Below, one piece after another: positions 1 through 64,000 of a DNA stretch of 64,000 bases. Positions within the stretch are counted from its first letter, which is position 1; every line of letters begins with the position of its first letter. This stretch comes from Brevundimonas sp. Lineage in GTDB: Bacteria > Pseudomonadota > Alphaproteobacteria > Caulobacterales > Caulobacteraceae. The notes beneath the pieces are model-generated. The model ran no database searches and was not told where the DNA came from. It saw nothing but the letters and a program-made list of their open reading frames with translations. The stretch covers positions 50,325-114,324 of the forward strand of contig NZ_JBIIOP010000009.1 of NCBI RefSeq assembly GCF_044336875.1, in the 5' to 3' direction. The position numbers and the translations under genes were made by a program.

Positions 1-172
1 GCCAGTCGCCGGCGACGTCCTGAAGCACGCCGTGAAACTGGTCCGACGTCAGGCCGCCGGCACCGCGGGAATCCGAGCGACTGTCCAGGACGCGGCCGCC
101 GTCGGCGATCCGCATGACGCGCAGATTGCTGGTGCCCCAATCGACCCCGATAAGGCCTGCCGTTCCGGTCAC
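1..172 (-). CDS. dgoK: 2-dehydro-3-deoxygalactonokinase, 5' part (runs off the left edge)
   Basis: Not in the ORF track. Hand translation from GTG at 172, 1 nt after the symporter stop, gives MTGTAGLIGVDWGTSNLRVMRIADGGRVLDSRSDSRGAGGLTSDQFHGVLQDVAGDW. DWGTSNLR is the DgoK N-terminal signature. Confidence 0.88.
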   Translation of the reverse strand, partial: MTGTAGLIGVDWGTSNLRVMRIADGGRVLDSRSDSRGAGGLTSDQFHGVLQDVAGDW

Positions 173-173
173 G

Positions 174-1748
174 TCACCACCAGATCGAATAGACCAGGAT
201 CAGGAAGGCGACGACGCCGACGGCGGCCAGGTTGAAGCCCAGCGACGTCTTGTAGCTGATCTGGTCCAGCTTGATCTTCATCGCATCCGGCTTGGCGGGG
301 ACCAGCAGGGAGACGACCACGGCGGCGATCAGCGAGGCGATGAACACCACGCCGACCCGGTTCATGAAGGGGAAGATGAACTGGCCGCTTTCCTGCAACC
401 ACCAGAAGACGGCCGACAGCACGACCGAACCTATGGCGGCGGTCAGGGCGCCGGCTTCCGACGCCCGCTTCCAGAACAGCCCCAGCATGAAGATGACGAC
501 AATGCCGGGGGTGAAGAAGCCGGTGAATTCCTGGATGAACTGGAAGGCCTGGTCGAAGCCGCCCAGCAGGGGGCGGGCGGTCAGGATGCCGATGACCACC
601 GCAGCGACGGCGGCGATGCGGCCGACGGTGACCAGCTGGTGCTCGGGCGTGTCCTTCCGGATCTTGGCGTAGAGGTCCAGCGTGAAGATGGTCGAGATCG
701 AGTTCACCTTCGACGCCAGGGAGGCGATGATGGCGGCGATCAGGGCGGCGAAGACCAGACCCTTCAACCCGACCGGCAGCAGGTTCATCATGGTCGGATA
801 GGCCTGATCCGGCGCCGACAGGCTCGGGGCCAGGATCAGGGCGGCCATGCCCGGCAGGACCACGATGACCGGCATCAGCAGTTTCAGATAGGCGGCGAAG
901 GCGATGCCCTTCTGGGCTTCCGGCAGCGACTTGGCGGCCAGGGCGCGCTGGATGATGTACTGGTTGAAGCCCCAGTAGCTGATGTTCATGACCCACAGCC
1001 CGCCCAGCAGGACGGCGATGCCCGGCAGTTCCTGATAGTGGGGATTATCCTTCGACAGGATCATGTCGAACTTGTCGGGGAACTGGGTGATCAGGGTGTG
1101 GAAGCCGGCCGCCGCGCCGCCTGCGCCGCCGATGGTCGACAGGGCGATGAAGCCGATGATCAGGCCGCCGCAGACCAGCAGGGCCACCTGGACGATGTCG
1201 GTCAGGGCCACGGCCTTCAGGCCGCCCCACAGCTGATAGGCCAGGGCGAAGACGCCGATGGCGACGATGGCGTAGTCCTGATTGAAGCCGGTCACGGTGT
1301 GGACGGCGATGGCGCCCAGCCACAGGATCGAGGTCACGTTGACGAAGACGTAGAGCAGCAGCCAGAAGACGGCCATGACGTTGCGGATGGTCGGGCCGTA
1401 CCGCTGCTGCAGGAACTGCGGCATGGTGACGATGTCATTGCGCAGGAAGATCGGCAGGAAGAACTTGCCCACGATCAGCAGGGTCAGGGCCGCCATCCAT
1501 TCGTAGGAGGCGATGCCCAGGCCGATCACATAGCCGGATCCGCTCATGCCGATGATCTGCTCGGCCGAGATGTTGGCCGCGATCAGCGAGGCGCCGATGG
1601 CCCACCAGGGCAGGCTCTTGGACGCCATGAAATAGTCGGTGGAGGTCTTCTGCTCGCCGGCCTTGCCGCGCGACACCCACTGGGCCAGTCCGAAGATGAA
1701 GACGGCGTAGATCGCCAGAATCGCCAGATCGATGCCCGCGAGCGTCAT
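174..1748 (-). CDS. Sodium:solute symporter (SSS), SglT/vSGLT-like sugar transporter
   Basis: Multi-TM protein with SSS motifs (LPWWAIGASLIAANISAEQIIGMSGSGY, WGGLKAVALTD, NQYIIQRALAAK). Start moved to ATG 1748 (MTLAGID). Confidence 0.93.
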   Translation of the reverse strand: MTLAGIDLAILAIYAVFIFGLAQWVSRGKAGEQKTSTDYFMASKSLPWWAIGASLIAANISAEQIIGMSGSGYVIGLGIASYEWMAALTLLIVGKFFLPIFLRNDIVTMPQFLQQRYGPTIRNVMAVFWLLLYVFVNVTSILWLGAIAVHTVTGFNQDYAIVAIGVFALAYQLWGGLKAVALTDIVQVALLVCGGLIIGFIALSTIGGAGGAAAGFHTLITQFPDKFDMILSKDNPHYQELPGIAVLLGGLWVMNISYWGFNQYIIQRALAAKSLPEAQKGIAFAAYLKLLMPVIVVLPGMAALILAPSLSAPDQAYPTMMNLLPVGLKGLVFAALIAAIIASLASKVNSISTIFTLDLYAKIRKDTPEHQLVTVGRIAAVAAVVIGILTARPLLGGFDQAFQFIQEFTGFFTPGIVVIFMLGLFWKRASEAGALTAAIGSVVLSAVFWWLQESGQFIFPFMNRVGVVFIASLIAAVVVSLLVPAKPDAMKIKLDQISYKTSLGFNLAAVGVVAFLILVYSIWW

Positions 1749-1803
1749 GGTGCAGTTCCCCCAGTCGGCCCTTGGTCGGGCTCCTGCCGAAAGCCTAGGG
1801 GAG

Positions 1804-1818
1804 GCGACGCTCTGTCGC
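1804..1818. promoter_or_regulatory. GCGAC-N5-GTCGC palindrome, RegA/RegR-type box candidate
   Basis: GCGACGCTCTGTCGC in the divergent symporter/IclR intergenic region. GC-rich palindromes can arise by chance. Confidence 0.3.
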
Positions 1819-1939
1819 AATGAGGATTTTATATATGCTTGGAGATTTCACCCGCGATAATGTTATGGGTCGCATTCTTCGGTGGTCTTCACCGGACCGG
1901 GCGCGCCCGGTAGCGTAAGGAGCTCGCGACAGGATTCCC

Positions 1940-2713
1940 ATGACCGACCAAGACCAGACCGACGACCGCAAATACCGCGCCCCCGCGCTCGAGAAGGGGC
2001 TGGACGTCCTTGAGCTTTTGTCGGCCCAGGGCGAGGCGATGACGCCGTCGCAGATGTCGGTGACATTGGGGCGATCGGTCAGCGAACTGTTCCGCATGAT
2101 CCAGGTGCTGGAGTTCCGCGGCTATATCGAACAGTCCTCGGACGGCTATCGCCTGACCAACCGCCTGTTCACCCTCGGCATGACCCAGGCGCCGATCAAG
2201 TCGCTGGTCGACGTCGCCATGCCGGCGATGCGTGATCTGGCCTCGGGCACGATGCAGTCCTGCCACCTCGTGGTGCCGTCCGGAGACCAGATCGTGGTCA
2301 TCGCCCGGATCGAGAGCCCCGGCGACCTCGGCTATTCGGTCCGCATCGGCTATCGCCGCAGCATCCTGCACGCCACCTCGGGCCTGATGTTCTATTCTCG
2401 CGCCAACGAACGGGCGCAGAAATATCTTCGCGACAATCTGGTCTCCCTGTTCGGGGAGGCGACCGTTGCGGAGTTTGCGGAACGCGCGTCGGCCATGACC
2501 CAGGGCGCCCACGTCGAAAGAGCCAGCGACTTCGTCAAGGGCGTCACCGATCTGGTCGCCCCGATCATGGGCTCCGACGGCGTCATCGCCACCCTGATCA
2601 CCCCCTTCATCGAACAGGCCCCGATGGTCTGCACACGGGAAGAGGCGGCGGCGATGCTGGTGCGCACCACGACCATCATTTCCGAACAGATGGGCGCGGT
2701 CTCCCAAGCCTGA
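1940..2713 (+). CDS. IclR-family transcriptional regulator
   Basis: N-terminal wHTH (YRAPALEKGLDVLELL...LGRSVSELFRMIQVL), followed by an IclR effector-domain pattern (SCHLVV...VVIARIES...GYRRSILHATSG). Confidence 0.92.
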   Translation: MTDQDQTDDRKYRAPALEKGLDVLELLSAQGEAMTPSQMSVTLGRSVSELFRMIQVLEFRGYIEQSSDGYRLTNRLFTLGMTQAPIKSLVDVAMPAMRDLASGTMQSCHLVVPSGDQIVVIARIESPGDLGYSVRIGYRRSILHATSGLMFYSRANERAQKYLRDNLVSLFGEATVAEFAERASAMTQGAHVERASDFVKGVTDLVAPIMGSDGVIATLITPFIEQAPMVCTREEAAAMLVRTTTIISEQMGAVSQA

Positions 2714-2791
2714 TCCTGGCCCTGAGCGGATGCGACGCGGTCCACCGTTGACAGGACCAATGGCTGCCGTCATTTTCGTGGACGGTAACGA

Positions 2792-2807
2792 CTTTCATTT
2801 GTGAAAG
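2792..2807. promoter_or_regulatory. Palindromic operator CTTTCA-TTTG-TGAAAG (candidate IclR site)
   Basis: Perfect 6-4-6 AT-rich inverted repeat between a TTGACA (2748-2753) and the SDR start. Confidence 0.55.
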
Positions 2808-2857
2808 ATCGCAAACCGCCGATCAACGGCGGGGCGTCGGGGAGGCGCGCTGAGATC

Positions 2858-3607
2858 ATGGCCGCCATCTATTCCGATCTGAAGAACAGGACCGTCATCG
2901 TCACCGGCGGCGCCGGCGGCATTGGCGAGAGTATTGTTCGCGCCTTCCACGCCCAGGGCGCCCGGGTCGGCTTCCTCGACATCGATACGGTGCGCGGACC
3001 GAAACTGGCGGACGAACTGGGGCAGGGGGCGTTGTTCGTCGCCTGCGACCTGACCGACATTCCGGCGTTGAAGGCGGCCGTCGCCACGGTGCGCGACGCC
3101 TTCTGTCCGATCGACATCCTGGTCAACAACGCCGCCCACGACGAGCGCCACGCCACGCTCGAGGTGACGGAGGACTATTGGGACGGTCGCATGGCCGTGA
3201 ACCTGAAACACCAGTTCTTCGCCGCCCAGGCGGTGCTTCCGGACATGCAGGCGGCGGGCAAGGGCGCCATCGTCAATCTGGGGTCGACGTCCTGGATCAT
3301 CGGTCAGGGCGGCATGCCGGCCTATACGGCCTCCAAGTCGGCGGTGATCGGCCTGACCCGGTCGCTGGCCCGCGATTTCGGTCCCTTCGGCGTGCGCGTG
3401 AACGCGGTGGCCCCGGGCTGGATCATGACCGAGCGGCAATTGGAGCTCTGGGTCACTCCGGAGACCGAAAAAGACATCTACGCCAACCAGTGCCTCAAGC
3501 GCCGGCTCGTGCCCGACGACATCGCCAAGGTCGTCGTCTTCATGTGCTCGGATGAGGCCGGGGCGATCACCAACCAACACTATGTCGTCGACGGCGGCTG
3601 GACCTGA
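2858..3607 (+). CDS. SDR aldose 1-dehydrogenase (XylB-like; context favours D-galactose)
   Basis: [12 protein letters not shown] and YTASK motifs. [18 protein letters not shown] resembles Caulobacter XylB. Start taken at ATG 2858. Confidence 0.85.
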
Positions 3608-3608
3608 A

Positions 3609-5411
3609 ATGACCGATACCCCCAAGACTCCCAAGACGCTGCGCAGCCGCGCCTGGTTCGACAATCCGGAAAACCCGGACATGACGGCCCTCTATCTGGA
3701 GCGCTATCTGAACTATGGCCTGACGCGCAAAGAGCTTCAGTCGAACAAGCCGATCATCGGCATCGCCCAGACGGGTTCGGACCTGAGCCCCTGCAACCGC
3801 CACCACCTGATCCTGGCCGAACGGGTCCGCGAAGGCATTCGGGAAGCCGGCGGCATCGCCATGGAATTTCCGGTCCATCCCATCCAGGAGACCGGCAAGC
3901 GGCCGACGGCGGGCCTGGACCGGAACCTGGCCTATCTGGGTCTGGTCGAGAGCCTGTACGGCTATCCGCTGGACGGAGTCGTGCTGACCGTCGGCTGCGA
4001 CAAGACCACGCCCGCCTGTCTGATGGCGGCCGCCACCGTGGACATCCCCGCCATCGCCCTTTCGGTCGGTCCGATGCTGAACGGCTGGCACAGGGGCGAG
4101 CGCACCGGGTCGGGCACGATCATCTGGAAGGCGCGCCAGATGATGGCGGCCGGAGAGATCGACTATGACGGATTCATCGAACTGGTGGCGTCCTCGGCGC
4201 CGTCGGTCGGCTATTGCAACACCATGGGCACGGCGACGACAATGAACTCGCTGGCCGAGGCCCTGGGCATGTCCCTGCCGGGATCGGCCGCCATTCCCGC
4301 CCCCTACCGCGAACGCGCCCAGGTGGCCTACGAAACCGGGCTGCGGATCGTCGAGATGGTGCGTGAAGACCTGAAGCCGTCGGACATCCTGACGAAGGAA
4401 GCCTTCCACAACGCCATCGTCGTCAACTCGGCCATCGGCGGTTCGACCAATGCGCCGATCCACCTGACCGCCCTGGCCCGGCACGCCCATGTCGACGTGC
4501 CGCTGCAGGATTGGCAGACCGAGGGGCTGCATGTGCCGCTGCTGGTCAATCTGCAGCCCGCCGGCGAGTATCTGGGCGAGGACTATTTCCATGCCGGCGG
4601 CGTGCCCGCCGTCGTGTCGGAACTGATGAAGCAGGGGCTGATCCGCGAGGGCGCCCTGACCGTCACCGGCAAGTCGATCGGCGATAACTGTCGCGACGCC
4701 GAGATCGTCCTTCCCGACGTCATCAAGACCTTCGACGCCCCGATGAAGACCGACGCCGGCTTCGTGGTCTTCACCGGCAATCTGTTCAACTCGGCCATCA
4801 TGAAGCTGAGCGTGATCAGCCCGGAGTTCCGCGAACGCTATCTGTCCAACCCCGACGACCTGAACGCCTTCGAGGGGCCGGCGGTCGTGTTCGACGGACC
4901 CGAGGACTATCATCACCGTATCGACGACGAGAGCCTGGGCATTACCGAACAGACCCTTCTGTTCATGCGCGGCGCCGGCCCGATCGGCTTCCCGGGCGCC
5001 GCCGAGGTCGTGAACATGCGACCGCCCTCCTATCTGATCCGGAAGGGGGTCAGCGCCCTGGCCTGTATCGGCGACGGCCGTCAGTCGGGCACCTCGGGCT
5101 CGCCCTCGATCCTGAACGCCTCGCCCGAGGCGGCGGCGGGCGGCAATATCGCCCTGCTGAAGACCGGCGACCGGGTGCGGATCGACCTGAACACCGGCCG
5201 GGCCGACATTCTGATTTCGGACGAGGAACTGGCTGCGCGCCGCCAGGCCTTCGAGGCGGCGGGCGGGTACAAATATCCGGCGTCCCAGACCCCGTGGCAG
5301 GAGATGCAGCGCGCCGTGGTCGGCCAGCTGGAGACGGGCGCCGTGCTGGAACCGGCGATCAAATATCATCGCATCGTCGACCGGTTCGGCCTTCCGCGCG
5401 ACAACCACTAG
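3609..5411 (+). CDS. IlvD/Edd-family sugar-acid dehydratase (XylD/AraC-like; context favours D-galactonate)
   Basis: [24 protein letters not shown] and DGRQSGTS motifs. ATG 3609 is 1 nt after the SDR stop. Confidence 0.9.
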
Positions 5412-5428
5412 GTCCGACGGACGACAGG

Positions 5429-5454
5429 AAGGGGCGGCGCGGGCCGCCCCTTTT
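5429..5454. terminator. Intrinsic terminator between convergent genes
   Basis: AAGGGGCGGC-GCGG-GCCGCCCCTT followed by TT. Confidence 0.8.
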
Positions 5455-5458
5455 CACG

Positions 5459-7441
5459 TCAGCGCGGCGTGATGCGGATCGCCGCTCCGCCGCTGGGCTT
5501 CAGCCTCAGGGTCAGGGTCGTCCCCGACTCGACCGTCTGGGTGGAAATCGCCGTCCGCTGCGGCGCCTCAGTGTCGGCGTAGACAGTCGCCTCGAACCGG
5601 CCGCGGCCCAGGAAATCCAGCGGCAGGCTCACGGTGCGGCCGTCCTCATCGGTCATGGCGCCGACATACCAGTCGCGCCCCTTGCGACGGGCGAGAACGA
5701 TCGACTGGCCGATCTCGCCCGAGATGAACCGGGTTTCGTCCCAGGTCGTCGGAACCTGGCCGATGAAGGCGGTCTCGGGCTGGCCGGCATAGGCGTCCGG
5801 CGTATCGGCGACCGTCTGCAGCGGGCTTTCATAGACGACGAACATCGCCAGGCCGTGCGCCCGGGTGGTCATCACGGTCGGCAGCAGGAACCGCCACTGG
5901 AAGGTCTCGGGCGTCTGGTTGCCGAAACCGCCGGGCGTATAGTCCATCGGCCCCAGCAGCATGCGCGTATAGGCCAGGGTCACGTTGTGCCGGGCTGTGA
6001 TCCGGCTGGACCATTTGTTGTTTTCCGCCCCCAGCACGCCTTCCTGGGTGATGAAGTTGGGATAGGTGCGCGTCAGGCCGGTCGGATGGAAGGCGCCGTG
6101 CAGATTGACCATGAGATGTCGCTGCGCCGCCTGGGCCAGCAGCCGGTGGTACCAGTCGACGATCATCTGATCGTCGCGATCCATGAAGTCCACCTTGATC
6201 CCGGCTATGCCCCAGGCCTGGTACTGGTCCAGGGCGGCGTCGAACTGGGCGTCCAGCGCCTTCCAGTTCAGCCACAGGAACAGGCCGACGCCCCTGGACC
6301 GGCCGTAGGCGACCAGGCCGGGAATGTCGATGTCGGGCGCGGTCTGGGTCACATCCACGCCGGGCCGCACCACGCCGCCGCCGCCGGCGCCGCGATACCA
6401 CCCCTCGTCGATGGTGACATACTGCAGGCCGTTGGCGGCCGCGAAGTCGATGAAGGCCCTGAAGGTGGCGGTGTTCATGCCGCTGTCCGGCACGGCCGTA
6501 ATCTGGCCGCCGTTCCACCAGTCCCAGGCCGACTTGCCGGGCCTCACCCAGGCGGAGTCGAAGGCCGCCGGTGCGCTGAGGTCGGTGATCAGGGTGGATT
6601 CGATCAGGTCGCCCGCGTGGTCGCCCACCATGACCACCCGCCACGGCGTCTCCAGATCCTGTCCGACCCGCGCCGTCGCCACCACGGCCGGAACCCCGCC
6701 GGGCGAATCCGGTCTCGGGGCCAGTTTGGCCTGCACCCCCAGGCCGCCGTCACCGCGTCCCGACAGGTAAAGGCCCGGATAATTCTTCAGGTCGGCTTCG
6801 GCGATGGCGAAGGCGGGGCCTCCCGCCGTGGTCTCGCACACCAGCGGGGCGTCATAGGCGTTGTATTCGCGAATGCGCGAGGCGGGGACAGGATCGAATT
6901 CGCCCTCGTGGCTGGAGTTGAACCGGCCCAGGTTCAGGCCCCAGCAGCCGTAGTCGGACGGGAAGGCGAACTGGGTGTTCTCCGCCACCACCCCCAGGGG
7001 CGCGTCTGGCCGGGCCGGCACGCGATAGCGGAAGGCGACCCCGTCGTCATAGGCGCGCATCACCAGGACCATGTCGGGCCCGTCGCGGCCCGAAGCCGGC
7101 GTCAGCATGGTCTCGCGCCAGGCCGAGCGCACATGGGACCTCCGTCCCAACAGGGGGTAGTCGTCCAGACCCTCGCGCACAGGCCCGGCGACGAAGATCT
7201 CGTCACCGCCGACCGTGACCCGGTTCTCCAGGGTCAGGCCGATGTCCGACGGCGCGATCACCGTGCGGCCGTCGCGTGCGACGGACAGGGCCGGCTTGCC
7301 GTCGACGGTCTCCACCCGGATGGTCAGCCGGCCGTCGGGCGAGGTCAGTTCGACAGGGTCGGCCAGGGCGACCGACGATAGGCCCGTCGCCAGGCAGGTC
7401 AGGGCTGCGCCGCACAGCAGCCGGGCGAGGGAAGGGGTCAT
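5459..7441 (-). CDS. Glycoside hydrolase family 97, retaining-type (alpha-galactosidase-like)
   Basis: Sec signal; GKSAWDWW, IDEGWY, GIKVDFMDRDDQ (Asp nucleophile of retaining GH97), NLHG..PTG..RTYPN and GPMDYTPG. Confidence 0.92.
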   Translation of the reverse strand: MTPSLARLLCGAALTCLATGLSSVALADPVELTSPDGRLTIRVETVDGKPALSVARDGRTVIAPSDIGLTLENRVTVGGDEIFVAGPVREGLDDYPLLGRRSHVRSAWRETMLTPASGRDGPDMVLVMRAYDDGVAFRYRVPARPDAPLGVVAENTQFAFPSDYGCWGLNLGRFNSSHEGEFDPVPASRIREYNAYDAPLVCETTAGGPAFAIAEADLKNYPGLYLSGRGDGGLGVQAKLAPRPDSPGGVPAVVATARVGQDLETPWRVVMVGDHAGDLIESTLITDLSAPAAFDSAWVRPGKSAWDWWNGGQITAVPDSGMNTATFRAFIDFAAANGLQYVTIDEGWYRGAGGGGVVRPGVDVTQTAPDIDIPGLVAYGRSRGVGLFLWLNWKALDAQFDAALDQYQAWGIAGIKVDFMDRDDQMIVDWYHRLLAQAAQRHLMVNLHGAFHPTGLTRTYPNFITQEGVLGAENNKWSSRITARHNVTLAYTRMLLGPMDYTPGGFGNQTPETFQWRFLLPTVMTTRAHGLAMFVVYESPLQTVADTPDAYAGQPETAFIGQVPTTWDETRFISGEIGQSIVLARRKGRDWYVGAMTDEDGRTVSLPLDFLGRGRFEATVYADTEAPQRTAISTQTVESGTTLTLRLKPSGGAAIRITPR

Positions 7442-8970
7442 GCGTGTTCCTTCGCCACGGGAAGGTCCGCGCGGCAGTTCCTGTCGATGAATTGCTGGTG
7501 CGTCGGCATGGCCGCGACACCGCTCTGGATGACGGTTCGGATCTGGGCCAGTCGGGCGGCCATCTGAGAGGCGGGAATCTGGTCGGCCATGGGGTCGTGG
7601 CCCTGCGGCGTGATCCCCTGGCCCAGCATGACCGCAACCCAGCTGGTGTGGGCGAACAGGTCCTCATGACGGCCCATCACGCGTCCGCGCGATCGGAACA
7701 GGTCGATCCGTGCCTTCAGGCTGTCGGGGATGTCTGTCGCGCGCACATGCCGCCAGAACTCGGAATCGTCCCGCTCTCCGGCGTGGTAGTGCAGAATGAT
7801 GAAGTCGCGGGCGTGCTCGTACTCCTCGCGCATCAGGGCGTTGTACTTGTCGATGTCGGCCTGATCGAAACGGCGGTCCGGGAACAGGGACATCAGGGTG
7901 GTCACCCCGCTCTGGATCAGGTGGATGCTGGTCGATTCCAGCGGTTCCAGGAAGCCGGAGGCCAGGCCGAGGGACACGACATTCTTGTTCCAGGCCTTCC
8001 TGCGCCGCCCCGTCACGAAGCGCAGCGGTCGAGGATCGGCCAAGGGCTTTCCGTCCAGATTGGCCAGCAGGGTGTCGCGCGCCGCTTCGTCGCTGGTGAA
8101 GGCGCTGGCGTAGACATGGCCGTTGCCGGTGCGATGCTGCAGCTGGATCCGCCATTGCCAGCCGGCGTCATGCGCCGTCGAGCGGGTGTAGAGCGTGGGC
8201 GCCCCCACCGCTTCGCAGGGTACGGCCAACGCCCGATCCATCGGCAGCCAGTGGGACCAGTCCTCGTATCCCGTCTGCAGCGCCTGTTCGATCAGCAGGC
8301 CGCGGAATCCGGAGCAGTCGATGAACAGGTCGCCCTCGATCCGCCGTCCGTCGTCCAGGACCACGGCCTCGACGAAGCCGGTCTCGGCGTTCAGGGCCAC
8401 GTCGACGATCTTGGCCTCGATCCGGTTCACGCCGCGCGCCATGGCCAGTTCGCGCATGAACCCGCCGTAAAGGCCGGCGTCGAAATGATAGGCGTAGGCC
8501 ATGCGTGAATGGACATGGCGCGGGTCCTCGGCCGTGCGGGTGAACCGCCCCGCCTTCATCGCCATGATCGGCAGGGAATAGGCGTCGATCTCGCCGACGC
8601 CCGGCTGGTCGCGCAGCCTCAGCCAGTGCTGATGGAATTGAACACCCTCCAGGTCGGCGCCATAGGTTCCGAACGGGTGTATGTACTCGTGGCCCAGCCG
8701 GCCCCAGTTCCGGAACTGTATGCCCAGCTTGTAGGTGGCCTGGGTGCGGCGGACGAATTCGTTCTCGTCCATCCCCAGAAGCCGGTTCAGCGTCAGGATC
8801 GGCGGGATGGTCGCCTCTCCGACCCCGACCGTGCCGATCTCGGGCGATTCGATCAGATCGATTGCGGCATAGCCGTGCGCCAGGTTCTTCGAGATGACGG
8901 CGGCCGCCATCCAGCCGGCGGTGCCGCCGCCGACGATGACGATCCGTCTGATCCTCTGGTCTTCCGACAT
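7438..8970 (-). CDS. Tryptophan halogenase-family flavin-dependent halogenase
   Basis: GGGTAG FAD motif, GVGEAT, TQATYKLGI (catalytic Lys), WQWRIQ (variant of WxWxIP), GFLEPLESTSI. No signal peptide. Confidence 0.93.
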   Translation of the reverse strand: MSEDQRIRRIVIVGGGTAGWMAAAVISKNLAHGYAAIDLIESPEIGTVGVGEATIPPILTLNRLLGMDENEFVRRTQATYKLGIQFRNWGRLGHEYIHPFGTYGADLEGVQFHQHWLRLRDQPGVGEIDAYSLPIMAMKAGRFTRTAEDPRHVHSRMAYAYHFDAGLYGGFMRELAMARGVNRIEAKIVDVALNAETGFVEAVVLDDGRRIEGDLFIDCSGFRGLLIEQALQTGYEDWSHWLPMDRALAVPCEAVGAPTLYTRSTAHDAGWQWRIQLQHRTGNGHVYASAFTSDEAARDTLLANLDGKPLADPRPLRFVTGRRRKAWNKNVVSLGLASGFLEPLESTSIHLIQSGVTTLMSLFPDRRFDQADIDKYNALMREEYEHARDFIILHYHAGERDDSEFWRHVRATDIPDSLKARIDLFRSRGRVMGRHEDLFAHTSWVAVMLGQGITPQGHDPMADQIPASQMAARLAQIRTVIQSGVAAMPTHQQFIDRNCRADLPVAKEHA

Positions 8971-9035
8971 TGTGGTCCTCCCCGACCGCGAACGTCTGGC
9001 GCGATACGTCGCCGCGCCATTGTCGTCCTAAAAAA

Positions 9036-9049
9036 TGGTACCGCTACCG
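9036..9049. promoter_or_regulatory. LacI/XylR-like operator TGGTACCGCTACCG
   Basis: 12/14 to the symmetric TGGTAGCGCTACCA, in the divergent halogenase/TBDR region. An adjacent GAAAAC-A-GTTTTC palindrome lies at 9049-9061. Confidence 0.55.
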
Positions 9050-9188
9050 AAAACAGTTTTCTTTCTATGAAACTTGTTGCATCCTTGAAATCGGGTCAAG
9101 CGGAACGCAGGCCCGATTGTCTTGGGAGAGATGTCGTCCAGCGCGCCTAGAGAGCGCGCGAGGCATCAGAGGGGAAGGGAAGAGACTC

Positions 9189-12074
9189 ATGTCTCGTATC
9201 ACTCGCGCCAACCGCTTCGCACTGCTGTGCGGCGCGTCCGTCCTGTCGTTATCGGCCATGGCCGCACCGTCCCTCGCTTCGGCGCAGGAAACGTCCGCTC
9301 CCGTTCCGGCCAGCGAGGACGACCAGTCCACCGAAGTCGGCGAGGTCGTGGTCACGGGCCTCCGGGCCAGCCTGGCCTCGGCCCAGTCGATCAAGAAGAA
9401 TTCAGAGCAGTTCGTCGATTCCATCACGGCGGTGGATATCGGTCGCCTGCCCGACGTCAATGTCGCCGAGGCGCTGCAGCGCGTCTCGGGGATCCAGATC
9501 ACGCGCAACTATGGCGAAGGCTCCGGCATCGCCATTCGCGGCCTGACCAACGTGCGTTCCGAGCTCAACGGGCGTGACATCTTCAGCGCCAGCGGCGGCC
9601 GCGGCCTGAGCTGGGAAGAGGTCGGCGCTGATCTTCTGGGCGGGGTGGACGTCTACAAGAACCCGTCGGCCGAGATGATCGAAGGCGGCCTGGGCGGCAC
9701 CATCAACCTGAAGACCCGCCTGCCGTTCGATGCGCCGGGTCGCGTCCTGTCGGCCAGCACCGCCTACACCCATTACGATCTGGCCAATGACGACGGCTAC
9801 AACGCCTCCTTCCTGGCCAGCGACCGCTGGCAGACCTCGGCGGGCGAGTTCGGCGCCCTGCTGAACATGTCCTACGGCGAGACCTCGTTCCGCCAGGATC
9901 TCGACGTGGTCGAGCCCTATCTGGTGCGCACCGACGTGCCGGGCTTCGTCGGTCAGGAGATCGCCGTGCCGAACGGCGGCGGGTTCAAGGTCGGCTTCGG
10001 CGACCGCGAACGCTTCAGCGTGGCGACCGCGCTGCAATGGCGCCCGAACGACAAGACCGAATTCTATCTGCAGGCCCTGCGGACGGAATACACCTTCCAC
10101 GACAATGGTCTGTCCTTCTTCGCCTATGGCGGCAACGGCGTGCCGCTGGACCTGGCGCCGGGCGCGGCCTTTACGGTCGAGGACGGTATCGCCACCTCGG
10201 GCTCCTTCATCAATCCGGGCGTGGATGCGGTCACCTTCGCGACGACCCGCGAAACCGAGACGACCGACATCGCCATCGGGGGCAAATGGCGCCCGACCGA
10301 CCGTCTCCAGATCTCCGCCGACCTGCAGTATATCAATTCCAAGGTCGATCAGCAGACGATGAACCTGACGGCCAGCGTCCTGACCAACACCTCGGGACCC
10401 AGCTTCGATGACGACAGCGATCCGCTGACGCCCAATATACCGATGTTCCCGGGCAACTACGTCTTCAACTTCGACACCCGTCCCTCGATCCCTGAGTTCG
10501 GGACGTCGAACGGCTATTACGGCGACCTCGACAACTATGGTCTGACCGCCGTTCTTCCCTATGCCGAGAAGAACGACGCCGAGAGCTGGGCCGGTCGCGC
10601 CGACATGCGTTGGGACTTCGAGGAAGGTGGCTTCTTCAAGGACTTCCGCGCCGGTGTTCGCGTCACGGACCGCACCGCCGTCAACCGGTCGACCACCTAC
10701 GGCACCTGGACCGCGATCGGTACGACCTGCGCCAACTGGTCCAGCCCCGCCGGCTGCTATCGTCTGGCCGACTTCCCTCAGGTCGCCGAGCAGTTTCCGT
10801 TCCGCAACAGCTTCCTGAACGGCGACGGCCAGAACGTCTTCGGCGACGTCTGGATGTTCGGCCTGCGTCAGGTGGGCGATCCGCAGGCGGTGTTCGACTT
10901 CCTGAACGGCGCGCCGTTCAACCAGAATATCGGCTTCCGCTCGTTCGACGATCCGACCGCCCAGATCTCCAACGTGTCGGAGACGACCTATGCCGGCTAC
11001 GGCGTGGTTCGTTTCGCCTCCAACTTCCTGGGCAAAGACTGGGACGGCAACTTCGGCGTCCGCATCGTCAAGACCGAGTCCGCCTCTGACGGTTTCGAGA
11101 CCATCACTTACCGTGATCCGAGCGGCACGAGCGGCACGCCGACCAATCTGACGATCGTCACTCCGATCGTCGGCAACAACAAATACACCGACATTCTTCC
11201 AAGCCTGAACTTGCGGATGTTCCTGTCGCCTGAACTGCAGCTGCGTTTCGCCGCCTCGCAGAACGTGGCCCGTCCGGACTTCGGTCAGCTGAACGCCAGC
11301 TACAGCATCAGCCCGACGTATGCGAACTCGGGCGACATCCTGCCGATTCCGGGGCAGCGCGGAACCGGCACGGCCGTCGGTAATCCGCTGCTGGATCCGC
11401 AGCGCGTTACCGCGCTGGACTTCGCGGTCGAATGGTATTTCTCGCCGGTCGGCTTCGTCTATGCGACGGCTTTCAAGAAGGACATCAAGGACCTGTTCTT
11501 CAACGTCACGGCGGTGGAGAACTACAACCTGCCAGGTCTCGGCACGGTGCCGTTCAACATCACGCGCTTGAAGAACGTGGACGAGGGCACGCTGGAGGGT
11601 TTCGAGGTCGGCGGTCAGCGCTTCTTCGACTTCCTGCCGTCGCCGTTCGACGGTCTGGGCGTCCAGGCCAACTACACCTTCATCGACTCGAACGCGGCGA
11701 CGGTCGCGGCCAACGCCCAGACGGGCGGCTCTGAAATCTCGGTGCCGATCCAGGGGCTGTCGGAGAACAGCTACAACCTCGTGCTGCTGTACGAGAAGTA
11801 CGGCTTCAACGCCCGTCTCGCCTACAACTGGCGCGACGACTTCCTGCAGACCACGACCGGCGTCGGCACCGGCCAGCTGCCGATCTTCGGCAAGGCCTTC
11901 GGCGTTCTGGACGGTTCGATCAGCTACGACTTCAACGAGCGGCTGGCGGTCACCGTGGATGCGCAGAACATCCTGAACCAGGAATCGCAGACCTATCAGA
12001 TCACCGAGGATCGTTATCGCGACTATCAGCTCGATGATCGCCGGTTCAGCATCCGGGTTCGCCTCCGCTACTAG
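9189..12074 (+). CDS. TonB-dependent receptor (Xanthomonas/Caulobacter carbohydrate type)
   Basis: Signal peptide, TonB box EVVVTG, plug motif DIGRLPDVNVAEALQRVSGIQI, C-terminal aromatic strand (RVRLRY). Start moved to ATG 9189 behind GGAAGAG. Confidence 0.95.
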   Translation: MSRITRANRFALLCGASVLSLSAMAAPSLASAQETSAPVPASEDDQSTEVGEVVVTGLRASLASAQSIKKNSEQFVDSITAVDIGRLPDVNVAEALQRVSGIQITRNYGEGSGIAIRGLTNVRSELNGRDIFSASGGRGLSWEEVGADLLGGVDVYKNPSAEMIEGGLGGTINLKTRLPFDAPGRVLSASTAYTHYDLANDDGYNASFLASDRWQTSAGEFGALLNMSYGETSFRQDLDVVEPYLVRTDVPGFVGQEIAVPNGGGFKVGFGDRERFSVATALQWRPNDKTEFYLQALRTEYTFHDNGLSFFAYGGNGVPLDLAPGAAFTVEDGIATSGSFINPGVDAVTFATTRETETTDIAIGGKWRPTDRLQISADLQYINSKVDQQTMNLTASVLTNTSGPSFDDDSDPLTPNIPMFPGNYVFNFDTRPSIPEFGTSNGYYGDLDNYGLTAVLPYAEKNDAESWAGRADMRWDFEEGGFFKDFRAGVRVTDRTAVNRSTTYGTWTAIGTTCANWSSPAGCYRLADFPQVAEQFPFRNSFLNGDGQNVFGDVWMFGLRQVGDPQAVFDFLNGAPFNQNIGFRSFDDPTAQISNVSETTYAGYGVVRFASNFLGKDWDGNFGVRIVKTESASDGFETITYRDPSGTSGTPTNLTIVTPIVGNNKYTDILPSLNLRMFLSPELQLRFAASQNVARPDFGQLNASYSISPTYANSGDILPIPGQRGTGTAVGNPLLDPQRVTALDFAVEWYFSPVGFVYATAFKKDIKDLFFNVTAVENYNLPGLGTVPFNITRLKNVDEGTLEGFEVGGQRFFDFLPSPFDGLGVQANYTFIDSNAATVAANAQTGGSEISVPIQGLSENSYNLVLLYEKYGFNARLAYNWRDDFLQTTTGVGTGQLPIFGKAFGVLDGSISYDFNERLAVTVDAQNILNQESQTYQITEDRYRDYQLDDRRFSIRVRLRY

Positions 12075-12101
12075 GGGCGTACTGTAAGCCTATCGTTTCT
12101 C

Positions 12102-12127
12102 GGGCGTCGCCGTTCGCGGCGGCGCCT
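12102..12127 (+). other. Intercistronic stem-loop after the TBDR
   Basis: GGGCGTCGCCG-TTCG-CGGCGGCGCCT; weak U-tract. Confidence 0.55.
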
Positions 12128-12158
12128 GATTTCGTTTCGTGACTACGGGAGGACGTCC

Positions 12159-13802
12159 ATGATCAGCAACCGCATGTTCAGGACCTGCACGGCGGGGCTC
12201 GCGCTCGCCGCAACCCTGGCGACGGGCGGCGCCTTCGCCGCCGAACCCATTCCCCAGTTCGTCACCCGCGAGGGCCGCCACGCCCTGATGGTCGACGGCG
12301 CGCCCTTCACCATCCTGGGCGGACAGGTCAACAACTCCTCCAACTATCCAGCCCCCCTGGCCCAGGCCTGGCCGGCCCTGCGATACATGGGCGCCAATAC
12401 GGTCCAGATTCCTCTCGGCTGGGAGCAGATCGAGCCGGAGGAGGGGCGTTTCGACTTCTCCTTCGTGGATCACGCCATCGAACAGGCCCGCGCCAACGAC
12501 ATGCGCGTCGTCTTCCTGTGGTTCGCCACCTGGAAGAACACGGCCCCGGCCTACGCCCCCGCTTGGGTCAAGCTGAACCCCGAGCGGTTCCCGCACCTGA
12601 TCGAGAAGGACGGCAAGGAAAGCTACGCCCTGTCGCCTTATGGCGCTGAGACCCTGGCCGCCGACGCCCGCGCCTACGCCGCCCTGATGCGCCACATTCG
12701 CCAGGTGGACGAGCGCCAGCGCACCGTCATCATGATGCAGCCCGAGAACGAGGTCGGCACCTACGGCCCCGTGCGCGACTATTCCCCGGCTGCGCGCGCC
12801 GCCTTCGCCGCCCCCGTGCCTCAGGCCCTGCTGGACCGTACAGGCAAGTCGCCCGGAACCTGGGCCGAGGTGTTCGGCAAGGACGCGGACGAGTTCTTCC
12901 ACGCCTGGTCCATCGGCCATTACGTCGGCACGGTCGCTGCGGCCGGCAAGGCGGAATATCCGCTGCCCATGTACGTCAACGCCGCCCTGCGCGACGCCAT
13001 CAACGACCAGAACCCGGCGACCTACGCCTCGGGCGGCCCGACCTGGAACGTCATCGAGGTATGGCAGGCCGCCGCCCCGTCGATCGACTTCCTGGCGCCC
13101 GACATCTACACGCGCAAGTCGATCGAGTATGAAGCCCACCTGAACCGTTACGGCCGTCCGGACAACGCCCTTTTCGTCGCCGAGACCGGCAGCGACACCC
13201 AATACGCCCGCTATCTGTTCGAGACCCTGGGGCGGGGCGGCATAGGCTTCTCGCCGTTCGGCATCGATTACACCGGCTATTCCAACTATCCGCTGGGGGC
13301 CAAGGCGATCACCGAGGAGACGCTGGTCCCGTTCCGCGACCTGTATCGGCTGATCGCCCCCTGGCAGCGGACCTGGGCCCGCCTGTCCTTCGAGGGCAGG
13401 GTCTGGGGCGCCGCCGAGCCTGACGACCGCAAGCCCGAGGTCATCGACCTGGGCGACTGGACCGCCACCACCGGCTATCAGCGCTGGCAGTTCGGGGCCA
13501 CTTCCATGGCCATCGATCCGAACGACGTCCCGGCCGCCACGGCCCAGCCGAACGGCGCGATCGCCATCGCCGAGATCGAGCCCGGTCAGTTCATCCTCGC
13601 CGGCCACAACATCCGCATCGACTTCGCCGCCAAGCCCGCGACCGACGGCAAGCGCCGCATGGTCCTGCGCATCGAGGAAGGCCATTTCGACCCCGCCGGG
13701 AAATGGGTGTTCGAACGCATCTGGAACGGCGACCAGGTCGACTACGGCCTCAATTTTTCCGACCGACCGCAGCTGCTGCGCGTCGTCACCGCCACCTACT
13801 GA
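12159..13802 (+). CDS. GH35 beta-galactosidase with DUF5597-type C-terminus
   Basis: Sec signal; [22 protein letters not shown] (acid/base), [14 protein letters not shown] (nucleophile). Same type as xyloglucan-locus beta-galactosidases. Confidence 0.85.
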
Positions 13803-13826
13803 CCTGTCTGTAAAGCGAGCGCCCCC

Positions 13827-16763
13827 ATGACCTCGACCCTCGCCCGCCGCCTGATGCTGGCCGCCCTGATGATTGCGCCCCTGAGCGCCTGCGCCGGATC
13901 AGGCCTGATGGACAGCGCCTCCGCCGGCGCTCTCGAACAGGCCGCCTTCGAGCGTATCCCCGCCGGGATCGTCATCGCCCCGACCGAGGGCGCGGCCCGC
14001 CGTGTTCGCCTGGAGGTCTATGGCCCCGAGACCATTCGCGTCACGGCGACCGAAAACGCCGATCTGGAACTGCCGGCCAGCCTTATGGTCACGGCCCAGC
14101 CCTCGACCACGACCCCGTTCGAGGTCGAGACCCGCGGCGAACTGGTCGTGTTGAAGACCGCCGAGGCCACGGCCGAGGTCTCGCGCCGGACCGGCGCCGT
14201 CCGCTTCCTCGACGAGAACGGCCGGGAGGTGCTGAAGGAACGGGCCGGCGTGCGCGAACTCAGCCCCGTCACCGTCGAGGACCAGGCCGGAGATCACCGT
14301 TTCCTGGCCACCCGCCAGGTCTGGGACAGCCCTGCCGACGAGGCCTTCTACGGCCTGGGTCAGCATCAGCAGGGCGTGATGAACTACAAGGGCCGCGACG
14401 TTCAACTGGCCCAGCACAATATGGACGTGGGCGTCCCCTTCGTCGTCTCCAGCCGCAACTACGGCCTGCTGTGGGATAATAACTCGATCACCCGGTTCGG
14501 CGATCCGCGGCCCTATGGCATGATCTCGGACCAGTTCATCGTCCGCGACGCCACCGGCCGCTTCGGTGGTCTGACCGCCAGCTACTATCAGGACGATCAA
14601 CTCAAGGTTCAGCGCCAGGAGACGGAGGTGAACTACGAGTTCATCCGCGAATGGTCGCGCTGGCCCGAAGGCTTCAAGTCGCAACCGGGCCAGCCGGTCC
14701 AGACCGGCGACATGGGCAAGCCGGGCCAGGCGGGCGTCAGGGTCGTCTGGGAAGGCACGCTGGAAACCGCCGAGGCCGGCCTGCACAAGTTCCGCCTCTA
14801 TTCGTCGGGCTACGCCAAGGTCACCATCGACGGCAAGGTGGTCGAACAGAACTGGCGCCAGAACTGGAACGCCTTCGACCATGATTTCCAGGTCGAGATG
14901 GCCGCCGACACGCGCGTGCCGATCAAGATCGAGTGGACGCCGGAGGACGGCTATATCTCGCTGCGCCACATGGATCCGCTGCCGGCCGCAGACCAGGGCG
15001 CATTGAGCCTGGCCTCGGAAGTCGGCACGGCCATCGACTACTACTACGTCGGCGGCGACGACATCGACGGCGTCATCTCCAACTATCGCGGCCTGACCGG
15101 CAAGTCGGTGATGCTGCCCCGCGCCGCCTACGGCTTCTGGCAGAGCCGCCAGCGCTACAACACCCAGGACGAGGTCGTCGACGCCGTGCGCGGCTATCGC
15201 GAGCGCGGCCTGCCGATCGACATGGTGGTGCAGGACTGGTTCTACTGGCCCGAGAACGCCTGGGGCTCGCACCAGTTCGACCCCGCCCGCTATCCGAACC
15301 CGACCCAGATGGTGAAGGACGTTCACGACATGAACGCCAACATCATCATTTCGGTCTGGCCGAAATTCTATCCGACCACCGACCATTACAAGCAGCTGGA
15401 CGCCATTGGCGGCATGTATACGCGCAACGTCGACGTCGGTGCGCGCGACTGGGTCGGCCCCGGTTACGCCAACAGCTTCTACGACCCCTATCTGCCGGCG
15501 GCGCGCGACCTTTACTGGAAGCAGATGTCCGACAGTTTCAAGGGCATGGGCTTCGACGGCTGGTGGCTGGATTCGGTCGAGCCGGACATGCACTCCAACC
15601 TCGACTTCGCCGAACGGACCCTGCGCATGGGCCCGACCGCCAACGGTCCCGGCGCCTATGTGTTCAACTCGTATCCGCTGATGAACGCCGAGAACGTCTA
15701 TCGCCATTTCCGGGCCGAGCATGACGACCAGCGGACCACCATCCTGACCCGCTCCGCCTGGGGCGGTCTGCAGCGCACCGGTTCGGTCCTGTGGTCGGGC
15801 GATGTGGTCGCGCGATGGGACAATCTGCGCGACCAGATCTCGGCCGGCGTCAACGCCGGCCTGTCGGGACTGCCCAACTGGACCCACGACATCGGCGGAT
15901 TCTCGGTTGAGAGCCGTTATTCCAACACCGCCGGCATGAAGCCCGAGGACAAGGCCGAGTGGGACGAGCTGCAGCTGCGCTGGTTCCAGTTCGGGGCCTG
16001 GTCGCCGATCTTCCGTTCCCACGGGGAGTTCCCGCTGAGAGAAGTCTATAATCTGGCCCAGCCCGGCACCGACTACTACGCCGCCTACGCCGAGCAGCTG
16101 CGCACCCGCTACCGGCTGATGCCCTATATCTACAGCCTGGCCGGCGACACCTATCTGCGCGACGGCACCATTATGCGCGGTCTGGTCATGGACTTCCCGT
16201 CCGATCTGAAGGCGCGCGACATCGACGACCAGTACATGTTCGGCCACGCCCTGCTCGTGGCGCCCGTCACCGAGTACAAGGCGCGGGGCCGCTCGGTCTA
16301 TTTCCCGGCCGGGGCCGAATGGTACGACCTGCTGACCGGCCAGAAGTACGCCGGCGGCCGATCGACCACCGTCGCGGCCGCCCTGGGCAAGATCCCGGTC
16401 TTCGTTCGCGCGGGCTCGATCCTGCCGACCGGACCGGCCATCACCTATACGGCCGAGAAGCTGGACGGCCCCTTGACCCTGGTGGTCTATACCGGCGCCG
16501 ACGGGTCGTTCTCGCTCTATGAGGACGAGGGCCGGTCCTACGCCTACGAGCGCGGCGAGTTCTCGACCATCCCGATGCGCTGGAATGACGCGACCGGCGT
16601 CCTGACCATCGGCGCCCGCGCCGGGGCCTATGCGGGCATGCCGATGAACCGCACGATCAATGTGCGCTTCGTCAGCGGACCGGGTGCGGATGTCGGCGAT
16701 TTCGACGCCGCTCCGGCGAAGACGATCCAGTACACGGGCGAGGCCGTCGAGGTCCGCCGTTAG
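13827..16763 (+). CDS. GH31 alpha-xylosidase with PA14 insertion, lipoprotein
   Basis: Lipobox LSAC; WLDSVEPD nucleophile, LWSGD acid/base, WTHDIGGF. PA14-like insert (VVWEGTL...HKFRLYSSGYAKVTIDG) as in Cellvibrio Xyl31A. Confidence 0.92.
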   Translation: MTSTLARRLMLAALMIAPLSACAGSGLMDSASAGALEQAAFERIPAGIVIAPTEGAARRVRLEVYGPETIRVTATENADLELPASLMVTAQPSTTTPFEVETRGELVVLKTAEATAEVSRRTGAVRFLDENGREVLKERAGVRELSPVTVEDQAGDHRFLATRQVWDSPADEAFYGLGQHQQGVMNYKGRDVQLAQHNMDVGVPFVVSSRNYGLLWDNNSITRFGDPRPYGMISDQFIVRDATGRFGGLTASYYQDDQLKVQRQETEVNYEFIREWSRWPEGFKSQPGQPVQTGDMGKPGQAGVRVVWEGTLETAEAGLHKFRLYSSGYAKVTIDGKVVEQNWRQNWNAFDHDFQVEMAADTRVPIKIEWTPEDGYISLRHMDPLPAADQGALSLASEVGTAIDYYYVGGDDIDGVISNYRGLTGKSVMLPRAAYGFWQSRQRYNTQDEVVDAVRGYRERGLPIDMVVQDWFYWPENAWGSHQFDPARYPNPTQMVKDVHDMNANIIISVWPKFYPTTDHYKQLDAIGGMYTRNVDVGARDWVGPGYANSFYDPYLPAARDLYWKQMSDSFKGMGFDGWWLDSVEPDMHSNLDFAERTLRMGPTANGPGAYVFNSYPLMNAENVYRHFRAEHDDQRTTILTRSAWGGLQRTGSVLWSGDVVARWDNLRDQISAGVNAGLSGLPNWTHDIGGFSVESRYSNTAGMKPEDKAEWDELQLRWFQFGAWSPIFRSHGEFPLREVYNLAQPGTDYYAAYAEQLRTRYRLMPYIYSLAGDTYLRDGTIMRGLVMDFPSDLKARDIDDQYMFGHALLVAPVTEYKARGRSVYFPAGAEWYDLLTGQKYAGGRSTTVAAALGKIPVFVRAGSILPTGPAITYTAEKLDGPLTLVVYTGADGSFSLYEDEGRSYAYERGEFSTIPMRWNDATGVLTIGARAGAYAGMPMNRTINVRFVSGPGADVGDFDAAPAKTIQYTGEAVEVRR

Positions 16764-16774
16764 TCGGCCATACG

Positions 16775-16805
16775 CCGCTCATCCCCGCCCATCGGGGATG
16801 AGCGG
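16775..16805 (+). other. Perfect 13-bp intercistronic hairpin
   Basis: CCGCTCATCCCCG-CCCAT-CGGGGATGAGCGG; no U-tract. Confidence 0.7.
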
Positions 16806-16827
16806 GTTCAGATCACAGGAGGCGCGG

Positions 16828-18798
16828 ATGCGCTCGTTGCTGCTCACCGCCGTGGCGGCCGCCGTCCTTGCGACGACGACAGCCGTCCCCGTTCAGGCCC
16901 AGAACACGGAGGTGGTGAACACGGCCGCCGGGCCTCTGCTGGACGCGATGTTCCAGGACCACGCCGTGCTTCAGCGCGATCGGCCGGTGGCCGTGTGGGG
17001 CAGGGCGGCGCCGGGCGCCTCCGTCACCGTTGCGTTCGACCAGGTCCAGGTTCAGGCCGTCGCCGACGCGGACGGGGGCTGGCGCACCCATCTGCCGTCC
17101 CTGCCCGCCGGCGGGCCCCACGTCCTGACCGCCCGCAGCGGCGGCTCCACCCAGACGGTGGCGGACGTCATGGTCGGCGATGTCTGGCTGTGCTCGGGCC
17201 AGTCGAACATGGAGTATCAGCTCCGTCAGGTCACCAACGCCGACATCGAAATCAACAATGCACGCGACGAGGGCCTGCGCCTGTTTCTGGTCGGTCGGTC
17301 CAGCAAGCCGGCCCCGTCGACCTCGACCGCGCCCGTGGGCCAGTGGCGTCTGACCACGCCGGACAGCGCGCGCGACTTCTCCGCCGCCTGCTATTTCATG
17401 GGCCGCGACCTGCGCAAGGCGCAGACCGTTCCGATCGGCCTGATCGCCGCATCCTGGGGCGGATCGATCATCGAGGACTGGCTCAGCCGACAGACCCTGA
17501 CCGATCTGGGCGGCAATCAGCAGGCCCTGGCCGCCCTGGCCGCCTACGCCCGGTCGCCTGAGGACGGCGAGGCGCTCTGGCGCGACATCACCCTGGCCTG
17601 GTGGAAGGACAATGATCCGGGCACGAAACAGGGCTGGAACGGCGAACGGTTCGACGACCGCGCCTGGGCGCCCATCCCGGCGGAGGGAGCCTGGGAAAAC
17701 ACCGTCCCGGCCTTGGCCGGCTTCGACGGCGTGGTGTGGATGCGCAACACGGTCCAGGTGACGGCCGCTCAGGCCCGTCAGCCGGCGACCCTCGAACTCG
17801 GCCCGGTCGACGACGTCGACACCACCTGGGTCAACGGACGCTGGATCGGCGGCGGCCAGGGGTGGGATACGCCCCGCACCTACAGTCTGCCGGCCGGAAC
17901 CTTGACGTCCGGCCGCAACAGCATCGCCGTCGGAGTTCTGGACACCAATGGCGGCGGCGGGGCCTGGGGACCGGCGTCGGCGAAACGGATCGTGTTTGCG
18001 GACGGCTCGACCGTCTCCCTGTCCAGCGGCTGGCGTCACCAGGTTTCGGCCCAGGTCGCGTCCCTGTCCTCCCTGCCGCGAACGCCCTGGATCGGCGGCA
18101 GCGGCATGACCACTCTCTACAATGGCATGATCGTCCCCCTGGGCGCCTACGGCCTGAAGGGCGCCGCCTGGTATCAGGGCGAGTCCAACGCCGGCGACGC
18201 GCCCGGCTATTCGAAACTGTTGCCGGCCTTGTTCGCCGACTGGCGCGCTCGGTTCGAGAACCCGGACCTGGAGATGCTGGTGGTGCAGCTGGCCAACTAC
18301 GGCCCGGCTGTGACCCAGCCGACCGACAGCCTGTGGGCGGCCCTGCGCGAAAGCCAGCGCCGCACCGTCGCCGCCGATCCGCACGCCGGGCTGGCGCTCG
18401 CGATCGACATCGGCGACCGCTACGACATCCATCCGACCAACAAGCAGGAGGTGGGTCGCAGGCTGGCGTTGGAGGCCTTGCGTCTGGCCGGCCTCTCCAC
18501 CGTCTCGTCGCCGCAGCCCGTCGCCATCGAACGCGGCGCCGATGGGGTGCATGTTCGCTATGCCGCCGGGACGGCCCTGAGCCTGTACGGCTTCAACCGC
18601 CCGGTCGGGTTCGAACTGTGCGACGCGGAGGGCGCCTGCCGCTTTGTCGACGCCACCCTGACCGGGGATCAGATCGTGCTGCCGTCCGCCCGGCCGAGCG
18701 ACGTCAAGGTGCGGTTGTGCTGGGCGGAAAGCCCGATCTGCAACCTGTATGGTCCGTCAAACCTGCCGGCGGTTCCGTTCGAGGCGCCGATCGTCTGA
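16828..18798 (+). CDS. Sialate O-acetylesterase-like SGNH esterase (CE20 xyloglucan acetylesterase-like)
   Basis: Sec signal; CSGQSNME catalytic Ser, WYQGESN, DIGDRYDIHP (Asp-His). SGNH domain is split by an inserted domain. Start moved to ATG 16828. Confidence 0.88.
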   Translation: MRSLLLTAVAAAVLATTTAVPVQAQNTEVVNTAAGPLLDAMFQDHAVLQRDRPVAVWGRAAPGASVTVAFDQVQVQAVADADGGWRTHLPSLPAGGPHVLTARSGGSTQTVADVMVGDVWLCSGQSNMEYQLRQVTNADIEINNARDEGLRLFLVGRSSKPAPSTSTAPVGQWRLTTPDSARDFSAACYFMGRDLRKAQTVPIGLIAASWGGSIIEDWLSRQTLTDLGGNQQALAALAAYARSPEDGEALWRDITLAWWKDNDPGTKQGWNGERFDDRAWAPIPAEGAWENTVPALAGFDGVVWMRNTVQVTAAQARQPATLELGPVDDVDTTWVNGRWIGGGQGWDTPRTYSLPAGTLTSGRNSIAVGVLDTNGGGGAWGPASAKRIVFADGSTVSLSSGWRHQVSAQVASLSSLPRTPWIGGSGMTTLYNGMIVPLGAYGLKGAAWYQGESNAGDAPGYSKLLPALFADWRARFENPDLEMLVVQLANYGPAVTQPTDSLWAALRESQRRTVAADPHAGLALAIDIGDRYDIHPTNKQEVGRRLALEALRLAGLSTVSSPQPVAIERGADGVHVRYAAGTALSLYGFNRPVGFELCDAEGACRFVDATLTGDQIVLPSARPSDVKVRLCWAESPICNLYGPSNLPAVPFEAPIV

Positions 18799-18811
18799 AC
18801 GGGGGGCGGGC

Positions 18812-20434
18812 TCAGACGAGCCCCGCGCCTCGCAGCCGCAGCGCCGGGGCGACCGCGACCGGTCGCTCCGCCGGCAGGTCGACGACCAGACCTTCATCGG
18901 TCTGACGGAAGGGCAGGGCGCCGCCGCCCAGCAGTTCGACCGCCGCGACGCGGCCCGCCTGGGGCGTCAGAGCGCGCATCACCATTCGCCCGTCCTCGGG
19001 CCAGTCCAGCGCAAAGGCGTACAGGGCCTGGCCTCTTGTCGTGAAGCGGATGTCCTGGCCGGTCCACGGCCGCGCGGCGCCTTCGCCGTGCATGCCGCCC
19101 ACGACGGTCGTCGGGCCCTCGCCATAGATGCGCCAGGGCCGGGTCTCGAAGATCGCCTCGCCATTGACCTTCATCCAGACGGCGATGTCCGTCAGGATCT
19201 GACGCTCGTCGCTGTCGATGGAGCCGTCGCCCCGCTGCGGGATGTTCAGCATGAGGTTGCCGTTCTTGGACACCACGTCGACCAGGCGCTGGATCACGCT
19301 GTGCGCCGGCACATAATAGTGACTGGTGTAGCGGGCGCGATTGTAGTGCCAGTCGCCGATGCAGGTGTCGGTCTGCCACGGCTCGGGCTTCAGGTTCTCC
19401 GAGAAGCCGCGCTCGACGGTCTCGACGATCCCCTTGCGCTGGCGCTCGTCCAGCCGCTTGCCGTTCACGACCGGCAGTTCGCCCCGCCACTGCAGCGAGG
19501 CGTTGTAATATTCCGCCGTCGCTTCCAGCCCGTAACGCCCCAGAGGCAGCTGGTAGTTGTCGAAATAGACCATGTCCGGCTTGTACTTGGTGATCAGGTC
19601 GCGCTGACGCGCCACCCAGGATCGCACGAAGGCCGGATTGTTCGCCGGCGGCGTCTCGATCCACTGGCCGTCGCGCGCGTCGTGCCAGGCGTTCATCTCG
19701 GCGATCGAGGCGATCCCCTCCGGCGGGGCGAAGGTCGGGCCGGTATAGAGTTCCTGCGGGTCCAGTCCGTCCCACCATTTGCCGGAGCCGTCCGCCTTCG
19801 TCAGGCGCGCGGCGTCATAGCGGACGCTCTTGAGCGGCCCTTCGGCGTCATAGCCATAGGCCGTCTGCCACCAATGCCACGCATGGGCCGCGTGGTTGGA
19901 TACCGCGAACCTCAGGCCCCGCGCGCGCACGGCCTTTTCCCAGGTCCCGACGATGTCGCGTTTCGGCCCGACGCGCATGACGTTCCACGCATGATGGGCG
20001 CTGTCGAACAGGTCCAGATTGTCGTGGTGGTTGGCCATGGACATGATGTAGCGGGCGCCGGCCGCCTGATAGAGGTCCAGCAGTCCCTCGGGATCCCACT
20101 GGTCGGCCTTCCACTGGTCGATGAACTCCATGAACCCGACCTGGCTGGGGTGGCCGTAGGCGGCGACATGGTGTTCGTAGAAGGGGTTGCCCTGGATATA
20201 CATCTGGCGGCCGTACCAGTCGCCGAACTCCGGGACGCACTGGGGGCCCCAGTGGGACCAGATGCCGAACTTGGCGTCGCGGAACCAGTCCGGCGTCCGG
20301 TAGCCGTCGATCAGACTGTCCCAGGTCGGCTTGAACGGCCCTGCCGCCGTTGATCCGCCCGGCGTAGTGGCGCAAGCGCCCAGCATCGAGGCCGAGGCGC
20401 CCGCGCCCAGAAGTCCGCGTCGTGACAGGTTCAT
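18812..20434 (-). CDS. GH29 alpha-L-fucosidase, Tat lipoprotein
   Basis: SRRGLL plus LGAC; WFRDAKFGIWSHWG, HHDNLDLFDS, PDMVYFD (nucleophile), VSKNGNLMLNI. Confidence 0.92.
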   Translation of the reverse strand: MNLSRRGLLGAGASASMLGACATTPGGSTAAGPFKPTWDSLIDGYRTPDWFRDAKFGIWSHWGPQCVPEFGDWYGRQMYIQGNPFYEHHVAAYGHPSQVGFMEFIDQWKADQWDPEGLLDLYQAAGARYIMSMANHHDNLDLFDSAHHAWNVMRVGPKRDIVGTWEKAVRARGLRFAVSNHAAHAWHWWQTAYGYDAEGPLKSVRYDAARLTKADGSGKWWDGLDPQELYTGPTFAPPEGIASIAEMNAWHDARDGQWIETPPANNPAFVRSWVARQRDLITKYKPDMVYFDNYQLPLGRYGLEATAEYYNASLQWRGELPVVNGKRLDERQRKGIVETVERGFSENLKPEPWQTDTCIGDWHYNRARYTSHYYVPAHSVIQRLVDVVSKNGNLMLNIPQRGDGSIDSDERQILTDIAVWMKVNGEAIFETRPWRIYGEGPTTVVGGMHGEGAARPWTGQDIRFTTRGQALYAFALDWPEDGRMVMRALTPQAGRVAAVELLGGGALPFRQTDEGLVVDLPAERPVAVAPALRLRGAGLV

Positions 20435-22704
20435 GCCGGTTCTCCATAGACGACGCCGCGCCCGTCGGTGGCCACATAGACGCGGCCGAAGACGCGGGGA
20501 TCGCCCGCGATGGCGCGATAGCGGCGCCCGTATTCATGCTGGTCGTCGTTGACTCGCGTCCACGACCGGCCGCGATCGTCGGACCGGAAGACGCCCCGCA
20601 GATCGCTCCTGGTTCCTATGGCGAACAGGGCAGGGTAGGTCGAGCCGGCGGGCGGCTTGCCGAAATCCATCATCTCGACGCCGAGCCCGCCGTCCACTTG
20701 CTCGAACCTCTGACCGCCGTCCCGGCTGTTGTAGAGGCCGGATCGCGACACGAACCACAGATCCCCCTCATGCCCCGGCGTGGCCTTCAGCGGAAAGGCC
20801 TGTTCGCGCCAGGTCGGACGGTCAGCAGAGGCGTCGGGCAGGCCATGCGACGGCACGGCGGCGAAGCTGCGCGCGCCGTCCACGCTGACGAACCAGTCGC
20901 CGGTCCTGAAGTCGAGGGCGTAGAACAGGCCTGCGTCCTGCCGATCCGCCACAGGGCGCAGCAGCAGCGGCAGGCCGGCGCAGGGCCGCCAGGTTGCGCC
21001 GCGATCCGTCGACCAGACGTTCTGCGGCGTCGACAGGACGAAGGTCGATCCGTCGGCCGAGACCGTGATCGGCGCGTCCCGGTACAGATCCATGCGAGGA
21101 TTGTCGGCGGGAACCGGGGCGGCGCCCGATGCCGGACGCGGCCGTCCCAGCGGTTTCCAACTGCGGCCCGCATCCTCGGACCAGGCGATGGTCGAGCCGT
21201 CGTGCCCCCCCGAACCGACGCCTTCGTGCGGGGTGCCGCTGCGCACCACCACCGTCGGCGCCCGGCCGGCGTAGTCGATCTGGTTGGTGTTGGCGAAGAC
21301 CGGCGTCGTGAACTGCAGTTGCGGCGACCGGTTCAGGTCCTCGTGCGCGAAGCCGGAGATGTCGCCGAACCCGGTCAGAAGCTCCGGGCCTTCGGGCGGA
21401 CTGACCAGGGTGATGACCGCCGTCTGTTCGATGCCCTCCACCCAGGGCCGCCAGTCTGTCGGCTTGCGGTCGTCGGCGGCCGACAGGTTGCGGGTCTCAT
21501 AGACGGTCGCTCCGGTCGCATAGACCAGTCTGTCGCTGTCGAACGGATCCAGCGCCAGGGCCGCGATCCACCAGCCGAAGTCAGGCCTGTCATTGCCCCA
21601 GTTCAGATAGGGGGTGGCGCTGACGTCGTGCCGTGCGGCCTCGCGCAGGCTCTTCCAGCTTCTTCCGTCGTCGGTGCTGCGCCAGATGGTGTCGCCGGGC
21701 TGCCAGCGGTTCAGGGTCGAGACCATGATGACCCCCGGCCGTTTCCGGTCCAGGGCCACGCCCATGAAGCCGCCTGCCTGTCCGCTGCTCGGTCTGGGAG
21801 GACTGATGTCGCGCCAGTCGCCGGTGTTCGTGTCCAGTCGCCAGACGGCGCCGTCGCCGACGCCGTTCGGGCCGACGCCGAGGGTGCAGGTGACATAGAG
21901 CACGCCCGTGTCGTTCATTTCGGCCTTGGCGGCGGACAGGTCAGCGCGGGGGCCGCCCTCGAGCGCCCGCCAGGTCAGGCCCGCATCGTCGGATCGATAG
22001 AGGACGTGTTCGTGGGGATCGGCGACGCCGACGAACAGGGTCTTCGAACCCTGTCCGCGCGCGCCGCTGCGGGGGTCGAAGATCACGAAGCTGAGGCCGC
22101 CGTGCGTCGTGCGCCCGGTCGGCAGGCCCAGTCCCTTCAGCGGAAAGGTCTCGACCTTGCGCCAGCTCACGCCGCCGTCGATCGAGCGCTGCAGCCCATC
22201 GTGGCGTGACCCGAAATAGAGGATGCGATTGTCATTCGGGTCGATGGCCAGCCGCTCGCCCAGGCCTCGCCCGTCCTCGTTTCCGCCCATGCGAAACGGG
22301 ACGTCGGTGCGGATCCAGGTCCGCCCCCGGTCGTGCGAGCGCAGCATGGCGCCTGGATCGCCGCGGTGAACCCCGACCGCCATATGGACCACCTCGGCGT
22401 CGACCGGATCCGCGGCGATGCTCTCGACGCCGAAATCGCCGGAGCGGGGGCTGGAATCCTGCAGCGGCAGCCAGCGCGCCTGCTCGGGGTCGAACCTATA
22501 GGCGCCGCCCATGTCGGAGCGGGCATAGGCCAGGCCGCGCGCGATGGGACTGAAGACGATCCCTGGAATGAAGCCGCCCGCGCCCACCTTCACATTGCGC
22601 CAGCTGTAGCCCGCCTCGGCGGCGCGCGCCGACCCGGTCATGGCCGCGCCGCCCAGGCCCAGCGCCAGCACGCCCGCCGCGCGTCGGGTCAGTCCTGTCG
22701 TCAT
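20431..22704 (-). CDS. GH74 xyloglucanase
   Basis: TRR signal; GGFIPGIVF, YARSDMGGAYR and GFGDISGF catalytic Asp motifs, GNEDGRGLGERLAIDPN, multiple SxDxGxTW BNR repeats. ATG 22704 has GGGGAG 7 nt upstream. Confidence 0.93.
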   Translation of the reverse strand: MTTGLTRRAAGVLALGLGGAAMTGSARAAEAGYSWRNVKVGAGGFIPGIVFSPIARGLAYARSDMGGAYRFDPEQARWLPLQDSSPRSGDFGVESIAADPVDAEVVHMAVGVHRGDPGAMLRSHDRGRTWIRTDVPFRMGGNEDGRGLGERLAIDPNDNRILYFGSRHDGLQRSIDGGVSWRKVETFPLKGLGLPTGRTTHGGLSFVIFDPRSGARGQGSKTLFVGVADPHEHVLYRSDDAGLTWRALEGGPRADLSAAKAEMNDTGVLYVTCTLGVGPNGVGDGAVWRLDTNTGDWRDISPPRPSSGQAGGFMGVALDRKRPGVIMVSTLNRWQPGDTIWRSTDDGRSWKSLREAARHDVSATPYLNWGNDRPDFGWWIAALALDPFDSDRLVYATGATVYETRNLSAADDRKPTDWRPWVEGIEQTAVITLVSPPEGPELLTGFGDISGFAHEDLNRSPQLQFTTPVFANTNQIDYAGRAPTVVVRSGTPHEGVGSGGHDGSTIAWSEDAGRSWKPLGRPRPASGAAPVPADNPRMDLYRDAPITVSADGSTFVLSTPQNVWSTDRGATWRPCAGLPLLLRPVADRQDAGLFYALDFRTGDWFVSVDGARSFAAVPSHGLPDASADRPTWREQAFPLKATPGHEGDLWFVSRSGLYNSRDGGQRFEQVDGGLGVEMMDFGKPPAGSTYPALFAIGTRSDLRGVFRSDDRGRSWTRVNDDQHEYGRRYRAIAGDPRVFGRVYVATDGRGVVYGEPA

Positions 22705-22749
22705 GCCGCGTCTCCCCATGGCCGTCGGGGCGTCTGCCGGCCCCTTATC

Positions 22750-22763
22750 TGTTAGCGCTACCT
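22750..22763. promoter_or_regulatory. XylR-type operator TGTTAGCGCTACCT
   Basis: 13/14 to the Caulobacter XylR operator TGTTAGCGCTACCA (recalled consensus). Lies between divergent GH74 and GH3. Confidence 0.75.
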
Positions 22764-22990
22764 CATAGCAGGTTGACATCATTGTCATAGGTGCATCAAG
22801 TTGCGCTGGTAAAAATCAACGTCGGCAAACGACGTGTCGGGAGCGAGGCTCGAGTTCACACGGATTTCGCCGCTTCCGGCGCGTTTTGGCGCCTGATCTT
22901 TTGCACCCTGAGCGAACTTCCGGTGCGGTCATCTGGCCGCACCGGCTTTTCGCGCCAAAGTTTCTCGCCCGCCGACTGGACGGACCCGAC

Positions 22991-25543
22991 ATGACCCCGC
23001 GTTTCCTGAACTTCCGCCGCAACGCCGTTTCCGTGATGGCGCTCAGCTTCGCCCTGGCCGCCGGCGCCTGCGCAACCCCGGGTGCGGGTCGTCCGACCCC
23101 CGTCAACTACGTGAAGCCGACCGACACCATCGTGACGGACGCCACCCGCGCCCATCCCGCGCTGTGGCCACATGCCGCATCGCCCGCCGCCATGACCGAC
23201 GCCGCGACGGAAGCCTTCGTCACCGAGCTGATGGGGCGGATGACGCTGGAGGAGAAGGTGGGCCAGACCATCCAGGCCGACATCGCCTCGATCAAGCCGG
23301 AAGATCTGCTGACCTATCCGCTGGGGTCGATTCTGGCGGGAGGGAACTCCTCGCCCGGCGGCGACGAGCGCGCCTCGGCCCGGAAATGGGTCGAACTGGC
23401 CCAGGCCTTCCGCGCCGCCGTGGCCCAGCGCCCGGGCGCCAAAATCCCCATGATCTACGGCATTGACGCCGTCCACGGTCACAACAACATCGTCGGCGCG
23501 ACCATCTTCCCGCACAACAGCGGCCTGGGCGCCGCGCGCGATCCCGACCTGATCCGCCGCATCGGCGAGGCCACCGCCCTGGAAGTCGCAGTCACCGGCG
23601 CCGACTGGACCTTCGGACCCACACTCGCCGTGCCCCAGGACGATCGCTGGGGCCGGGCCTATGAAGGCTATGCCGAGAATCCGGAGGTGGCCCAGAGCTA
23701 CGCCGGCCCCATGACCCTGGGCCTGCAGGGGACGCTGTCGGCCGACCGGCCTCTGGCGCCCGGCCGTATCGCCGGCTCCGCCAAACATTTCCTCGCCGAT
23801 GGCGGCACGACGGGCGGCCATGACCAGGGCGACTTCGCCGGTTCAGAAGAGGAGATGATCCGCACCCATCTGTCCGGCTACCCCCAGGCGATCGATGCAG
23901 GCGTCCTGTCGATCATGGCCAGCTTCTCCAGCTGGAACGGGGTGAAACACTCGGGCAACGAGACCATACTGACCGACGTGCTGCGCGGCCCGCTGGGCTT
24001 CGACGGCTTCGTGGTCTCCGACTGGAACGCCCAGGGCCAGCTGCCCGGCTGCTCCAACGAGAGCTGCGCCCTGGCCTTCAACGCCGGCATCGACATGTTC
24101 ATGGCGCCGGACAGCTGGAAGCCGCTGTATGTGAATACCCTGGCCCAGGTGAAATCGGGCGAGATCCCGATGGCCCGTCTGGACGAGGCGGTGCGACGCA
24201 TCCTGAGGGTCAAGGTCAAGACCGGCCTGTTCGCCGACAGCCGTCCGGTCGAGGGCCATCTGAACGAACTGGGCTCGCCGGCGCACCGCGCCATCGCCCG
24301 CGAGGCGGTGCGGAAATCTCTGGTGCTGCTGAAGAACGAGGGCTCGGTCCTGCCGATCCGCTCCGGCGCCCGCGTGCTGGTCGCCGGCCACGCCGACGAC
24401 ATCGGCCAGGCTTCGGGCGGCTGGACGTTGACGTGGCAGGGCACCGGCAACACCAACGCCGACTTCCCCAACGGACAGTCGATATGGAGCGGCGTCCGCG
24501 AAGCGGTCGCGGCCGGCGGCGGCACGGCGACCCTGAGCCCCGAGGGCGTCTATACGCAGAAGCCGGACGTGGCCATCGTCGTGTTCGGCGAGACGCCCTA
24601 TGCCGAGTTCCAGGGCGACGTGGACACGCTGGACTTCCTGCCGACCGAACCGCTCGAGACGCTGAAACGCCTCAAGGCGGCGGGAATCCCGACCGTCTCG
24701 GTCTTCCTGTCGGGGCGACCGATGTGGACCAATCCCGAGATCAACGCCTCCGACGCCTTCGTCGCCGCCTGGCTGCCGGGCACGGAAGGCGGCGGCGTCG
24801 CTGACGTCCTGATCGGCGACGCGGCGGGCAGGCCTCGCACCGACTTCAACGGCAAGCTGTCGTTCAGCTGGCCCAAGGACGCCAAGGGCGAGCCCCTGAA
24901 CGTCGGCCAGGCCGGCTATGATCCCCAGTTCGCCTACGGCTATGGTCTGACCTATGCGCACGGCGCCCGGGTCGGCCCCCTGTCGGAGGAGAGCGGCGTC
25001 GTGGGCGAGGTCGGCAGCATCGATCGCTACTTCGTCGACGGCCGTTTCGTCGCCCCCTGGTCGTTGATGCTGCGTGACGCTGGCGGCGAGTTCCGCCTGG
25101 GGACTGAGAGCAGCGGCTCCAGCCCCCGCGCGGGCGTGGCCGTGCGGTCGACGGACGGCGCGGGCCAGGAATCGGCGCGCGCCCTGACGTTCGGCGCGGC
25201 CGGCGGCCATGCCCTGATCGTCGCCCGGCCGGTCGATCTGACCCGCCAGGCCAACGGCGAGATGGCGCTGGCCTTCCGTTACCGCCTCGACGCCAGGCCC
25301 GGCGGCGCGGTGATGCTGACACTGGGCGAGGGTCAGGTCGATGTGACCGCCATCTTCAACGCGGCGCCTCTGGGCCAGTGGCGTACGCTGAAGGTGCCGC
25401 TGTCCTGCTTGCGCGACGCCGGCGCCGACCTTTCCGCCGTCGACCAGCCCTGGGGCCTGCGTTCGGCCGGGGGGCTGGGCGTCACGGTCGAGGACATCCG
25501 CCTGGGGTCGGATGAGGGCGATACTGTCTGTCCCGCCGCCTGA
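22991..25543 (+). CDS. GH3 beta-glucosidase/exo-glucanase with C-terminal beta-sandwich, probable lipoprotein
   Basis: AGAC lipobox; DAVHGHNN, KHFLADG, VVSDW (nucleophile), GETPYAE. ExoI/ExoP-like architecture. Confidence 0.92.
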   Translation: MTPRFLNFRRNAVSVMALSFALAAGACATPGAGRPTPVNYVKPTDTIVTDATRAHPALWPHAASPAAMTDAATEAFVTELMGRMTLEEKVGQTIQADIASIKPEDLLTYPLGSILAGGNSSPGGDERASARKWVELAQAFRAAVAQRPGAKIPMIYGIDAVHGHNNIVGATIFPHNSGLGAARDPDLIRRIGEATALEVAVTGADWTFGPTLAVPQDDRWGRAYEGYAENPEVAQSYAGPMTLGLQGTLSADRPLAPGRIAGSAKHFLADGGTTGGHDQGDFAGSEEEMIRTHLSGYPQAIDAGVLSIMASFSSWNGVKHSGNETILTDVLRGPLGFDGFVVSDWNAQGQLPGCSNESCALAFNAGIDMFMAPDSWKPLYVNTLAQVKSGEIPMARLDEAVRRILRVKVKTGLFADSRPVEGHLNELGSPAHRAIAREAVRKSLVLLKNEGSVLPIRSGARVLVAGHADDIGQASGGWTLTWQGTGNTNADFPNGQSIWSGVREAVAAGGGTATLSPEGVYTQKPDVAIVVFGETPYAEFQGDVDTLDFLPTEPLETLKRLKAAGIPTVSVFLSGRPMWTNPEINASDAFVAAWLPGTEGGGVADVLIGDAAGRPRTDFNGKLSFSWPKDAKGEPLNVGQAGYDPQFAYGYGLTYAHGARVGPLSEESGVVGEVGSIDRYFVDGRFVAPWSLMLRDAGGEFRLGTESSGSSPRAGVAVRSTDGAGQESARALTFGAAGGHALIVARPVDLTRQANGEMALAFRYRLDARPGGAVMLTLGEGQVDVTAIFNAAPLGQWRTLKVPLSCLRDAGADLSAVDQPWGLRSAGGLGVTVEDIRLGSDEGDTVCPAA

Positions 25544-25565
25544 CGTCGGGTTGAAGCGAGAGAAG

Positions 25566-26939
25566 ATGATGACCCAGGCCTCCGAAGACCGTTTCACCCT
25601 GAGCCGCCGCGCGGTCCTGGGCTCGACCGCCGCCCTGGCCCTGACGGCCGGTGCGGCGTCGGCCGCCAGCCGGACGGCGCCGAGCCGCGGCTTTGTCACG
25701 CGTGAGGGAATCGGACTGAAACTGGACGGAAAGCCGTACCGGTTCGTGGGCGCCAACGCCTGGTATCTGGCCTGGCTGGGCGCCGACGCCGACTATGGGG
25801 ATCATGGGCGTCTGACGCGCGAGCTGGACGCCCTGGCGGCGGACGGCGTGACCAATCTGCGGGTCGGCGCCTCGGCCGAGCTCTCGCCGCTGAACAACTC
25901 GGTCCGTCCCGCCTTCCGGGACCAGACCGCAGCCTATAACGAGACCCTGCTCGCCGGCCTGGACCGCACCCTGGTCGAGATGGGGCGGCGCGACATGAAG
26001 GCGGTCCTGTATCTGACCAACTTCTGGGAATGGTCGGGCGGGATGATGACCTATCTCTCCTGGGTCAACGGCGGTCGCTACATCAACATGAACGACCCGG
26101 CCCATCCGTGGCCCGAGTTCGCCGACTTCAACGCCGACTTCTATCGCAGCGATGAGGCTGTCGCCCTCTATCACGACTATGTCCGGGCCGTGGTCGGCCG
26201 GACCAACACGATCAGCGGCATGGCCTATGCCGAGGATCCGACCATCATGGCCTGGCAACTGGCCAATGAGCCGCGCGCAGGCGGCGGCGCGCAGGTCGCC
26301 CTGGACAATCTTCCCGCCTTCTACGCCTGGATCAACGGCACGGCCCGGCTGATCAAGTCGCTGGCGCCACGCCAGCTGGTCTCGACCGGGGGGGAGGGGC
26401 TGAAGGGCTCGTCCGAGCGCGCCGAGGTGGTGATGGAAAGCTGCCGTTCGCCCGACATCGACTATCTGACCGCCCATATCTGGCCGGGCAACTGGGGCTG
26501 GCTGGACCGCAAGGACATGGCGGGAACCGACGCCCGCGCCCGCGCCATGGCCATCGACTATGTGAACCAGCATGTCGGCTTCGCCCGCCAACTCGACAAG
26601 CCGCTGGTGATCGAGGAATTCGGCTATCCCCGCGACGGCGATTTGTATGATCCGTCCGTGCCCACGGTCCTGCGCGACGGCTTCTACGCCGACATCCATG
26701 CCGCAGTGCTGGCGGATGCGCGGGCGGGCGGACCTCTGGCCGGCTCGAACTTCTGGGCCTGGAACGGCGAGGGCCGCACACGCAATCCCGACTTCCGCTT
26801 CCACGACGGCGACAGCGCCTGGCTGGGCGATCCGCCGCACGAGCCCCAGGGCTGGTACGGCGTGTTCGACAGCGATCGTTCGACCCGGACCCTGGTCCGC
26901 GATCAGGCGAGAGCCCTGGCCGAAATCCTCGCGGGCTGA
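25566..26939 (+). CDS. GH5 beta-mannosidase/mannanase (GH5_7, Cellvibrio Man5A-like), Tat-exported
   Basis: SRRAVL; GANAWY, NFWEWSGG, WQLANEPR (acid/base), VIEEFG (nucleophile), GDPPHEPQGWYGVFD C-terminal loop. Confidence 0.9.
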   Translation: MMTQASEDRFTLSRRAVLGSTAALALTAGAASAASRTAPSRGFVTREGIGLKLDGKPYRFVGANAWYLAWLGADADYGDHGRLTRELDALAADGVTNLRVGASAELSPLNNSVRPAFRDQTAAYNETLLAGLDRTLVEMGRRDMKAVLYLTNFWEWSGGMMTYLSWVNGGRYINMNDPAHPWPEFADFNADFYRSDEAVALYHDYVRAVVGRTNTISGMAYAEDPTIMAWQLANEPRAGGGAQVALDNLPAFYAWINGTARLIKSLAPRQLVSTGGEGLKGSSERAEVVMESCRSPDIDYLTAHIWPGNWGWLDRKDMAGTDARARAMAIDYVNQHVGFARQLDKPLVIEEFGYPRDGDLYDPSVPTVLRDGFYADIHAAVLADARAGGPLAGSNFWAWNGEGRTRNPDFRFHDGDSAWLGDPPHEPQGWYGVFDSDRSTRTLVRDQARALAEILAG

Positions 26940-26946
26940 CCGAGCC

Positions 26947-27255
26947 CTAGAGGCCCAGCGCTATCCGGTAGCTGGGGTGAACAATATCCGCGTGTTCCGG
27001 ATGTTTCTGCAGATAGCCCGCGAAGAAGGGGCAGGTCGGCAGGATCAGGATTCCCCGCGCCCGGATATCGGCCAGCACATGTTTCGCCAGGCGACTGGCG
27101 ACGCCGCGCCCCTCCAGAGGCACGGGCACGATGGTCTCGGTGATCAGAAGTCCGCCCCCCACTTCGTTGTACATCACCACGGCGGTCTGGCCGTCGATGG
27201 TCAGCTCGTAGCGGTGGGCGTCGTGGTTGTCGTGGATATCGAGGTCGAGGGACAT
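26947..27255 (-). CDS. Small GNAT-family N-acetyltransferase-like protein (YjdJ type, 102 aa)
   Basis: RYEL..DG..A...Y, T.VP..LEGRGVASRL and PTCPF motifs. Start moved to ATG 27255. Confidence 0.85.
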   Translation of the reverse strand: MSLDLDIHDNHDAHRYELTIDGQTAVVMYNEVGGGLLITETIVPVPLEGRGVASRLAKHVLADIRARGILILPTCPFFAGYLQKHPEHADIVHPSYRIALGL

Positions 27256-27431
27256 GGGAGGGTTCCTTCCGGCTGGACATCCGGAAGGTCCGGCGTGTCG
27301 ATGACGAGACTGTGCCAGCCTCGCCGGCCCGCGAAAACCGAAACGATGTAAACTCAGGGTTTCCCGTCTTGGGATCATGAGGGGGATCCGCCCTCGACGC
27401 GCCGGCCGGCCCTGGCCGTCAAACACGCCAA

Positions 27432-27445
27432 GGTAACCGGTGTCT
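27432..27445. promoter_or_regulatory. LacI operator (hexuronate regulon) upstream of uxaC
   Basis: GGTAACCGGTGTCT, reverse complement AGACACCGGTTACC. Confidence 0.8.
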
Positions 27446-27529
27446 TTTTCTGCGCGACGTAGTATCTGGTCCCGATCAGACTCGCGAGGCGATCCAACGC
27501 CTCCGCATCGAGGATCAGTGAAGGACGTC

Positions 27530-28945
27530 ATGGCTCATCCGCTCAAGCTCAATCCCGACCGCCTGTTCCCGGCGGACGCCGACACGCGCGCCGTGGCGCG
27601 CCGCCTCTATGCGGAGATCAAGGGCCTGCCGATCATCAGCCCGCACGGCCATACGGATCCCGGCTGGTTCGCGGGGAACGAAAACTTCGCCAATCCGGCC
27701 GAACTGCTGATCACGCCCGACCACTATGTCTTCCGCATGCTGCATTCGCAGGGGATGGCGATGGAGGATCTGGGCGTGCCGCGTGCTGACGGCGGCCCGG
27801 TCGAGACCGATCCACGCGTGATCTGGCGCCGCTTCGCCGAGAACTATCACCTGTTCCGCGGCACCCCGTCGCGCATGTGGCACGACTGGGTCTATGCCGA
27901 GGCCTTCGGCATCGACGTGCGCCTGTCGGCCGAGACGGCCGACCACTATTACGACGTCATCGACGCCGCCCTGAAGACCGACGCCTTCAAGCCGCGCGCC
28001 CTGTTCGAACGCTACAATATCGAGGTCCTGACCACGACCGAGAGCCCGCTCGATACGCTGGAGCACCACAAGATCATCGCCGCCTCGGGCTGGAAGGGTC
28101 GGGTTCTGACCGCCTATCGCCCGGACCCGGTGCTGGATCCCGACTACGAGGGCTTCCGCGACAATCTGAAGATCCTGGCCGAACAGACCGGCCGCGATAC
28201 GCTGAGCTGGGACGGATACCTGCTGGCCCTGCGCGACCGCCGCGCCTTCTTCATCGAAATGGGCGCCACCTCGACCGACCACGGCCATCCGACCGCCTTC
28301 ACCGCCGACCTGTCCAAGGGCGAGGCGGAGGCCCTGTTCAAGCGGGTCTCGACCGCTCCGGCCAGCGCCGCCGACGCCGAACTGTTCCGCGGCCAGATGC
28401 TGACCGAAATGGCCGCCATGTCGGTCGAGGACGGTCTGGTGATGCAGCTTCACCCCGGCAGCTTCCGCAACCATTCGGCCACGGTCTTCAACCGTTTCGG
28501 CCGCGACAAGGGCTGCGATATCCCGACCCAGACCGACTATGTCCGGGCGTTGAAGCCGCTGTTGGACCGGTTCGGTTCGGACAGCCGTCTGTCCCTGATC
28601 CTCTTCACCCTGGACGAGACCAGCTACAGCCGCGAACTGGCGCCCCTGGCCGGTCACTATCCGGCGCTGAAACTCGGCCCCAGCTGGTGGTTCCACGACA
28701 GCCCCGAGGGGATGCGTCGCTTCCGCGAACAGGTCACCGAGACGGCCGGCTTCTACAACACCGTCGGCTTCAACGACGACACCCGCGCCTTTCTGTCCAT
28801 CCCGGCCCGCCACGACGTGGCCCGGCGCATGGACTGCGGCTTCCTGGCGAAGATGGTGGTCGAGCACCGGATGGAAGAGGACGAGGCCCACGACCTGGCC
28901 CACGCCCTGACCTATGGTCTGGTCAAGGCGGCCTACAAGCTGTGA
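27530..28945 (+). CDS. uxaC: Uronate isomerase
   Basis: PIISPHGHTDP, DHYVFRML, MQLHPG, GPSWWFHDSPEG, GFNDDTRAF..IPARHDVARR. Confidence 0.96.
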   Translation: MAHPLKLNPDRLFPADADTRAVARRLYAEIKGLPIISPHGHTDPGWFAGNENFANPAELLITPDHYVFRMLHSQGMAMEDLGVPRADGGPVETDPRVIWRRFAENYHLFRGTPSRMWHDWVYAEAFGIDVRLSAETADHYYDVIDAALKTDAFKPRALFERYNIEVLTTTESPLDTLEHHKIIAASGWKGRVLTAYRPDPVLDPDYEGFRDNLKILAEQTGRDTLSWDGYLLALRDRRAFFIEMGATSTDHGHPTAFTADLSKGEAEALFKRVSTAPASAADAELFRGQMLTEMAAMSVEDGLVMQLHPGSFRNHSATVFNRFGRDKGCDIPTQTDYVRALKPLLDRFGSDSRLSLILFTLDETSYSRELAPLAGHYPALKLGPSWWFHDSPEGMRRFREQVTETAGFYNTVGFNDDTRAFLSIPARHDVARRMDCGFLAKMVVEHRMEEDEAHDLAHALTYGLVKAAYKL

Positions 28946-30426
28946 CCCGGCTGTCTAATGCAGCCCTGCAGGGCCTGCCCGCAGAGGTCGCCGTTCCCCA
29001 CTATGACCGCGCCCAGGTGAAGACCGGCGTGGTCCATCTGGGCATCGGCGCCTTCCACCGCGCCCACCAGGCGGTTGTGTTCGACGATGCGATCAAGGCC
29101 GGCGACCTGCGCTGGGGCGTGCTGGGCGCCTCGCTGCGGTCGCCGGACGTGCGCGATCAGCTGAACCCGCAGGACGGCCTCTACACCCTGGTCGTCCGTG
29201 ACGGTTCGGACGAGCATCTGCGGGTGATCGGCGCTGGTCGCGGCGTCCTGGTCGGACCGGAAGACCCTGCCGCCCTGGTCGCCGCCATGGCCGACGCGGA
29301 CGTCCACATCGTCACCCTGACCGTGACCGAGAAGGGCTATCGCCTCGACCCCGCCACCGGCGACCTGCTGCTGGATGATCCCGAGGTGGCGGCCGATCTG
29401 GCCGACATCGCTTCGCCCCGCACCGCGCCGGGCTTCATCGTCGCGGCGCTGCAGGCCCGCAAGGCGGCGGGTTTGAAACCCTTCACCGTCGTCAGCTGCG
29501 ACAACATCCCCCACAACGGCAAGCGTATCCGCGCCGGGGTCGTCGCCATGGCCCGCCATGTCGACCCGGCCCTGGCCGGCTGGATCGAGGCCGAAGGCGC
29601 CTTCCCCCAGACCATGATCGACCGGATCGTTCCGGCGACCATTGCCGACGACATCACCCGCCTGACCGCCCGACTGGGCGTCGAGGACCAGGGCATGGTC
29701 AAGGCCGAACCCTTCACCCAGTGGGTGATCGAGGACCGGTTCGCCGGCGAGCGGCCGGACTTTGCGGCGCTCGGCGTGCAACTGACCGACGCGGTCGAGC
29801 CGTGGGAGGACGCCAAGCTGCGCCTGCTGAACGGCGCCCATTCGGCCGTCGCCTATCTGGGCGCCCTGTCAGGGCATGAGCATGTCCACGAGGCCGTCGC
29901 CGTCCCCGCCTTCCGCGCCTATGTCGAAGCCTTGTGGGACGAGGCCCAGACGACGCTGAACCCGCCGCCGGGTCTGGACATCCCCGCCTATCGCGACGCG
30001 CTGATGGCGCGGTTCTCCAACGCGGCCCTGATGCACCGGACGCGGCAGATCGCCATGGACGGATCACAGAAACTGCCCCAGCGGCTGCTGGCCGGCGCCG
30101 CCGAACGCCTGGCGGCCGGGCCAGATTCTAAGGGAATGGGGATAGACGCCATCGCTCTTGGCGTCGCCGCCTGGATGAAATGGCAGTCGGGCGTGACCGA
30201 AAGCGGCGAGATCTTCGTCGTCGACGATCCCCTGGCGGCGAAGACCGCCGAACTTCTGGCCGGCAGCGACAATGACCAGGCGCGGGTTTCGGCCCTGCTG
30301 ACCCTGTCCGCCGTCTTCCCGCCTGCGCTCGCCGCTGACGACCGGTTCGCCGTAGCGGTCACGGGCGCCTATCTGTCGCTGAGCCGCAACGGCGCGGTCG
30401 AGGCCGCCCGTGCGGTGACGGCGTAG
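28942..30426 (+). CDS. uxuB: Mannitol dehydrogenase-family reductase (UxuB-type; fructuronate/tagaturonate reductase)
   Basis: GTGA overlap with the uxaC stop; VHLGIGAFHRAHQ, TVTEKGY, SCDN, MIDRIVP, KLRLLNGAHS. Confidence 0.88.
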   Translation: MTRLSNAALQGLPAEVAVPHYDRAQVKTGVVHLGIGAFHRAHQAVVFDDAIKAGDLRWGVLGASLRSPDVRDQLNPQDGLYTLVVRDGSDEHLRVIGAGRGVLVGPEDPAALVAAMADADVHIVTLTVTEKGYRLDPATGDLLLDDPEVAADLADIASPRTAPGFIVAALQARKAAGLKPFTVVSCDNIPHNGKRIRAGVVAMARHVDPALAGWIEAEGAFPQTMIDRIVPATIADDITRLTARLGVEDQGMVKAEPFTQWVIEDRFAGERPDFAALGVQLTDAVEPWEDAKLRLLNGAHSAVAYLGALSGHEHVHEAVAVPAFRAYVEALWDEAQTTLNPPPGLDIPAYRDALMARFSNAALMHRTRQIAMDGSQKLPQRLLAGAAERLAAGPDSKGMGIDAIALGVAAWMKWQSGVTESGEIFVVDDPLAAKTAELLAGSDNDQARVSALLTLSAVFPPALAADDRFAVAVTGAYLSLSRNGAVEAARAVTA

Positions 30427-30453
30427 TCTGATGGCCGAGTTCGTCGCTTCCTG

Positions 30454-30600
30454 CCTTCTCCCCTCGGGGGAGAAGGTGGGCCCGAAGGGCTCGGATGAGG
30501 GGGCTCTGTCCGCCTCGCTGACGACAAGAGTGGGCCTGCGTCTGGCGGCCCCCTCATCCGTCTCGCTCCGCGAGCCACCTTCTCCCCCAAGGGGAGAAGG
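30454..30600. repeat. 147-bp CIR/REP-like palindromic intergenic element
   Basis: CCTTCTCCCCTCGGGGGAGAAGGTGGGCCCGAAGGGCTCGGATGAGGGGG - spacer - CCCCCTCATCCGTCTCGCTCCGCGAGCCACCTTCTCCCCCAAGGGGAGAAGG. Inverted arms, each with internal hairpins. Confidence 0.85.
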
Positions 30601-30618
30601 AAGAAACGAGGTTAGTCC

Positions 30619-32118
30619 ATGTCCCGCGTCCTGATCCTGAACCCCGCCGACGACGTCGCCATCGCTCTGGACGACATCGCCGCCGGCGACACGCCCGAGG
30701 GCCTGGCTGTCCCCGCCCGCGCCGAGATCGCCACCGGCCACAAGATCGCCCGGCACGACGTCGCCGAGGGCGGTCTGGTCCGCCGCTACGGCCAGGTCAT
30801 CGGCCGGGCCAAAACGGCGATCGCCGCCGGAGACCATGTCCACGTCCACAACCTGGCCATGGCCGAGGACGGGCGCGAGGCCGAGGTCGGCGCCGATCTG
30901 CGCGTACCGGCGTCTCTGGACGGCGCGACCTTCAACGGGATCGTCCGCCCGGACGGCCGGGTCGGCACCCGCAACTATATCGGCGTCCTGACCAGCGTGA
31001 ACTGTTCGGCCACGGTCGCGCGCCGCATCGCCGACGCCTTCCCGGACGCCAGCCTGCCCGACGGCGTCGACGGCGTGGTCGCCTTCACCCACCAGGGCGG
31101 CTGCGGCGGCTCTTCCCTGTCCAGCGACGTCACCCTGCTGCAGCGGACCCTGTCGGGTTACGCCCGGCATCCGAACTTCCATTCCATCCTGATCGTCGGC
31201 CTGGGCTGCGAGGCCAACCAGATCCCCGCCTGGCTCGCCAACGAGGGTCTGCAGGCCGGCCCCCATCTGCGCGCCCTGACCATCCAGGAAGCCGGCGGCA
31301 CCGGCCGCGCCATCGAGGCCGGGATCGAGATCGTCCGCGACCTGGTCGCCGAGGCGGCCCAGGTCGAACGTCAGCCCGTCTCCGCCGCCCATCTGACCGT
31401 CGGTCTGCAATGCGGCGGCTCGGACGGCTGGTCCGGCGTCACCGCCAATCCGGCCCTGGGCGCGGCCGTCGATCTGCTGGTCGCCCACGGCGGTTCGGCC
31501 ATGCTGTCCGAAACGCCGGAAATCTGGGGCGCTGAACACCTGCTGCTGCGCCGCGCGGCGAACCAGGGCGTGGCCGACCGGCTGAACGCCCGTCTGGAGT
31601 GGTGGCGCGACTATGCCGACCGGCACCAGATGGAGCTGAACAACAATCCGTCGCCCGGCAATCTGAAGGGCGGTCTGACGACCATTCTGGAGAAGTCTCT
31701 GGGCGCCGTGGCCAAGTCCGGTTCGACCCCGCTGAACGACGTGATCGGTTACGCCGAGCCGCTCATGTCCAAGGGGCTCAGCTTCATGGACAGCCCCGGC
31801 TACGACCCGTGCTCGGCGACGGGCCAGATCGCCTCGGGCGCCAATCTGATCGTCTTCACCACGGGCCGGGGTTCGGTCTTCGGCGCCAAGCCCGCCCCGT
31901 CGATCAAGGTGGCCTCCAACGCCAAACTGGCGAACTGGATGGACGAGGACATGGACATCGACGCCTCGCCGGTCCTGACCGGAACCCCGATGGCCGAGGT
32001 GGGCGAGATCATCTTCCGCAGGATGCTGGCCGTCGCCTCGGGCGAGCCGTCCAGGTCCGAGGCCCTGGGCATAGGCGACAACGAGTTCGTGCCCTGGCAG
32101 GTCGGCGCCTATCTCTAG
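30619..32118 (+). CDS. uxaA: Altronate dehydratase (SAF + GD_AH domains)
   Basis: GHKIA...VRRYGQVIG, HVHVHNL, GTRNYIG, HQGGCG, GLGCE, LQCGGSDGWSGVTANP, NPSPGNLKGGLTTILEKSLG. Confidence 0.92.
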   Translation: MSRVLILNPADDVAIALDDIAAGDTPEGLAVPARAEIATGHKIARHDVAEGGLVRRYGQVIGRAKTAIAAGDHVHVHNLAMAEDGREAEVGADLRVPASLDGATFNGIVRPDGRVGTRNYIGVLTSVNCSATVARRIADAFPDASLPDGVDGVVAFTHQGGCGGSSLSSDVTLLQRTLSGYARHPNFHSILIVGLGCEANQIPAWLANEGLQAGPHLRALTIQEAGGTGRAIEAGIEIVRDLVAEAAQVERQPVSAAHLTVGLQCGGSDGWSGVTANPALGAAVDLLVAHGGSAMLSETPEIWGAEHLLLRRAANQGVADRLNARLEWWRDYADRHQMELNNNPSPGNLKGGLTTILEKSLGAVAKSGSTPLNDVIGYAEPLMSKGLSFMDSPGYDPCSATGQIASGANLIVFTTGRGSVFGAKPAPSIKVASNAKLANWMDEDMDIDASPVLTGTPMAEVGEIIFRRMLAVASGEPSRSEALGIGDNEFVPWQVGAYL

Positions 32119-32136
32119 GCGCCGACGGCTCGGTCT

Positions 32137-34800
32137 TCAGTACCGGAAGCGCAGGGCCAGGGAGTAGATCGTCTCCTCGCGCCGCACGTCGCGCGGATAC
32201 ACCCCTTCGCCATAGTCGTAGAAGGACCGGAAGGGCTCGCCCAACAGGTTGGACGCGTCGAAGGCCACGGTGATCCGGTCGGTGGGCGAATAGCTGGCCG
32301 AAAAGTCCAGCCGCTTGACGTCATCGACGTATTCGCCGATCGCCCCGCTGTCGTACTTGGTCCGGACATTGTAGGCGAGGCGGGCGCTGATCGGTCCGTT
32401 CTCGTACATGCCGACCAGATTGTACGAATATTTCGAGATATACTGCAGGTCGCCGTCGACCATGGTGCCGTTGATCTGCACCCCGAAATGCCGCGCCCAG
32501 TCGGGCATGAACTCGTAGTCCAGGAAGGTGGTGAAGGCCGCCTCCACCCCCTGAAGGACCGAGGAGTCCAGGTTCTGCGGCCGGGTCACGCGCAGGGCTC
32601 CATAGACCGGATCGACGATGTCCACCGTCTCGTTGATGATGAAGCCGTTGATCTCGCGCCGGAAGGCGCCCAGGGTCGCCCAGCCGCTGTCCGAGAAATA
32701 ATATTCCAGGGTGGCGTCATAGTTGGTCGACTCGATCGGCGTCAGGTCGATATTGCCGCCGTTGGCCGCGCGCAGGCCGGACGAGTCCGGATTGGGCGAG
32801 ACGAACAGTCCCGGGTTCAATTGGCCGAAGCTGGGCCGGGTCCGCGTCTGGTTGGCGGCGAACCGCACCTGGACGGCGTCGGTCAGCGGCAATTTGACGT
32901 TCAGGCTGGGCAGCAGGTCCGTGTAGCGGCTGGTGCGCTGGATCGGGGTAAAGCTCTCGACCCCGTCGACCGTGTTCCGCGTGGAACCGTCCACCGTGAC
33001 CTCGGTGGCCACGATCCGCAGGCCGGCGTCGCCCTCGACCGGCAGGCCGAACAGGTTGAAGGCGAAGTCCGCCTGGCCATAGCCCGTCCAGGCCTTTTCA
33101 TTGGCCAGGAAGGTCTGTTCCGGGATGATCGGCGGATCGCCGGCGGCGAAGCCGGCGATGGCGCGCAGCCCCTCGATATTGTTGCGCAGGCTGTCATAGG
33201 TGGGGGCGACCCAGGTCCGCATCGCCTGGACGTCGCTGCCGTTGAACCCGGCCTGGACCAGGCCCAGTTCGACCGGCAGGTCCGCCAGACCGATGCGCAG
33301 ATCTTCCTGGTTCAGATAACGTTCGCCGTTCTGGTAGGAGGCGTTGCGGTCGACGTAGCGGACGCCGAAACGCGTTTCGGGAAACAGGCTGTTGCCCGTA
33401 TCCAGCTTTAGATCCACCCGCGCCTGTACGTCGTCGCCCTTGCCCTCGAACCGCCGGTCGAAGAGGCCGCGATAGATGTAGTTGGCCGGATCGGTCGTGT
33501 CGAAATCACGGAACGAGAATTCGACCCCGCCGTCTTCGCGCGGCACGTCGAAATTGACATCCACCACCGGGGTCGAGGCGAAGGCCGTGTCAATGTTCTG
33601 GATCGAGTTGGTGAAGGTGCTTTCGGTCCGGGCCAGGTCGAACGACCACTCCGCCGGACCGGCGGTATAGACCCCGCCCACGGCGTACTGGAAGGTGTCG
33701 GTCTTGCCGAAGGCGGCGGACTGATACTGCTCCGGGCGCAGACCGCCCGACGCGGTGAGGCTCTGCACGTCGCCGCCGGGGCGCAGCACGATGTTATCGA
33801 AGCTCGTCCCCTCGGCGTACAGGGGCACGACGAACTGACGATCGGACACCTCGCCGCGATACCCCTGGTACAGGCCGTCGAAATAGAGGCTCAACTGATC
33901 GTTGGGCCGCCACTGCAGGGCGACGTTGGCCGAGGGCCGCCAGCGGTCGCCCGTGCCGTAATAGACGCCTGCGGCGTCGGGATAGCGGGCGCCGACCAGG
34001 GTCGGGTCGGTCGTCTGGTCGGTGATCGTTCCGACCACGCCCGATCCCCATCGCACCGAATCCAGGTAGCGCAGGCTGGTGTAGGACAGGTTCACCAGGG
34101 CGCCGACCTCGCCGATCGGGGTGTCCCAGCGGTTGCTGATCAGGATGTCGCCATTCGGGTCGTACTGCTCGGACTGGGTGGCGTAGGTGCCCCGGATCGA
34201 GCCGGCGATCTCCAGGCCGTCGAAGTCGAACGGCCGACGCGAGCGCACATTGACCAGGCCGGCGATGCCGCTCTCCAGCCGCCAGGCCGACGACGACTTG
34301 AAGACCTCCAGCGCCGCGACCGAGGCGGCGGGGAAGTCCTGAAGGGCCACGCCGCGCCCCTCGGCGGTGAAGATGTCGCGGCCGTTGTAGGTGGTCGAGA
34401 TGTCGGGCAGGCCGCGCACCAGCACGCGGGACGCCTCGCCGCCGCCGCGCTCGACCTGGACGCCGGTGACGCGGGCGAGGGATTCCGAGGCGTTGCTGTC
34501 GGGCAGCTTGCCGATGTCCTCGGCGACGATCACGTCCACGACTTCGTCGGCGTTACGCTTGATGTTGCGGGCCGTGGTCAGGCTGCTGCGTGATCCGACG
34601 ACGGTGATGTCGCCCAGTCGGGTCGGATTGCCGAGAAGCGCGCCCAGGGGCGAGGTGCGGATAGCGGGGCGGGGCGGGGCGGCGGGGGCCTGCTGCGCCG
34701 TCGCGTCACTGGCCGTCGGTGAAACGGTCTGGGCGGCGGCGCCGGTGGCCAGCATCAGGGCGAGAACAGACGTGGAAGACGCCCAGACGGTGGCTTGCAT
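32137..34800 (-). CDS. TonB-dependent receptor
   Basis: Signal peptide; DITVVG TonB box, EDIGKLPDSNASESLARVTGVQV plug, terminal LRFRY. Confidence 0.94.
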   Translation of the reverse strand: MQATVWASSTSVLALMLATGAAAQTVSPTASDATAQQAPAAPPRPAIRTSPLGALLGNPTRLGDITVVGSRSSLTTARNIKRNADEVVDVIVAEDIGKLPDSNASESLARVTGVQVERGGGEASRVLVRGLPDISTTYNGRDIFTAEGRGVALQDFPAASVAALEVFKSSSAWRLESGIAGLVNVRSRRPFDFDGLEIAGSIRGTYATQSEQYDPNGDILISNRWDTPIGEVGALVNLSYTSLRYLDSVRWGSGVVGTITDQTTDPTLVGARYPDAAGVYYGTGDRWRPSANVALQWRPNDQLSLYFDGLYQGYRGEVSDRQFVVPLYAEGTSFDNIVLRPGGDVQSLTASGGLRPEQYQSAAFGKTDTFQYAVGGVYTAGPAEWSFDLARTESTFTNSIQNIDTAFASTPVVDVNFDVPREDGGVEFSFRDFDTTDPANYIYRGLFDRRFEGKGDDVQARVDLKLDTGNSLFPETRFGVRYVDRNASYQNGERYLNQEDLRIGLADLPVELGLVQAGFNGSDVQAMRTWVAPTYDSLRNNIEGLRAIAGFAAGDPPIIPEQTFLANEKAWTGYGQADFAFNLFGLPVEGDAGLRIVATEVTVDGSTRNTVDGVESFTPIQRTSRYTDLLPSLNVKLPLTDAVQVRFAANQTRTRPSFGQLNPGLFVSPNPDSSGLRAANGGNIDLTPIESTNYDATLEYYFSDSGWATLGAFRREINGFIINETVDIVDPVYGALRVTRPQNLDSSVLQGVEAAFTTFLDYEFMPDWARHFGVQINGTMVDGDLQYISKYSYNLVGMYENGPISARLAYNVRTKYDSGAIGEYVDDVKRLDFSASYSPTDRITVAFDASNLLGEPFRSFYDYGEGVYPRDVRREETIYSLALRFRY

Positions 34801-34950
34801 AAGGATCTCATCGAAATTTCGGTGCGACCCAAACCGCTGAGCTTCAGTTCGGTTTCCATCTTTTTTGCATTTGCGAAAGAAAGGCGAAGGGGAGGCGGTC
34901 TTGCCATCTCAGGGCCTTGTTTTTCGCCGGTTTGTCGCGTTTTCGGGCGG

Positions 34951-35010
34951 AAAGAAGGCGGTGGAGTCTCGGGCGGACAGTCTGCGCTTTCCGATTGGGT
35001 CTCCGCCGCC
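34951..35010 (-). terminator. Long irregular hairpin with U-rich tail downstream of the pectate lyase
   Basis: GGCGGCGGAG...CTCCACCGCC on the minus strand, followed by TTCTTT. Confidence 0.45.
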
Positions 35011-35023
35011 TCCAGCCTGAAAC

Positions 35024-36682
35024 TCAGGCGCCGAGCGCTTCGATCAGGTCGCCCATGTTTCGGATGAAGACCGAGGTCGAGACGCCCTCGACCGGGAAGT
35101 CGGTCTGATAGGGGGAGGTGTCCCACAGATCGCCGACGCGGGTCATCTGGTACTCGCCGCCGGTGACTGCGGTAGGCGAGGGGCCCTTGTAGGGGTTGGA
35201 GGTCGTGGTCAGGGGCGTGGCCCAGTAGCCGCGCGCATTGAGGGCGGAGATCAGATCGGCCGCACGATTGGCGTGCGGCGCGGTCGGGCGGCGGGCGTCG
35301 CTGGACATGTCCCAGACGTCCACGTCCTGCAGGGTGAAATATTTCGGCAGGTTCAGCGAGCCGGGACGGGCCTTCAGGGGCGAGCCACGGGTGGCCTCCT
35401 CGACCGGCAGGGCCGACAGGCGGGCGTATTCGGCGCGCAGGGCCGGGGTGTCGACGTTGCGGAACGAGCCGTAGTGGACGATCAGATTGGTCGGATTGTC
35501 GTCGGCGTAATACTGGCCGTTGGCGATGTTGGATCCGCGCCGGTGGATGTAGATCGGGGTGTTGGCCCCTTCCAGGATGAAGGTCGGGTGGGTGCGGCCC
35601 GGCGTGTTCAGCGGCGGTTTGGTCGCCACCTGGTCCAGCCAGTCCATCGCCTCGGGCAGGCGCGCCAGATATTTGCGGTCGCCGGTCAGGCGGTAGAAGC
35701 CCAGCATCGACTTGATGTTGGTGCCGGTGGCGTGGGTGACGAAGGCCTGGGGCTCGATGGTGCGGGCGCCGGCGGGCTTCAGGCTGTCGGGGAAATGCTG
35801 CAGGCCCCAGGCCGGCTGCGGCTGCGGCTGCTGGGTCTTCACGAAAATGTCCATGCCGCGGTGGATGGCGTCCAGCACCTTGGCGTCGCCCCGGCCGTTC
35901 CGCGCCAGGCCGTGGTAGGCGTAGATCAGGAACTCCAGGTTCTCGCCGGCCACATCGTCGTTGAAGGTGATGTAGGGGGTGTAGTCCTCATGCCCGTGCA
36001 GGCCGCCGTTCTCGACGAAGGGATAGCGCTGCGGCCAGCCGCCGTTCGGATACTGGCTCTCCAGCACGAAGCTGATCGCCTTGTTCAGCGGCGCCAGATA
36101 TTTGCGGTCCTTCTTCTCCAGATAGACGCGCAGCAGCAGCTGCGACGCCTCGGCCGTGCCGGCGTCGTCGAAGGTGGCGTTGCCGTAGTAGTGGTGGAAT
36201 TCCTCCAGCCGCCAGGCGTTGGCGGCGACCGTGCCGTACCACTGTTTCAGCGACTCCTCGCCGGCGGTGTCGATGACATAGTTCCAGCCGCCCAGCGGGT
36301 GCTGGCCCTTGACCAGGGCGTCGGCGGCCTTCTTGGCGGCCTCGTAGTAATAGTCGTCGCCGGTGGCGTGATAGGCGTCCATGAACAGGTGGCCCACCGT
36401 CGCCGTGCCGGGGGGCTGGACCCAGATCATGGTCGGGCCGGCTTCCAGTTCGCCCCAGCGGCGCGAGAAGTCGGGCAGATACTGCCAGACATAACCGCCC
36501 TCGACAGCGGCCTCCTCGCTCATGAACCGGGCGGCGCGCTTCATCGCATCCAGGACGGCGGCGCGGTCGGGCGAGGTCATGCCTCCAGGGTTTTGGGCAA
36601 GGGCGGGGCCGGAGGCGGCGACGAAGGTGGCGGCGGCGCCGGCGGCCAGCAGGGCGCGGCGGTTCATGGACGTGACGGACAT
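35024..36682 (-). CDS. Pectate lyase, PL10 family, Tat-exported
   Basis: NRRALL; ATFDDAGT, NGGWPQRYP, ITFNDD, AWGLQH..LKPAGARTIEP match PL10 motifs. ATG 36682 has GGAG upstream. Confidence 0.85.
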   Translation of the reverse strand: MSVTSMNRRALLAAGAAATFVAASGPALAQNPGGMTSPDRAAVLDAMKRAARFMSEEAAVEGGYVWQYLPDFSRRWGELEAGPTMIWVQPPGTATVGHLFMDAYHATGDDYYYEAAKKAADALVKGQHPLGGWNYVIDTAGEESLKQWYGTVAANAWRLEEFHHYYGNATFDDAGTAEASQLLLRVYLEKKDRKYLAPLNKAISFVLESQYPNGGWPQRYPFVENGGLHGHEDYTPYITFNDDVAGENLEFLIYAYHGLARNGRGDAKVLDAIHRGMDIFVKTQQPQPQPAWGLQHFPDSLKPAGARTIEPQAFVTHATGTNIKSMLGFYRLTGDRKYLARLPEAMDWLDQVATKPPLNTPGRTHPTFILEGANTPIYIHRRGSNIANGQYYADDNPTNLIVHYGSFRNVDTPALRAEYARLSALPVEEATRGSPLKARPGSLNLPKYFTLQDVDVWDMSSDARRPTAPHANRAADLISALNARGYWATPLTTTSNPYKGPSPTAVTGGEYQMTRVGDLWDTSPYQTDFPVEGVSTSVFIRNMGDLIEALGA

Positions 36683-36751
36683 GGAAACTCCTGGGGTGAC
36701 CTCTCTCGGACGGTTCTTGGCGACCGTTTCGAGGTTGTACTCAAGCATGAG

Positions 36752-36765
36752 TGACACCGGTTTCC
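36752..36765. promoter_or_regulatory. LacI operator upstream of the PL10 gene
   Basis: TGACACCGGTTTCC. Confidence 0.82.
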
Positions 36766-36780
36766 TAGCCCTGATCGGGC

Positions 36781-36816
36781 AAAGAAAAAGGCCGCACGGA
36801 TCGCTCCATGCGGCCT
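36781..36816 (-). terminator. Intrinsic terminator after kdgK
   Basis: AGGCCGCA / TGCGGCCT stem with a T-run on the minus strand. Confidence 0.7.
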
Positions 36817-36838
36817 CCACAATGTCTGGATCAAACGC

Positions 36839-37882
36839 CTAGCGTCGGATGTCGAAACCGCCGTCGCCCATGGCCGCGCGCACCTCGTCGGCGGTGAACA
36901 GGTTGAAGTCGCCGGGCACCGAATGTTTCAGACCGGCGGCGGCCAGACCGAAGTCCAGCGCCTCCTGATCCGTCCATCCGCTCCATAGGCCGAACAGCAC
37001 CCCCGAGGCGAAGGCGTCGCCGCCCCCGACCCGGTCAACCACGCCCGCCATGTGGATGGCCTCGGCGTTGGTCTCGATCACGCCGTCCCCATCACGCGTC
37101 AGCATGACGGCGGACAGGGCCTGGTCCGCGACGCTCTCCTGAACCCGCAGGGTGCAGGCGATGCGTTGCAGGCGAGGGAAGGCGGCGAAGGCGGCCTTGG
37201 CGGCTTCGCGGCGACGCACGGCGGGATCGGCGCTGTCGAACCGGGTCTTCAGCACCAGGGCGAAGTCGCGGTCGTCGGCGAAGGCGACCGTGGCGCCCGA
37301 CAGCATCTTGCCCAGGGTGGTCGGCGGATCGCCGGCCCATTGCTCCCACAGCTTGCCGCGGAAATTGCCGTCATAGCTGACCTTCACCCCCTTGCGGACA
37401 GCCGCCTCGATGATCGCCACGGCGGCGGCCGAGCCGTTCGGACCCGTCGCCGGGGTCACGCCCGAGGCGTGCAGCCATTCGACGCCGTCCAGCAACTGGT
37501 CCCAGTCGAAGGCCGTGTCGACGTGGTCGACGAAGGCCGAGCCGGCGCGGTCGTAGAGGACTTCCGACGGCCGCCGCACGGCGCCGGGCGTCAGGAAATA
37601 CAGGCCCATCCGGCCGGGCTTGAACACGACCGGGGACGTGTCGACCCCGTGCTTGCGCACCTCGTCGCGGACGCCCCGGCCCAGGGCGTTGTCGGCCAGG
37701 ACCGTCGCCATGCTGGTCGGCGCGCCGAAACGGGCCAGGGACACGGCGACGTTCGCCTCGGCCCCCGCCGGACGGATGGTCAGGGCGGGGGACTGCATCA
37801 GCAGTTCGTTGTCGTTGGGCGAGAACCGCAGCAGCATCTCGCCGAAGCAAAGGATGCGTTTGGAGGAGGCGTTCTGAGACAT
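36839..37882 (-). CDS. kdgK: 2-keto-3-deoxygluconate kinase (PfkB)
   Basis: CFGEMLLR, AGAEANVA, VLYDRAGSA, SYDGNFRGKLW, DRVGGGDAF. Confidence 0.92.
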   Translation of the reverse strand: MSQNASSKRILCFGEMLLRFSPNDNELLMQSPALTIRPAGAEANVAVSLARFGAPTSMATVLADNALGRGVRDEVRKHGVDTSPVVFKPGRMGLYFLTPGAVRRPSEVLYDRAGSAFVDHVDTAFDWDQLLDGVEWLHASGVTPATGPNGSAAAVAIIEAAVRKGVKVSYDGNFRGKLWEQWAGDPPTTLGKMLSGATVAFADDRDFALVLKTRFDSADPAVRRREAAKAAFAAFPRLQRIACTLRVQESVADQALSAVMLTRDGDGVIETNAEAIHMAGVVDRVGGGDAFASGVLFGLWSGWTDQEALDFGLAAAGLKHSVPGDFNLFTADEVRAAMGDGGFDIRR

Positions 37883-37957
37883 GGAGGCTAACCGCAGCGG
37901 GATCGGATCGGCACTGTGCCTGAAAGCGATGCGATGGCGAACGCCTTCAATATTTCA

Positions 37958-38066
37958 CCGTCATCCTCGCCCTCGTGGCGAGGATCCAGACTCCCGGTGT
38001 GTCCGCAGGTCGCCCTGACTTTGAAACCGGGAGTCTGGATCCTCGGGACAAGCCCGAGGATGACGG
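37958..38066. repeat. 109-bp CIR/REP-like palindromic element with paired GANTC sites
   Basis: CCGTCATCCTCGCCCTCGTGGCGAGGATCCAGACTCCCGGT...ACCGGGAGTCTGGATCCTCGGGACAAGCCCGAGGATGACGG. Contains a 20-bp perfect inner stem. Confidence 0.85.
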
Positions 38067-38080
38067 AAACGGGGTTGGGG

Positions 38081-38839
38081 TCAGCGCGCCTGCCAGCCGC
38101 CGTCGACCGGCAGGATGGCGCCTTGCACATAGTCCGAGGCCCGGCTGGCCAGGAAGACGGCCGCGCCGCCCAGATCCGACGGCTCGCCCCAGCGACCGGC
38201 CGGGATACGGCCCAGGATCTCGGCCGAACGCACCGGGTCCTCGCGCAGGGCCTGGGTGTTGGCCGTGGCGAAATAACCGGGGGCGATGGCGTTGGCGGTG
38301 ATGCGGTGGGGCGCCCACTCGTTGGCCATCAGCTTGGTCAGGCCGGCGACGCCCGACTTGGACGCGGTGTAGGAAGGCACGCGGATGCCGCCCTGGAAGG
38401 ACAGCATCGAGGCGATGTTGATGATCTTGCCGCCGTCGCCCTGTTTGATGAACAGGCGGGCGACCGCCTGGCTCATGAAGAAGACCGTCTTCAGGTTGAT
38501 GTTCATCACCAGGTCCCAGTCGGCCTCGGTGAAGTCCACGGCGTCGGCGCGGCGGATCAGGCCGGCGTTGTTCACCAGGATGTCGATCCGTCCCATGGCG
38601 TCCAGGGCTTCCTGAACCACGCGCTCGACCGGCTCGATCGAGGTCAGGTCGGCGCTGATCGCGTGGGCGCGGCGGCCCAGGGCGGTGACCTTGGCGACAG
38701 TGTCGTCGGACTCCGACAGGGCGACCGAGACGATGTCGGCGCCGGCCTCGGCCAGGGCCAGGGCGATGCCTTGGCCCAGACCCGTGTTGCCGCCGGTGAC
38801 CAGGGCGACCTTGCCGGTCAGGTCGAACGGATTGCTCAT
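38081..38839 (-). CDS. kduD: 2-dehydro-3-deoxy-D-gluconate 5-dehydrogenase
   Basis: TGGNTGLGQG, NNAGLIRR, IASMLSFQGGIRVPSYTASKS, RIPAGRWG. Confidence 0.96.
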   Translation of the reverse strand: MSNPFDLTGKVALVTGGNTGLGQGIALALAEAGADIVSVALSESDDTVAKVTALGRRAHAISADLTSIEPVERVVQEALDAMGRIDILVNNAGLIRRADAVDFTEADWDLVMNINLKTVFFMSQAVARLFIKQGDGGKIINIASMLSFQGGIRVPSYTASKSGVAGLTKLMANEWAPHRITANAIAPGYFATANTQALREDPVRSAEILGRIPAGRWGEPSDLGGAAVFLASRASDYVQGAILPVDGGWQAR

Positions 38840-38861
38840 GAATTTCCTCCTGTTATCCTGA

Positions 38862-39719
38862 TTACTTCAACTGGCAGACGTCGAGCTTGTGCATGTCGGT
38901 ATAGTCGAGATTCTCGCCGCCCATGCCCCAGATGAAGGTGTAGTTCGAAGTGCCTGCGCCCATGTGGATCGACCACGGCGGGCAGATCACGGCCTCGCCG
39001 TCGGCGACGACGATGTGGCGCGCCTTGTCCGGCTCGCCCATGAAGTGGAAGGCGCGGTCGGTCTCGCTCAGGCCGAAATAGAGATAGGCCTCGGAGCGAC
39101 GATCGTGGATGTGCGGCGGCATGGTGTTCCACACCGAGCCGGGCTTCAGCACGGTCACGCCCAGCAGCAGCTGGCAGGACTTCACCTTGGCCGGGACCAC
39201 ATACTGGTAGATGGTCCGTTCGTTGGACGTCTCCAGCGCGCCCATCTCCAGCGGCACGGCCTCGTCGATCGAGATCTTGGTCAGGACGTGGCGGGCGTGG
39301 GCCGGGGTGGCGACCAGATAGAATTTCGCCGGTTCGGCCGGGTTCTTCGAGGTGAAGCCGACCTCGGTCGAGCCCATAGGCACATAGAGGCCGTCGCGGA
39401 AGCCCAGGTCGATGGTCTCGCCGTCGACGGTGATCGAACCCGCGCCGCCGATATTGACCACGCCCAGCTCGCGGGCCTGCAGGAAGGCCGCGCCGGCCAG
39501 CGACGGCGGCTCGGACTGGGTCGGCAGGGTCAGGGCGGTTTCTGTCGGGGTGGCGCCGCCGATGATCATCCGCTCGTGGTGCGAATAGTTCAGGCTGATC
39601 CTGCCGGGAACGAACAGGCCCTCGATCAGGTAGCGGTCGCGCAGCTGCTGGTTCGTGGCGCCGTCCATCATGTCGGGATGGGTGGCCTGATAGACTTTGT
39701 CGTACATGGGGTCGTACAT
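38862..39719 (-). CDS. kduI: 4-deoxy-L-threo-5-hexosulose-uronate ketol-isomerase
   Basis: [57 protein letters not shown]-like motif, WGMGGEN. Confidence 0.96.
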
Positions 39720-39789
39720 GCGGGTCTCCCTTCGAACTCGCGGGGCGAGCCACGGGGGACGGATCTTGTGTCCGTCCTTCGGTGGACTA

Positions 39790-39803
39790 GGTAACCGGTG
39801 TCA
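39790..39803. promoter_or_regulatory. LacI operator between divergent kduI and the RpiB-fold isomerase
   Basis: GGTAACCGGTGTCA, reverse complement TGACACCGGTTACC. Confidence 0.85.
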
Positions 39804-39881
39804 TATTATGATGCAATGGATTAGACCATAATCGCCGACATCTGCTCGGCATCGCTCCGTCCCCGTCTTGAGGATTCCCCC

Positions 39882-40544
39882 ATGAAGATCGCTCTCATCA
39901 TCGAAAACAGCCAGGCCGCCAAAAGCGAGACGGTGCACGCCGCGCTGACCGCCGTCGCGGAACCCCTGGGCCATGAAGTCTTCCACTATGGAATGTATGC
40001 GGCCGAGGACAAGGCGTCGCTGACCTATGTGATGAACGGCGTCCTGACCGCCATCCTGCTGAACTCGGGCGCGGCCGATTTCGTCGTCACCGGCTGCGGC
40101 ACGGGCATGGGCTCGATGCTGGCCTGCAACAGCATGCCGGGCGTCTTCTGCGGCCTGGTCATCGACCCGACCGACGCCTTCCTGTTCGGCCAGATCAATG
40201 ACGGCAACGCCATCTCCATGCCCTACGCCAAGGGCTTCGGCTGGGCGGCGGAACTGAACCTGCAGGACGTCTATCGCAAGCTGTTCGAGGGCGAGCGCGG
40301 CCTGGGCTATCCGAAGGAACGCGCCGAGATCATGCGCAAGAACCGCGGCGTGCTCAGCGGCCTGAAGGCCGTCACCTGCCACGACATGCTGACCGTGCTG
40401 AAGACGATGGACCAGGACCTGCTGAAGGCGGCCATCGCCGGCGAGCGCTTCCAGGACTACTTCTTCGCCAACGCCACCGACGAAGGCATCCGCGACTATC
40501 TGAAGGGTGTTCTCAGCGCCAAGCCCGCGCTGGAAATGGCCTAA
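39882..40544 (+). CDS. RpiB/LacA/LacB-fold isomerase, DhuI-like
   Basis: MKIALIIENSQAAK, AILLNSGAADFVVTGCGTG, AKGFGWAAELNL and GYPKER match streptococcal DhuI as recalled. Confidence 0.85.
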   Translation: MKIALIIENSQAAKSETVHAALTAVAEPLGHEVFHYGMYAAEDKASLTYVMNGVLTAILLNSGAADFVVTGCGTGMGSMLACNSMPGVFCGLVIDPTDAFLFGQINDGNAISMPYAKGFGWAAELNLQDVYRKLFEGERGLGYPKERAEIMRKNRGVLSGLKAVTCHDMLTVLKTMDQDLLKAAIAGERFQDYFFANATDEGIRDYLKGVLSAKPALEMA

Positions 40545-40553
40545 GCCTGGATC

Positions 40554-40586
40554 AGGGCCGGCGGGGACGACCCCGCCGGCCCTTTT
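40554..40586. terminator. Intrinsic terminator
   Basis: AGGGCCGGCGGGG-ACGA-CCCCGCCGGCCCT followed by TTT. Confidence 0.85.
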
Positions 40587-40608
40587 CAACTTCGTCAGGC
40601 GGCTTGGT

Positions 40609-41658
40609 TCAGGCCGCGTCGATCGCGGACTTGCGCACGACCAGGGCCGGACGGACCTCGTCCTGCTGCAGCTTGGCGGGGTCGACGCCGCGCATCGGCG
40701 CCAGCAGCTTCTCCGCCGCCATCCGTCCCATGTCGCGAATCGGCAAGCGCACCGAGGTCAGGTTCGGCCAGACCCGAGCCGCCATCGGCAGATCGTCGAA
40801 ACCGACCACGGACAGGTCGCGCGGAAGCTCCAGACCGCGTTCGCGGGCGGCCTGCATCACCCCGATGGCCATGTCGTCGTTCAGGGTGAAGATGGCGGTC
40901 GGCGGCGTCGCCAGCGACAGCAGGGCGTGCCCGGCCTCGACCCCCGATTCGAACGTATAGGCGCCCTTGAAGTCATAGGCGGGGTCCAGCGGAATGCCGC
41001 GCTCGGTCAGGGCGTCCAGGAAGCCCTGGCCCCGCACCGCCGACGACCGGAACAGGTCCGGACCGCGCACCAGGCCGATCCGCCTGTGGCCCAGATCCGC
41101 CAGATGGTTCGCCGCCTCGGCCGCCCCGACGCCGTCGTTGGTCACGACCATCGACTGGGGCTCGTCCAGCGCCACCGAGGCGATGCGGACATAGGGGCAG
41201 TCCAGATCCTGCAGCAGTTCGATGACCTTTTCGTCCTCGGACACCGACGGCGGCATGATGACGCCGAACAGCCGCTGGCGCTCGACGAAGCCCTTGATGT
41301 CTTCCAGCAGGGTAGGGGAGTTGCGGTTGCACGGGTGCACGACCAGCTCCAGGCCCGAGCCCTTCAGCGCATCCAGAACCCCCTGCTGCATGTTGACCAC
41401 ATAGGTCGGGCTGGGGTTGTCGTAGATCAGACCGACCAGGAAGGACCGGCGGAAGGCCAGGCCGCGCGCCTGAGGGTCCGGGGTGAAGCCCAGGGTCTTG
41501 ATGACCGCATTGACCCGTTCGCGCGTGTCCTCACGCACGAAGGGCGACTGGTTGATCACCCGCGAGACGGTCTTCTTGGAGACTTTCGCCTCTCGGGCGA
41601 CGTCGTTGATCGTAGCCCGCTTGGCCGGCTTGCCGGTGCGCGGATCGTCTTGAGCCAA
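40609..41658 (-). CDS. LacI-family repressor (hexuronate regulator, HumR-like)
   Basis: ATINDVAREAKVSKKTVSRVIN HTH, hinge ARGL, VVGFDD, LTSVRLPIRDMG. Confidence 0.93.
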   Translation of the reverse strand: MAQDDPRTGKPAKRATINDVAREAKVSKKTVSRVINQSPFVREDTRERVNAVIKTLGFTPDPQARGLAFRRSFLVGLIYDNPSPTYVVNMQQGVLDALKGSGLELVVHPCNRNSPTLLEDIKGFVERQRLFGVIMPPSVSEDEKVIELLQDLDCPYVRIASVALDEPQSMVVTNDGVGAAEAANHLADLGHRRIGLVRGPDLFRSSAVRGQGFLDALTERGIPLDPAYDFKGAYTFESGVEAGHALLSLATPPTAIFTLNDDMAIGVMQAARERGLELPRDLSVVGFDDLPMAARVWPNLTSVRLPIRDMGRMAAEKLLAPMRGVDPAKLQQDEVRPALVVRKSAIDAA

Positions 41659-41737
41659 GGCCGCAGCCTCCCATCCTGTCGAACGTCAGCCATAGCCGCG
41701 ACTCGCGCTCGACGCCATGGGCGGCGTGAAAGCGCAT

Positions 41738-41751
41738 TGACACCGGTTTCC
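41738..41751. promoter_or_regulatory. LacI operator overlapping a TTGACA -35 element
   Basis: TGACACCGGTTTCC; TTGACA at 41737-41742. Confidence 0.85.
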
Positions 41752-41827
41752 TTCGTGGTTCTTATCGAAGCTTATTCACGAGGCGACTTCCCTTGATCTT
41801 CACCCTCTCTTCCGCGAGCCGCGCCCG

Positions 41828-42655
41828 ATGAGCGCGACGCCCGTCACACCGTCCGGCGTCTCCGCCGAGGCGACGGCGATCGCGGAGCAATTCGTCGCCG
41901 CCCGCCTCGCCGCCCGCTGCACGCCCGACTATCCGGGCCGCATTCCCGAGAGCATGGCCGAATCCTACGCCATTCAGGACATCGCCATCGGCCTGTTCCC
42001 CGACGAGGTCGTGGGCTGGAAGGTCGGCGGCGTGCCGCCCGCTCTGCAGCCGAAACTGGGCGTCCATCGCCTGGCCGGCGCCATCTTCGCCCGCAACGTC
42101 TGGCCTGCGCCGGGCGACACGGTCGTGCCCCTGCCCGAGATCGAGGGCGGGTTCGCCGCCGTCGAATCGGAATTCATCGCCCGCATCGGCGCAGACGCCG
42201 ATCCGGCCAAGACCGACTGGACCGTCGAGGAGGCCAAGGCCGCCGTCGACAAGGTCTTCATCGGCGTGGAGCTGGCCGGCAGTCCCCTGTCGGCCATCAA
42301 CGACCTTGGCTCGGCTGTCGTGGCCTCGGACTTCGGCAACAACGGCGGCCTGATGGTCGGGCCGGAAGTCGAGAACTGGCGCGACGTGCTGGACGACATC
42401 CAGGTCGAGACCGTCATCAACGGCGCCAGCGTCGGCACGGGCGGCTCGCCCTCGCTTCAGGGCGGGGCGATGGAATCCGTCCGCTTTCTGCTGGAACACT
42501 GCGCCCGGTGGGGCCGTCCGCTGAAGGCGGGCACGCTTGTTTCGACCGGCGCGGTAACCGGTGTCCATCGGGTCCACGCGGGCGACGAGGCCGTGTGCAT
42601 CTTCAAGGGTATTGCTGAACTCCATTGTTCGGTCGTTCGGGCCGAGATCAAGTAA
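41828..42655 (+). CDS. FAH-superfamily 2-keto-4-pentenoate hydratase-like protein
   Basis: YAIQD, GWKVG, VESEF, VELA, SDFGNNGG, LKAGTLVSTGA (MhpD-like pattern). Substrate unknown. Confidence 0.82.
   Translation: MSATPVTPSGVSAEATAIAEQFVAARLAARCTPDYPGRIPESMAESYAIQDIAIGLFPDEVVGWKVGGVPPALQPKLGVHRLAGAIFARNVWPAPGDTVVPLPEIEGGFAAVESEFIARIGADADPAKTDWTVEEAKAAVDKVFIGVELAGSPLSAINDLGSAVVASDFGNNGGLMVGPEVENWRDVLDDIQVETVINGASVGTGGSPSLQGGAMESVRFLLEHCARWGRPLKAGTLVSTGAVTGVHRVHAGDEAVCIFKGIAELHCSVVRAEIK
42553..42566. promoter_or_regulatory. Intragenic LacI operator upstream of exuT
   Basis: GGTAACCGGTGTCC inside the hydratase 3' end, 176 nt before the exuT ATG. Confidence 0.65.
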
Positions 42656-42741
42656 GACATCATCGAGACGTCAACCCGGCCGCCGTTCAGGGACGGAATG
42701 AGCTGGGACGCGTCGAGGAAACATCAGGAACGGGTATTGTA

Positions 42742-44028
42742 ATGACTGACGCTTCGAGCGCGGCGCCGATCGAGATCAAGGCGCCGTCACCGGGCAAATA
42801 CCGGTGGGTGATCATGTGGCTGCTGTTCGCGGCCATGGTCATCAACTACGTCGACCGGCAGATGATCGGCTTCCTCAAGCCGACCCTGTCCGCCGAGTTC
42901 GGCTGGTCCGAGACCGACTATGCCGACATCGTCTTCTGGTTCCAGGCCTCCTACGCCGTGGCCTATCTGCTGTGGGGCCGGATCATGGACAAGGTCGGGG
43001 CCCGCTGGGGTCTCGGCGTCGCCTTCGGCATCTGGCAGATCGGCCATATCCTGCACGGCGCGGCCCGCGACCTGTCGCACTTCATGATGGCGCGGATGGT
43101 TCTGGGCGTCGGCGAGGCCGGCGGCTTCCCCGGCGGCATCAAGGCGGTCGCCGAGTGGTTCCCCAAGAAGGAACGCGCCCTGGCCACCGGTCTGTTCAAC
43201 GCCGGCACCAATATCGGCGCCATCGTCACCCCGCTGATCGTGCCCGGCCTGGTCCTGGCCTTCGGCTGGGAGATGGCCTTCGTCATCACCGGCGCCCTGG
43301 GTCTGATCTGGCTGCCGATCTGGCTGCTGGTCTATCGTCGTCCGCGCGAGCAGAAGAACCTGTCGGCGACCGAACTGGCCTATATCGAGCAGGATCCGGC
43401 CGACGTCGTCGAAAAGGTCAAATGGACCAAACTGCTGGGCGTTCGCGAAACCTGGGCCTACGCCCTGGGCAAGTTTCTGATCGACCCGATCTGGTGGATG
43501 TTCCTGTTCTGGCTGCCCGACTTCCTGGGCAAGACCTACGGCCTGGACCTGAAGAGCTTCGGCCCGCCGCTGGTGGCCATCTATCTGTTGAGCGACGTGG
43601 GTTCTGTCGGCGGCGGCTGGCTGTCCTCGCGCTTCATGCATCGCGGCATGAGCGTCAACAACGCCCGCAAGATCACCATGCTGATCTGCGCCCTGTGCGC
43701 CGTGCCGGTGATGTTCGCCGCCGAAGCGTCGAACCTGTGGGTCGCGGTCGGCATCATCGGCCTGGCCACCGCAGCCCACCAGGGCTTCTCGGCCAACCTC
43801 TACGCCTTCCCCGGCGACGTCTTCCCGCGCTCGGCCGTGGGCTCGGTCGTCGGCATCGGCGGGATGCTGGGCGCCATCGGCGGCATGGCCATGGCCAAAT
43901 ACGCCGGCTACGTCCTGGAGCAGATCGGCACCTATACGCCCATCTTCATCGTCGCGGGCTCGGCCTATCTGATCGCCCTGCTGGTGGTCCACCTGCTGTC
44001 GCCGAAATACGCGCCGGCAAAGGTCTGA
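42742..44028 (+). CDS. exuT: Hexuronate MFS transporter
   Basis: INYVDRQ, LGVGEAGGFPGGIKAVAEWFPKKERALATGLFNAGTNIGA, DPIWWMFLFWLP, AAHQGFSANL. Confidence 0.93.
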   Translation: MTDASSAAPIEIKAPSPGKYRWVIMWLLFAAMVINYVDRQMIGFLKPTLSAEFGWSETDYADIVFWFQASYAVAYLLWGRIMDKVGARWGLGVAFGIWQIGHILHGAARDLSHFMMARMVLGVGEAGGFPGGIKAVAEWFPKKERALATGLFNAGTNIGAIVTPLIVPGLVLAFGWEMAFVITGALGLIWLPIWLLVYRRPREQKNLSATELAYIEQDPADVVEKVKWTKLLGVRETWAYALGKFLIDPIWWMFLFWLPDFLGKTYGLDLKSFGPPLVAIYLLSDVGSVGGGWLSSRFMHRGMSVNNARKITMLICALCAVPVMFAAEASNLWVAVGIIGLATAAHQGFSANLYAFPGDVFPRSAVGSVVGIGGMLGAIGGMAMAKYAGYVLEQIGTYTPIFIVAGSAYLIALLVVHLLSPKYAPAKV

Positions 44029-44035
44029 CGAAACG

Positions 44036-44072
44036 AACGGCCGGACGAGCGATCGTCCGGCCGTTTCTCTTT
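44036..44072 (+). terminator. Hairpin/terminator between exuT and GH43
   Basis: AACGGCCGGACGA-GCGA-TCGTCCGGCCGTT followed by TCTCTTT. Confidence 0.7.
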
Positions 44073-44086
44073 GCAGGAGCGGGGAC

Positions 44087-45724
44087 ATGGCCTTCTCGAG
44101 ACGCAGCGCCCTCTTGGGCGGACTTCTGGGCGGTGTCGGCCTGGCGGGCGCCTCCGCTCCGCCGGCGTCAGCCCAGACCCGCGACCGGATCGCCCCGGTC
44201 GGTCGTGAATGGGACACCCTGCGCTGGCGGCCGGGGGTCGAGGGCCAGCGGCGCGCCGATCTGGGCGACGGGACCTATCTGAACCCCGTCATGGCCGGTG
44301 ACCATCCGGATCCGTCGATCCTGAAGGACGGCGACGTCTGGTACATGACCTTCTCGTCGTTCGAATCCGTGCCCGGCGCCGTGATCTGGCGCTCGACCGA
44401 TCTGGTGAACTGGACGCCGGTGGTGGCGGCCCTGACGACCAATATCGGGTCCGTCTGGGCGCCCGAGCTGTGCAAGCACGACGGGCAGTATTTCATCTAT
44501 CTGCCGGCCCGCACCGATACCTATCGCTCCAACTACGTCATCTGGGCCGACCGGATCGAAGGGCCGTGGAGCGAGCCCGTCGACCTGAAACTGCCGGAGC
44601 ATATCGACCCCGGCCACATCGTCGGCGAGGACGGGAAACGCTATCTGTTCCTGAACGGCGGCGATCGGGTGCAATTGTCTGATGACGGCTTGTCCACGGT
44701 GGGCGAGGTGACCCACGTCTACGACCCCTGGCGCTATCCCGACGACTGGGTGGTCGAAGGTTTCGCGCCGGAGGGGCCGAAACTGCTGCGTCGCGGCGAC
44801 TGGTTCTACATGATCACCGCCGTCGGCGGCACGGCCGGTCCGCCGACCGGCCACATGGTCATCACCGCCCGGTCAAGATCCATCCACGGTCCATGGGAGA
44901 ACTGCCCGGCGAACCCTCTGGTCCGCACCGAAAACGCAGCCGAGAAATGGTGGTCGCGCGGTCACGCCACCCTGATCGAGGGACCGGGCGGCGGCTGGCA
45001 CATGGTCTATCACGGCTATGAGAACGCCTACTGGACCCTGGGCCGTCAGACGCTGTTGGACCCGATCGAATGGACCGACGACGGCTGGTTCCGCGCCTTG
45101 GGCGGCGACCTGTCCCGCCCGCTGGCGATGCCCGCTCCGGCGACGGCGACTTCCGTTCATGGCATGGCTCTGTCGGACGATTTCTCGACCGACAAGTTCG
45201 GCGTCCAGTGGAGCTTCTACGATCCCGCGCCGGGCGAGCGCTCACGCCTGTCCCGCGCAGGCGGCGTCATGACCCTCGCCGCCAAGGGAACCGCGCCCAA
45301 GGACTGTTCGCCCCTGACCTTCGTTCAGGGCGAATTGGCCTATGAGTTCGAATGCGAGATCGAGGTGGATCCGGGCTGCACCGCCGGTCTGGTGCTTTTC
45401 TACGATCGCGCCCTCTACGCCGGCCTCGGTTTCGACGGCGAGAAGTTCGTCACCCATCAGTACGGGATCGAACGGGGTCGCCCCGCCAATCCGCACGGCC
45501 GACGGATGTGGCTGCGTCTGACCAATGACCGCCATATCGTCAGCTTCCACCACAGCGCGGACGGCAAGACCTGGCAGATCTTCCGAGACCGCCAGATGGA
45601 GGTCTCGGGCTATCACCATAATGTCCGTGGCGGCTTCATGATGCTGCGGCCGGGTCTCTATTCTGCAGGACGGGGCCAGGCCGTTTTCCGCGACTTCCGC
45701 TTCCGTACGCTGGGAACCGAATAG
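44087..45724 (+). CDS. GH43 glycosidase (beta-xylosidase/arabinofuranosidase-like) with C-terminal beta-sandwich, Tat-exported
   Basis: SRRSALL; NPVMAGDHPDPS, WAPE, IDPGH, PEGPKL, GHATL. Confidence 0.9.
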   Translation: MAFSRRSALLGGLLGGVGLAGASAPPASAQTRDRIAPVGREWDTLRWRPGVEGQRRADLGDGTYLNPVMAGDHPDPSILKDGDVWYMTFSSFESVPGAVIWRSTDLVNWTPVVAALTTNIGSVWAPELCKHDGQYFIYLPARTDTYRSNYVIWADRIEGPWSEPVDLKLPEHIDPGHIVGEDGKRYLFLNGGDRVQLSDDGLSTVGEVTHVYDPWRYPDDWVVEGFAPEGPKLLRRGDWFYMITAVGGTAGPPTGHMVITARSRSIHGPWENCPANPLVRTENAAEKWWSRGHATLIEGPGGGWHMVYHGYENAYWTLGRQTLLDPIEWTDDGWFRALGGDLSRPLAMPAPATATSVHGMALSDDFSTDKFGVQWSFYDPAPGERSRLSRAGGVMTLAAKGTAPKDCSPLTFVQGELAYEFECEIEVDPGCTAGLVLFYDRALYAGLGFDGEKFVTHQYGIERGRPANPHGRRMWLRLTNDRHIVSFHHSADGKTWQIFRDRQMEVSGYHHNVRGGFMMLRPGLYSAGRGQAVFRDFRFRTLGTE

Positions 45725-45727
45725 GTC

Positions 45728-46720
45728 ATGACTATGGACCGCCGCACCTTGCTGGGCCTGGCGGGCGCCGTCGTCGCCTCTCCGGCCCTGGCGCAACAGA
45801 CCCTGAGCCCGCGCCATCCGACACCGACCATCGCCCCACCCGATCCGACCGAGATCATCCGTCTGTGGCCGAACGGCGCGCCGGGCGGGGAGGGGGTCAG
45901 CGTCACCCCCGTCGTGCCCGAACGATCGACTGATCCGGCGTTCCACGACCGCTACGCCCAGTATACGACCGACCCGATCCTGACCGTCTTCCGGCCCGAG
46001 CGGCCGAACGGTTCGGCCCTGCTGCTGATCCCCGGCGGCGGCTATCGCTGGGCGGTGCTGGACAAGGAGGGCTATGACGTCGCCCGCGTCTTCGCCGAGA
46101 CCGGGACCACCTGTTTCGTCCTGCGCTACCGCCTGCCGGCCGACGGCTGGGCCGCCGGGGCCGACGCCCCGCTGCAGGACGCCCAGCGCGCCCTGCGCCT
46201 GATCCGCAGCCGCGCCGCCGACTATGGGCTGAAGCCCGACCGGATCGGCGTCCTCGGCGCCTCGGCCGGGGGCCATCTGGCGGGACTGGCCAGCGCCCGG
46301 ACCGATGCGACCTATGCTCCGGTCGACGCCGCCGACACGGTGTCGCTGCGCCCGGACCTGACGGTGCTCATGTATCCGGTCGCCACCATGGAAGATCCGC
46401 ACGTCCACGCCGGATCGCGCACCCACCTGCTGGGCGAGACGCCGACGCCGGAACGGATCGCCGCCTATTCGCTGGAGCGGATGGACTGGAAGGACGCCGC
46501 GCCGGTGTTTCTGGTCCACGCCATGGACGACGCCTCGGTGCCGGTCGAGAACAGTCTGCAACTGCTGACCACCCTCAAGGCCGCCGCCGTCCCGGCCGAG
46601 GCGCATCTGTTCCAGGAAGGCGGCCACGGCTTCGGCGTCCGCCTGATCCAGGGCAGGCCGGCCCAGGTCTGGCCCGATCTGGTCCGCGCCTGGGCCGCCC
46701 GGCTGGACTTCCCGCTCTAG
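45728..46720 (+). CDS. Alpha/beta-hydrolase esterase (PaeX/acetyl-esterase-like), Tat-exported
   Basis: DRRTLL; IPGGGY, GASAGG (Ser), HAMDDASVP (Asp), GGHGFG (His). Confidence 0.85.
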   Translation: MTMDRRTLLGLAGAVVASPALAQQTLSPRHPTPTIAPPDPTEIIRLWPNGAPGGEGVSVTPVVPERSTDPAFHDRYAQYTTDPILTVFRPERPNGSALLLIPGGGYRWAVLDKEGYDVARVFAETGTTCFVLRYRLPADGWAAGADAPLQDAQRALRLIRSRAADYGLKPDRIGVLGASAGGHLAGLASARTDATYAPVDAADTVSLRPDLTVLMYPVATMEDPHVHAGSRTHLLGETPTPERIAAYSLERMDWKDAAPVFLVHAMDDASVPVENSLQLLTTLKAAAVPAEAHLFQEGGHGFGVRLIQGRPAQVWPDLVRAWAARLDFPL

Positions 46721-48276
46721 GTTCCCGGCTGGACGTAGGGGATGGCCGAGAAGAAGGCCCGCTCGTCGCCGCGCGGGTCGTCGGCCATGCGCGACTCGAC
46801 GTCGAACAGCATCGTCTGGCGGCGCGCCAGCTCGTAGCGGTCCCAGCGCGGCAGGCCTGCATGGTTCGGGTCGCCGTCGCGGGCCAGGGCGAAGAAGGCC
46901 TTGCGCATCGCCTCCGACACGGTCTGGGCGCCCGGCCCGTTCACGCGGGATTCCGGAATGGCGACATTGTCGAAGACCAGGGCGATGTCGGCCGTGTGGA
47001 AGGCGCCCCTGCGTCCCGACGGCATGGTCCCCGGATAGTCGAGTTGATAGACCCAGGCCGGCGCCCCGGCCTTCGCCCGCTCCTCCGCCTCGATCACCGC
47101 GCCGCGCCAGGATCGGCCCGCCGTGGTGGCGGCGATCAGCACCTGATCCGGCGACCAGTCGGGATGCATCCGGCGGTATCCGGCGATCACCGCCTCCGGC
47201 GTGATGTCGATCCGCATCACCCCGGGCGTCAGCCGCGCGGGCAGGGTCTCCCAGCTCAGGCCGGCATTCTTCGGATCATTGCCCATGAAGCCCAGGGTCT
47301 CGTCCCGGGTATTGCCGATGATCATCGGAATCGACCGCCCCTGCGGCGCGGCGTCCGGATAGAAGGGATGGCGGGGCAGGGTGCGGAAATCCAGCACCGG
47401 CCCGAAATAGAGGCCGCCGAAGCCCAGGATCGGATCCTCGGTTCCTTGCGCCTCCAGCAGTCGCTCGACCGGCATCGTCGCCGCCTCGGCCGCCCGGTCC
47501 GGCGTCAGGCCCAGGGCCTTCAGCCAGGTCGTCGTCCGCGTCGTGGCGTTGATGGGGCCGGACGCCGTCACCTGCTGTCCGCTCATGGTCGCGGCGCGAT
47601 GGAACAGGCCCTGCGCGGCCGGCGTCGCCATAAGGGTGGCGATCTTGGCCCCGCCGCCCGACTGTCCGAACAGCATGACCCGGTCCGGATCCCCGCCGAA
47701 GGCGGCGATATTGTCCCGCACCCACTGCAGGGCCTGGATCAGGTCCAGCTGTCCCACATTGCCTGAATCCTCGAAGCCCGGCGCCAACCGCGCCAGATAG
47801 GCGTAGCCGAAGACGTTCAGCCGGTGATTGACCGTCACCACCACCACATCGCCGTGCTCGGCCAGTCGCGCGCCGTCATAAAGCGGATGGCTGCCTGACC
47901 CGGTCGCATAGGCGCCGCCGTGGATATAGACCATGACCGGCCGCTTTCCGGCGTCGGCGCCCGGCGTCCAGACGTTCAGGAACAGGCAATCCTCGCTCTG
48001 ATTCGCCTCGTCGCCGCGCTGGGGACTGGCGCCGCCGAAGGCGACCGCCCGGACCGGTTCGCGCCACGGCGTCGGCTTTTGCGGCGGCTGGAATCGTCTC
48101 GTCGCCGCGCCGTAACGCACGCCTTTGAAGACCCTGACCGCCTCACTGCGGATGCCGACGACGGGGCCTGCCGTGGTCAGCACCTGGGGATCGGTCGGCC
48201 CCGGTGCGGCGCGGGGCGAGGCGGGAAGGGCCGCGACCGCCAGCCCCGCCGCCAGGGCCGAACGTCGGCTCATCAT
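46717..48276 (-). CDS. Type-B carboxylesterase, Tat-exported
   Basis: SRRSAL; SEDCLFLNVW, YIHGGAY, FGQSGGG (Ser), NTRDET (Glu), GAFHTADI (His). Start could alternatively be 48315. Confidence 0.88.
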   Translation of the reverse strand: MMSRRSALAAGLAVAALPASPRAAPGPTDPQVLTTAGPVVGIRSEAVRVFKGVRYGAATRRFQPPQKPTPWREPVRAVAFGGASPQRGDEANQSEDCLFLNVWTPGADAGKRPVMVYIHGGAYATGSGSHPLYDGARLAEHGDVVVVTVNHRLNVFGYAYLARLAPGFEDSGNVGQLDLIQALQWVRDNIAAFGGDPDRVMLFGQSGGGAKIATLMATPAAQGLFHRAATMSGQQVTASGPINATTRTTTWLKALGLTPDRAAEAATMPVERLLEAQGTEDPILGFGGLYFGPVLDFRTLPRHPFYPDAAPQGRSIPMIIGNTRDETLGFMGNDPKNAGLSWETLPARLTPGVMRIDITPEAVIAGYRRMHPDWSPDQVLIAATTAGRSWRGAVIEAEERAKAGAPAWVYQLDYPGTMPSGRRGAFHTADIALVFDNVAIPESRVNGPGAQTVSEAMRKAFFALARDGDPNHAGLPRWDRYELARRQTMLFDVESRMADDPRGDERAFFSAIPYVQPGT

Positions 48277-48460
48277 GGCCCGTTCGGCTGTTTCTGTGTC
48301 CGCGTCCTGTCTCATCCGTCGTCCTTCCCTAAAAGCCGGCCTCTATCGGACCGGTCGTTTTGCACCTCTGCACAGCGGCTGGACGGCGCCGATGCGGAAA
48401 CGGGAAAAACCCGTCCGCCACCTTCTTGCCACCGACCCGCAACTGTGCGTACAACTTCTA

Positions 48461-48474
48461 TGACACCGGTAGCA
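48461..48474. promoter_or_regulatory. LacI operator (site 1 of 2) between esterase and TBDR
   Basis: TGACACCGGTAGCA. Confidence 0.72.
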
Positions 48475-48494
48475 GCGATCTGGCAAACCAGACC

Positions 48495-48508
48495 TGACAC
48501 CGGTGTCG
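48495..48508. promoter_or_regulatory. LacI operator (site 2 of 2)
   Basis: TGACACCGGTGTCG; near-perfect palindrome, 34 bp from site 1. Confidence 0.82.
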
Positions 48509-48578
48509 CCCGCCAGCAGCGGGCGGTGAAACGGGGGCGGATCGATCCCCGAGAGCCAGACCTGGGAGGAGATCGAAA

Positions 48579-51452
48579 ATGAACCAACGCCATAAATTCG
48601 CGCGTCGCGCGCTGACGACCACCGTTTCGCTGGGCGCCCTGGCGCTCGCCGTCATGGCGCACGACGCCGCCGCGCAGACCGCCGAGCCGGATGCCGCTCA
48701 GGACGCCGCAGAGGTCGACGAGATCGTCGTCACCGGCTTCCGCGCCAGCCTGCAGAACGCCCTGAACATCAAGCGCCGCGAGGCCGGCGTCGTCGACGCC
48801 ATCTCGGCCGAGGACATCGCCGACTTCCCCGACACCAATCTGGCGGAATCGATCCAGCGTATCCCCGGCGTCTCCATCGACCGCGACGCGGGCGAGGGGC
48901 GTTCGATCACCGTGCGCGGCCTGAGCTCGGAGTTCACCCGCACCCGCATCAACGGCATCGAGGCCCAGTCCTCGACCGGCGCGACCGACTCCTCGGGCGG
49001 CGTGAACCGTGGCCGCGGCTTCGACTTCAACGTCTTCGCTTCCGAACTCTTCAACAATATCACCGTCCGCAAGACCGCCTCCGCCGAGGTCGAGGAGGGT
49101 TCGCTGGGCGCGACGGTCGATCTCCGCACCAGCCGTCCGTTTGACAAGATGGGCTTCCAGGGCGCCCTGTCGGGCCAGTACGGCTATAACGACCTGTCGC
49201 AGGACTGGAGCCCGCGCTTCGCCGCCCTGGTGTCCAACACCTGGGCCGATGATCAGCTCGGCGCCCTGTTCTCCATCGCCTACAGCGAGCGCGACAGCCT
49301 GGAAGAAGGCTTCAGCTCGGTCCGCTGGGGGCCGGCTGGCCCGAACCCGGGCTTCCCGACGTCGAACGATGGCGGCTTCCAGAACGTCGGCGTGCTTCCG
49401 AACGCCAACCTCGTGTATCACCCTCGCATTCCCCGCTACGGCAGCCTGGAACATAGTCAGGAGCGTCTGGGCGCAACCCTGTCGCTGCAGGCCCGGCCGG
49501 GCAATGGGCCGACCCTGTTCACCATGGACATGCTGTATTCGAAGCTCGATTCGACCCGCAGCGAGAACTTCCTCCAGGCTTGGTCGCTCAGCCGCGGCGC
49601 CGATCAGGGTGGTAAACCCCAGGTCGACATCGTCGACTTCGAGATCGACCCCGACACGGGCGAGATGATCTACGCCCAGCTCGACGACATGGACATCCGC
49701 AGCGAGCAGCGGTTCGATGTCCTTGAGACCGAGTTCAAACAGATGACTTTCGGCGTCGAGCACGAGTTCTCGGATCGCCTGCGATTCAGCGGCCTGGTCG
49801 GCCGGGCGGAATCGAGCTTCGGCAACCCCGTGCAGGTCAGCGCGATCATCGATCGCCAGAACGTCGACGGCTATTCCTATGATTTCCGCGAGAATCGAAA
49901 CCTGCCCGCCATCAACTGGGGCTTCGACGTCACGGACCCCGCCCAGTGGACGATCGTCGGCCCGGCAGGCGCACAGCCGCGTTCGGAACTGCGCTCCAGC
50001 TCCAACTTCCAGGAAAATATCTATACGACGGGTGAGGCGAGCTTCGAGTTCGAGCTCAACGACTGGCTGACGCTGAAGGCCGGTGTGAGTCGCAAGGAGT
50101 TCGAATCGAACAGCCGCAACTTCGCCCGCCTGACGAACGGGGCGCCCGCCCTGCCGGCCGGCGTCAGCATGGCGGACGTGACCAATCTGCTGGAAGGCTT
50201 CGGGCGCAACCTCGATCTGCCGGCCGGGTCGGCGACCGCCTGGGTTCGGCCCGATCTGGCCGCGCTGGCGGATGTTTGGGATTACAACTGCAACTGCGAC
50301 ACGGGCGTCCCCGGGGGGGATTTCCGCCTGATCGGTCTGAATGGAAACTCCACGACCTACGGCAACTGGCGCGAAGTGACGGAGAAGGACACCGGCGGCT
50401 ACGTTCAGGCGGACTGGGACACCGAGGTCAGGGGTGTGGCTTTCCGCGGCAACATCGGTGTGCGCCAGGTGAAAACGGAAGTCGAAGCCCTGGGCTATTC
50501 CAATGTCGGCGGGGTCGCGACGCCTGTTCTCGGCAAGAACGAGTACGAAGACACTCTGCCGTCGCTGAACCTGTCGATCGAGCCTTACGAAAATCTGATC
50601 GTTCGTTTCGCTGCAGCCAAGGTGATGTCCCGTCCGCCGGTGACGAACCTGCCGCCGGTGTTCACGCTTAGCGCCGCCAACGCCGCGACCAACACGGCCT
50701 CTCTGGGCAATGTCGAGCTCGATCCGTACCGGGCCAAGACCTATGACCTGTCCATCGAGTATTATTTCGCGCCCGAGGCCCTGCTGTCCTTCGCCTACTT
50801 CTACAAGGACATCTCGACCTATGTGCAGACCACGGCGGAGCCGGTGCTCTACAGCGACCTGACGGCGCTCAATCCCATCGCCTTCCCTGCGGGAGCGCGC
50901 CCGGCGGGCGCCACCTTCCAGTTCAGCACGCCGACCAACACCCCCGGCGGCCCGCTGAAGGGCTTCGAGATCAGCTATCAGCAGACCTTCAGCTTCCTGC
51001 CGGGGCCGCTCGCGAACCTTGGCACGCAGCTCAACTACACCCACGTTGAATCGGAGATCGACTACTGCGTCACCGCCACCTGCGCAGCCTTTGTCACGGC
51101 TGATCTGGTCAACCTGTCGCCGGAGGCCTGGAACGCGACGCTGTATTACGATGACGGCAAGATCAACGCCCGGGTCTCAGCTGCCTATCGCGACGCCTAT
51201 TTCCAGAACGTCCCGGGATCGAACGGCGCGCTGGGTCTGATCCCGTATCAGGGCAAGTCGGAATCGACCACCATCGACGCCTCGGCCTCCTACAATCTGA
51301 CGGACAGCCTCAGCTTCTCCATCGAGGGGCTGAACCTGACGGACGAGGAGAACCGCCAGAACCACGGCGACATCGGCGGGTCACGCGACAGCACCTATGT
51401 CTATCACCACACGGGCCGCCAACTGTACGTCGGCGCTCGCTACAAGTTCTGA
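48579..51452 (+). CDS. TonB-dependent receptor
   Basis: GGAGGAG SD; DEIVVTG TonB box, EDIADFPDTNLAESIQRIPGVSI plug, terminal GARYKF. Confidence 0.96.
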   Translation: MNQRHKFARRALTTTVSLGALALAVMAHDAAAQTAEPDAAQDAAEVDEIVVTGFRASLQNALNIKRREAGVVDAISAEDIADFPDTNLAESIQRIPGVSIDRDAGEGRSITVRGLSSEFTRTRINGIEAQSSTGATDSSGGVNRGRGFDFNVFASELFNNITVRKTASAEVEEGSLGATVDLRTSRPFDKMGFQGALSGQYGYNDLSQDWSPRFAALVSNTWADDQLGALFSIAYSERDSLEEGFSSVRWGPAGPNPGFPTSNDGGFQNVGVLPNANLVYHPRIPRYGSLEHSQERLGATLSLQARPGNGPTLFTMDMLYSKLDSTRSENFLQAWSLSRGADQGGKPQVDIVDFEIDPDTGEMIYAQLDDMDIRSEQRFDVLETEFKQMTFGVEHEFSDRLRFSGLVGRAESSFGNPVQVSAIIDRQNVDGYSYDFRENRNLPAINWGFDVTDPAQWTIVGPAGAQPRSELRSSSNFQENIYTTGEASFEFELNDWLTLKAGVSRKEFESNSRNFARLTNGAPALPAGVSMADVTNLLEGFGRNLDLPAGSATAWVRPDLAALADVWDYNCNCDTGVPGGDFRLIGLNGNSTTYGNWREVTEKDTGGYVQADWDTEVRGVAFRGNIGVRQVKTEVEALGYSNVGGVATPVLGKNEYEDTLPSLNLSIEPYENLIVRFAAAKVMSRPPVTNLPPVFTLSAANAATNTASLGNVELDPYRAKTYDLSIEYYFAPEALLSFAYFYKDISTYVQTTAEPVLYSDLTALNPIAFPAGARPAGATFQFSTPTNTPGGPLKGFEISYQQTFSFLPGPLANLGTQLNYTHVESEIDYCVTATCAAFVTADLVNLSPEAWNATLYYDDGKINARVSAAYRDAYFQNVPGSNGALGLIPYQGKSESTTIDASASYNLTDSLSFSIEGLNLTDEENRQNHGDIGGSRDSTYVYHHTGRQLYVGARYKF

Positions 51453-51500
51453 TCGAGACAGGGCGCCGGGTTCAGGCCCGGCGTCCAACTGACAAGACCG

Positions 51501-51540
51501 GGGCGGGTTCATGCGCAGGCATGGCCCGCCCTTTTCTTTT
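51501..51540 (+). terminator. Intrinsic terminator after the TBDR
   Basis: GGGCGGGTTCATG-loop-CATGGCCCGCCC followed by TTTTCTTTT. Confidence 0.8.
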
Positions 51541-51672
51541 GTCTCAGGCGGGCGGGGAGACGAGGGGAGGGCCTGACGCCACACGGCCGGCCCCATGTCC
51601 GAGAAGCAGCCAAAGAAAAACCCCCGGCCTCGCGAGGAGACCGGGGGCTGTTCGTTTCGCTTCGAGAAGGCG

Positions 51673-53034
51673 TCAGACCTTGGCGGCGCGGGTCTTGTCC
51701 GAGGAACTGCGAGCCAGTTCACGGTTCAGCCACAGGGCGACCAGGGTGCAGACCGCGCCCGACAGCAGATAGGCGCCGGCGGCGACCAGACCGAACTGGC
51801 TGGAGATCCACAGGGCGGCCAGAGGCGCGAAACCGGCGCCGAACAGCCAGGCCAGGTCGGAAGTCAGGGCCGAGGACGTGTAGCGGTTGGCCAGGGAGAA
51901 GGTCGAGGCGACCGGGCCGGAGGCCTGACCGAACGACAGACCCAGCAGGATGAAGCCCGAGATCATGAAGACCAGTTCGCCGGTCGCGCCGCCGTTCAGC
52001 AGCTGCGGCGCGAAGCCCGAGAAGGCCGCGATGCCGGCGGCCGTGACCGCCAGCAGGGTGCGACGGCCGTAGCGGTCGGCCAGGACGCCCGAGGCCAGGA
52101 TGGCCAGCAGGCCGAACACGGCGCCGACCATTTCGATCAGCAGGAAGCGGACCGGCGTCTCCTGGGTGAACAGGAAGACCCACGACAACGGGAAGACGGT
52201 GACCATGTGGAACATGGCGAAGCTGGCCAGGGGGGCGAAGGCGCCGATGGCGATCTTGGGGCCTTCCGCCGCGATGGCGGTGTGGACCGGCGTCGGCTGC
52301 AGTTCGCGGGTCTCGAACAACTGCTGGAAGGCCGGGGTCACGACGATGCGCAGACGGGCGAACAGGGCCACGACATTGATGGCGAAGGCCACGAAGAAGG
52401 GATAGCGCCAGCCCCAGTCCAGGAAGTCGGCGGCCGACAGGGTGTTCAGGAAGAAGGCGAACAGGGCCGAGGCGACGATCAGGCCGATCGGCGCGCCCAG
52501 TTGCGGGATCATGGCGTACCAGCCGCGACGATTCTCCGGCGCGTTCAGCGCCAGCAGCGAGGCCATGCCGTCCCAGGCGCCGCCCAGGGCCACGCCCTGA
52601 CCGATGCGGAACACGGCCAGCAGCACGGCGGCGGCGACGCCGATCGTCTCATAGCCGGGCAGGAAGGCCACGGCGACCGTCGAGGTGCCCAGCAGGAACA
52701 GGGCGATGGTCAGCTTGGCGCCGCGCCCGAACTTCTGGTCGATGGCGATGAACAGGGCCGTGCCCAGCGGGCGGGCCAGGAAGGCCAGGGCGAAGATCGC
52801 GAACGACAGCAGGGTGCCGCCGATCGGGCCCGCGAAGGGGAAGATCAACTGCGGGAACACGACCACGGAGGCGATGGCGTAGACGAAGAAGTCGAAGAAC
52901 TCCGACGTCCGGCCGATGATCACGCCGATGGCGATCTCGCCCGCGTCCACCTTTCCGTGGTGGCCTCCATGGGCGTGGAGGGCGGCGGCGTCGCGTTCCA
53001 GCGACTCTGACGAAGGGGTCGTCGAGGCGGACAT
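51673..53034 (-). CDS. MFS transporter, MHS family (cyo-associated)
   Basis: EFFDFFVY, FLARPLG, GQGVALGGAWDG, WGWRYPF, DRYGRR. Start moved to ATG 53034. Confidence 0.9.
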   Translation of the reverse strand: MSASTTPSSESLERDAAALHAHGGHHGKVDAGEIAIGVIIGRTSEFFDFFVYAIASVVVFPQLIFPFAGPIGGTLLSFAIFALAFLARPLGTALFIAIDQKFGRGAKLTIALFLLGTSTVAVAFLPGYETIGVAAAVLLAVFRIGQGVALGGAWDGMASLLALNAPENRRGWYAMIPQLGAPIGLIVASALFAFFLNTLSAADFLDWGWRYPFFVAFAINVVALFARLRIVVTPAFQQLFETRELQPTPVHTAIAAEGPKIAIGAFAPLASFAMFHMVTVFPLSWVFLFTQETPVRFLLIEMVGAVFGLLAILASGVLADRYGRRTLLAVTAAGIAAFSGFAPQLLNGGATGELVFMISGFILLGLSFGQASGPVASTFSLANRYTSSALTSDLAWLFGAGFAPLAALWISSQFGLVAAGAYLLSGAVCTLVALWLNRELARSSSDKTRAAKV

Positions 53035-53076
53035 GGGCTGGGATCGCTCCGTGCAATTAGAGAATTTGGGCGTACG

Positions 53077-53148
53077 GCGGTAATGCCGCATTATGACCGC
53101 GCGCCCTTTGCGATGAAAGTCGCGACAAGAGGATAGGACAGATTGTCC
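53077..53148. promoter_or_regulatory. Cluster of RegA-type GC palindromes upstream of cyoA
   Basis: GCGG-TAATG-CCGC (53077-53089), GCGAT-GAAA-GTCGC (53110-53123), GGACA-GAT-TGTCC (53136-53148). Confidence 0.45.
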
Positions 53149-53245
53149 AATGTCGTTTCCGGACGAAGCTGATTATCGCCGCCAATTCGAACGCCAACCG
53201 TCGCGACTCCTCCCCGTTGTCCGACGCTTCCCGATTGGAGCCGCC

Positions 53246-54457
53246 TTGCGCCGTCTGCGCCTACTTCTGCTCGTGCCCATGGTGGCGCTGCTGTCGGCCT
53301 GCAACCTGGTCGTCCTGAAACCCGCCGGCGATGTCGCCCAGCAGCAGGGCGACCTGCTGATGATCTCCACCCTGCTGATGCTGATCATCATCGTGCCCGT
53401 GATGGCGTTGACGGTCTTCTTCGCCTGGAAGTACCGCGCCTCCAACAAGGACGCCGAATATCAGCCCGACTGGGACCACTCGACCCATCTGGAAGTGGTG
53501 ATCTGGGCTGCGCCGCTGCTGATCATCATCTGCCTGGGCGCCCTGACCTGGGCCGGCACCCACCTGCTGGACCCCTATCGTCCGATCGACCGGATCAAGC
53601 CGGGGCAGGCCGTGGCCGAGGACGTGCAGCCGCTTCAGGTCAATGTCGTCGCGCTCGACTGGAAATGGCTGTTCATCTATCCGGAATACGGCGTCGCCAC
53701 GGTCAACGAACTGGCCGCGCCGGTCGATCGTCCGATCCGGTTCCACATCACCTCGTCCTCGGTGATGAACTCCTTCTACATCCCCGCCCTGGCCGGCCAG
53801 ATCTACGCCATGCCGGGCATGGAGACGAAGCTGCACGCCGTCATCAATCGCCCCGGCGAATACGAGGGCTTCTCGGCCAACTATTCGGGCGACGGCTTCT
53901 CGCACATGCGTTTCGCCTTCCACGGTCTGGACCAGGCCGGGTTCGACACCTGGATCGCCGGGGTTCGCCAGGGCGCGCAGACGCTGGATCGCGACCGCTA
54001 TCTCGAGCTTGAGAAGCCCAGCGAGAAGGTGCCGGCCATGAGGTTCTCGAGCGTCGACGGCGGCCTGTGGGACGCCATCCTCAACATGTGCGTCGAGCCG
54101 GGCAAGATGTGCATGGGCGAGATGATGGAGATCGACCGCAAGGGCGGCATGACCATGGCCTCGGCGCGCAACACCATGCCGCTGATCTATGACAAGTACG
54201 CCGGTCGCGGGAAGAACGCCGCCATCTTCGGTTCCGACGACAGCTACGTCATGACCATCTGCACGCCGCTTCAGGCCGAGGCCGCCGCCGCCGACCGCAT
54301 CCGTCGCGCCGAGCTGGACGCGGTCAGCGCCCCGGTCAGCCTGGCCCCCCTGTCGGGTCTCGGCCTGCCGCAGGGCACGCCGATGGCCTCGCTTTCCAAT
54401 ATTCAACAGTCGACGGGGGCGGTTTCGACCGACGTCCGTTCCGCCCCCAACGCCTGA
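53246..54457 (+). CDS. cyoA: Cytochrome bo3 ubiquinol oxidase subunit II
   Basis: LSAC lipobox, EVVIWAAP, VALDWKWLFIYP, VMNSFYIPALAGQIYAMPGM, SANYSGDGFSHM. TTG start with GGAG 5 nt upstream (start inferred). Confidence 0.94.
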   Translation: MRRLRLLLLVPMVALLSACNLVVLKPAGDVAQQQGDLLMISTLLMLIIIVPVMALTVFFAWKYRASNKDAEYQPDWDHSTHLEVVIWAAPLLIIICLGALTWAGTHLLDPYRPIDRIKPGQAVAEDVQPLQVNVVALDWKWLFIYPEYGVATVNELAAPVDRPIRFHITSSSVMNSFYIPALAGQIYAMPGMETKLHAVINRPGEYEGFSANYSGDGFSHMRFAFHGLDQAGFDTWIAGVRQGAQTLDRDRYLELEKPSEKVPAMRFSSVDGGLWDAILNMCVEPGKMCMGEMMEIDRKGGMTMASARNTMPLIYDKYAGRGKNAAIFGSDDSYVMTICTPLQAEAAAADRIRRAELDAVSAPVSLAPLSGLGLPQGTPMASLSNIQQSTGAVSTDVRSAPNA

Positions 54458-54470
54458 GCGAACATAGTCG

Positions 54471-56474
54471 ATGAACGCTGACACACTCATTCCACTCATC
54501 TTCGGGCGGCTGACGCTCGAAGCTCTGCCCTTGCACGAGCCCATCCTGGTCGTGACCATGATCGTGGTCGCGCTGGGCGGCGTCGCCCTCGTGGGCGCCC
54601 TGACCTATTTCAAGCTCTGGCCCTACCTCTGGAAGGAATGGTTCACGAGCGTGGACCACAAGAAGATCGGGATCATGTACATGATCCTGGGTCTGATCAT
54701 GTTCTGCCGCGGCTTCGCCGACGCGCTCATGATGCGCCTGCAGCAGGCCATGGCCTTCGGCGGGTCGGAGGGCTATCTGAACGCCCACCACTATGACCAG
54801 GTCTTCACCGCCCACGGCGTGATCATGATCTTCTTCGTGGCCATGCCCATGGTGACGGGGATCATGAACTATGTCGTGCCGCTGCAGATCGGCGCGCGCG
54901 ACGTCTCGTTCCCGTTCCTGAACAACTTCAGCTTCTGGATGACCACGGCCGGCGCCATCATCATCATGGCCTCGCTGTTCGTGGGCGAGTTCGCCCGCAC
55001 CGGCTGGCTGGCCTATCCGCCGCTGTCCGGCATCGGCTACAGCCCGGGCGTCGGGGTCGACTATTATATCTGGGGCCTGCAGATCGCGGGCGTCGGCACC
55101 ACCCTGTCCGGGATCAATCTGATCGCGACCATCGTGAAGATGCGCGCGCCGGGCCTGGGCATGATGAAGATGCCGGTCTTCACCTGGACCTCGCTGTGCA
55201 CCAACGTGCTGATCGTGGCGTCCTTCCCGGTCCTGACCGCCGTTCTGGCCCTGCTGACGCTGGACCGTTACGTCGGCACCAACTTCTTCACGAACGACTT
55301 CGGCGGCAACCCGATGATGTACGTGAACCTGATCTGGATCTGGGGTCACCCCGAGGTCTACATCCTGATCCTGCCGCTGTTCGGCGTCTATTCCGAAATC
55401 GCCTCGACCTTCTCGGGCAAGAAGCTGTTCGGCTATACCTCCATGGTCTACGCCACGGTCGTCATCACGATCCTGTCGTACCTGGTGTGGCTGCACCACT
55501 TCTTCACCATGGGCTCGGGCGCCTCGGTGAACTCCTTCTTCGGCATCACCACGATGATCATCTCGATCCCGACAGGGGCCAAGATCTTCAACTGGCTGTT
55601 CACCATGTACCGTGGCCGCATCCGCTTCGAACTGCCGATGATGTGGCTGGTCGCCTTCATGCTGACCTTCACCATCGGGGGCATGACGGGCGTGCTGCTG
55701 GCCGTGCCGCCGGCGGACTTCGTCCTGCACAACTCGCTGTTCCTGATCGCCCACTTCCACAATGTGATCATCGGCGGCGTGCTGTTCGGCCTGTTCGCGG
55801 CCATCAACTTCTGGTGGCCCAAGGCCTTCGGCTTCAAGCTGGACAAGTTCTGGGGTCTGGTCAGCTTCTGGTGCTGGGTGCCGGGCTTCTGGCTGGCCTT
55901 CACGCCGCTGTACGTCCTGGGCCTGATGGGCGTGACGCGCCGGATGCGGGTGTTCGACGATCCGTCGCTGCAGATCTGGTTCATCATCGCCGCCGTCGGG
56001 GTCTTCGTCATCGCCCTGGGCATCCTGGCCATGTTCATCCAGTTCGCTGTCTCGATCATCAATCGCGACAAGCTGCGTGACGTCACGGGCGACCCGTGGG
56101 GCGGCCGCACCCTGGAATGGGCGACCTCGTCGCCGCCGCCGGACTACAATTTCGCCATGACGCCGGTCGTCCACGACGCCGACGCCTGGTGGGACATGAA
56201 GAAGAAGAGCTACCAGCGTCCGCTGTCCGGCTACCGCGCCATCCACATGCCCAGCAACACGGGCACGGGCGTGATCATCTCGGGCCTGTGCCTGGTGATG
56301 GGCCTGTCGCTGATCTGGTACATCTGGTGGCTGGCCGCCCTCAGCTTCGTCGCGGTGCTGGCGGTCTCGATCGCCCACACCTTCAACTACAAGCGCGACT
56401 ACTACATCCCCGAGGAAGTGGTCCGCGAAACCGAAGAGGCGCGTACGCGCGCCCTGGCCGGAACGGAGGCCTGA
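54471..56474 (+). CDS. cyoB: Cytochrome bo3 ubiquinol oxidase subunit I
   Basis: [43 protein letters not shown]. Confidence 0.97.
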
Positions 56475-56477
56475 TCC

Positions 56478-57101
56478 ATGAGCGCGCACGCGACTGAGAT
56501 CGACCCGAACGTCTTCCATCTGGAAGAGGAGCCCCACCACCCGGAGGGTTCCAGCACCGCCCTGGGCTTCTGGCTCTATCTGATGAGCGACTGCCTCATC
56601 TTCGCGATGCTGTTCGCCGTGTTCGGCGTCCTGGGCGGCAACTACGCCGCCGGGCCGGGGCCCAAGGAGCTGTTCGACCTGGAGCTGGTGGCGGTCAACA
56701 CCGCCATGCTGCTGTTCTCGTCGATCACCTACGGCTTCGCCATGCTGGCCATGGCCCGGAACAACAAGTCCCAGACCCTGATCTGGCTGGCGATCACCGG
56801 CCTGTTCGGCCTGGCCTTCCTGGGCATCGAACTCTACGAGTTCGCCCACCTGATCCACGAGGGCGCCACGCCGCAGCGCAGCGCCTTCCTGTCGGCCTTC
56901 TTCACCCTGGTCGGCACCCACGGCCTGCACGTCACCTTCGGCATCATCTGGCTGGTGACGCTGATGGTTCAGGTCGGCATGAAGGGCCTGATCCCGGCCA
57001 ACAAGCGCCGGCTGATGTGCCTGTCGATGTTCTGGCACTTCCTCGACGTCATCTGGATCGGCGTCTTCACCTTCGTCTATCTGCTGGGGATGGTGCGATG
57101 A
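56478..57101 (+). CDS. cyoC: Cytochrome bo3 subunit III
   Basis: GFWLYLMSDC, LVGTHGLHV, FWHFLDVIW. Confidence 0.96.
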   Translation: MSAHATEIDPNVFHLEEEPHHPEGSSTALGFWLYLMSDCLIFAMLFAVFGVLGGNYAAGPGPKELFDLELVAVNTAMLLFSSITYGFAMLAMARNNKSQTLIWLAITGLFGLAFLGIELYEFAHLIHEGATPQRSAFLSAFFTLVGTHGLHVTFGIIWLVTLMVQVGMKGLIPANKRRLMCLSMFWHFLDVIWIGVFTFVYLLGMVR

Positions 57102-57487
57102 GCGCTGACAACCACTCGCACGACGCGCACGGCGCCGATCATCACGACGCCCACGACGATCACGATCACGGGTCGTTCAAGACCTATATGATCGGCTTCG
57201 TCCTGTCGGTGATCCTGACGGCGATCCCGTTCGCCCTGGTCATGACCGGCGCCCTGCCGGCCCAGGCCACGGCCCTGATCGTCATGGCCTTGGCCGTGGT
57301 GCAGATCGTGGTCCACATGATCTACTTCCTGCACATGAACTCGAAGTCCGAGGGCGGCTGGACCATGCTGGCCCTGATCTTCACGATCGTCATCGTGGTC
57401 ATCTGCCTGGCCGGTTCCCTGTGGGTCATGTACCACCTGAACACCAACATGATGCCCGCCCACGACATGAGCCAGATGGGCTCGTAA
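57098..57487 (+). CDS. cyoD: Cytochrome bo3 subunit IV
   Basis: ATGA overlap with cyoC; His-rich N-terminus, GFVLSVILTAIPF, VHMIYFLHM, GSLWVM. Confidence 0.95.
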   Translation: MSADNHSHDAHGADHHDAHDDHDHGSFKTYMIGFVLSVILTAIPFALVMTGALPAQATALIVMALAVVQIVVHMIYFLHMNSKSEGGWTMLALIFTIVIVVICLAGSLWVMYHLNTNMMPAHDMSQMGS

Positions 57488-57578
57488 GCGCCCGGCTCGG
57501 GAGACCGCCATCAAGGCCCAGGGCCATATTTCGCCGCGTCCGTCGCCGACCCTGATCTGGGCCGGCCTCGGCGCGGCG

Positions 57579-58271
57579 TTGCTGTTCATGGGCTTCGTCG
57601 CCCTGGGCGGATGGCAGGTTCAGCGCCTGGCCTGGAAGACCGATCTGATCGCCCAGGTCGAGGCGCGCGTCCACGCCGCGCCACAGCCGGCGCCGGGCCC
57701 CTCGGCCTGGCCGGCGGTGTCTCGGGAGACGGATCAGTATCGCCGTGTCACGGTGCGCGGCGTTTTCCGCAATGATCGCGAGACCCTGGTCCAGGCGGTC
57801 ACGGACTATGGACCCGGTTTCTGGGTCATGACGCCGCTGACGACCGACGCGGGCTTCACCGTGCTCATCAATCGCGGCTTCGTCTCGCCTGAGCGCAAGG
57901 CGCCCCGGGATCGCTCGGCGGGGCAGTTGGAAGGCGAACAGACCGTCACCGGTCTGCTGCGCATCTCCGAGCCCAAGGGCGGCTTCCTGCGCAGCAATGA
58001 CGCCGGGAAGGGCCGCTGGTATTCGCGTGACGTGCCGGCCATCGCGGCGGCGACGGGCGTCTCCGACATCGCGCCCTATTTCATCGACGCCGACGCCACG
58101 GCCAATCCCGACGGTTGGCCCAAGGGCGGGCTGACGATCATCAAATTCCCCAACAGCCACCTGGTCTACGCCCTGACCTGGTTCGGCATGGCCCTGCTGA
58201 CCCTGGTCGGCTACGCCATCGTGGCGCGCGAGGCGCGCCGCCGGAGCGCCGCAGCCCGGTCCCGGCCATGA
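57579..58271 (+). CDS. SURF1/Shy1-family protein (true start probably further upstream)
   Basis: LGGWQVQRLAWK, G.G.WVMTPL, INRGFV, WPKGGLT, HLVYALTWF. Confidence 0.92.
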   Translation: MLFMGFVALGGWQVQRLAWKTDLIAQVEARVHAAPQPAPGPSAWPAVSRETDQYRRVTVRGVFRNDRETLVQAVTDYGPGFWVMTPLTTDAGFTVLINRGFVSPERKAPRDRSAGQLEGEQTVTGLLRISEPKGGFLRSNDAGKGRWYSRDVPAIAAATGVSDIAPYFIDADATANPDGWPKGGLTIIKFPNSHLVYALTWFGMALLTLVGYAIVAREARRRSAAARSRP

Positions 58272-59602
58272 CCTCGGCCCTGCAGCGGCTTCTCGGGTTC
58301 GGCGACTGGCGCGAGACCTATCTTTCGCAGGAGGCCGCCAACCGGCGGAACCTGCGGCTGCTGGTGCAACTGCGCTGGCTGGCGGTGGCGGGGCAGGTCG
58401 CGACGATCCTGATCGTGCATTTCGCCATGGGCATCCGGCTGCCGGTCCTGTGGCTTCTGTTCGCCCCGGCCAGCCTGGCCTTGGTCAATCTGATCAGCCT
58501 GCCCCTGACCCAGAGACGGGACGCGATTTCCGACCAGGAACTGATGCTGGCCCTGCTGGCGGATGTCGCCGCCCTGACCTGGCAGCTGTTCCTGACCGGC
58601 GGGGCGGGCAATCCGTTCGTCGCCCTGTATCTGCTGCAGGTGGTGCTGGGGGCGGTGCTGCTGGCGCCGGCCTACGCCTGGTCGCTGATCGGGATCACCA
58701 GCCTCTGTTTCGCCGGCCTGGGCGTGTTCAATCGCCCGCTGGACCTGCCGCCGGATCGCGAGGGGGCCCTGCTGGGCCTCTATATGCAGGGCAGCCTGAT
58801 CTGTTTCCTGCTGATGGCCGTGCTGCTGGTGCTGTTTATCACGCGGATCAGCGACAATCTGCGCGCCCGTGACGCCTATGTCGCGGATGTGCGTCAGCAG
58901 GCGACCGAACAGGATCATATCGTCCGCATGGGCCTGCTGGCCTCCGGCGCCGCGCATGAACTGGGCACGCCCCTGGCCTCCCTGTCGGTGATCCTCAGCG
59001 ACTGGCGCCGGATGCCCGCCCTGACCCGCGACGGCGATCTCATCCAGGACATGGAGGTGATGCAGGCCGAGGTGGAGCGCTGCAAGGCCATCGTCACCGG
59101 CATATTGATGTCGGCCGGCGAGGCGAGGGGACAGGCCCCGTCGCGCACGACCCTGGTCCGTTTTCTGGCCGAGGTGGTCGACGGCTGGACCGCCCGCGAC
59201 ACCCGCGTCCGGGTCGAGGTGACCTCCTGGACCGGCCCTGATCCGCGCATCATCGCCGACCCGGCCCTGCGTCAGGTGTTCGGCGTCCTGTTCGACAACG
59301 CCGTCGAGGCCGGCGCCCGCCGCATCGTGGTGTCGCCCACCGTCAGCAACGGCCAGCTGGAAGTCGTCGTGCGCGACAATGGTCCCGGCTTTCCGGCGAC
59401 CATACTGGAGCGGCTGGGCAAGCCCTATAATTCGACCAAGGACCGCCCCGGCGCCGGCCTGGGCCTGTTCCTGCTGGTCAATGTGATCCGTTCGCTGGGC
59501 GGCGCGGTCGAGGCGTCCAATCCCCCCGCCGGCGGCGGCGAGGTGCGGCTCAGCCTGCCGATCGACGTCCTGGCGCCCGAGGAGAGTTCCGATGACCGAT
59601 GA
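58268..59602 (+). CDS. RegB/PrrB-like sensor histidine kinase
   Basis: QLRWLAVAGQ, GGAGNPF, AAHELGTPL, ERCKAI, DNGPGF, GLGLF. ATGA overlap with SURF1. Confidence 0.92.
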   Translation: MTSALQRLLGFGDWRETYLSQEAANRRNLRLLVQLRWLAVAGQVATILIVHFAMGIRLPVLWLLFAPASLALVNLISLPLTQRRDAISDQELMLALLADVAALTWQLFLTGGAGNPFVALYLLQVVLGAVLLAPAYAWSLIGITSLCFAGLGVFNRPLDLPPDREGALLGLYMQGSLICFLLMAVLLVLFITRISDNLRARDAYVADVRQQATEQDHIVRMGLLASGAAHELGTPLASLSVILSDWRRMPALTRDGDLIQDMEVMQAEVERCKAIVTGILMSAGEARGQAPSRTTLVRFLAEVVDGWTARDTRVRVEVTSWTGPDPRIIADPALRQVFGVLFDNAVEAGARRIVVSPTVSNGQLEVVVRDNGPGFPATILERLGKPYNSTKDRPGAGLGLFLLVNVIRSLGGAVEASNPPAGGGEVRLSLPIDVLAPEESSDDR

Positions 59603-60128
59603 AACCCCCGTCCTGCTGATCGTCGAGGACGACGAATCCTTCTCGCGCACCCTGCGCAAGTCGTTCGAGCGTCGCGGCTATGTGGTGGTCAGCGCCGACG
59701 GGCCGGACCAGATGGCCGAGGTGCTGAGGGTGCACCGGCCGGGCTTCGCCGTGGTCGATCTGAAGCTGGGCGGCGCCTCGGGCCTGGCCTGCGTCTCGAC
59801 CCTGCATGGCTTCGATCCGGATATGAACATCGTGGTTCTGACCGGCTTCGCCAGCATCGCCACGGCGGTCGAGGCGATCAAGCTGGGCGCCCGCCACTAC
59901 CTGGCCAAGCCCGCCAGCACCGACGATATCGAGGCCGCCTTCGGCAAGGCGTCGGGCGACGCCGCCACGCCGCTGACGACCCGCCCGACCTCGATCAAGA
60001 CCCTGGAATGGGAACGGATTCACGAGACCCTGGTCGAGACCGATTTCAACATCTCGGAGGCCGCGCGGCGGCTGGGCATGCATCGCCGGACCCTGGCGCG
60101 GAAGCTGGAGAAACGGCGCGTCACCTGA
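59592..60128 (+). CDS. RegA/PrrA-like response regulator
   Basis: Receiver domain (VEDD, VDLKL, LTGFASIATAVEAIKLGA..YLAKP) plus Fis-type HTH NISEAARRLGMHRRTL. Confidence 0.93.
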   Translation: MTDETPVLLIVEDDESFSRTLRKSFERRGYVVVSADGPDQMAEVLRVHRPGFAVVDLKLGGASGLACVSTLHGFDPDMNIVVLTGFASIATAVEAIKLGARHYLAKPASTDDIEAAFGKASGDAATPLTTRPTSIKTLEWERIHETLVETDFNISEAARRLGMHRRTLARKLEKRRVT

Positions 60129-60158
60129 CGCGTCTCGCTGATCCGGATGCAGGGGAAA

Positions 60159-60233
60159 TGGCTCCGCAGGTAGGATTCGAACCTACGACCAGCCGATTAA
60201 CAGTCGGCTGCTCTACCACTGAGCTACTGCGGA
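60159..60233 (-). tRNA. tRNA-Asn (GTT)
   Basis: TCCGCAGTAGCTCAGTGGTAGAGCAGCCGACTGTTAATCGGCTGGTCGTAGGTTCGAATCCTACCTGCGGAGCCA; 75 nt cloverleaf with encoded CCA. Confidence 0.98.
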
Positions 60234-60256
60234 ATAGCATTTGGTGAAGACCCGAG

Positions 60257-60331
60257 TGGCTCCGCAGGTAGGATTCGAACCTACGACCAGCCGATTAACA
60301 GTCGGCTGCTCTACCACTGAGCTACTGCGGA
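60257..60331 (-). tRNA. tRNA-Asn (GTT), identical tandem copy
   Basis: Same 75-nt sequence; 23-nt spacer between the copies. Confidence 0.98.
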
Positions 60332-60350
60332 ACATGCTCGGGAGGCGGGC

Positions 60351-60379
60351 CTATAGCAGCGGCCCTTCGAGTCGTGCAA
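60351..60379 (-). promoter_or_regulatory. Housekeeping promoter of the tRNA-Asn pair
   Basis: TTGCAC-N17-CTATAG on the minus strand, with GANTC at 60369-60373 in the spacer. Confidence 0.65.
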
Positions 60380-60393
60380 TGGGAAAATGACGA

Positions 60394-61215
60394 ATGCGCT
60401 CGATCTCCATCACCGACCCAGAAGACCCGCGGATCGCCGCCTTCCGCGATATCCGGGAGCGCGACCTGACCGGCCGGGAGGGCCTGTTCATCGCCGAGGG
60501 CGAGGTCGTGGTCCGGGTTCTGGCCTCGACGGCGTCGCGGTGCCGGCCCCGGGCCCTGTTGCTGGCCGAGAAGCGGGTGGCGGCCCTGGCGGATGTGATC
60601 GCCGCCCTTCCGGCCGCAGCGCCGGTCTATGCCGCCAGCCAGCCGGTTCTTGACCGTATCGCCGGCTTTCCCCTCCATCGGGGAATACTGGCCCTGGGCG
60701 AGAAGCCGCCGCCGCCCTCGGTCGCCTCGATTCTGGCGCGACCGGGCATGGACGACGTATTCGTGGTCGCCAGCGGCATCGGCAACCACGACAATATGGG
60801 CGGTCTGTTCCGCAACGCCGCCGCCTTCGGGGCGCGGGCCGTGCTGCTGGACCAGGCGTGCTGCGATCCCTTCTATCGAAAGGCGATTCGCGTCTCTGTC
60901 GGCGCGGTCCTGCGGACGCCCTTCACCGTGGCCGATTCGGCCGAGGCCGTGGTTGCGGCGATGCAGGCGGCCGGGGTGGAGGTGCTGGCCCTGACGCCGT
61001 CCGCGACCCAGCGTTTGGCCGATTATCGTCGCAAAGGGCCGGTCGCCCTGGTGCTGGGATCGGAAGGTCCGGGCCTGCCCCGTGCGGTGATCGAGCGATG
61101 CCGGGCGGTCGGTATTCCCATGGCGGGCGGATTTGATTCGCTGAACGTGGCCGTCACCAGCGCCCTGGCCCTGCACCAGATGACGATGTCGCCGCCGGGA
61201 TCACCGGGAAGTTAG
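60394..61215 (+). CDS. TrmH/SpoU-family RNA methyltransferase
   Basis: FIAEGE, NHDNMGGLFRNAAAFG, RKAIRVSVG, LGSEGPGL, IPMAGGFDSLNV. Confidence 0.93.
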   Translation: MRSISITDPEDPRIAAFRDIRERDLTGREGLFIAEGEVVVRVLASTASRCRPRALLLAEKRVAALADVIAALPAAAPVYAASQPVLDRIAGFPLHRGILALGEKPPPPSVASILARPGMDDVFVVASGIGNHDNMGGLFRNAAAFGARAVLLDQACCDPFYRKAIRVSVGAVLRTPFTVADSAEAVVAAMQAAGVEVLALTPSATQRLADYRRKGPVALVLGSEGPGLPRAVIERCRAVGIPMAGGFDSLNVAVTSALALHQMTMSPPGSPGS

Positions 61216-61291
61216 GCGCCCCGGACCTGATTCGGCTTGCGCGATCGCTCAGGTTGTGACGACCATCCGTCTGCTTTGGGGGAGGCGGTTC

Positions 61292-61408
61292 ATGGGCATT
61301 CTTTATTTTCTGAATCGGAACGCGCGGGTGGCCTTGGCCTTCGGGGCGGCGGCGGCCGCTCTGGGCCTGGCGGGCGCGATCGGCTGGATCACCGCGCCGA
61401 TCGGCTGA
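61292..61408 (+). CDS. Small hydrophobic protein (38 aa), absent from the ORF track
   Basis: MGILYFLNRNARVALAFGAAAAALGLAGAIGWITAPIG. GGAGG SD about 7 nt upstream; terminator directly downstream. Confidence 0.6.
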   Translation: MGILYFLNRNARVALAFGAAAAALGLAGAIGWITAPIG

Positions 61409-61427
61409 AACCGGCGATCCGGAAACG

Positions 61428-61460
61428 AAAAAGGCGCGGACCCTGCGGTCCGCGCCTTTT
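61428..61460. terminator. Bidirectional intrinsic terminator
   Basis: AAAAAGGCGCGGACC-CTGC-GGTCCGCGCCTTTT. Confidence 0.9.
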
Positions 61461-61471
61461 CTGTATCGCGA

Positions 61472-61545
61472 TGGAGGCCTGACCGGGAATCGAACCCGGG
61501 TGCAAGGATTTGCAGTCCTCTGCGTCACCACTCCGCCATCAGGCC
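61472..61545 (-). tRNA. tRNA-Cys (GCA)
   Basis: GGCCTGATGGCGGAGTGGTGACGCAGAGGACTGCAAATCCTTGCACCCGGGTTCGATTCCCGGTCAGGCCTCCA; 74 nt. Confidence 0.98.
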
Positions 61546-61603
61546 GCTTTGTCCCGATTTCTCGGGGGCGGTCATCGCGAGGGGCGTTCGCTATCAGATC
61601 GGA

Positions 61604-61632
61604 TTGTCCGCTGCAACGCACGGAACTATAAG
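61604..61632 (+). promoter_or_regulatory. Putative promoter of pcm
   Basis: TTGTCC-N17-TATAAG. Confidence 0.5.
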
Positions 61633-61677
61633 CACGCGAGATTTCCTCCCCCGACTACCGTTGAAGGCTGCCTACAG

Positions 61678-62307
61678 ATGGATTTCACCGCCGAGCGCAA
61701 GGCCATGGTCGATTCGCAGGTTCGCGTGAACGACGTGACCAACCATGAGATCCACATGGCCATGATGGCGGTGCCGCGCGAGCAGTATTGCGCCGCCGAT
61801 CGCGTCTTCGCCGTCTATTCGGACGCCGGGGTCGAGATCGCGGGCGAGCGCAAGCTGATGCCGGCGCGCGACGTGTCCAAGCTGCTGCAGGCCGCCGACG
61901 CACGGGAAGGGGAGAAGGCCCTGGCGGTCGCCGCCCCCTACGCCGCCGCCGTTCTGGCCCGCATGGGCCTGACGGTCACGGCTCAGGAGGCCGATCAGGC
62001 CGTGTTCGACGTGGTCGGCGACGCCCTGGCGGCCGAAGGCGTGACCACGGCGGTCGCGCCGCTGGCCGCGCCGGTCGGCGAGGGCTGGGATCTGATCGTC
62101 TGCGAAGGCGGCGTAGCCGAGATTCCGTCGGCCTGGGGCGCGGCCCTGCGCATCGGCGGCCGCATGGTCGTGGTCGAGCGTCGCGGCGCGGTCGGCAAGG
62201 CGGCGCTTTATGTGAAGGGCCGCGAGGGTCTTTCGCGTCGGGAACTGTTTGATTCGTCGCCGGCCCTTCTTGCCGAACTGACGCCGGCGCCTACCTTCGC
62301 GCTTTGA
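61678..62307 (+). CDS. pcm: Protein-L-isoaspartate O-methyltransferase-like protein (degenerate SAM motif)
   Basis: RKAMVDSQVRVNDV, VPRE, AYSD-like and LRIGGRMV patterns; usual position upstream of tolC. Confidence 0.8.
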   Translation: MDFTAERKAMVDSQVRVNDVTNHEIHMAMMAVPREQYCAADRVFAVYSDAGVEIAGERKLMPARDVSKLLQAADAREGEKALAVAAPYAAAVLARMGLTVTAQEADQAVFDVVGDALAAEGVTTAVAPLAAPVGEGWDLIVCEGGVAEIPSAWGAALRIGGRMVVVERRGAVGKAALYVKGREGLSRRELFDSSPALLAELTPAPTFAL

Positions 62308-62436
62308 TTGTTGCGGTCGCGACGGAACGCGCGACCTCCAGCGTGAAAAAAACTTAACTGGCGTGTGGTCGACTGAAGCCGCAGTTACGCTTGATGACAT
62401 TCGGGCGCTCCCGGGGGCGTCAGGCAAGGACGGACA

Positions 62437-63972
62437 ATGTTGAAACGCTCGCGTGTGCTGGCTTCGGCCGCTGTGGTCGCCCTCGTGACGGGGCTGGGCG
62501 CGCCCGCCTGGGCCGAGACGCTGCAGGAAGCGATCGCCCTGGCCTACCAGACCAACCCCAGCCTCCTGGCGCAGCGCGCCAACCAGCGGGCCCTGGATGA
62601 AACCGTGGTGCAGGCCCGTTCGGGCCTGCGGCCGACGCTCAGCGCCTCGGCCGGCGTCGACTACACCCGTAGCGACTTCCCGACCGTGACCCAGTTCGTC
62701 GACACCAACGGCGACGGCGTTCCGGACGCCCAGGTGTCCAGCTCCTCGTCCGAAAGCGACGGCGCCACCGTCGGCGTCAGCCTGTCCCAGAACCTCTGGA
62801 CCGCCGGCCGAACCTCGCTGGCGATCGACCAGGCCCGCGCCGGCGTCATGGCGGGCCGCGAGAACCTGCGCGAGATCGAGCAGTCGGTCATGCTGTCGGT
62901 GATCCAGGCCTATGTGAACGTGACCCGCGACATGGAAATCCTGCGCATCCGCCAGGAAAACCTCGCGGTGCTGCAGCGCCAGCTGGAAGAGACCAGCGCC
63001 CGTTTCGAGGTCGGCGAGATCACCCGCACCGACGTGGCCCAGGCCGAGGCCTCGCTGGCCCAGTCGGAAGCCGATCTGGCCAACGCCCAGGCCCAGCTGT
63101 CGACGACCCGGGCCGCCTATGCGGCGGTCGTCGGCCAGTCGCCGTCGGCGCTCGAGGCCGCACCGGTCCTGCCGACCGTGCCGACCGATTTCGACGCGGC
63201 CATGGAAACGGCGCTGGCGCGTAACCCGGGCGTCCTGTCGGCCGGCTATTCCCTGCAGGGGGCCGAAGCCGCCGTCGCCGCCGCCCGCGCCGAATATCTG
63301 CCCTCCGTTCGCGCCACCGCCTCCTATGGTGGAACGGCCACCGACCTGGGCAATCTGGACGAACTGGCCGACCGTCGCAGCTTCACCGCCGGCGCGACCC
63401 TGTCGGTGCCGCTCTTCACCGGCGGCCTGAACCGTTCACGCGTCGCCCAGGCGCTGGAACAGGCCAACGCCGCCCAGATCGCCGTCGAGGGCGAGCGTCG
63501 CACCGTGCTTCAGAACGTCAGCACGGCCTATGCCCAGGTCCTGTCGACCCGCTCGAACGTCGCCGCCGGCGAGGAGGCCGTCCGCGCCGCCTCGGTCGCC
63601 GCCGAGGGCGTGCGCCAGGAGGCCCAGGTCGGGCTGCGCACCACCCTGGACGTGCTGAACCAGGAAGTGACCCTGCGCGCCTCCCAGACCTCCCTGGCCA
63701 GCGCCCGCGCCGCCGAATATGTCGCCCGCGCCTCGCTGCTGTCGGCCATGGGCCAGCTGGAAGGGCCCAGCCTGAACCCGTCGCTGGAAGTCTATGACGC
63801 CACGACCAACTACGACCGTGTCCGCAACCGCGGCGGCCTGCCCTGGGACGGCGTGATCGAGGCCCTGGACCGTGTGGCCTCGCCGCCGGTCGTCGCCGCT
63901 GACGATGCGGCCGATGCGCCGATCGACGGTCAGCTGAAGGGCCAGGTGATCCGGACCGCGCCGCGCGACTGA
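62437..63972 (+). CDS. tolC: TolC-family type I secretion/efflux outer membrane protein
   Basis: Signal peptide; ETLQEAIALAYQTNPSL, RFEVGEITRTDV, GLRTTLDVLN; duplicated OEP repeats. Confidence 0.94.
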   Translation: MLKRSRVLASAAVVALVTGLGAPAWAETLQEAIALAYQTNPSLLAQRANQRALDETVVQARSGLRPTLSASAGVDYTRSDFPTVTQFVDTNGDGVPDAQVSSSSSESDGATVGVSLSQNLWTAGRTSLAIDQARAGVMAGRENLREIEQSVMLSVIQAYVNVTRDMEILRIRQENLAVLQRQLEETSARFEVGEITRTDVAQAEASLAQSEADLANAQAQLSTTRAAYAAVVGQSPSALEAAPVLPTVPTDFDAAMETALARNPGVLSAGYSLQGAEAAVAAARAEYLPSVRATASYGGTATDLGNLDELADRRSFTAGATLSVPLFTGGLNRSRVAQALEQANAAQIAVEGERRTVLQNVSTAYAQVLSTRSNVAAGEEAVRAASVAAEGVRQEAQVGLRTTLDVLNQEVTLRASQTSLASARAAEYVARASLLSAMGQLEGPSLNPSLEVYDATTNYDRVRNRGGLPWDGVIEALDRVASPPVVAADDAADAPIDGQLKGQVIRTAPRD

Positions 63973-64000
63973 GGCAGGGTCAGGCGGCGAGGTCGAAAAC

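Follow-up and report, generated by a model that had tools for sequence, protein, structure and literature searches.

A group C-type flavin-dependent halogenase beside a TonB-dependent receptor in a predicted xyloglucan utilisation locus of Brevundimonas

Gene Content of the Locus

The window, meaning the whole 64,000-nucleotide stretch of Brevundimonas DNA that was analysed, carries on its minus strand a gene for a flavin-dependent halogenase of the Trp_halogenase family (7438–8970; 510 amino acids; GC3 = 0.87), followed by a gene for a GH97 glycoside hydrolase with an N-terminal signal peptide and the Pfam domains GH97_N, GH97, and GH97_C (5459–7441, minus strand; 660 amino acids; GC3 = 0.89). 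Both GC3 values are of the coding type. A divergent control region of 218 bp (8971–9188) separates the halogenase gene from a plus-strand gene for a TonB-dependent receptor of the TonB-Xanth-Caul carbohydrate type (9189–12074), which contains the Pfam Plug and β-barrel domains and scores 666 bits against TIGR01782. Two further TIGR01782 receptors are encoded in the window without a halogenase, so a halogenase is not required by every receptor of this type.

The rest of a xyloglucan-type utilisation locus extends from 12159 to 26939, as assigned with Pfam and, for GH35, also with NCBIfam. It comprises genes for GH35 (12159–13802, plus strand), GH31 with a PA14 domain (13827–16763, plus), an esterase of the SASA/CE20-like type (ending at 18798, plus), a GH29 fucosidase (18812–20434, minus), a BNR/sortilin protein called GH74-like from its BNR/sortilin repeats only (20431–22704, minus), GH3 (22886–25543, plus), and a GH5 Man5A-like enzyme (ending at 26939, plus; PDB 1uuq, E = 2e-110). 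Judged by this gene content, the halogenase, GH97, and receptor are predicted to belong to a Brevundimonas xyloglucan utilisation locus. The locus resembles the Xanthomonas XyGUL in combining a TonB-dependent transporter with a GH74-type xyloglucanase, GH31, GH35, a fucosidase, and a SASA/CE20-type acetylesterase (Vieira et al., 2021, PMC8245568). It differs in that its fucosidase is of the GH29 and not the GH95 type, and in the addition of GH3, the GH5 Man5A-like enzyme, GH97, and the halogenase; GH5, GH97, and a halogenase are not among the listed components of the Xanthomonas locus (PMC8245568). Xyl-box-like sites are present in the window, whereas the Xanthomonas xylA1/XyGUL operon is not XylR-regulated (PMC10380989). 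As the first-pass annotation had reported, the window's genes include no NRPS or PKS, flavin reductase, SapC, or JmjC-type cupin, the sole cupin being a KduI isomerase. Near the halogenase there is no gene able to supply or consume a halogenated product.

The Halogenase–GH97 Junction and Transcript End

The plus-strand sequence tcat at 7438–7441 reads ATGA on the minus strand, so that the TGA stop codon of the halogenase overlaps the ATG start codon of GH97, which agrees with the first reading of this junction. An AAGGAA Shine-Dalgarno-like element (7452–7447) lies 6 nt upstream of the GH97 ATG, within the 3' end of the halogenase gene, and the operon junction as a whole spans 7438–7452 on the minus strand. 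Between the convergent dehydratase and GH97 genes, a GC-rich hairpin (GGGGCGGC-gcgg-GCCGCCCC) followed by TTTT (5431–5454) is likely the end of the halogenase–GH97 transcript; with only four T residues, it escaped the consensus terminator scan. Over 5300–9300, consensus scans for sigma-70 promoters and for terminators gave 0 matches, a result that is uninformative for an alphaproteobacterium.

The closest solved structure to GH97 is that of the α-galactosidase BtGH97b (PDB 3A24/5E1Q), matched over its full length (3a24, E = 8e-108) and ranking far above the inverting α-glucosidase SusB (E = 1e-52). Against the NCBIfam model for retaining α-galactosidases the window enzyme scores 456 bits, short of the 800-bit equivalog cutoff. 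It is predicted to be a periplasmic enzyme of the retaining α-galactosidase-like subgroup. The presence of a signal peptide on GH97 and its absence from the halogenase place the two proteins in different compartments.

At least 586 loci with relatives of the window halogenase occur in species-representative genomes, and the closest 78 were analysed. The identical 4-nt halogenase/GH97 overlap recurs in four of them (L001, L002, L021, and L019). L002 is the locus of Brevundimonas intermedia B-10, a cultured strain with the same allele as the window. Overlapping same-strand junctions follow the halogenase in 42 of 90 cases across these loci, with a median gap of 3 nt, and the ATGA overlap is an ordinary joining of this halogenase family to any downstream gene. 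GH97 comes directly after the halogenase in only 6 of the 78 loci, and these enzymes fall into two subfamilies that are 31–34% identical to each other; the GH97s of L019 and L029 belong to the subfamily other than that of the window and lie in α-glucan loci.

Sequence and Classification of the Halogenase

The halogenase matches Pfam PF04820 (Trp_halogenase) with 659 bits against a cutoff of 21, its residues 9–466 aligning with profile positions 1–457 of 458. Its FAD motif GGGTAGW (GxGxxG; residues 14–20) is kept, position by position, in 116–125 of 125 homologues, and a second FAD motif, GVGEATIP, occupies residues 49–56. Alignment with PrnA places the catalytic Lys81 on the Lys of 'gafKaaikf' (conserved in 116/125) and the catalytic Glu345 on the second Glu of EPLEST (115/125); the PrnA counterparts of these two residues are Lys79 and Glu346. 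The sequence GWQWRIQL (residues 270–277) is a WxWxIQ variant of the WxWxIP motif, in which both Trp residues and the Ile are kept and Gln276 replaces Pro. Pro occupies this position in 114 of the 125 homologues and Gln in only 3, and WxWxIQ is common only to the window protein and its two 92%-identical orthologues. Purifying selection on the halogenase is strong, its dN/dS of about 0.1 (0.09–0.10) lying below the values for GH97 (0.20) and the receptor (0.16–0.18). The protein has no signal peptide and its N-terminus leads directly into the GxGxxG Rossmann motif, in keeping with the cytoplasmic location assigned to it earlier. Tat export by way of the N-terminal RIRR was considered and rejected: the Arg-Arg pair is missing in 9luq, BrvH, and PrnA, is not conserved among homologues, and is followed by the residues of the Rossmann GxGxxG strand.

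The best PDB matches are 9luq (E = 3e-163), 6y1w (Xcc4156), and 6frl (BrvH). All three are full-length, with E values from 1e-146 to 3e-163 and identities of 52, 51, and 47.5%, respectively, and these solved homologues at 47–52% identity define the fold of the window protein. BrvH comes from Brevundimonas sp. BAL3 (PDB 6FRL) and Xcc4156 from Xanthomonas campestris B100 (PDB 6Y1W). Because it shares less than 50% identity with BrvH within one genus, the window halogenase is not a BrvH orthologue. It has in common with BrvH, Xcc4156, and 9LUQ the FAD motifs, the catalytic Lys and Glu, an ESTS/N variant of the halide site, the group C motifs ATIPxI and HxFGx (here ATIPPI and HPFGT), and the absence of tryptophan-binding motifs, and it differs from them in having WxWxIQ in place of WxWxIP. 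None of the tryptophan-binding motifs Trp1–Trp4 of PMC8269204 was found in the window halogenase, nor was YYHG...YS. By these motifs the enzyme belongs to group C, as a non-tryptophan type of the BrvH/Xcc4156 clade. The 9LUQ entry is an unpublished structure described as a 'tryptophan halogenase', and no citation for PDB codes 9LUQ, 9LTB, or 9LU2 was found in the relevant literature searched.

Bromination of indoles in vitro has been shown for BrvH and for the Xanthomonas enzymes, Xcc4156 among them, and group C homologues reject tryptophan as a substrate (PMC5945002, PMC7336383). The activity of BrvH on surrogate substrates is very low (2.5 mU/mg), with bromide preferred (PMC5945002), and bromination was the only halogenation of the screening substrates by the Xanthomonas enzymes (PMC7336383). 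This preference for bromide is odd for freshwater or plant-associated bacteria. The native substrate of neither BrvH nor Xcc4156 is identified in the papers that describe them, and TonB receptors are unmentioned there (PMC5945002, PMC7336383). The suggestion that the window protein is possibly not a halogenase at all is not supported in view of the in vitro halogenation by relatives of 47–52% identity (PMC5945002, PMC7336383), the dN/dS value given above, and the preservation of Lys81, Glu345, GxGxxG, and GVGEATIP in about 92% of 125 homologues. PrnA, RebH, PyrH, and Thal share its Pfam family and align over most of its length (E ~1e-80), and by analogy with these enzymes its chemistry would proceed from FADH2, O2, and halide to HOX and on to the Lys/Glu pair. 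It differs from these tryptophan halogenases in its far lower identity to them, in reading HEDLFAHTSW where YHGFESYS aligns, and in the lack of prnBCD-like or other biosynthetic genes at the window locus.

The Divergent Control Region

The central part of the 218-bp spacer between the halogenase and receptor genes is conserved in related Brevundimonas loci. A xyl-box-like, LacI-family operator, TGGTACCGCTACCG, lies within the spacer at 9036–9049 and matches the palindrome TGGTAGCGCTACCA at 12 of 14 positions; in five related Brevundimonas loci (L001, L002, L008, L013, and L021) the corresponding conserved stretch of the spacer has equivalent sites with the consensus TGGTAGCGCTAnCA. A second xyl-box-like site, TGTTAGCGCTACCT (22750–22763; again 12/14 against the xyl-box), is found 46 bp upstream of the GH74-like gene, in a second divergent promoter region. 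Sites with two or fewer mismatches thus number 2 where 0.07 would be expected by chance. The reference elements are the Xanthomonas xyl-box, TGGTAGCGCTAACA, and the 14-bp XylR operator of Caulobacter (PMC10380989, PMC7198004). Since the palindrome of the operator is imperfect, an inverted-repeat finder returned no hit in the spacer.

The initial description of the halogenase–GH97 pair as divergent from the TonB receptor gene, with a shared XylR-like operator, is upheld by this arrangement and by its conservation in relatives. Control of the predicted operator by a XylR-like repressor is likely. The window's sole LacI-family gene (40609–41658) is not assigned to this site. From the gene spacing and the in silico operator, we infer co-transcription of the pair and induction by sugar. 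Searches of public sequencing runs found the sequence in lake-water and other metagenome DNA runs and matched no RNA runs.

Association of the Halogenase With TonB-Dependent Receptors

Among the 78 homologous loci, a TonB receptor is the immediate neighbour in 57 of 141 flanking positions (40%), compared with 8 of 366 positions (2.2%) three or more genes away (p ~5e-56), and a receptor adjoins a halogenase gene in 58 loci. Counting the genes upstream of halogenases gave 42 receptors on the same strand, 15 divergent receptors, and 40 further halogenases, the number of halogenase copies varying from 1 to 4 in tandem. CAZymes are encoded in at least 54 of the 78 loci. The earlier statement that such halogenases recur next to carbohydrate TonB receptors is borne out for members of the Caulobacterales, Xanthomonadales/Lysobacterales, and Alteromonadales, and homologues occur in Sphingomonadales, Cellvibrionales, and Burkholderiales as well. 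A search of the literature on halogenases together with TonB, polysaccharide utilisation, sugar uptake, or Caulobacter found, among the papers examined, none assigning them a function, consistent with the earlier statement that no physiological role has been reported.

A natural replacement is seen in the sister Brevundimonas L021. The flanks of this locus are 84–97% identical to those of the window, while its receptor is 38% identical at the amino acid level and its two halogenases are 59 and 50% identical to that of the window; the collapse in DNA identity is confined to approximately 7200–13800. GH97 remains 86% identical in L021, where the halogenase is replaced, and GH35, on the opposite flank, is affected in part (75% against 90%). 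Conserved flanks around a different receptor and different halogenases indicate that receptor and halogenase behave as a swappable pair, although their co-replacement could in part reflect hitch-hiking of an adjacent gene. The closest halogenases outside the species group, those of L003 and L007 (62–63%), likewise accompany the closest receptors (49–53%). A mirror-tree comparison of receptor and halogenase distances gave r = 0.42 overall, driven by close orthologues, and no signal of deep co-evolution, with r = 0.12 among distant pairs and a Spearman value of 0.03 in the row of the window. In RNA-seq assemblies of Caulobacter vibrioides (L082), contigs span the receptor–halogenase junction in 2 of 4 runs, where DNA carry-over is possible and contig depth is not a measure of expression; these contigs break within the halogenase gene, probably at sequence common to other halogenase copies. 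We give this observation little weight.

The evolutionarily conserved unit is the receptor with the halogenase, and not the halogenase with GH97. Alpha-, beta-, and gammaproteobacteria carry the receptor–halogenase pair in loci for many kinds of glycan, and it is swapped as a block inside a locus that is otherwise conserved. The halogenase–GH97 unit of the first-pass annotation accordingly gives way to a pair in which the receptor is the conserved and co-replaced partner, since GH97 follows in 6 of 78 loci only and is drawn from two subfamilies.

Nor does the halogenase follow the glycan. Its close homologues are equally frequent in α-glucan (GH13 in 21 loci), xylan, and fructan loci, and grouping halogenases by the glycan of their locus revealed no glycan-specific signal at this level of resolution, all relatives outside the 92% orthologues being 56–63% identical. 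Their equal frequency in loci for starch, xylan, and fructan speaks against a substrate confined to plant aglycones and does not support the earlier proposal that the substrate is tied to plant glycans.

Relation to Previously Described Neighbourhoods

A neighbourhood consisting of a TonB receptor, one to three Trp halogenases, SapC, and a JOR/JmjC protein was described by Iyer, Abhiman, de Souza, and Aravind in 2010, who had already noted the intact Rossmann fold and catalytic lysine of receptor-linked halogenases (PMC2938197). The window agrees with that description in the adjacency of receptor and halogenase genes and in the alpha- and gammaproteobacterial range. It differs in being minimal, with one halogenase and no SapC, JmjC, or DUF6445, and in its context of glycan utilisation under a sugar operator in place of siderophore-like biosynthesis. 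Genes for SapC, JOR/JmjC (Cupin_8), and a Syn9-gp52-like dioxygenase are absent among the window's genes; in the homologous loci, accessory genes encode DUF6445 in 12, Cupin_8 in 5, and SapC in L061.

The window is a further instance of a known, unexplained receptor–halogenase association and not a new system, and the 2010 description (PMC2938197) overrides the initial impression of an undescribed one. BrvH and Xcc4156 have been characterised by chemists without their native substrates or the receptor context, and the glycan context does not fit the siderophore-like product predicted in one comparative-genomics paper (PMC2938197). The window is a minimal case, in which a single halogenase and a single receptor come with a recognisable sugar operator and a sister strain provides a natural allele swap, and it makes the long-standing question of the function of these enzymes in polysaccharide scavenging experimentally approachable.

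Possible Roles of the Receptor-Linked Halogenase

The account that we consider somewhat better than an even bet is that of a BrvH/Xcc4156-type halogenase in a xyloglucan locus, with the receptor as its conserved partner and an aromatic compound other than tryptophan as its substrate. The halogenase would head a transcription unit of two genes, the second encoding the periplasmic, α-galactosidase-like GH97; this unit would be divergent from the receptor operon and share with it a control region that carries a candidate xyl-box-type, LacI-family operator. Expression would probably be released by xylose or by products of xyloglucan breakdown, acting through a XylR-like repressor. The FADH2 for the reaction would probably come from a housekeeping flavin reductase, and hypohalous acid formed from O2 and Cl- or Br- would be passed to Lys81 and Glu345 for halogenation of an electron-rich aromatic small molecule other than tryptophan. 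The substrate appears to be linked to uptake through receptors in general, with no tie to xyloglucan or GH97.

Several other readings were weighed. The halogenase and GH97 might form a functional pair acting on a compound that is imported or released together with plant glycans; an indole or phenolic aglycone, for example, would be freed by the glycosidase and then halogenated or oxidised in the cytoplasm. The ATGA overlap, the control region shared with the receptor, and the targeting of plant cell-wall glycans by the locus fit this idea, as does the recurrence of the halogenase-then-GH97 order in 6 of 78 loci, the 4-nt overlap being repeated in four. We nevertheless regard it as unlikely, given that six loci are few and two of them (L019 and L029) have GH97s of the other subfamily in α-glucan loci, that the two proteins reside in different compartments, with a signal peptide on GH97 only, and that GH97 stays 86% identical where the halogenase is replaced; halogenase homologues of 56–58% identity also occur in starch, xylan, and fructan loci, which have no aromatic decoration in common. 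The proposal of Iyer et al. (2010), that such halogenases contribute to the synthesis of a halogenated, siderophore-like metabolite, derived from amino acids, that the adjacent TonB receptor re-imports, draws on the receptor/halogenase/SapC/JmjC neighbourhood (PMC2938197) and on the DUF6445, Cupin_8, and SapC genes of some homologous loci. For the window it seems very unlikely: no SapC, JmjC, DUF6445, NRPS, or other scaffold-building gene is present, the TIGR01782-type receptor stands amid glycoside hydrolases with a sugar-type xyl-box in its control region, and CAZymes accompany at least 54 of the 78 homologous loci.

A target other than a small molecule is also conceivable, in that the enzyme might act on a peptide or protein, such as the partner receptor or an envelope protein before export, or might serve receptor-dependent uptake as a non-halogenating flavoprotein. 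The receptor pairing is tight, independent of the glycan, and replaced as a whole; JmjC-type (Cupin_8) proteins, whose superfamily is treated as peptide modifiers in PMC2938197, are encoded in some loci; the active site of BrvH is described as open enough for larger substrates and the enzyme is poor on small surrogates (PMC5945002); and MibH is a group C enzyme that acts on a peptide (PMC8269204). Weighing against this are the conservation of the halogenation-specific catalytic Lys and Glu, the two TIGR01782 receptors in the window that lack a halogenase, and the weakness of deep co-variation already described, and we hold this reading to be improbable. The variable copy number of one to four tandem genes, the turnover of halogenases within conserved loci, and the lack of a coherent pathway around them could instead describe a selfish or drifting passenger that inserts beside TonB receptor genes, its adjacency being without functional meaning. 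Such a passenger would hardly be expected to show a dN/dS of 0.1 and conserved catalytic residues, to be placed consistently across three proteobacterial classes, either downstream of the receptor in its operon or divergent from it, and to have an operator conserved in orthologous spacers, and we give this possibility very little credence.

Beyond the favoured account of a xyloglucan-locus halogenase with a non-tryptophan aromatic substrate, a broader proposal, which we judge rather unlikely, is that receptor and halogenase constitute a mobile two-gene module of glycan-uptake loci in proteobacteria, in which the receptor defines the substrate, be it an imported aromatic compound or the receptor or another envelope polypeptide itself. 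If so, flavin-dependent halogenases would take part in nutrient uptake or envelope biology, beyond natural-product biosynthesis, and the block replacement between sister strains would represent diversifying selection on a matched pair.

Gene Organization and the Surrounding Locus

The gene identities, junction, and divergent receptor described in the first-pass annotation were confirmed from the DNA sequence and Pfam searches in a window of 67% G+C, where a third-position GC above 0.8 marks real genes. A minus-strand gene (7438–8970) encodes a 510-aa protein that matches Pfam Trp_halogenase end to end (659 bits), and downstream of it lies a gene (5459–7441, minus strand) for a 660-aa protein with all three Pfam GH97 domains. 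Plus-strand tcat at 7438–7441 reads ATGA on the coding strand, so that the halogenase TGA overlaps the GH97 ATG, which is preceded by AAGGAA six nt upstream; the junction is operon-like. A typical signal peptide (MTPSLARLLCGAALTCLATGLSSVALA) begins the GH97 protein, a predicted periplasmic, α-galactosidase-like enzyme. The halogenase N-terminus (MSEDQRIRRIVIVGGGTAGW) leads directly into the FAD-binding strand, its Arg-Arg is not kept among aligned homologs, and the enzyme is read as cytoplasmic. In the interval that separates the convergent GH97 and dehydratase genes, a GC-rich hairpin with TTTT after it (5431–5454) is likely a bidirectional terminator, which a consensus terminator scan missed because it demands five T residues.

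Divergent from the halogenase gene and 218 bp away is a TonB-dependent receptor gene (9189–12074, plus strand). Downstream of the receptor are genes for GH35, GH31 with a PA14 insert, a SASA-type esterase, a GH29 fucosidase, a BNR/sortilin (GH74-like) protein with an apparent real start at 22704 (vs. 22788 for the longest ORF), GH3, and a GH5 enzyme (25512–26939, plus strand). The last has a Tat-like signal (SRRAVLGSTAALALTAGAASA) and no Pfam or NCBIfam match; it was assigned by similarity to Cellvibrio Man5A (PDB 1uuq, E 2e-110), and exo-β-mannosidases are also among its matches. Apart from GH3, GH5, GH97, and the halogenase, this enzyme set equals that of the Xanthomonas xyloglucan utilization locus (PMC8245568); the Man5A-like GH5 and α-galactosidase-like GH97 suggest that galactomannan-type substrates may also be handled. 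Upstream of GH97, genes for an ILVD/EDD-family dehydratase, an SDR, an IclR regulator, and a sodium-solute symporter (174–5411) seem to form an oxidative (non-phosphorylative) sugar-acid route for a monosaccharide that the locus releases. This block has 87–97% protein identity in related Brevundimonas, where it is followed by a 2-keto-3-deoxy-galactonokinase gene.

The rest of the window includes a hexuronate and pectin catabolic cluster (27440–41658) that lacks a halogenase and encodes UxaC, a mannitol-dehydrogenase-family oxidoreductase (28960–30426), altronate dehydratase, a TIGR01782 receptor, a pectate-lyase-like protein, a KdgK-like kinase, a KduD-like SDR, KduI, an RpiB-like isomerase, and a LacI regulator. 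As the first-pass annotation had stated, the window genes include no flavin reductase, NRPS/PKS, SapC, or cupin partner, which for cupins holds for the JmjC type. The closest genomes are Brevundimonas, the two nearest loci having 92% identity in the halogenase protein and about 87–90% in DNA, and lake-water metagenomes contain the same sequence.

Halogenase Type and Integrity

The closest solved structures are 9LUQ (an unpublished “tryptophan halogenase”; E 3e-163, 52% identity), Xcc4156 (6Y1W; E 1e-156, 51%), and BrvH (6FRL; E 1e-146, 47.5%), with PrnA, RebH, and PyrH next (E about 1e-80). Indole derivatives, but not tryptophan, serve as in vitro bromination substrates of BrvH and the Xanthomonas enzymes; the native substrates of these enzymes are not known, and BrvH activity on indole is only 2.5 mU/mg (PMC5945002, PMC7336383). 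In the window halogenase, ATIPPI and HPFGT are the group C forms of their motifs, and none of the tryptophan-binding motifs set out in PMC8269204 is present. In an alignment of 125 homologs from the loci fetched for comparison, WQWRIQ replaces WxWxIP at residue 276 (Pro to Gln), and Gln occurs there in only three sequences, taken to be the window protein and its two 92% orthologs. GxGxxG, GVGEATIP, Lys81, and Glu345 are each retained in about 92% or more of the homologs; Lys81 and Glu345 correspond to PrnA Lys79 and Glu346. Comparison with the two orthologs gave dN/dS values of 0.09–0.10 for the halogenase, 0.20 for GH97, and 0.16–0.18 for the receptor. The low value indicates that the halogenase gene is functional and constrained, and together with the retained halogenation-specific residues it speaks against the earlier suggestion that the protein might not be a halogenase at all. 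Canonical FADH2/O2/halide chemistry would be expected in vivo, with an aromatic substrate other than tryptophan.

The Receptor and Halogenase as the Recurrent Unit

Neighborhoods were compared in 80 loci fetched from species-representative genomes, with relatives at 52–92% identity (at least 586 relatives were confirmed). Genes were called and families labeled by profile searches and by Pfam on cluster representatives, and the counts refer to the 78 loci in which a halogenase was called. A TonB receptor directly adjoins a halogenase gene in 58 of the 78. Immediately upstream of a halogenase gene was a receptor on the same strand in 42 cases, a divergent receptor in 15, and another halogenase in 40. 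Receptors made up 57 of 141 immediate neighbors vs. 8 of 366 genes at a distance of at least three positions (p 5e-56), and carbohydrate-active enzymes occurred in at least 54 loci (GH13 amylases/pullulanases in 21; also GH10, GH115, GH43, GH32, GH27, and GH31). GH97 follows the halogenase in only six of the 78 loci and belongs to two subfamilies, since the GH97s of two loci (L019 and L029) are of a different one (31–34% identity) inside α-glucan loci. Junctions after halogenase genes as a rule overlap or nearly abut (42 of 90 overlap; median gap 3 nt), which makes the ATGA overlap unremarkable. The unit is the receptor with the halogenase rather than the proposed halogenase–GH97 pair.

Tandem halogenases, two to four in number, occur in 33 loci, with up to four paralogs after a single receptor gene in several (L006, L009, L012, L070, L071, and others), and convergent halogenase gene pairs are seen repeatedly in starch loci of Oxalobacteraceae (L030, L033, L051, L062). 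DUF6445 (~235 aa) follows the halogenase in 12 of the 78 loci (L018, L022, L037, L059, L066, and others), Cupin_8 (JmjC-like) is found in five, and SapC in at least one (L061). These loci agree with the neighborhood of Iyer et al. 2010 (PMC2938197), whereas the window lacks all three families.

The same locus in B. intermedia CCUG 45022 (L021) provides a natural exchange. Protein identity to the window is 97% for the dehydratase and symporter, 91% for the SDR, 89% for GH31, and 86% for GH97, vs. 38% for the receptor and 59 and 50% for its two halogenases. In sliding DNA comparisons, both flanks are mostly 79–95% identical, with 65–74% over the halogenase gene, almost no alignment over the receptor, and 74–82% over GH35; the divergent block covers about 7200–13800 of the window (halogenase, receptor, and part of GH35). 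Locus L001 has about 77–96% identity throughout. Outside the species group, the closest halogenases are from two Sphingomonas (62–63%) and are accompanied by the closest receptors (49–53%), which are nearer to the window receptor than that at the syntenic position in the sister Brevundimonas. Thus, the receptor and halogenase behave as a pair exchanged together, with GH97 part of the stable flank. Simple hitch-hiking of an adjacent gene may have contributed to the joint replacement; deep co-variation of the two proteins is weak.

A xyl-Box-Like Operator

The halogenase–receptor spacer contains an operator-like site, TGGTACCGCTACCG (9036–9049), and TGGTAGCGCTA(A/C/T)CA-type sites occur in the equivalent conserved spacer stretch of five related Brevundimonas loci. 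In Xanthomonas, the xyl-box reads TGGTAGCGCTAACA, and Caulobacter XylR binds a 14-bp operator (PMC10380989, PMC7198004). Searching the window for TGGTAGCGCTACCA with up to two mismatches found exactly two sites (chance expectation 0.07): the spacer site and TGTTAGCGCTACCT (22750–22763), which lies 46 bp upstream of the GH74-like gene, within the second divergent promoter region of this locus. With both sites so placed, the locus is probably under a XylR-like repressor of the LacI family; this would include the halogenase–GH97 genes, which would then be sugar-induced. Of the shared XylR-like operator proposed earlier, the predicted sites and their conservation stand, and repressor control itself is probable.

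Possible Roles of the Halogenase

The first-pass annotation had envisaged a substrate co-imported or co-released with plant glycans, such as an indole or phenolic aglycone. A decoration or aglycone of xyloglucan is an unlikely substrate because close homologs occupy loci for chemically unrelated glycans, which places the link in receptor-dependent uptake as such. The halogenated siderophore-like product predicted in 2010 is at odds with a locus that consists of glycoside hydrolases, is under a sugar operator, and has no genes for building a scaffold. The enzyme could also act on a peptide or protein, perhaps the receptor itself. All three window receptors match TIGR01782 (“TonB-Xanth-Caul”) and two have no halogenase, so a role as a general receptor biogenesis factor was rejected.

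The receptor–halogenase association is already in the literature (PMC2938197); rather than the undescribed system proposed, the window pair is a further case of a known association lacking a functional explanation. Being minimal, operator-marked, and naturally swapped, the locus would offer a good experimental handle on the old question of what these halogenases do. In a colony-morphology transposon screen of a freshwater Sphingomonas, one insertion, a single hit, lay in a gene annotated “tryptophan halogenase” (PMC11340318). At a Caulobacter vibrioides receptor–halogenase locus (L082, 6100–6900), RNA-seq assemblies from four runs share their break or branch points inside the halogenase gene, the loose ends matching other sequence, which probably reflects assembly-graph collapse between the halogenase copies of that genome.

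Follow-up and report, generated by a model that had tools for sequence, protein, structure and literature searches.

A 64,000-nucleotide stretch of Brevundimonas DNA, referred to here as the window, carries what is probably a TonB-dependent xyloglucan utilisation locus of Brevundimonas species, organised in four transcription units and predicted to be under XylR/xylose control. All seven genes named in the preliminary description of this DNA are intact and lie within positions 9189-25543, and together they encode, at the family level, every activity needed for acetylated fucogalactoxyloglucan, as that description had proposed. Genes were chosen by their GC3 (0.84-0.90) and identified by Pfam and PDB sequence searches, in which the seven families matched solved structures, mostly of characterised xyloglucan enzymes, with E-values from 1e-88 to 0. 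Catalytic residues or motifs are kept in GH74, GH31, CE20 and GH3, and an export signal is predicted on all seven products, each enzyme being of the Sec, Tat or lipoprotein type, in agreement with the periplasmic cascade demonstrated in Xanthomonas. The Brevundimonas locus extends a known system and is not a new one; its annotation is sound.

The core of the locus consists of the plus-strand genes for a TonB-dependent receptor (TBDR; 9189-12074), a GH35 enzyme (12159-13802) and a GH31 enzyme (13827-16763), and both PDB matches and locus comparison bear out the original statement that this trio is common to Xanthomonas and Cellvibrio. The TBDR, whose ATG start codon at 9189 was read directly from the sequence, has a Sec signal and the Pfam domains Plug and TonB_dep_Rec_b-barrel, belongs to NCBIfam TIGR01782 ('TonB-Xanth-Caul', 666 bits), and is predicted to be the outer-membrane importer of xyloglucan oligosaccharides. 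The Pfam results for the locus genes contain no SusD-like domain, and hence no SusC/SusD pair of the Bacteroidota type. GH35 (Sec signal; Pfam DUF5597, GH42 and GH35) is of the GalD/Bgl35A type, with DUF5597 at its C-terminus, and is a beta-galactosidase by homology, matching Caulobacter CC0788 (3u7v, 6e-213), XacGalD (7kmn, 2e-186) and CjBgl35A (4d1i, 4e-180) in the PDB. GH31, of the alpha-xylosidase type, has a lipoprotein signal (LSAC) and, in addition to its Pfam GH31 domains, a PA14 insert (26.1 bits, cut-off 24 bits). It matches CjXyl31A (2xvg) and XacXyl31 (7kmp), both with E=0, and its invariant residues D582 (WWLD582), D659 (WSGD659), W347, W471 and W542 correspond to D564, D640, W328, W453 and W524 of XacXyl31. 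With orthologues of characterised xyloglucan enzymes, GH35 and GH31 share 52-58% identity.

Next on the plus strand is a SASA/CE20 esterase gene (16828-18798), whose ORF is open from 16660 and whose likely start is 16828, where the Sec signal peptide begins. Pfam places two SASA stretches around a GH2_N-like insert, that is, a split SGNH domain with a beta-sandwich, and the CE20-defining motifs GQSNM (block I, S126) and DIH (block V DxH, 541-543) were found. The match to XacXaeA (7kmm, 1.3e-110, 374 bits) is close in score to those with the xylan-associated Fl8 and Pp CE20 enzymes (351 and 344 bits), and only genomic context points to a specificity for acetylated xyloglucan oligosaccharides like that of XacXaeA (cluster III). 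GH74 (20431-22704, minus strand; database product length 757 aa) is a predicted endo-xyloglucanase, with PDB matches to CtXgh74A (2cn2, 2e-157), CjGly74A (5fkr, 2.5e-135) and the Xac enzyme (7kn8, 5e-127). Its catalytic Asp pair is kept, D64 and D448 aligning with D70 and D480 of CtXgh74A (the position of D70 being taken from the D70A mutant entry 2cn3). GH3 (plus strand, ORF 22886-25543, likely start 22991) has the Pfam GH3 N- and C-terminal domains, an Exop_C domain and a probable lipobox, and, with its match to ExoP (3usz, 6e-213), is a predicted exo-beta-glucosidase of the ExoP type. Other lineages likewise have a GH3 of this type within their equivalent loci. In one such locus (L028), GH31 and GH3 are fused in a single 1796-aa ORF, and the GH3 half of this fusion is 56% identical to the Brevundimonas enzyme.

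The remaining enzyme, GH29 (18812-20434, minus strand; Tat-like signal with lipobox LGAC), is a predicted alpha-L-fucosidase or alpha-L-galactosidase, with a match to PF01120 (Alpha_L_fucos) over positions 9-345 of 345 (294.6 bits, 1.6e-87) and the C-terminal domain PF16757 (Fucosidase_C). Its PDB matches are 7snk and 7ljj (1e-87 to 1e-88) and Fusarium FgFCO1 (4ni3, 2.5e-54). Because the nearest structures, the first two, are alpha-L-galactosidases from the porphyran system of Phocaeicola plebeius, linkage and sugar specificity are deduced from context only. Indeed, this kinship, together with the presence of alpha-L-glucosidases in family GH29, could mean that the enzyme targets some other L-fucosylated or L-galactosylated glycan and that the locus handles only non-fucosylated xyloglucan. 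We consider this improbable, as the gene is translationally coupled to GH74, at least 12 loci, spread over several genera of Alphaproteobacteria, combine GH29 with GH35 and GH31, and L-galactose is present in some xyloglucans. All four neighbourhoods anchored on GH29 homologues hold GH35, GH31, CE20, GH3 or GH74 partners. In addition, two GH95 proteins (from L064 and L028) used as tblastn queries gave no match in the alphaproteobacterial loci or anywhere in the 64-kb window, and the GH29-bearing loci thus have no GH95 as a substitute; the fucosidase role would be filled by GH29 in place of GH95. Release of fucose from xyloglucan has precedents in bacterial GH29-A enzymes (Mfuc) and in FgFCO1.

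Four transcription units, arranged about two divergent promoter regions, make up the locus, and they reach past 9189-25543 on both sides. On the left, a Trp-halogenase-like flavoprotein gene (7438-8970, minus strand; Pfam Trp_halogenase, 4.9e-198) shares a 4-nt overlap with a GH97 gene (5459-7441, minus strand; Pfam GH97 N-terminal, catalytic and C-terminal domains; Sec signal), which is translationally coupled to it; a halogenase-like gene adjoins the TBDR of such loci in many genera. On the right, a Man5A-like GH5 gene (25566-26939, plus strand; Tat signal) begins 22 nt past GH3. The minus-strand genes for GH29 and GH74 likewise overlap by 4 nt (GH29 start and GH74 stop), which indicates an operon, and the remaining gaps between co-oriented genes measure 22-84 nt.

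The XylR-type xyl-boxes at the divergent promoters are a new element of the present analysis. XylR, a LacI-family regulator with a xyl-box regulon in Caulobacter and Xanthomonas, is established together with its box in Caulobacter crescentus, and a 14-bp palindromic box, TGGTAGCGCTAACA, has been published. Box 1 (TGGTACCGCTACCG, 9036-9049), between the divergent halogenase-like and TBDR genes, has 11 of the 14 published bases (three mismatches) and 12 of 14 when compared with a perfect palindrome, while box 2 (TGTTAGCGCTACCT, 22750-22763), between the divergent GH74 and GH3 genes, has 13 of 14 when read on the other strand. With up to two mismatches allowed, the window holds two sites, one per divergent promoter region, against 0.07 expected. 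Across 80 related loci (1.54 Mb) there are 49 sites against approximately 5 expected, most of them within a few hundred bases of the starts of locus genes. The position of box 1 is kept in nine Brevundimonas loci and six Caulobacter/Caulobacteraceae loci, and that of box 2 in L002, L003, L004, L007, L011, L028 and L082; none was found in the Xanthomonas loci fetched. With an XylR-type box in both divergent promoter regions, the locus is predicted to be xylose-inducible. No xylR was identified in the 64-kb window, where the sole LacI gene (40609-41658) belongs to a hexuronate cluster.

We postulate a pathway in which every step derives from homology and genomic context. Tat-exported GH74 would cleave the xyloglucan backbone to oligosaccharides, which would enter the periplasm via the TBDR. 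CE20 would remove O-acetyl groups, GH29 the terminal alpha-1,2-L-fucose or L-galactose, and GH35 the beta-galactose, after which GH31 and the ExoP-type GH3 would alternate from the non-reducing end to release xylose and glucose. The monosaccharides would then cross the inner membrane, possibly by way of the neighbouring SSF symporter. Expression would be repressed by the LacI-family XylR until induced by xylose, which the pathway itself yields.

A more limited role has been weighed, in which GH74 stays in the periplasm and merely trims imported fragments that other organisms have released; if so confined, the bacterium would be unable to attack polymeric xyloglucan. The GH74 signal agrees with this, as Pfam and signal inspection reveal a Tat signal but no lipobox, CBM or evident secretion tag. 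In addition, Caulobacter vibrioides retains just TBDR-halogenase-GH35-GH31, and a scavenging-only configuration therefore exists in the Caulobacteraceae. Polymer is, however, the target of most characterised GH74 enzymes, and type II systems can secrete Tat substrates further, so that we judge scavenging alone to be rather unlikely. A second alternative, compatible with xyloglucan utilisation, concerns the two additional hydrolases, for which no suitable linkage is known in xyloglucan: the best match of GH97 is BtGH97b (3a24, 8e-108), a retaining alpha-galactosidase type, and that of GH5 is the Cellvibrio mixtus Man5A exo-mannosidase (1uuq, 1.6e-110), with the NEP and EEFG motifs kept. Perhaps the locus is a composite one for hemicellulose oligosaccharides, serving xyloglucan as well as acetylated galacto(gluco)mannan oligosaccharides, with GH97, the GH5 as a beta-mannosidase, GH3 and the esterase acting on the latter, and CE20 and GH3 shared between the two substrates. 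Besides their best matches, the two enzymes lie inside operons with a xyl-box and recur with locus genes elsewhere, GH5 together with CE20-GH3-GH29 in Caulobacter segnis (L081) and beside GH31 in L020, L045 (Sphingomonas daechungensis) and L076, and GH97 adjacent to GH29 in L019 and coupled to it in L084. Yet there is no endo-mannanase in the locus, the recurrent partners of the two enzymes, GH29 and GH35, have no role in mannan breakdown, and GH97 and GH5 are absent from several otherwise identical Brevundimonas loci, all of which makes a composite function possible but doubtful. The two are strain-variable accessories that share the operons of the locus: among the Brevundimonas loci, GH97 occurs only in L006, L008 and L011, and GH5 was not detected after GH3 in L001, L004, L007 and L009.

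Several known systems invite comparison. The Xanthomonas citri XyGUL (XAC1768-1774; Vieira et al., 2021, PMC8245568) likewise relies on TBDT-dependent uptake and a periplasmic cascade, shares GH74, a CE20 acetylesterase, a GalD-type GH35 and a GH31 with PA14, and also adjoins sugar-catabolism and transporter genes. Identities between the two are 53-54% for GH35, 52-53% for GH31 and 41% for the TBDT, compared in Xanthomonas with the one adjoining GH74. Xanthomonas has GH95 instead of GH29, no beta-glucosidase in place of the linked ExoP-type GH3, two TBDTs instead of one, a different gene order (TBDT-GH74-CE20-GH35-GH31-GH95) and, in the loci fetched, no xyl-box as opposed to two; its adjacent genes encode a xylose isomerase and an MFS transporter, those of Brevundimonas an SDR, an IlvD-type dehydratase and an SSF symporter. 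The Cellvibrio japonicus locus CJA_2706-2710 (Larsbrink et al., 2014, PMC4285296) shares the core of Xyl31A (GH31/PA14), Bgl35A (GH35) and a TBDT, but has GH95 and no linked endo-xyloglucanase or esterase, nor, by our own reading of its published composition, a linked GH3, whereas GH29, GH74, CE20 and GH3 are all linked in Brevundimonas. Thus, the assertion that this very set had been described in Xanthomonas and Cellvibrio does not hold: alongside the common core, the fucosidase family differs, GH74 and CE20 have only 37-39% identity to the Xanthomonas proteins, and the xyl-boxes point to a different regulation. The Thermotoga maritima locus TM_0305-0310 (PMC12144081), in which GH74 adjoins GH29 and a GH31 alpha-xylosidase is present, as in Brevundimonas, provides a precedent for GH29 in a xyloglucan locus, but Thermotoga is not a Gram-negative proteobacterium, and its system has intracellular exo-enzymes, GH42 for GH35, and neither TBDR nor esterase.

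Within the Caulobacteraceae, the family to which the preliminary description had assigned the host and which indeed includes Brevundimonas, the CC0788 locus of C. crescentus/vibrioides has the same TBDR-halogenase-GH35-GH31 core (GH35 56-58% identity) and xyl-boxes upstream of TBDR and GH35. Unlike the Brevundimonas locus, that of C. vibrioides stops after GH31, with no GH74, CE20, GH29 or GH3 nearby; in C. segnis, CE20-GH3-GH29 lies in a separate locus. In line with the preliminary description, no characterised example from this family was found; only the unannotated crystal structure 3U7V (CC0788) came up. A 2026 NetSyn preprint (10.1101/2023.02.15.528638) contains predictions of alphaproteobacterial XyGUL-like loci, two of them with GH29 instead of GH95. 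Its main text names no Brevundimonas or Caulobacter locus, its GH74-containing loci come only from Xanthomonas, Massilia, Pseudoxanthomonas and Pseudoduganella, and it does not report xyl-boxes, GH3, GH97 or GH5. The novelty at first attached to the Brevundimonas locus was nevertheless overstated, since it is conserved across the genus and alphaproteobacterial XyGULs with GH29 for GH95 had already been predicted in silico.

Most of the fetched Brevundimonas loci (L001-L004, L006-L009 and L011) keep the gene order, as does L082, which argues for a trait of the genus and against a recent gammaproteobacterial transfer. Brevundimonas vesicularis ADH2-360 and Brevundimonas sp. TWP1-3 are among the strains with the syntenic locus. 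Acquisition from a Xanthomonas-like or Cellvibrio-like donor, which the preliminary description had proposed to check by phylogeny, is suggested by the CAZy families and the TonB-Xanth-Caul receptor subfamily common to both, but is otherwise unsupported and, in our view, highly improbable. The GC content of the locus (0.63-0.70) is indistinguishable from that of its flanks. Neighbour-joining trees calculated for GH31, GH35 and CE20 separate the Brevundimonas sequences as a deep clade that does not nest in Xanthomonadales; in the corresponding GH74 tree they cluster together among the sequences listed. Identity to Xanthomonas proteins is only 37-54%, GH74 and CE20, at 37-39%, grouping instead with sphingomonad and Steroidobacter-like versions (approximately 51%), and there are further differences in gene order, fucosidase family and regulation.

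It is tempting to speculate that Brevundimonas, sphingomonads, Alsobacter and some Caulobacter hold a distinct alphaproteobacterial XyGUL lineage, an idea to which we give a little less than an even chance. In such a lineage, a dedicated GH29 clade would now serve as the xyloglucan alpha-1,2-fucosidase or alpha-L-galactosidase where other systems use GH95, and the ExoP-type GH3 would be an obligate partner of GH31, fused to it in some lineages. The signal for xyloglucan would be xylose, not an oligosaccharide, acting through the XylR regulon, and GH97 and the Man5A-like GH5 would have as their target either a side chain of xyloglucan or a co-extracted hemicellulose that has yet to be assigned to these families. 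Brevundimonas is common in fresh water, soil, plant litter and the rhizosphere, and xyloglucan is secreted by roots. A complete, genus-conserved xyloglucan system would, if true, give these oligotrophs a defined plant-polymer niche, leaving the concept of Gram-negative xyloglucan use unchanged. Enzymologists would gain a bacterial GH29 that is a candidate for removing fucose from xyloglucan, which few GH29 enzymes are known to do, and a natural pairing of GH31 and GH3; xylose/XylR control also sets up a testable contrast with the Xanthomonas XyGUL and its lack of a xyl-box.

The genes at 174-5411, identified by Pfam, may act as handlers of the released sugars: an SSF symporter (174-1820, minus strand), an IclR regulator (1940-2713), an SDR sugar 1-dehydrogenase (2801-3607) and an IlvD/EDD aldonate dehydratase (3552-5411), the last three on the plus strand. 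The SDR scores 316 bits as XylB-like in NCBIfam, under the 400-bit cut-off, and the IlvD/EDD protein scores higher against the 'galactonate dehydratase' 7m3k (1081 bits) than against Caulobacter XylD (5oyn, 806 bits). SSF and IlvD genes also stand beside the locus in relatives. The host of the present locus is a freshwater Brevundimonas. Metatranscriptome contigs from leaf litter, soil and wastewater cover locus genes at 88-92% identity, representing RNA of relatives that may include some DNA.

A predicted seven-gene xyloglucan utilisation locus occupies positions 9189-25543 of the window, as the preliminary description had proposed, and both of its boundaries hold to the base: the start ATG (9189) was read directly in the sequence, and 25543 is the final base of the GH3 stop codon. 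Because the window is GC-rich (0.63-0.71), genes were picked by third-position GC, and their identities were assigned with Pfam, NCBIfam and sequence searches of the PDB. All seven genes are intact. The + strand carries a TonB-dependent receptor (TBDR; 9189-12074), a GH35 with DUF5597 (12159-13802), a GH31 with a PA14 insert (13827-16763) and a SASA-type CE20 esterase (16828-18798), the last three assigned by both Pfam and PDB searches, followed on the - strand by a GH29 alpha-L-fucosidase (18812-20434; Pfam) and a GH74 (20431-22704; PDB), and again on the + strand by a GH3 with an Exop_C domain (22991-25543; Pfam and PDB).

The assignments are supported by structurally characterised relatives. 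For example, the GH35 matches Caulobacter CC0788 (3U7V, 6e-213), XacGalD (2e-186) and CjBgl35A (4e-180), and the GH31 matches both CjXyl31A and XacXyl31 with E=0, retaining both catalytic aspartates (in WWLD and WSGD) and the -1/+2 subsite tryptophans, equivalent to residues described for XacXyl31. The GH74 matches Clostridium thermocellum Xgh74A (2e-157) as well as CjGly74A and the Xanthomonas enzyme; its catalytic Asp was located by comparing the wild-type Xgh74A entry with the D70A mutant entry, and both members of the catalytic pair are present (D64 and D448). The esterase aligns with XacXaeA (1.3e-110), on which the CE20 family was founded, and shows the CE20-defining GQSNM serine, DxH block and split SGNH domain. 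The nearest PDB match of the GH3 is the ExoP exo-glucanase (6e-213). The fucosidase is not of the GH95 type seen in Xanthomonas and Cellvibrio: Pfam places it in GH29 (1.6e-87), and two GH95 proteins from related loci, used as queries, match nothing across the 64-kb window.

Although these coordinates stand, the unit is bigger than first drawn, as gene overlaps and spacing indicate. The GH74 stop and GH29 start overlap by 4 nt, as do the stop of a tryptophan-halogenase-like gene (7438-8970, -) and the start of a GH97 (5459-7441, -), and a 457-aa GH5 (25566-26939, +) begins 22 nt after the GH3. The 475-aa ORF downstream of the GH3 gave no match in Pfam or NCBIfam searches and was resolved by PDB search as a Man5A-like GH5 (Cellvibrio mixtus Man5A, 1.6e-110). 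The unit thus comprises four operons, including the halogenase-like gene, GH97 and GH5, around two divergent promoter regions at 8971-9188 and 22705-22990. An export signal is predicted on every product: the TBDR, GH35, CE20 and GH97 have Sec signals, the GH31, GH29 and probably the GH3 have lipoboxes, and the GH74, GH29 and GH5 have twin-arginine signals. A strong GC-rich hairpin of 13 bp with a T-rich tract behind it lies at 12100-12129, after the TBDR stop and before the GH35 start, and may act as an attenuator of read-through from the receptor into the enzyme genes.

The closest characterised systems are the Xanthomonas xyloglucan utilisation locus (XyGUL) and the Cellvibrio locus. Xanthomonadales loci have the order TBDR-GH74-CE20-GH35-GH31-GH95, in agreement with the published Xanthomonas XyGUL, and the GH29 and the linked ExoP-type GH3 are two components of the window unlike the reference loci. 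Brevundimonas is a member of the Caulobacteraceae, a family for which the preliminary description knew of no characterised example; a literature search likewise turned up no experiments on xyloglucan utilisation in either Caulobacter or Brevundimonas. One consortium study merely speculates on GH74 expression by Brevundimonas, and a NetSyn preprint describes alphaproteobacterial XyGUL-like loci, in two of which GH29 replaces GH95 (10.1101/2023.02.15.528638). The finding is, then, a correct and rather complete annotation of an uncharacterised further member of an already known type of system, whose variant features, namely GH29, a linked GH3, predicted xyl-box control, and GH97 and GH5 accessories, merit biochemical follow-up.

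Corresponding loci in Steroidobacter-like gammaproteobacteria, sphingomonads, Hydrogenophaga and Alsobacter also contain an ExoP-type GH3 (54-58% identity). In one gammaproteobacterial MAG (L028, 9866-15256) the GH31 and ExoP-type GH3 are fused in a single 1796-aa ORF, and a partial Steroidobacteraceae protein of 1552 aa (P0238) shows the same fusion; the fusion halves are 53% (GH31) and 56% (GH3) identical to the separate genes of the window. In Xanthomonas and Cellvibrio, whose glucosidase genes are at other genomic positions, alpha-xylosidase and beta-glucosidase have been shown to act in alternation, and the linked or fused GH3 fits this.

As GH31-anchored sampling is biased, four GH29-anchored neighbourhoods (homologues of 59-73% identity) were also fetched, and all four hold GH35, GH31, CE20, GH3 or GH74 partners. 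In addition, GH74 adjoins GH29 in a Thermotoga xyloglucan locus (PMC12144081), and fucose release from xyloglucan is known for Fusarium FgFCO1 and several metagenomic bacterial GH29-A enzymes. The best two solved relatives of the window's GH29 are Phocaeicola plebeius alpha-L-galactosidases; we infer its preference for fucose over L-galactose, as well as its linkage specificity.

Neither the GH97, which is of the retaining alpha-galactosidase type (BtGH97b, 8e-108), nor the GH5 matches any known xyloglucan linkage, and both are missing from several otherwise identical Brevundimonas loci. The obvious rival to a role as xyloglucan accessories is that the pair would add a further specificity, directed at galacto(gluco)mannan oligosaccharides. 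In other loci each gene is again found with these partners. On a metagenomic contig (L084, 8043-11629) GH97 is coupled to GH29 by a 4-nt overlap with GH35 adjacent, and in an Alsobacter MAG (L019, 15759-19455) it adjoins GH29, so that GH97 tracks GH29 and GH35 and not mannan genes. Man5A-like GH5 homologues with 53-60% identity to that of the window accompany COesterase-CE20-GH3-GH29 in Caulobacter segnis (L081, 1948-11590) and stand beside GH31 in Sphingomonas daechungensis (L045, 12875-14092) and near GH31 in an Allosphingosinicella MAG. The GH5 lies at 16195-17400 in L020 and at 6005-7246 in L076.

A 14-bp palindrome lies in each divergent promoter region: at 9036-9049 it reads TGGTACCGCTACCG and at 22750-22763 TGTTAGCGCTACCT. 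The latter, read on the opposite strand, agrees with 13 of the 14 bases of the published Xanthomonas/Caulobacter xyl-box, TGGTAGCGCTAACA (PMC10380989). With up to two mismatches to the perfect palindrome allowed, the 64 kb contain these two sites and no others, where 0.07 would be expected. Across 80 related loci, 49 such sites occur in 1.54 Mb where about 5 would be expected by chance (our own estimate, from 862 variants in 4^14), most of them within a few hundred bases of a TBDR, GH35, GH31, GH74 or GH3 start, and the same two positions recur in Brevundimonas loci and in L082. From these predicted operators we infer that the locus would belong to a XylR-type xylose regulon. The scan found no xyl-box in the Xanthomonas loci, in line with a published account (PMC10380989) in which XylR does not regulate the xyloglucan operon of Xanthomonas. 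A XylR repressor gene was not found in the 64-kb window; the local LacI gene (40609-41658) was considered as XylR and left unassigned, as it sits in a hexuronate cluster and has only 40% identity to the LacI beside GH35 in the related locus L083. A sigma-70 consensus scan of 7500-27450 returned no promoter, this consensus being uninformative for a Caulobacterales genome. No RNA run contains the window's own sequence; word sharing reaches only 5-12% in the best runs, whose contigs come from relatives. These metatranscriptome contigs, from leaf litter, soil and wastewater, show only transcription of homologues and thus give weak support for expression.

The top homologues of the GH74, GH31 and GH29 are from Brevundimonas, the nearest genomes for GH31 being Brevundimonas sp. 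TWP1-3 and B. vesicularis (88-89% identity), and the window DNA itself occurs in lake-water metagenomes. When the window proteins were mapped onto the 80 GH31-anchored loci, the order TBDR-GH35-GH31-CE20, opposite-strand GH29 and GH74, then GH3 was kept in most fetched Brevundimonas loci; cultured strains with this synteny include B. vesicularis ADH2-360 and Brevundimonas sp. TWP1-3. Caulobacter loci of this set hold TBDR-halogenase-GH35-GH31 only, and that of C. vibrioides stops after GH31. Transfer from gammaproteobacteria had been raised as a question for phylogeny, and as a recent event it finds no support: base composition is flat over the locus, and Brevundimonas forms a separate deep clade in neighbour-joining trees of GH31, GH35 and CE20. 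For GH74, the part of the tree listed shows only a clustering of the Brevundimonas proteins with one another. In addition, the window's GH74 and CE20 share only 37-39% identity with the Xanthomonas proteins and about 51% with those of sphingomonads and Steroidobacter-like bacteria.

Within the genus, judging from identities, the locus appears to be a recombination mosaic. The CE20 (16828-18798) is only about 70% identical to those of the three closest relatives, whose adjacent genes are at 84-92%, and the GH35 of L001 is 71% identical to that of the window against 90-91% in L002 and L008. In Brevundimonas loci that are syntenic apart from this, the same slot (7438-12074) is taken by either of two non-orthologous TBDR and halogenase pairs. 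One type is common to the window and L008 (82% and 92% identity), and the other, found in B. vesicularis and others (L001, L002, L007, L009, L011), reaches only 35-36% and 59%. A xyl-box precedes both types, and the pattern looks like cassette replacement via recombination. The halogenase-like flavoprotein (Pfam 4.9e-198) adjoins the TBDR in loci of the same type in Brevundimonas, Caulobacter, sphingomonads, Alsobacter, Hydrogenophaga and Steroidobacteraceae.

Upstream, at 174-5411, genes for an SSF symporter, an IclR regulator, an SDR and an IlvD/EDD dehydratase recur next to the locus in relatives; no xyl-box was found upstream of them. Assignment of the SDR and dehydratase to xylose oxidation was not upheld, as the XylB-like SDR falls under the NCBIfam XylB cut-off and the IlvD-type dehydratase is nearer a PDB "galactonate dehydratase" entry (1081 bits) than Caulobacter xylonate dehydratase XylD (806 bits). 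Directly after the xyloglucan locus lies a large pectin/hexuronate utilisation cluster (27440-51452) with UxaC, a mannitol-dehydrogenase-family (UxaB-like) protein, UxaA, a TBDR, a Pec_lyase-family protein, KdgK, KduD, KduI, an RpiB-like protein, LacI, a FAH-family protein, an MFS transporter, GH43, two carboxylesterases and a second TBDR; given this adjacency, the window is a plant-cell-wall island and not a lone xyloglucan locus. Between GH5 and uxaC, a candidate ORF (26947-27531, -) with a GNAT acetyltransferase domain (PF14542, 4e-21) failed the GC3 filter, so its coding status is uncertain. In the region 53150-63972, which is unrelated to the locus, an operon for subunits II, I, III and IV of a cytochrome bo3-type quinol oxidase, with SURF1, is accompanied by genes for a histidine kinase with its Fis-type response regulator, for a SpoU methylase and for an efflux protein of the outer membrane.

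Follow-up and report, generated by a model that had tools for sequence, protein, structure and literature searches.

The 64,000-nucleotide stretch of Brevundimonas sp. DNA analysed here (the window) contains a cluster of pectin and uronate genes in which a cupin-type kduI and a gene for an RpiB-fold, DhuI-like protein lie divergently on either side of a 162-bp spacer (Table 1). The kduI gene leads a kduI-kduD-kdgK(-lyase) string, and the dhuI-like gene appears to be monocistronic and convergent with the gene of a LacI-family repressor, which is syntenic with kduI/kduD or dhuI in Caulobacterales, Sphingomonadales and Xanthomonadales. The placement of kdgK next to kduD is conserved in related loci, as is that of the FAH-fold gene next to the transporter gene, the FAH-fold gene being a conserved member of the regulon. 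The nearest structure to its product in the PDB is 2-keto-4-pentenoate hydratase (1SV6), at merely 1e-8; the idea that it could be a non-homologous KdgF is weakened because the pectin locus on plasmid pNL2 of Novosphingobium aromaticivorans carries both an FAH-like gene and a small cupin protein. The PL10-like protein scores 96 bits against TIGR02474, under the cut-off of 190, and its real start is probably near position 36682, where a Tat-type signal (MSVTSMNRRALLAAGAAA) begins. The kduD-kdgK spacer, about 25 bp in the nearest relatives, is here enlarged by a palindromic insertion that lies within the operon and outside the enzyme pair, with a computed fold as single-stranded DNA of -42 kcal/mol (z = -7.7).

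Table 1. Features of the pectin/galacturonate genes in the Brevundimonas window
Feature	Position	Strand	Description
Operator copy	27432-27445	+	GGTAACCGGTGTCT; head of uxaC, reductase gene, uxaA
uxaC	27440-28945		Pfam match
Reductase gene	28942-30426		Fructuronate-reductase family, 398 bits
uxaA	30619-32118		Pfam match
PL10-like gene	35024-36820	-	(alpha/alpha)6 pectate-lyase-family protein; Pfam Pec_lyase 98 bits
Operator copy	36752-36765		Within N-terminal extension of the mechanical ORF of the PL10-like protein
kdgK-like gene	36839-37882	-	PfkB sugar kinase (KDG kinase); Pfam PfkB 99 bits
Palindromic insertion, ~110 bp	37958-38066		kduD-kdgK spacer; perfect 19-nt arms at 37979-37997 and 38027-38045
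kduD	38081-38839	-	2-dehydro-3-deoxy-D-gluconate 5-dehydrogenase (DKII -> KDG); TIGR01832 409 bits, cut-off 339
kduI	38862-39719	-	Cupin, Zn-dependent DKI ketol-isomerase; NF002091 390.7 bits, cut-off 250
kduI/dhuI spacer	39720-39881		162 bp
Predicted -35	39783-39788	+	TGGACT
LacI-type operator (14-mer)	39790-39803	+	GGTAACCGGTGTCA; kduI/dhuI control region, common to both genes
Predicted -10	39807-39812	+	TATGAT
dhuI-like gene	39882-40544	+	220 aa, RpiB-fold; NF006753/PRK09273 321.3 bits, cut-off 137
lacI	40609-41658	-	LacI-family repressor; Pfam LacI + Peripla_BP_3
Operator copy	41738-41751	-	GGAAACCGGTGTCA; between lacI and FAH-like/MFS genes
FAH-fold gene	41828-42655	+	MhpD-like protein; Pfam FAA_hydrolase
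Operator-like copy	42553-42566		Near ExuT-like MFS transporter gene
MFS transporter gene	42742-44028	+	ExuT-like uronate transporter; MFS_1 212 bits, TIGR00893 250 bits

KduI matches the structures 1YWK (2e-87), 7E4S (KduI of L. rhamnosus, 5e-78) and 1XRU. Its alignment to 7E4S was read against the residues shown by mutagenesis to be essential in the L. rhamnosus enzyme (PMC10792219), and, with positions hand-counted from the printed alignment, all four metal ligands (His198, His200, Glu205, His248) and all nine mutationally essential residues (Arg163, Ile165, Thr184, Thr194, His200, Arg203, Tyr207, Met262, Tyr269) are conserved. The window thus resembles the KduI/KduD systems of Dickeya, E. 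coli and L. rhamnosus (1XRU, 7E4S) in its matches to the equivalog models, its kduI-kduD order and its retention of the metal site and essential residues, and differs from them in having a LacI-family regulator rather than KdgR (IclR) and in uptake through TonB-dependent receptors and an MFS transporter. By orthology to the characterised enzymes, KduI would be expected to be catalytically active.

The DhuI-like protein is identical to Streptococcus agalactiae DhuI (gbs1892; 4U8E) at 125 of 206 positions without gaps (60.7%, E = 1e-86), and is 82% identical (1e-114) to the N. aromaticivorans crystal structure 3C5Y. The match to NF006753 runs end to end, residues 1-211 lying on profile positions 1-210 of 211, and two Pfam domains are recognized, LacAB_rpiB (PF02502) in residues 3-115 and DUF3666 (PF12408) in residues 164-210. 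Judged from these alignments, which bear out the original prediction that the RpiB-fold gene is DhuI-like, the protein is orthologous to streptococcal DhuI over its full length and, by orthology to that characterised enzyme, would catalyse the conversion of DKI to DKII. Cys72-Gly-Thr74-Gly aligns with the CGTG motif of RpiB; when a complete RpiB domain was sought, the LacAB_rpiB match covered profile positions 1-106 of 138, an end point that we take to omit the C-terminal phosphate-binding part of RpiB. Scores fall under the RpiB/LacB family cut-offs (TIGR01120, 20.2 vs 138.65; NF004051, 33.8 vs 135; TIGR01119, 30.9 vs 312.55), and public databases name such proteins "RpiB/LacA/LacB family sugar-phosphate isomerase" or "ribose 5-phosphate isomerase RpiB". 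The nearest relatives are in B. huaxiensis and B. vesicularis (96%), and the nearest loci are those of Brevundimonas, on which ground a sphingomonad origin, suggested by the abundance of TonB receptors nearby and by the 3C5Y match, is rejected. Identity across orders is 80-88%, for which slow evolution is a better explanation than recent transfer: no other protein of the module is as well conserved, the window and pNL2 sharing 80% identity in DhuI and 41-66% in the neighbouring proteins. Some genomes of Caulobacter, Sphingobium and Brevundimonas also carry near-identical copies in unrelated gene neighbourhoods.

The operator in the spacer is 71 nt away from the start codon (ATG) of kduI and 79 nt from that of dhuI, and sits between the -35 and -10 elements of the only sigma-70-like promoter predicted in the spacer, which is directed towards dhuI. 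Its core, GGWAACCGGTGTC, occurs five times in the window and in none of 100 shuffles (0 expected), and all five copies are placed at pectin or uronate genes, a canonical uxaC being in the same regulon as kduI and dhuI. Of 80 related loci, 70 have the exact 14-mer no more than 260 nt upstream of dhuI, and it occurs four times in the pNL2 pectin locus. The operator does not vary among the aligned upstream regions, with or without kduI present, and two "orphan" dhuI copies in Croceibacterium retain it. The site has the features of a LacI operator, being an imperfect palindrome with a central CG that lies near a promoter, recurs before regulon genes and is conserved across species. The recurrent core marks a pectin/galacturonate regulon, with the adjacent LacI protein as the presumed binder and repression as its presumed effect. 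Coordinates and profile scores thus agree with the original picture of cupin-type kduI (with kduD) and the RpiB-fold gene diverging around one operator at 39790. kduD lies within about 1 kb of dhuI in the window, and in most of the 80 related loci it adjoins dhuI or is separated from it by kduI only.

Several described systems can be set beside this arrangement. S. agalactiae DhuI (4U8E, 4U8F), which according to the account in PMC12838403 isomerises DKI (Maruyama et al. 2015, J Biol Chem 290:6281), shares with the window the NF006753/PRK09273 family, the RpiB-like domain with DUF3666, and an SDR reductase and a KDG kinase as partners, but belongs to a glycosaminoglycan cluster (dhuD-dhuI) with PTS import and no KduI, whereas the window's gene is part of a pectin regulon, accompanied by KduD, a LacI operator, TonB-dependent receptors and KduI as a neighbour; the streptococcal protein also has GCGAG where the window's has GCGTG. 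The structure 3C5Y (JCSG, no primary citation) is that of the N. aromaticivorans homologue Saro_3514, encoded on pNL2 in a locus with the same LacI regulator, an identical 14-mer operator, kduD, kdgK, the FAH-like gene, MFS, carboxylesterase and pectate lyase genes and TonB-dependent receptors. That locus differs in being plasmid-borne and in its co-directional lacI-dhuI-kduD-kdgK order ("type G"), and no kduI was found within the 14.6-kb stretch of it that was examined. A survey (Nishimura et al. 2025, PMC12838403) describes the dhuI-kduD arrangement for Sphingomonadaceae and Erythrobacteraceae, tandem kduI-kduD-dhuI in Pseudomonadota, kduI-dhuD-dhuI in Lachnospiraceae and, for B. subvibrioides, kduD and dhuI in a divergent cluster; the complete genome of that species has no kduI and one dhuI, together with ogl and urgh (Table S1 of that survey); divergent types, 6 of 568 clusters, were detected but omitted from its analysis. 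Among the matches listed, tandem kduI-kduD-dhuI clusters were also found here in Xanthomonas and Luteimonas (loci L128, L147 and L148). They likewise combine two non-homologous isomerases with one reductase, but their three genes are co-directional and their DhuI is 50-52% identical to that of the window, where dhuI diverges from kduI-kduD and has the control region in common with them. The original suggestion that the family is functionally undescribed in an alphaproteobacterial pectin pathway is only partly right: no enzymology of a proteobacterial DhuI was found in the literature, but gene clusters of this kind appear in the 2025 survey (PMC12838403), and the crystallised homologue 3C5Y comes from the pNL2 pectin locus.

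The gene content of related loci varies even within the genus. Among the matches listed, 40 Brevundimonas loci are syntenic with the window: 21 hold both isomerase genes, 15 dhuI only, two kduI only (L082 and L083) and two dhuI with a kduI remnant, which is an internally deleted copy in one locus (L030) and an N-terminal fragment in the other (L062). These counts come from samples that are biased, because each was chosen for carrying dhuI or kduI. On a simple neighbour-joining tree of two proteins (LacI and KduD) the three states are interleaved, and the state with both genes is present in each major clade. The dhuI-only loci retain the remaining pectin cluster, with a TonB-dependent receptor, a pectate-lyase-like gene, a TRAP transporter and kdgK, and synteny is kept down to KduI identities of 62-65%. 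Where the two genes co-occur both are under purifying selection, with dN/dS of 0.147 for dhuI and 0.170 for kduI, values similar to those of lacI (0.14) and kdgK (0.19). A strain that lacks kduI at this locus may still have it elsewhere in the genome: Brevundimonas sp. EYE_349, which has no kduI beside dhuI in its PL10/PaeX/MFS locus (L004), carries a kduI-kduD-kdgK string on a second contig (L159), where it adjoins genes for a GH88/GH105-type hydrolase and a GDSL esterase. A degenerate 32-nt kduI pattern that covers 32 of 32 Brevundimonas kduI copies was found, among the matches listed, in genome contigs of many phyla. In two metatranscriptomes, where DNA carry-over is possible, a contig about 91% identical to the window spans kdgK, kduD, kduI and dhuI, ending at the dhuI stop codon with lacI uncovered, and weakly suggests expression of these four genes.

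The original prediction held that keeping both genes points to a division of labour or to a novel reaction. The occurrence of all three states and of kduI remnants in syntenic loci speaks against this, and the genes therefore look interchangeable, although purifying selection on both may leave room for conditional specialisation. The reading that we favour, with a probability of roughly 0.6, is that KduI and DhuI overlap in function within a LacI-repressed pectin/galacturonate regulon, DhuI being the more constant partner in the genus and KduI an accessory one, repeatedly lost at the locus. Two analogous enzymes, the Zn-cupin KduI and a metal-independent, Cys-based RpiB-fold DhuI, encoded divergently from one operator-bearing control region, would each be able to convert DKI to DKII; KduD would then reduce DKII to KDG, and KdgK would phosphorylate it. 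DhuI alone appears sufficient in the B. subvibrioides genome and in the pNL2 locus, and dispensability of KduI at the Brevundimonas locus is the best reading of its losses. What speaks against strict redundancy is that several clades have long kept both genes together under purifying selection. The case would be one of enzyme redundancy and adds no new pathway, the co-occurrence of kduI and dhuI having been published in 2025 (PMC12838403).

Such co-retention, and the presence of both genes in each major clade, would also be expected if the enzymes divided labour on the same substrate according to conditions, a KduI in need of a bound divalent metal alternating with a DhuI dependent on a reactive cysteine, or the two differing in kinetics (affinity vs capacity). 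Metal scarcity would disable KduI and oxidative stress DhuI, each enzyme covering for the other. Polygalacturonate chelates cations; in the more specific and still more tentative form of this proposal, KduI would be limiting on pectate, which binds divalent cations strongly, and DhuI would carry the flux there, and under oxidative stress DhuI would fail and KduI take over. EDTA does inhibit KduI (PMC10792219), and crystals of 3C5Y have the corresponding cysteine in oxidised form (PMC3212906). If correct, this form would explain long co-retention in several Brevundimonas clades, and would account for gene loss where the niche of a lineage is free of one of the two stresses. We nevertheless regard a conditional division as unlikely, given that kduI has been lost many times with the rest of the locus unchanged, that many species and the pNL2 locus use DhuI alone, and that the single common operator gives no hint of differential regulation.

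A division by substrate source is improbable. The two enzymes would then serve homogalacturonan and rhamnogalacturonan/glucuronan modules, each with its own ring form or isomer as substrate, or the substrate of DhuI would be another uronate-derived ketose; the separate contexts of dhuI and kduI in EYE_349 fit this, as does the link drawn in the 2025 survey between cluster types and different DKI-producing enzymes (PMC12838403). Unsaturated GlcA and unsaturated GalA nevertheless yield the same DKI (PMC10792219), both genes share one control region and one locus in the window, and DhuI-only loci are likewise of the pectin type. We give still less credence to the view that DhuI is the sole real DKI isomerase and that KduI persists because of a side activity, for instance the slow turnover of galacturonate or glucuronate reported for the E. 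coli enzyme in osmotic stress. PMC3578941 does report that E. coli KduI facilitates hexuronate conversion, and kduI is the dispensable partner in Brevundimonas; but the KduI active site is identical to those of characterised DKI isomerases at each tested residue, the kduI-only Brevundimonas loci exist among the matches listed, and the regulon already has its canonical uxaC. That the RpiB-fold protein is a ribose-5-phosphate or galactose-6-phosphate isomerase merely neighbouring the kdu genes is scarcely credible, its public names, its CGTG motif and its near-identical copies in unrelated contexts being outweighed by scores of 20-34 bits against RpiB/LacB cut-offs of 135-312, the truncated LacAB_rpiB match, 61% identity to an enzyme shown to isomerise DKI, and the association with kduD and with the operator, which even the Croceibacterium orphans keep.

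Analogous, non-homologous enzymes for a single step usually replace one another between lineages. Under the favoured reading of overlapping function, the Brevundimonas locus would show such replacement under way inside one genus, the same cluster and operator being found with both genes, with either one, or with a decaying copy. Brevundimonas is therefore well suited, as a natural system, to studying why both analogues persist and which of them can be dispensed with. For Caulobacterales and Sphingomonadales there is a further consequence, since under RpiB-type public names for DhuI a name-based reconstruction of their pectin pathways would show a gap at the DKI isomerase wherever kduI is absent.

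Gene calling places kduD, kduI and the RpiB-fold gene where the original prediction had put them. The RpiB-fold protein is matched end to end by NF006753/PRK09273 from NCBIfam (321 bits, cut-off 137), and the RpiB and LacB equivalog models score 20–34 bits, below their cut-offs of 135–312. Its nearest relatives, at 96%, are in Brevundimonas huaxiensis and B. vesicularis, which identifies the window as Brevundimonas (Caulobacteraceae) DNA. Among PDB sequences it aligns with 3C5Y from Novosphingobium aromaticivorans (1e-114, 82% identity), gap-free with Streptococcus agalactiae DhuI (4U8E/4U8F, "gbs1892"; 1e-86, 125/206 identical), and with 2PPW (53% identity) and 3ONO; true RpiB structures match only at E ~1e-6 and only over the N-terminal half. 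The reactive-cysteine motif is retained (Cys72-Gly-Thr74-Gly, aligned to the CGTG of RpiB) and different sequence takes the place of the RpiB domain's C-terminal third. Judged by these alignments, the gene encodes an orthologue of DhuI rather than an RpiB. Residues 70–76 contain GCGTG in the window, 3C5Y, 2PPW and 3ONO versus GCGAG in the characterised S. agalactiae enzyme, so that the threonine that partners the catalytic cysteine in RpiB would not be needed for DhuI activity. In public records the family goes by "RpiB/LacA/LacB family sugar-phosphate isomerase", "ribose 5-phosphate isomerase RpiB" or "hypothetical protein", the last being also the title of the equivalog NF006753 itself; the characterisation of one member as DhuI dates from 2015, as relayed in PMC12838403. 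Mutation of nine residues abolishes the activity of Lacticaseibacillus rhamnosus KduI (PMC10792219); on alignment with that enzyme (7E4S), all nine sites and all four metal ligands are conserved in the window KduI, which by this comparison is as orthodox as DhuI.

The single operator proposed for the divergent kduI and dhuI genes is real: their 162-bp spacer holds GGTAACCGGTGTCA at 39790-39803, a site whose core recurs in the window and which is conserved across related loci. This imperfect palindrome, centred on CCGG, fits the usual LacI-family operator pattern, and it lies between the -35 and -10 elements of the spacer's sole predicted sigma-70-like promoter, on the dhuI strand. The window has five copies of the core, GGWAACCGGTGTC; 100 shuffles gave none. 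In 70 of 80 related loci the exact 14-mer precedes dhuI by at most 260 nt; it also stands upstream of kduI in dhuI-less Brevundimonas loci and in Stenotrophomonas, Xanthomonas and Luteimonas, and the pNL2 plasmid of N. aromaticivorans has four copies in its pectin locus (L281 4116, 5756, 6926, 12783). The operator and its recurrence thus place dhuI firmly within a pectin regulon.

Features of the window, by position
Feature	Position	Strand	Remarks
xyloglucan-type utilisation locus (resemblance)	5459-26939		separate from the pectin block
475-aa ORF	25512-26939		no match in Pfam or NCBIfam
uxaC, fructuronate/tagaturonate-reductase-family gene, uxaA	27.4-32.1 kb		part of pectin/galacturonate block
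operator core	27432		ahead of uxaC
TonB-dependent receptor, Tat-exported PL10-like lyase-family protein, kdgK			in this order between uxaA and focal genes
operator core	36753		ahead of PL10-like gene
palindromic element, ~110 bp	37958-38066		inside kduD-kdgK spacer
kduD	38081-38839	-	TIGR01832, 409 bits
kduI	38862-39719	-	NF002091, 391 bits
operator core	39790		focal kduI/dhuI spacer
RpiB-fold gene (dhuI), 220 aa	39882-40544	+	truncated LacAB_rpiB domain + DUF3666
LacI-family regulator, FAH-fold protein, ExuT-like MFS transporter, GH43, then PaeX-like acetylesterase, carboxylesterase, second TonB-dependent receptor			beyond focal genes, all on the same side
operator core	41739		lacI/FAH spacer
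FAH-fold, MhpD-like protein	41828-42655	+	
operator core	42553		ahead of MFS gene
weaker operator copies, two	48461, 48495		between carboxylesterase and second TonB-dependent receptor

The mechanical ORF starts of uxaC (27440) and the PL10-like gene (N-terminal region at 36682-36820) overlap or enclose operator copies, and the true starts are probably further downstream; the PL10-like protein probably begins with the Met at ~36682, which precedes a Tat-type signal (RRALLAAGAAA). The best structural match of the MhpD-like protein is 2-keto-4-pentenoate hydratase, at only 1e-8, and we know of no role assigned to it in uronate catabolism; its gene adjoins the uronate transporter behind the same operator in Brevundimonas, pNL2 (L281 3274-4098), Lysobacter, Asticcacaulis and others, and one locus (L142) reads kduI-kduD-FAH-kdgK. 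The palindromic element has perfect 19-nt arms and outer 12-nt arms and folds as single-stranded DNA at -42 kcal/mol (z = -7.7); the spacer that holds it is ~25 bp in the closest relatives. Since its arms match many different metatranscriptome contigs, it is a multi-copy REP/MITE-like repeat inserted within the operon. The xyloglucan-type locus contains GH97, a Trp-halogenase-like gene beside a TonB-dependent receptor, a GH35/42-like gene, GH31, a SASA-type esterase, an alpha-L-fucosidase, a BNR-repeat protein and GH3.

In N. aromaticivorans the crystallised homologue (3C5Y) sits in lacI-dhuI-kduD-kdgK, flanked by uxaA, an FAH-like gene, an MFS gene, a carboxylesterase, a small cupin, a pectate lyase and TonB-dependent receptors; the annotation of this 14.6-kb stretch shows no kduI. 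The module of LacI regulator, 14-mer operator and pectin genes is nearly unchanged in Caulobacterales, Sphingomonadales (pNL2) and Xanthomonadales, and DhuI is its most conserved protein (window versus pNL2: 80% for DhuI, 41–66% for its neighbours).

The window proteins were mapped by tblastn on 80 loci selected via DhuI and 80 via KduI, among the matches listed. The constant core in Brevundimonas is kduD and dhuI, divergent, then lacI; just 23 of the 80 loci selected through DhuI have kduI between the first two genes, and it is missing there even at 96% DhuI identity (L004). Forty syntenic "pectin-type" Brevundimonas loci comprise 21 with both genes, 15 with dhuI only, two with kduI only (L082, L083) and two with dhuI and a kduI remnant, which is either internally deleted for residues 47-162 (L030) or an N-terminal fragment (L062). 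The states are interleaved on a LacI+KduD neighbour-joining tree, with "both" in every major clade, and the dhuI-only loci retain lyase, kinase, transporter and esterase genes. The states are most simply explained by an ancestor with both genes, followed by repeated loss of kduI and, occasionally, of dhuI. Brevundimonas has another, more divergent locus type, and this too is dhuI-only, with a TonB-dependent receptor, a pectate-lyase-like gene, a TRAP transporter and kdgK.

A strain without kduI at the locus may still have it elsewhere in the genome. Brevundimonas sp. EYE_349 has no kduI beside dhuI (L004, Seq_11) and carries kduI-kduD-kdgK on another contig (Seq_2, L159), adjoining a GH88/GH105-type hydrolase and a GDSL esterase. 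This genome has two kduD-kdgK sets, one with dhuI (the PL10/PaeX/MFS locus) and the other with kduI, each polysaccharide module having its own isomerase type. For B. subvibrioides ATCC 15264 the published genome-level counts are kduI 0, dhuI 1, ogl 1 and urgh 1, with one divergent kduD/dhuI cluster ("Hc"; PMC12838403 Table S1).

These data favour KduI and DhuI as two analogous enzymes of overlapping function under one repressor, with DhuI the more constant partner in Brevundimonas and KduI dispensable at this locus. A 4.5-kb contig ~91% identical to the window, from two metatranscriptomic RNA-Seq runs, covers kdgK, kduD, kduI and dhuI and stops ~20 nt past the dhuI stop codon, without coverage of lacI; it is consistent with co-expression, weakly so because contig depth is flat and DNA carry-over is possible. 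In loci with both genes, purifying selection acts on each (median NG86 dN/dS 0.147 for dhuI and 0.170 for kduI; lacI 0.14, kdgK 0.19), and KduI identity goes down to 62–65% with synteny intact. Strict redundancy does not explain such selection on both genes across deep splits, so that conditional specialisation stays a live rival, either as KduI metal dependence versus an oxidisable cysteine in DhuI (seen oxidised in the homologue 3C5Y; PMC3212906) or as kinetic complementarity. The division of labour that the original prediction read from co-retention finds no support as first put and may persist in that conditional form, the both, either and remnant states favouring overlap. That the RpiB-fold protein is purely a sugar-phosphate isomerase is unlikely: near-identical copies do occur in unrelated contexts in some Caulobacter, Sphingobium and two Brevundimonas genomes, but two "orphan" copies in Croceibacterium retain the operator. 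Copies at 83–88% identity lie away from uronate genes in seven loci (L023, L024, L037, L054, L072, L078, L079), with neighbours including FMN reductase, an FGGY kinase, ABC transporters and a nagA/nagB cluster; two of them (L023, L024) have a variant palindrome, AGACACCGGTATCA, upstream.

In their survey of 3,550 genomes, Nishimura et al. 2025 (mSphere, PMC12838403) report dhuI-kduD clusters only from Sphingomonadaceae and Erythrobacteraceae; 40 Pseudomonadota have kduD-dhuI clusters, in 13 cases as tandem kduI-kduD-dhuI, and Lachnospiraceae have kduI-dhuD-dhuI; divergent arrangements (6 of 568 clusters) were detected and left unanalysed. Since some of these clusters hold both isomerases, co-occurrence of KduI and DhuI is already described, and the novelty first claimed for the family holds in part: no enzymological work on a proteobacterial DhuI came to light. 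The present analysis adds the gene order seen in Brevundimonas, where dhuI and kduI-kduD diverge from a single operator, the conservation of this operator and its regulon in three orders, and the polymorphism within one genus, in which loci hold both isomerases, either one, or a remnant.
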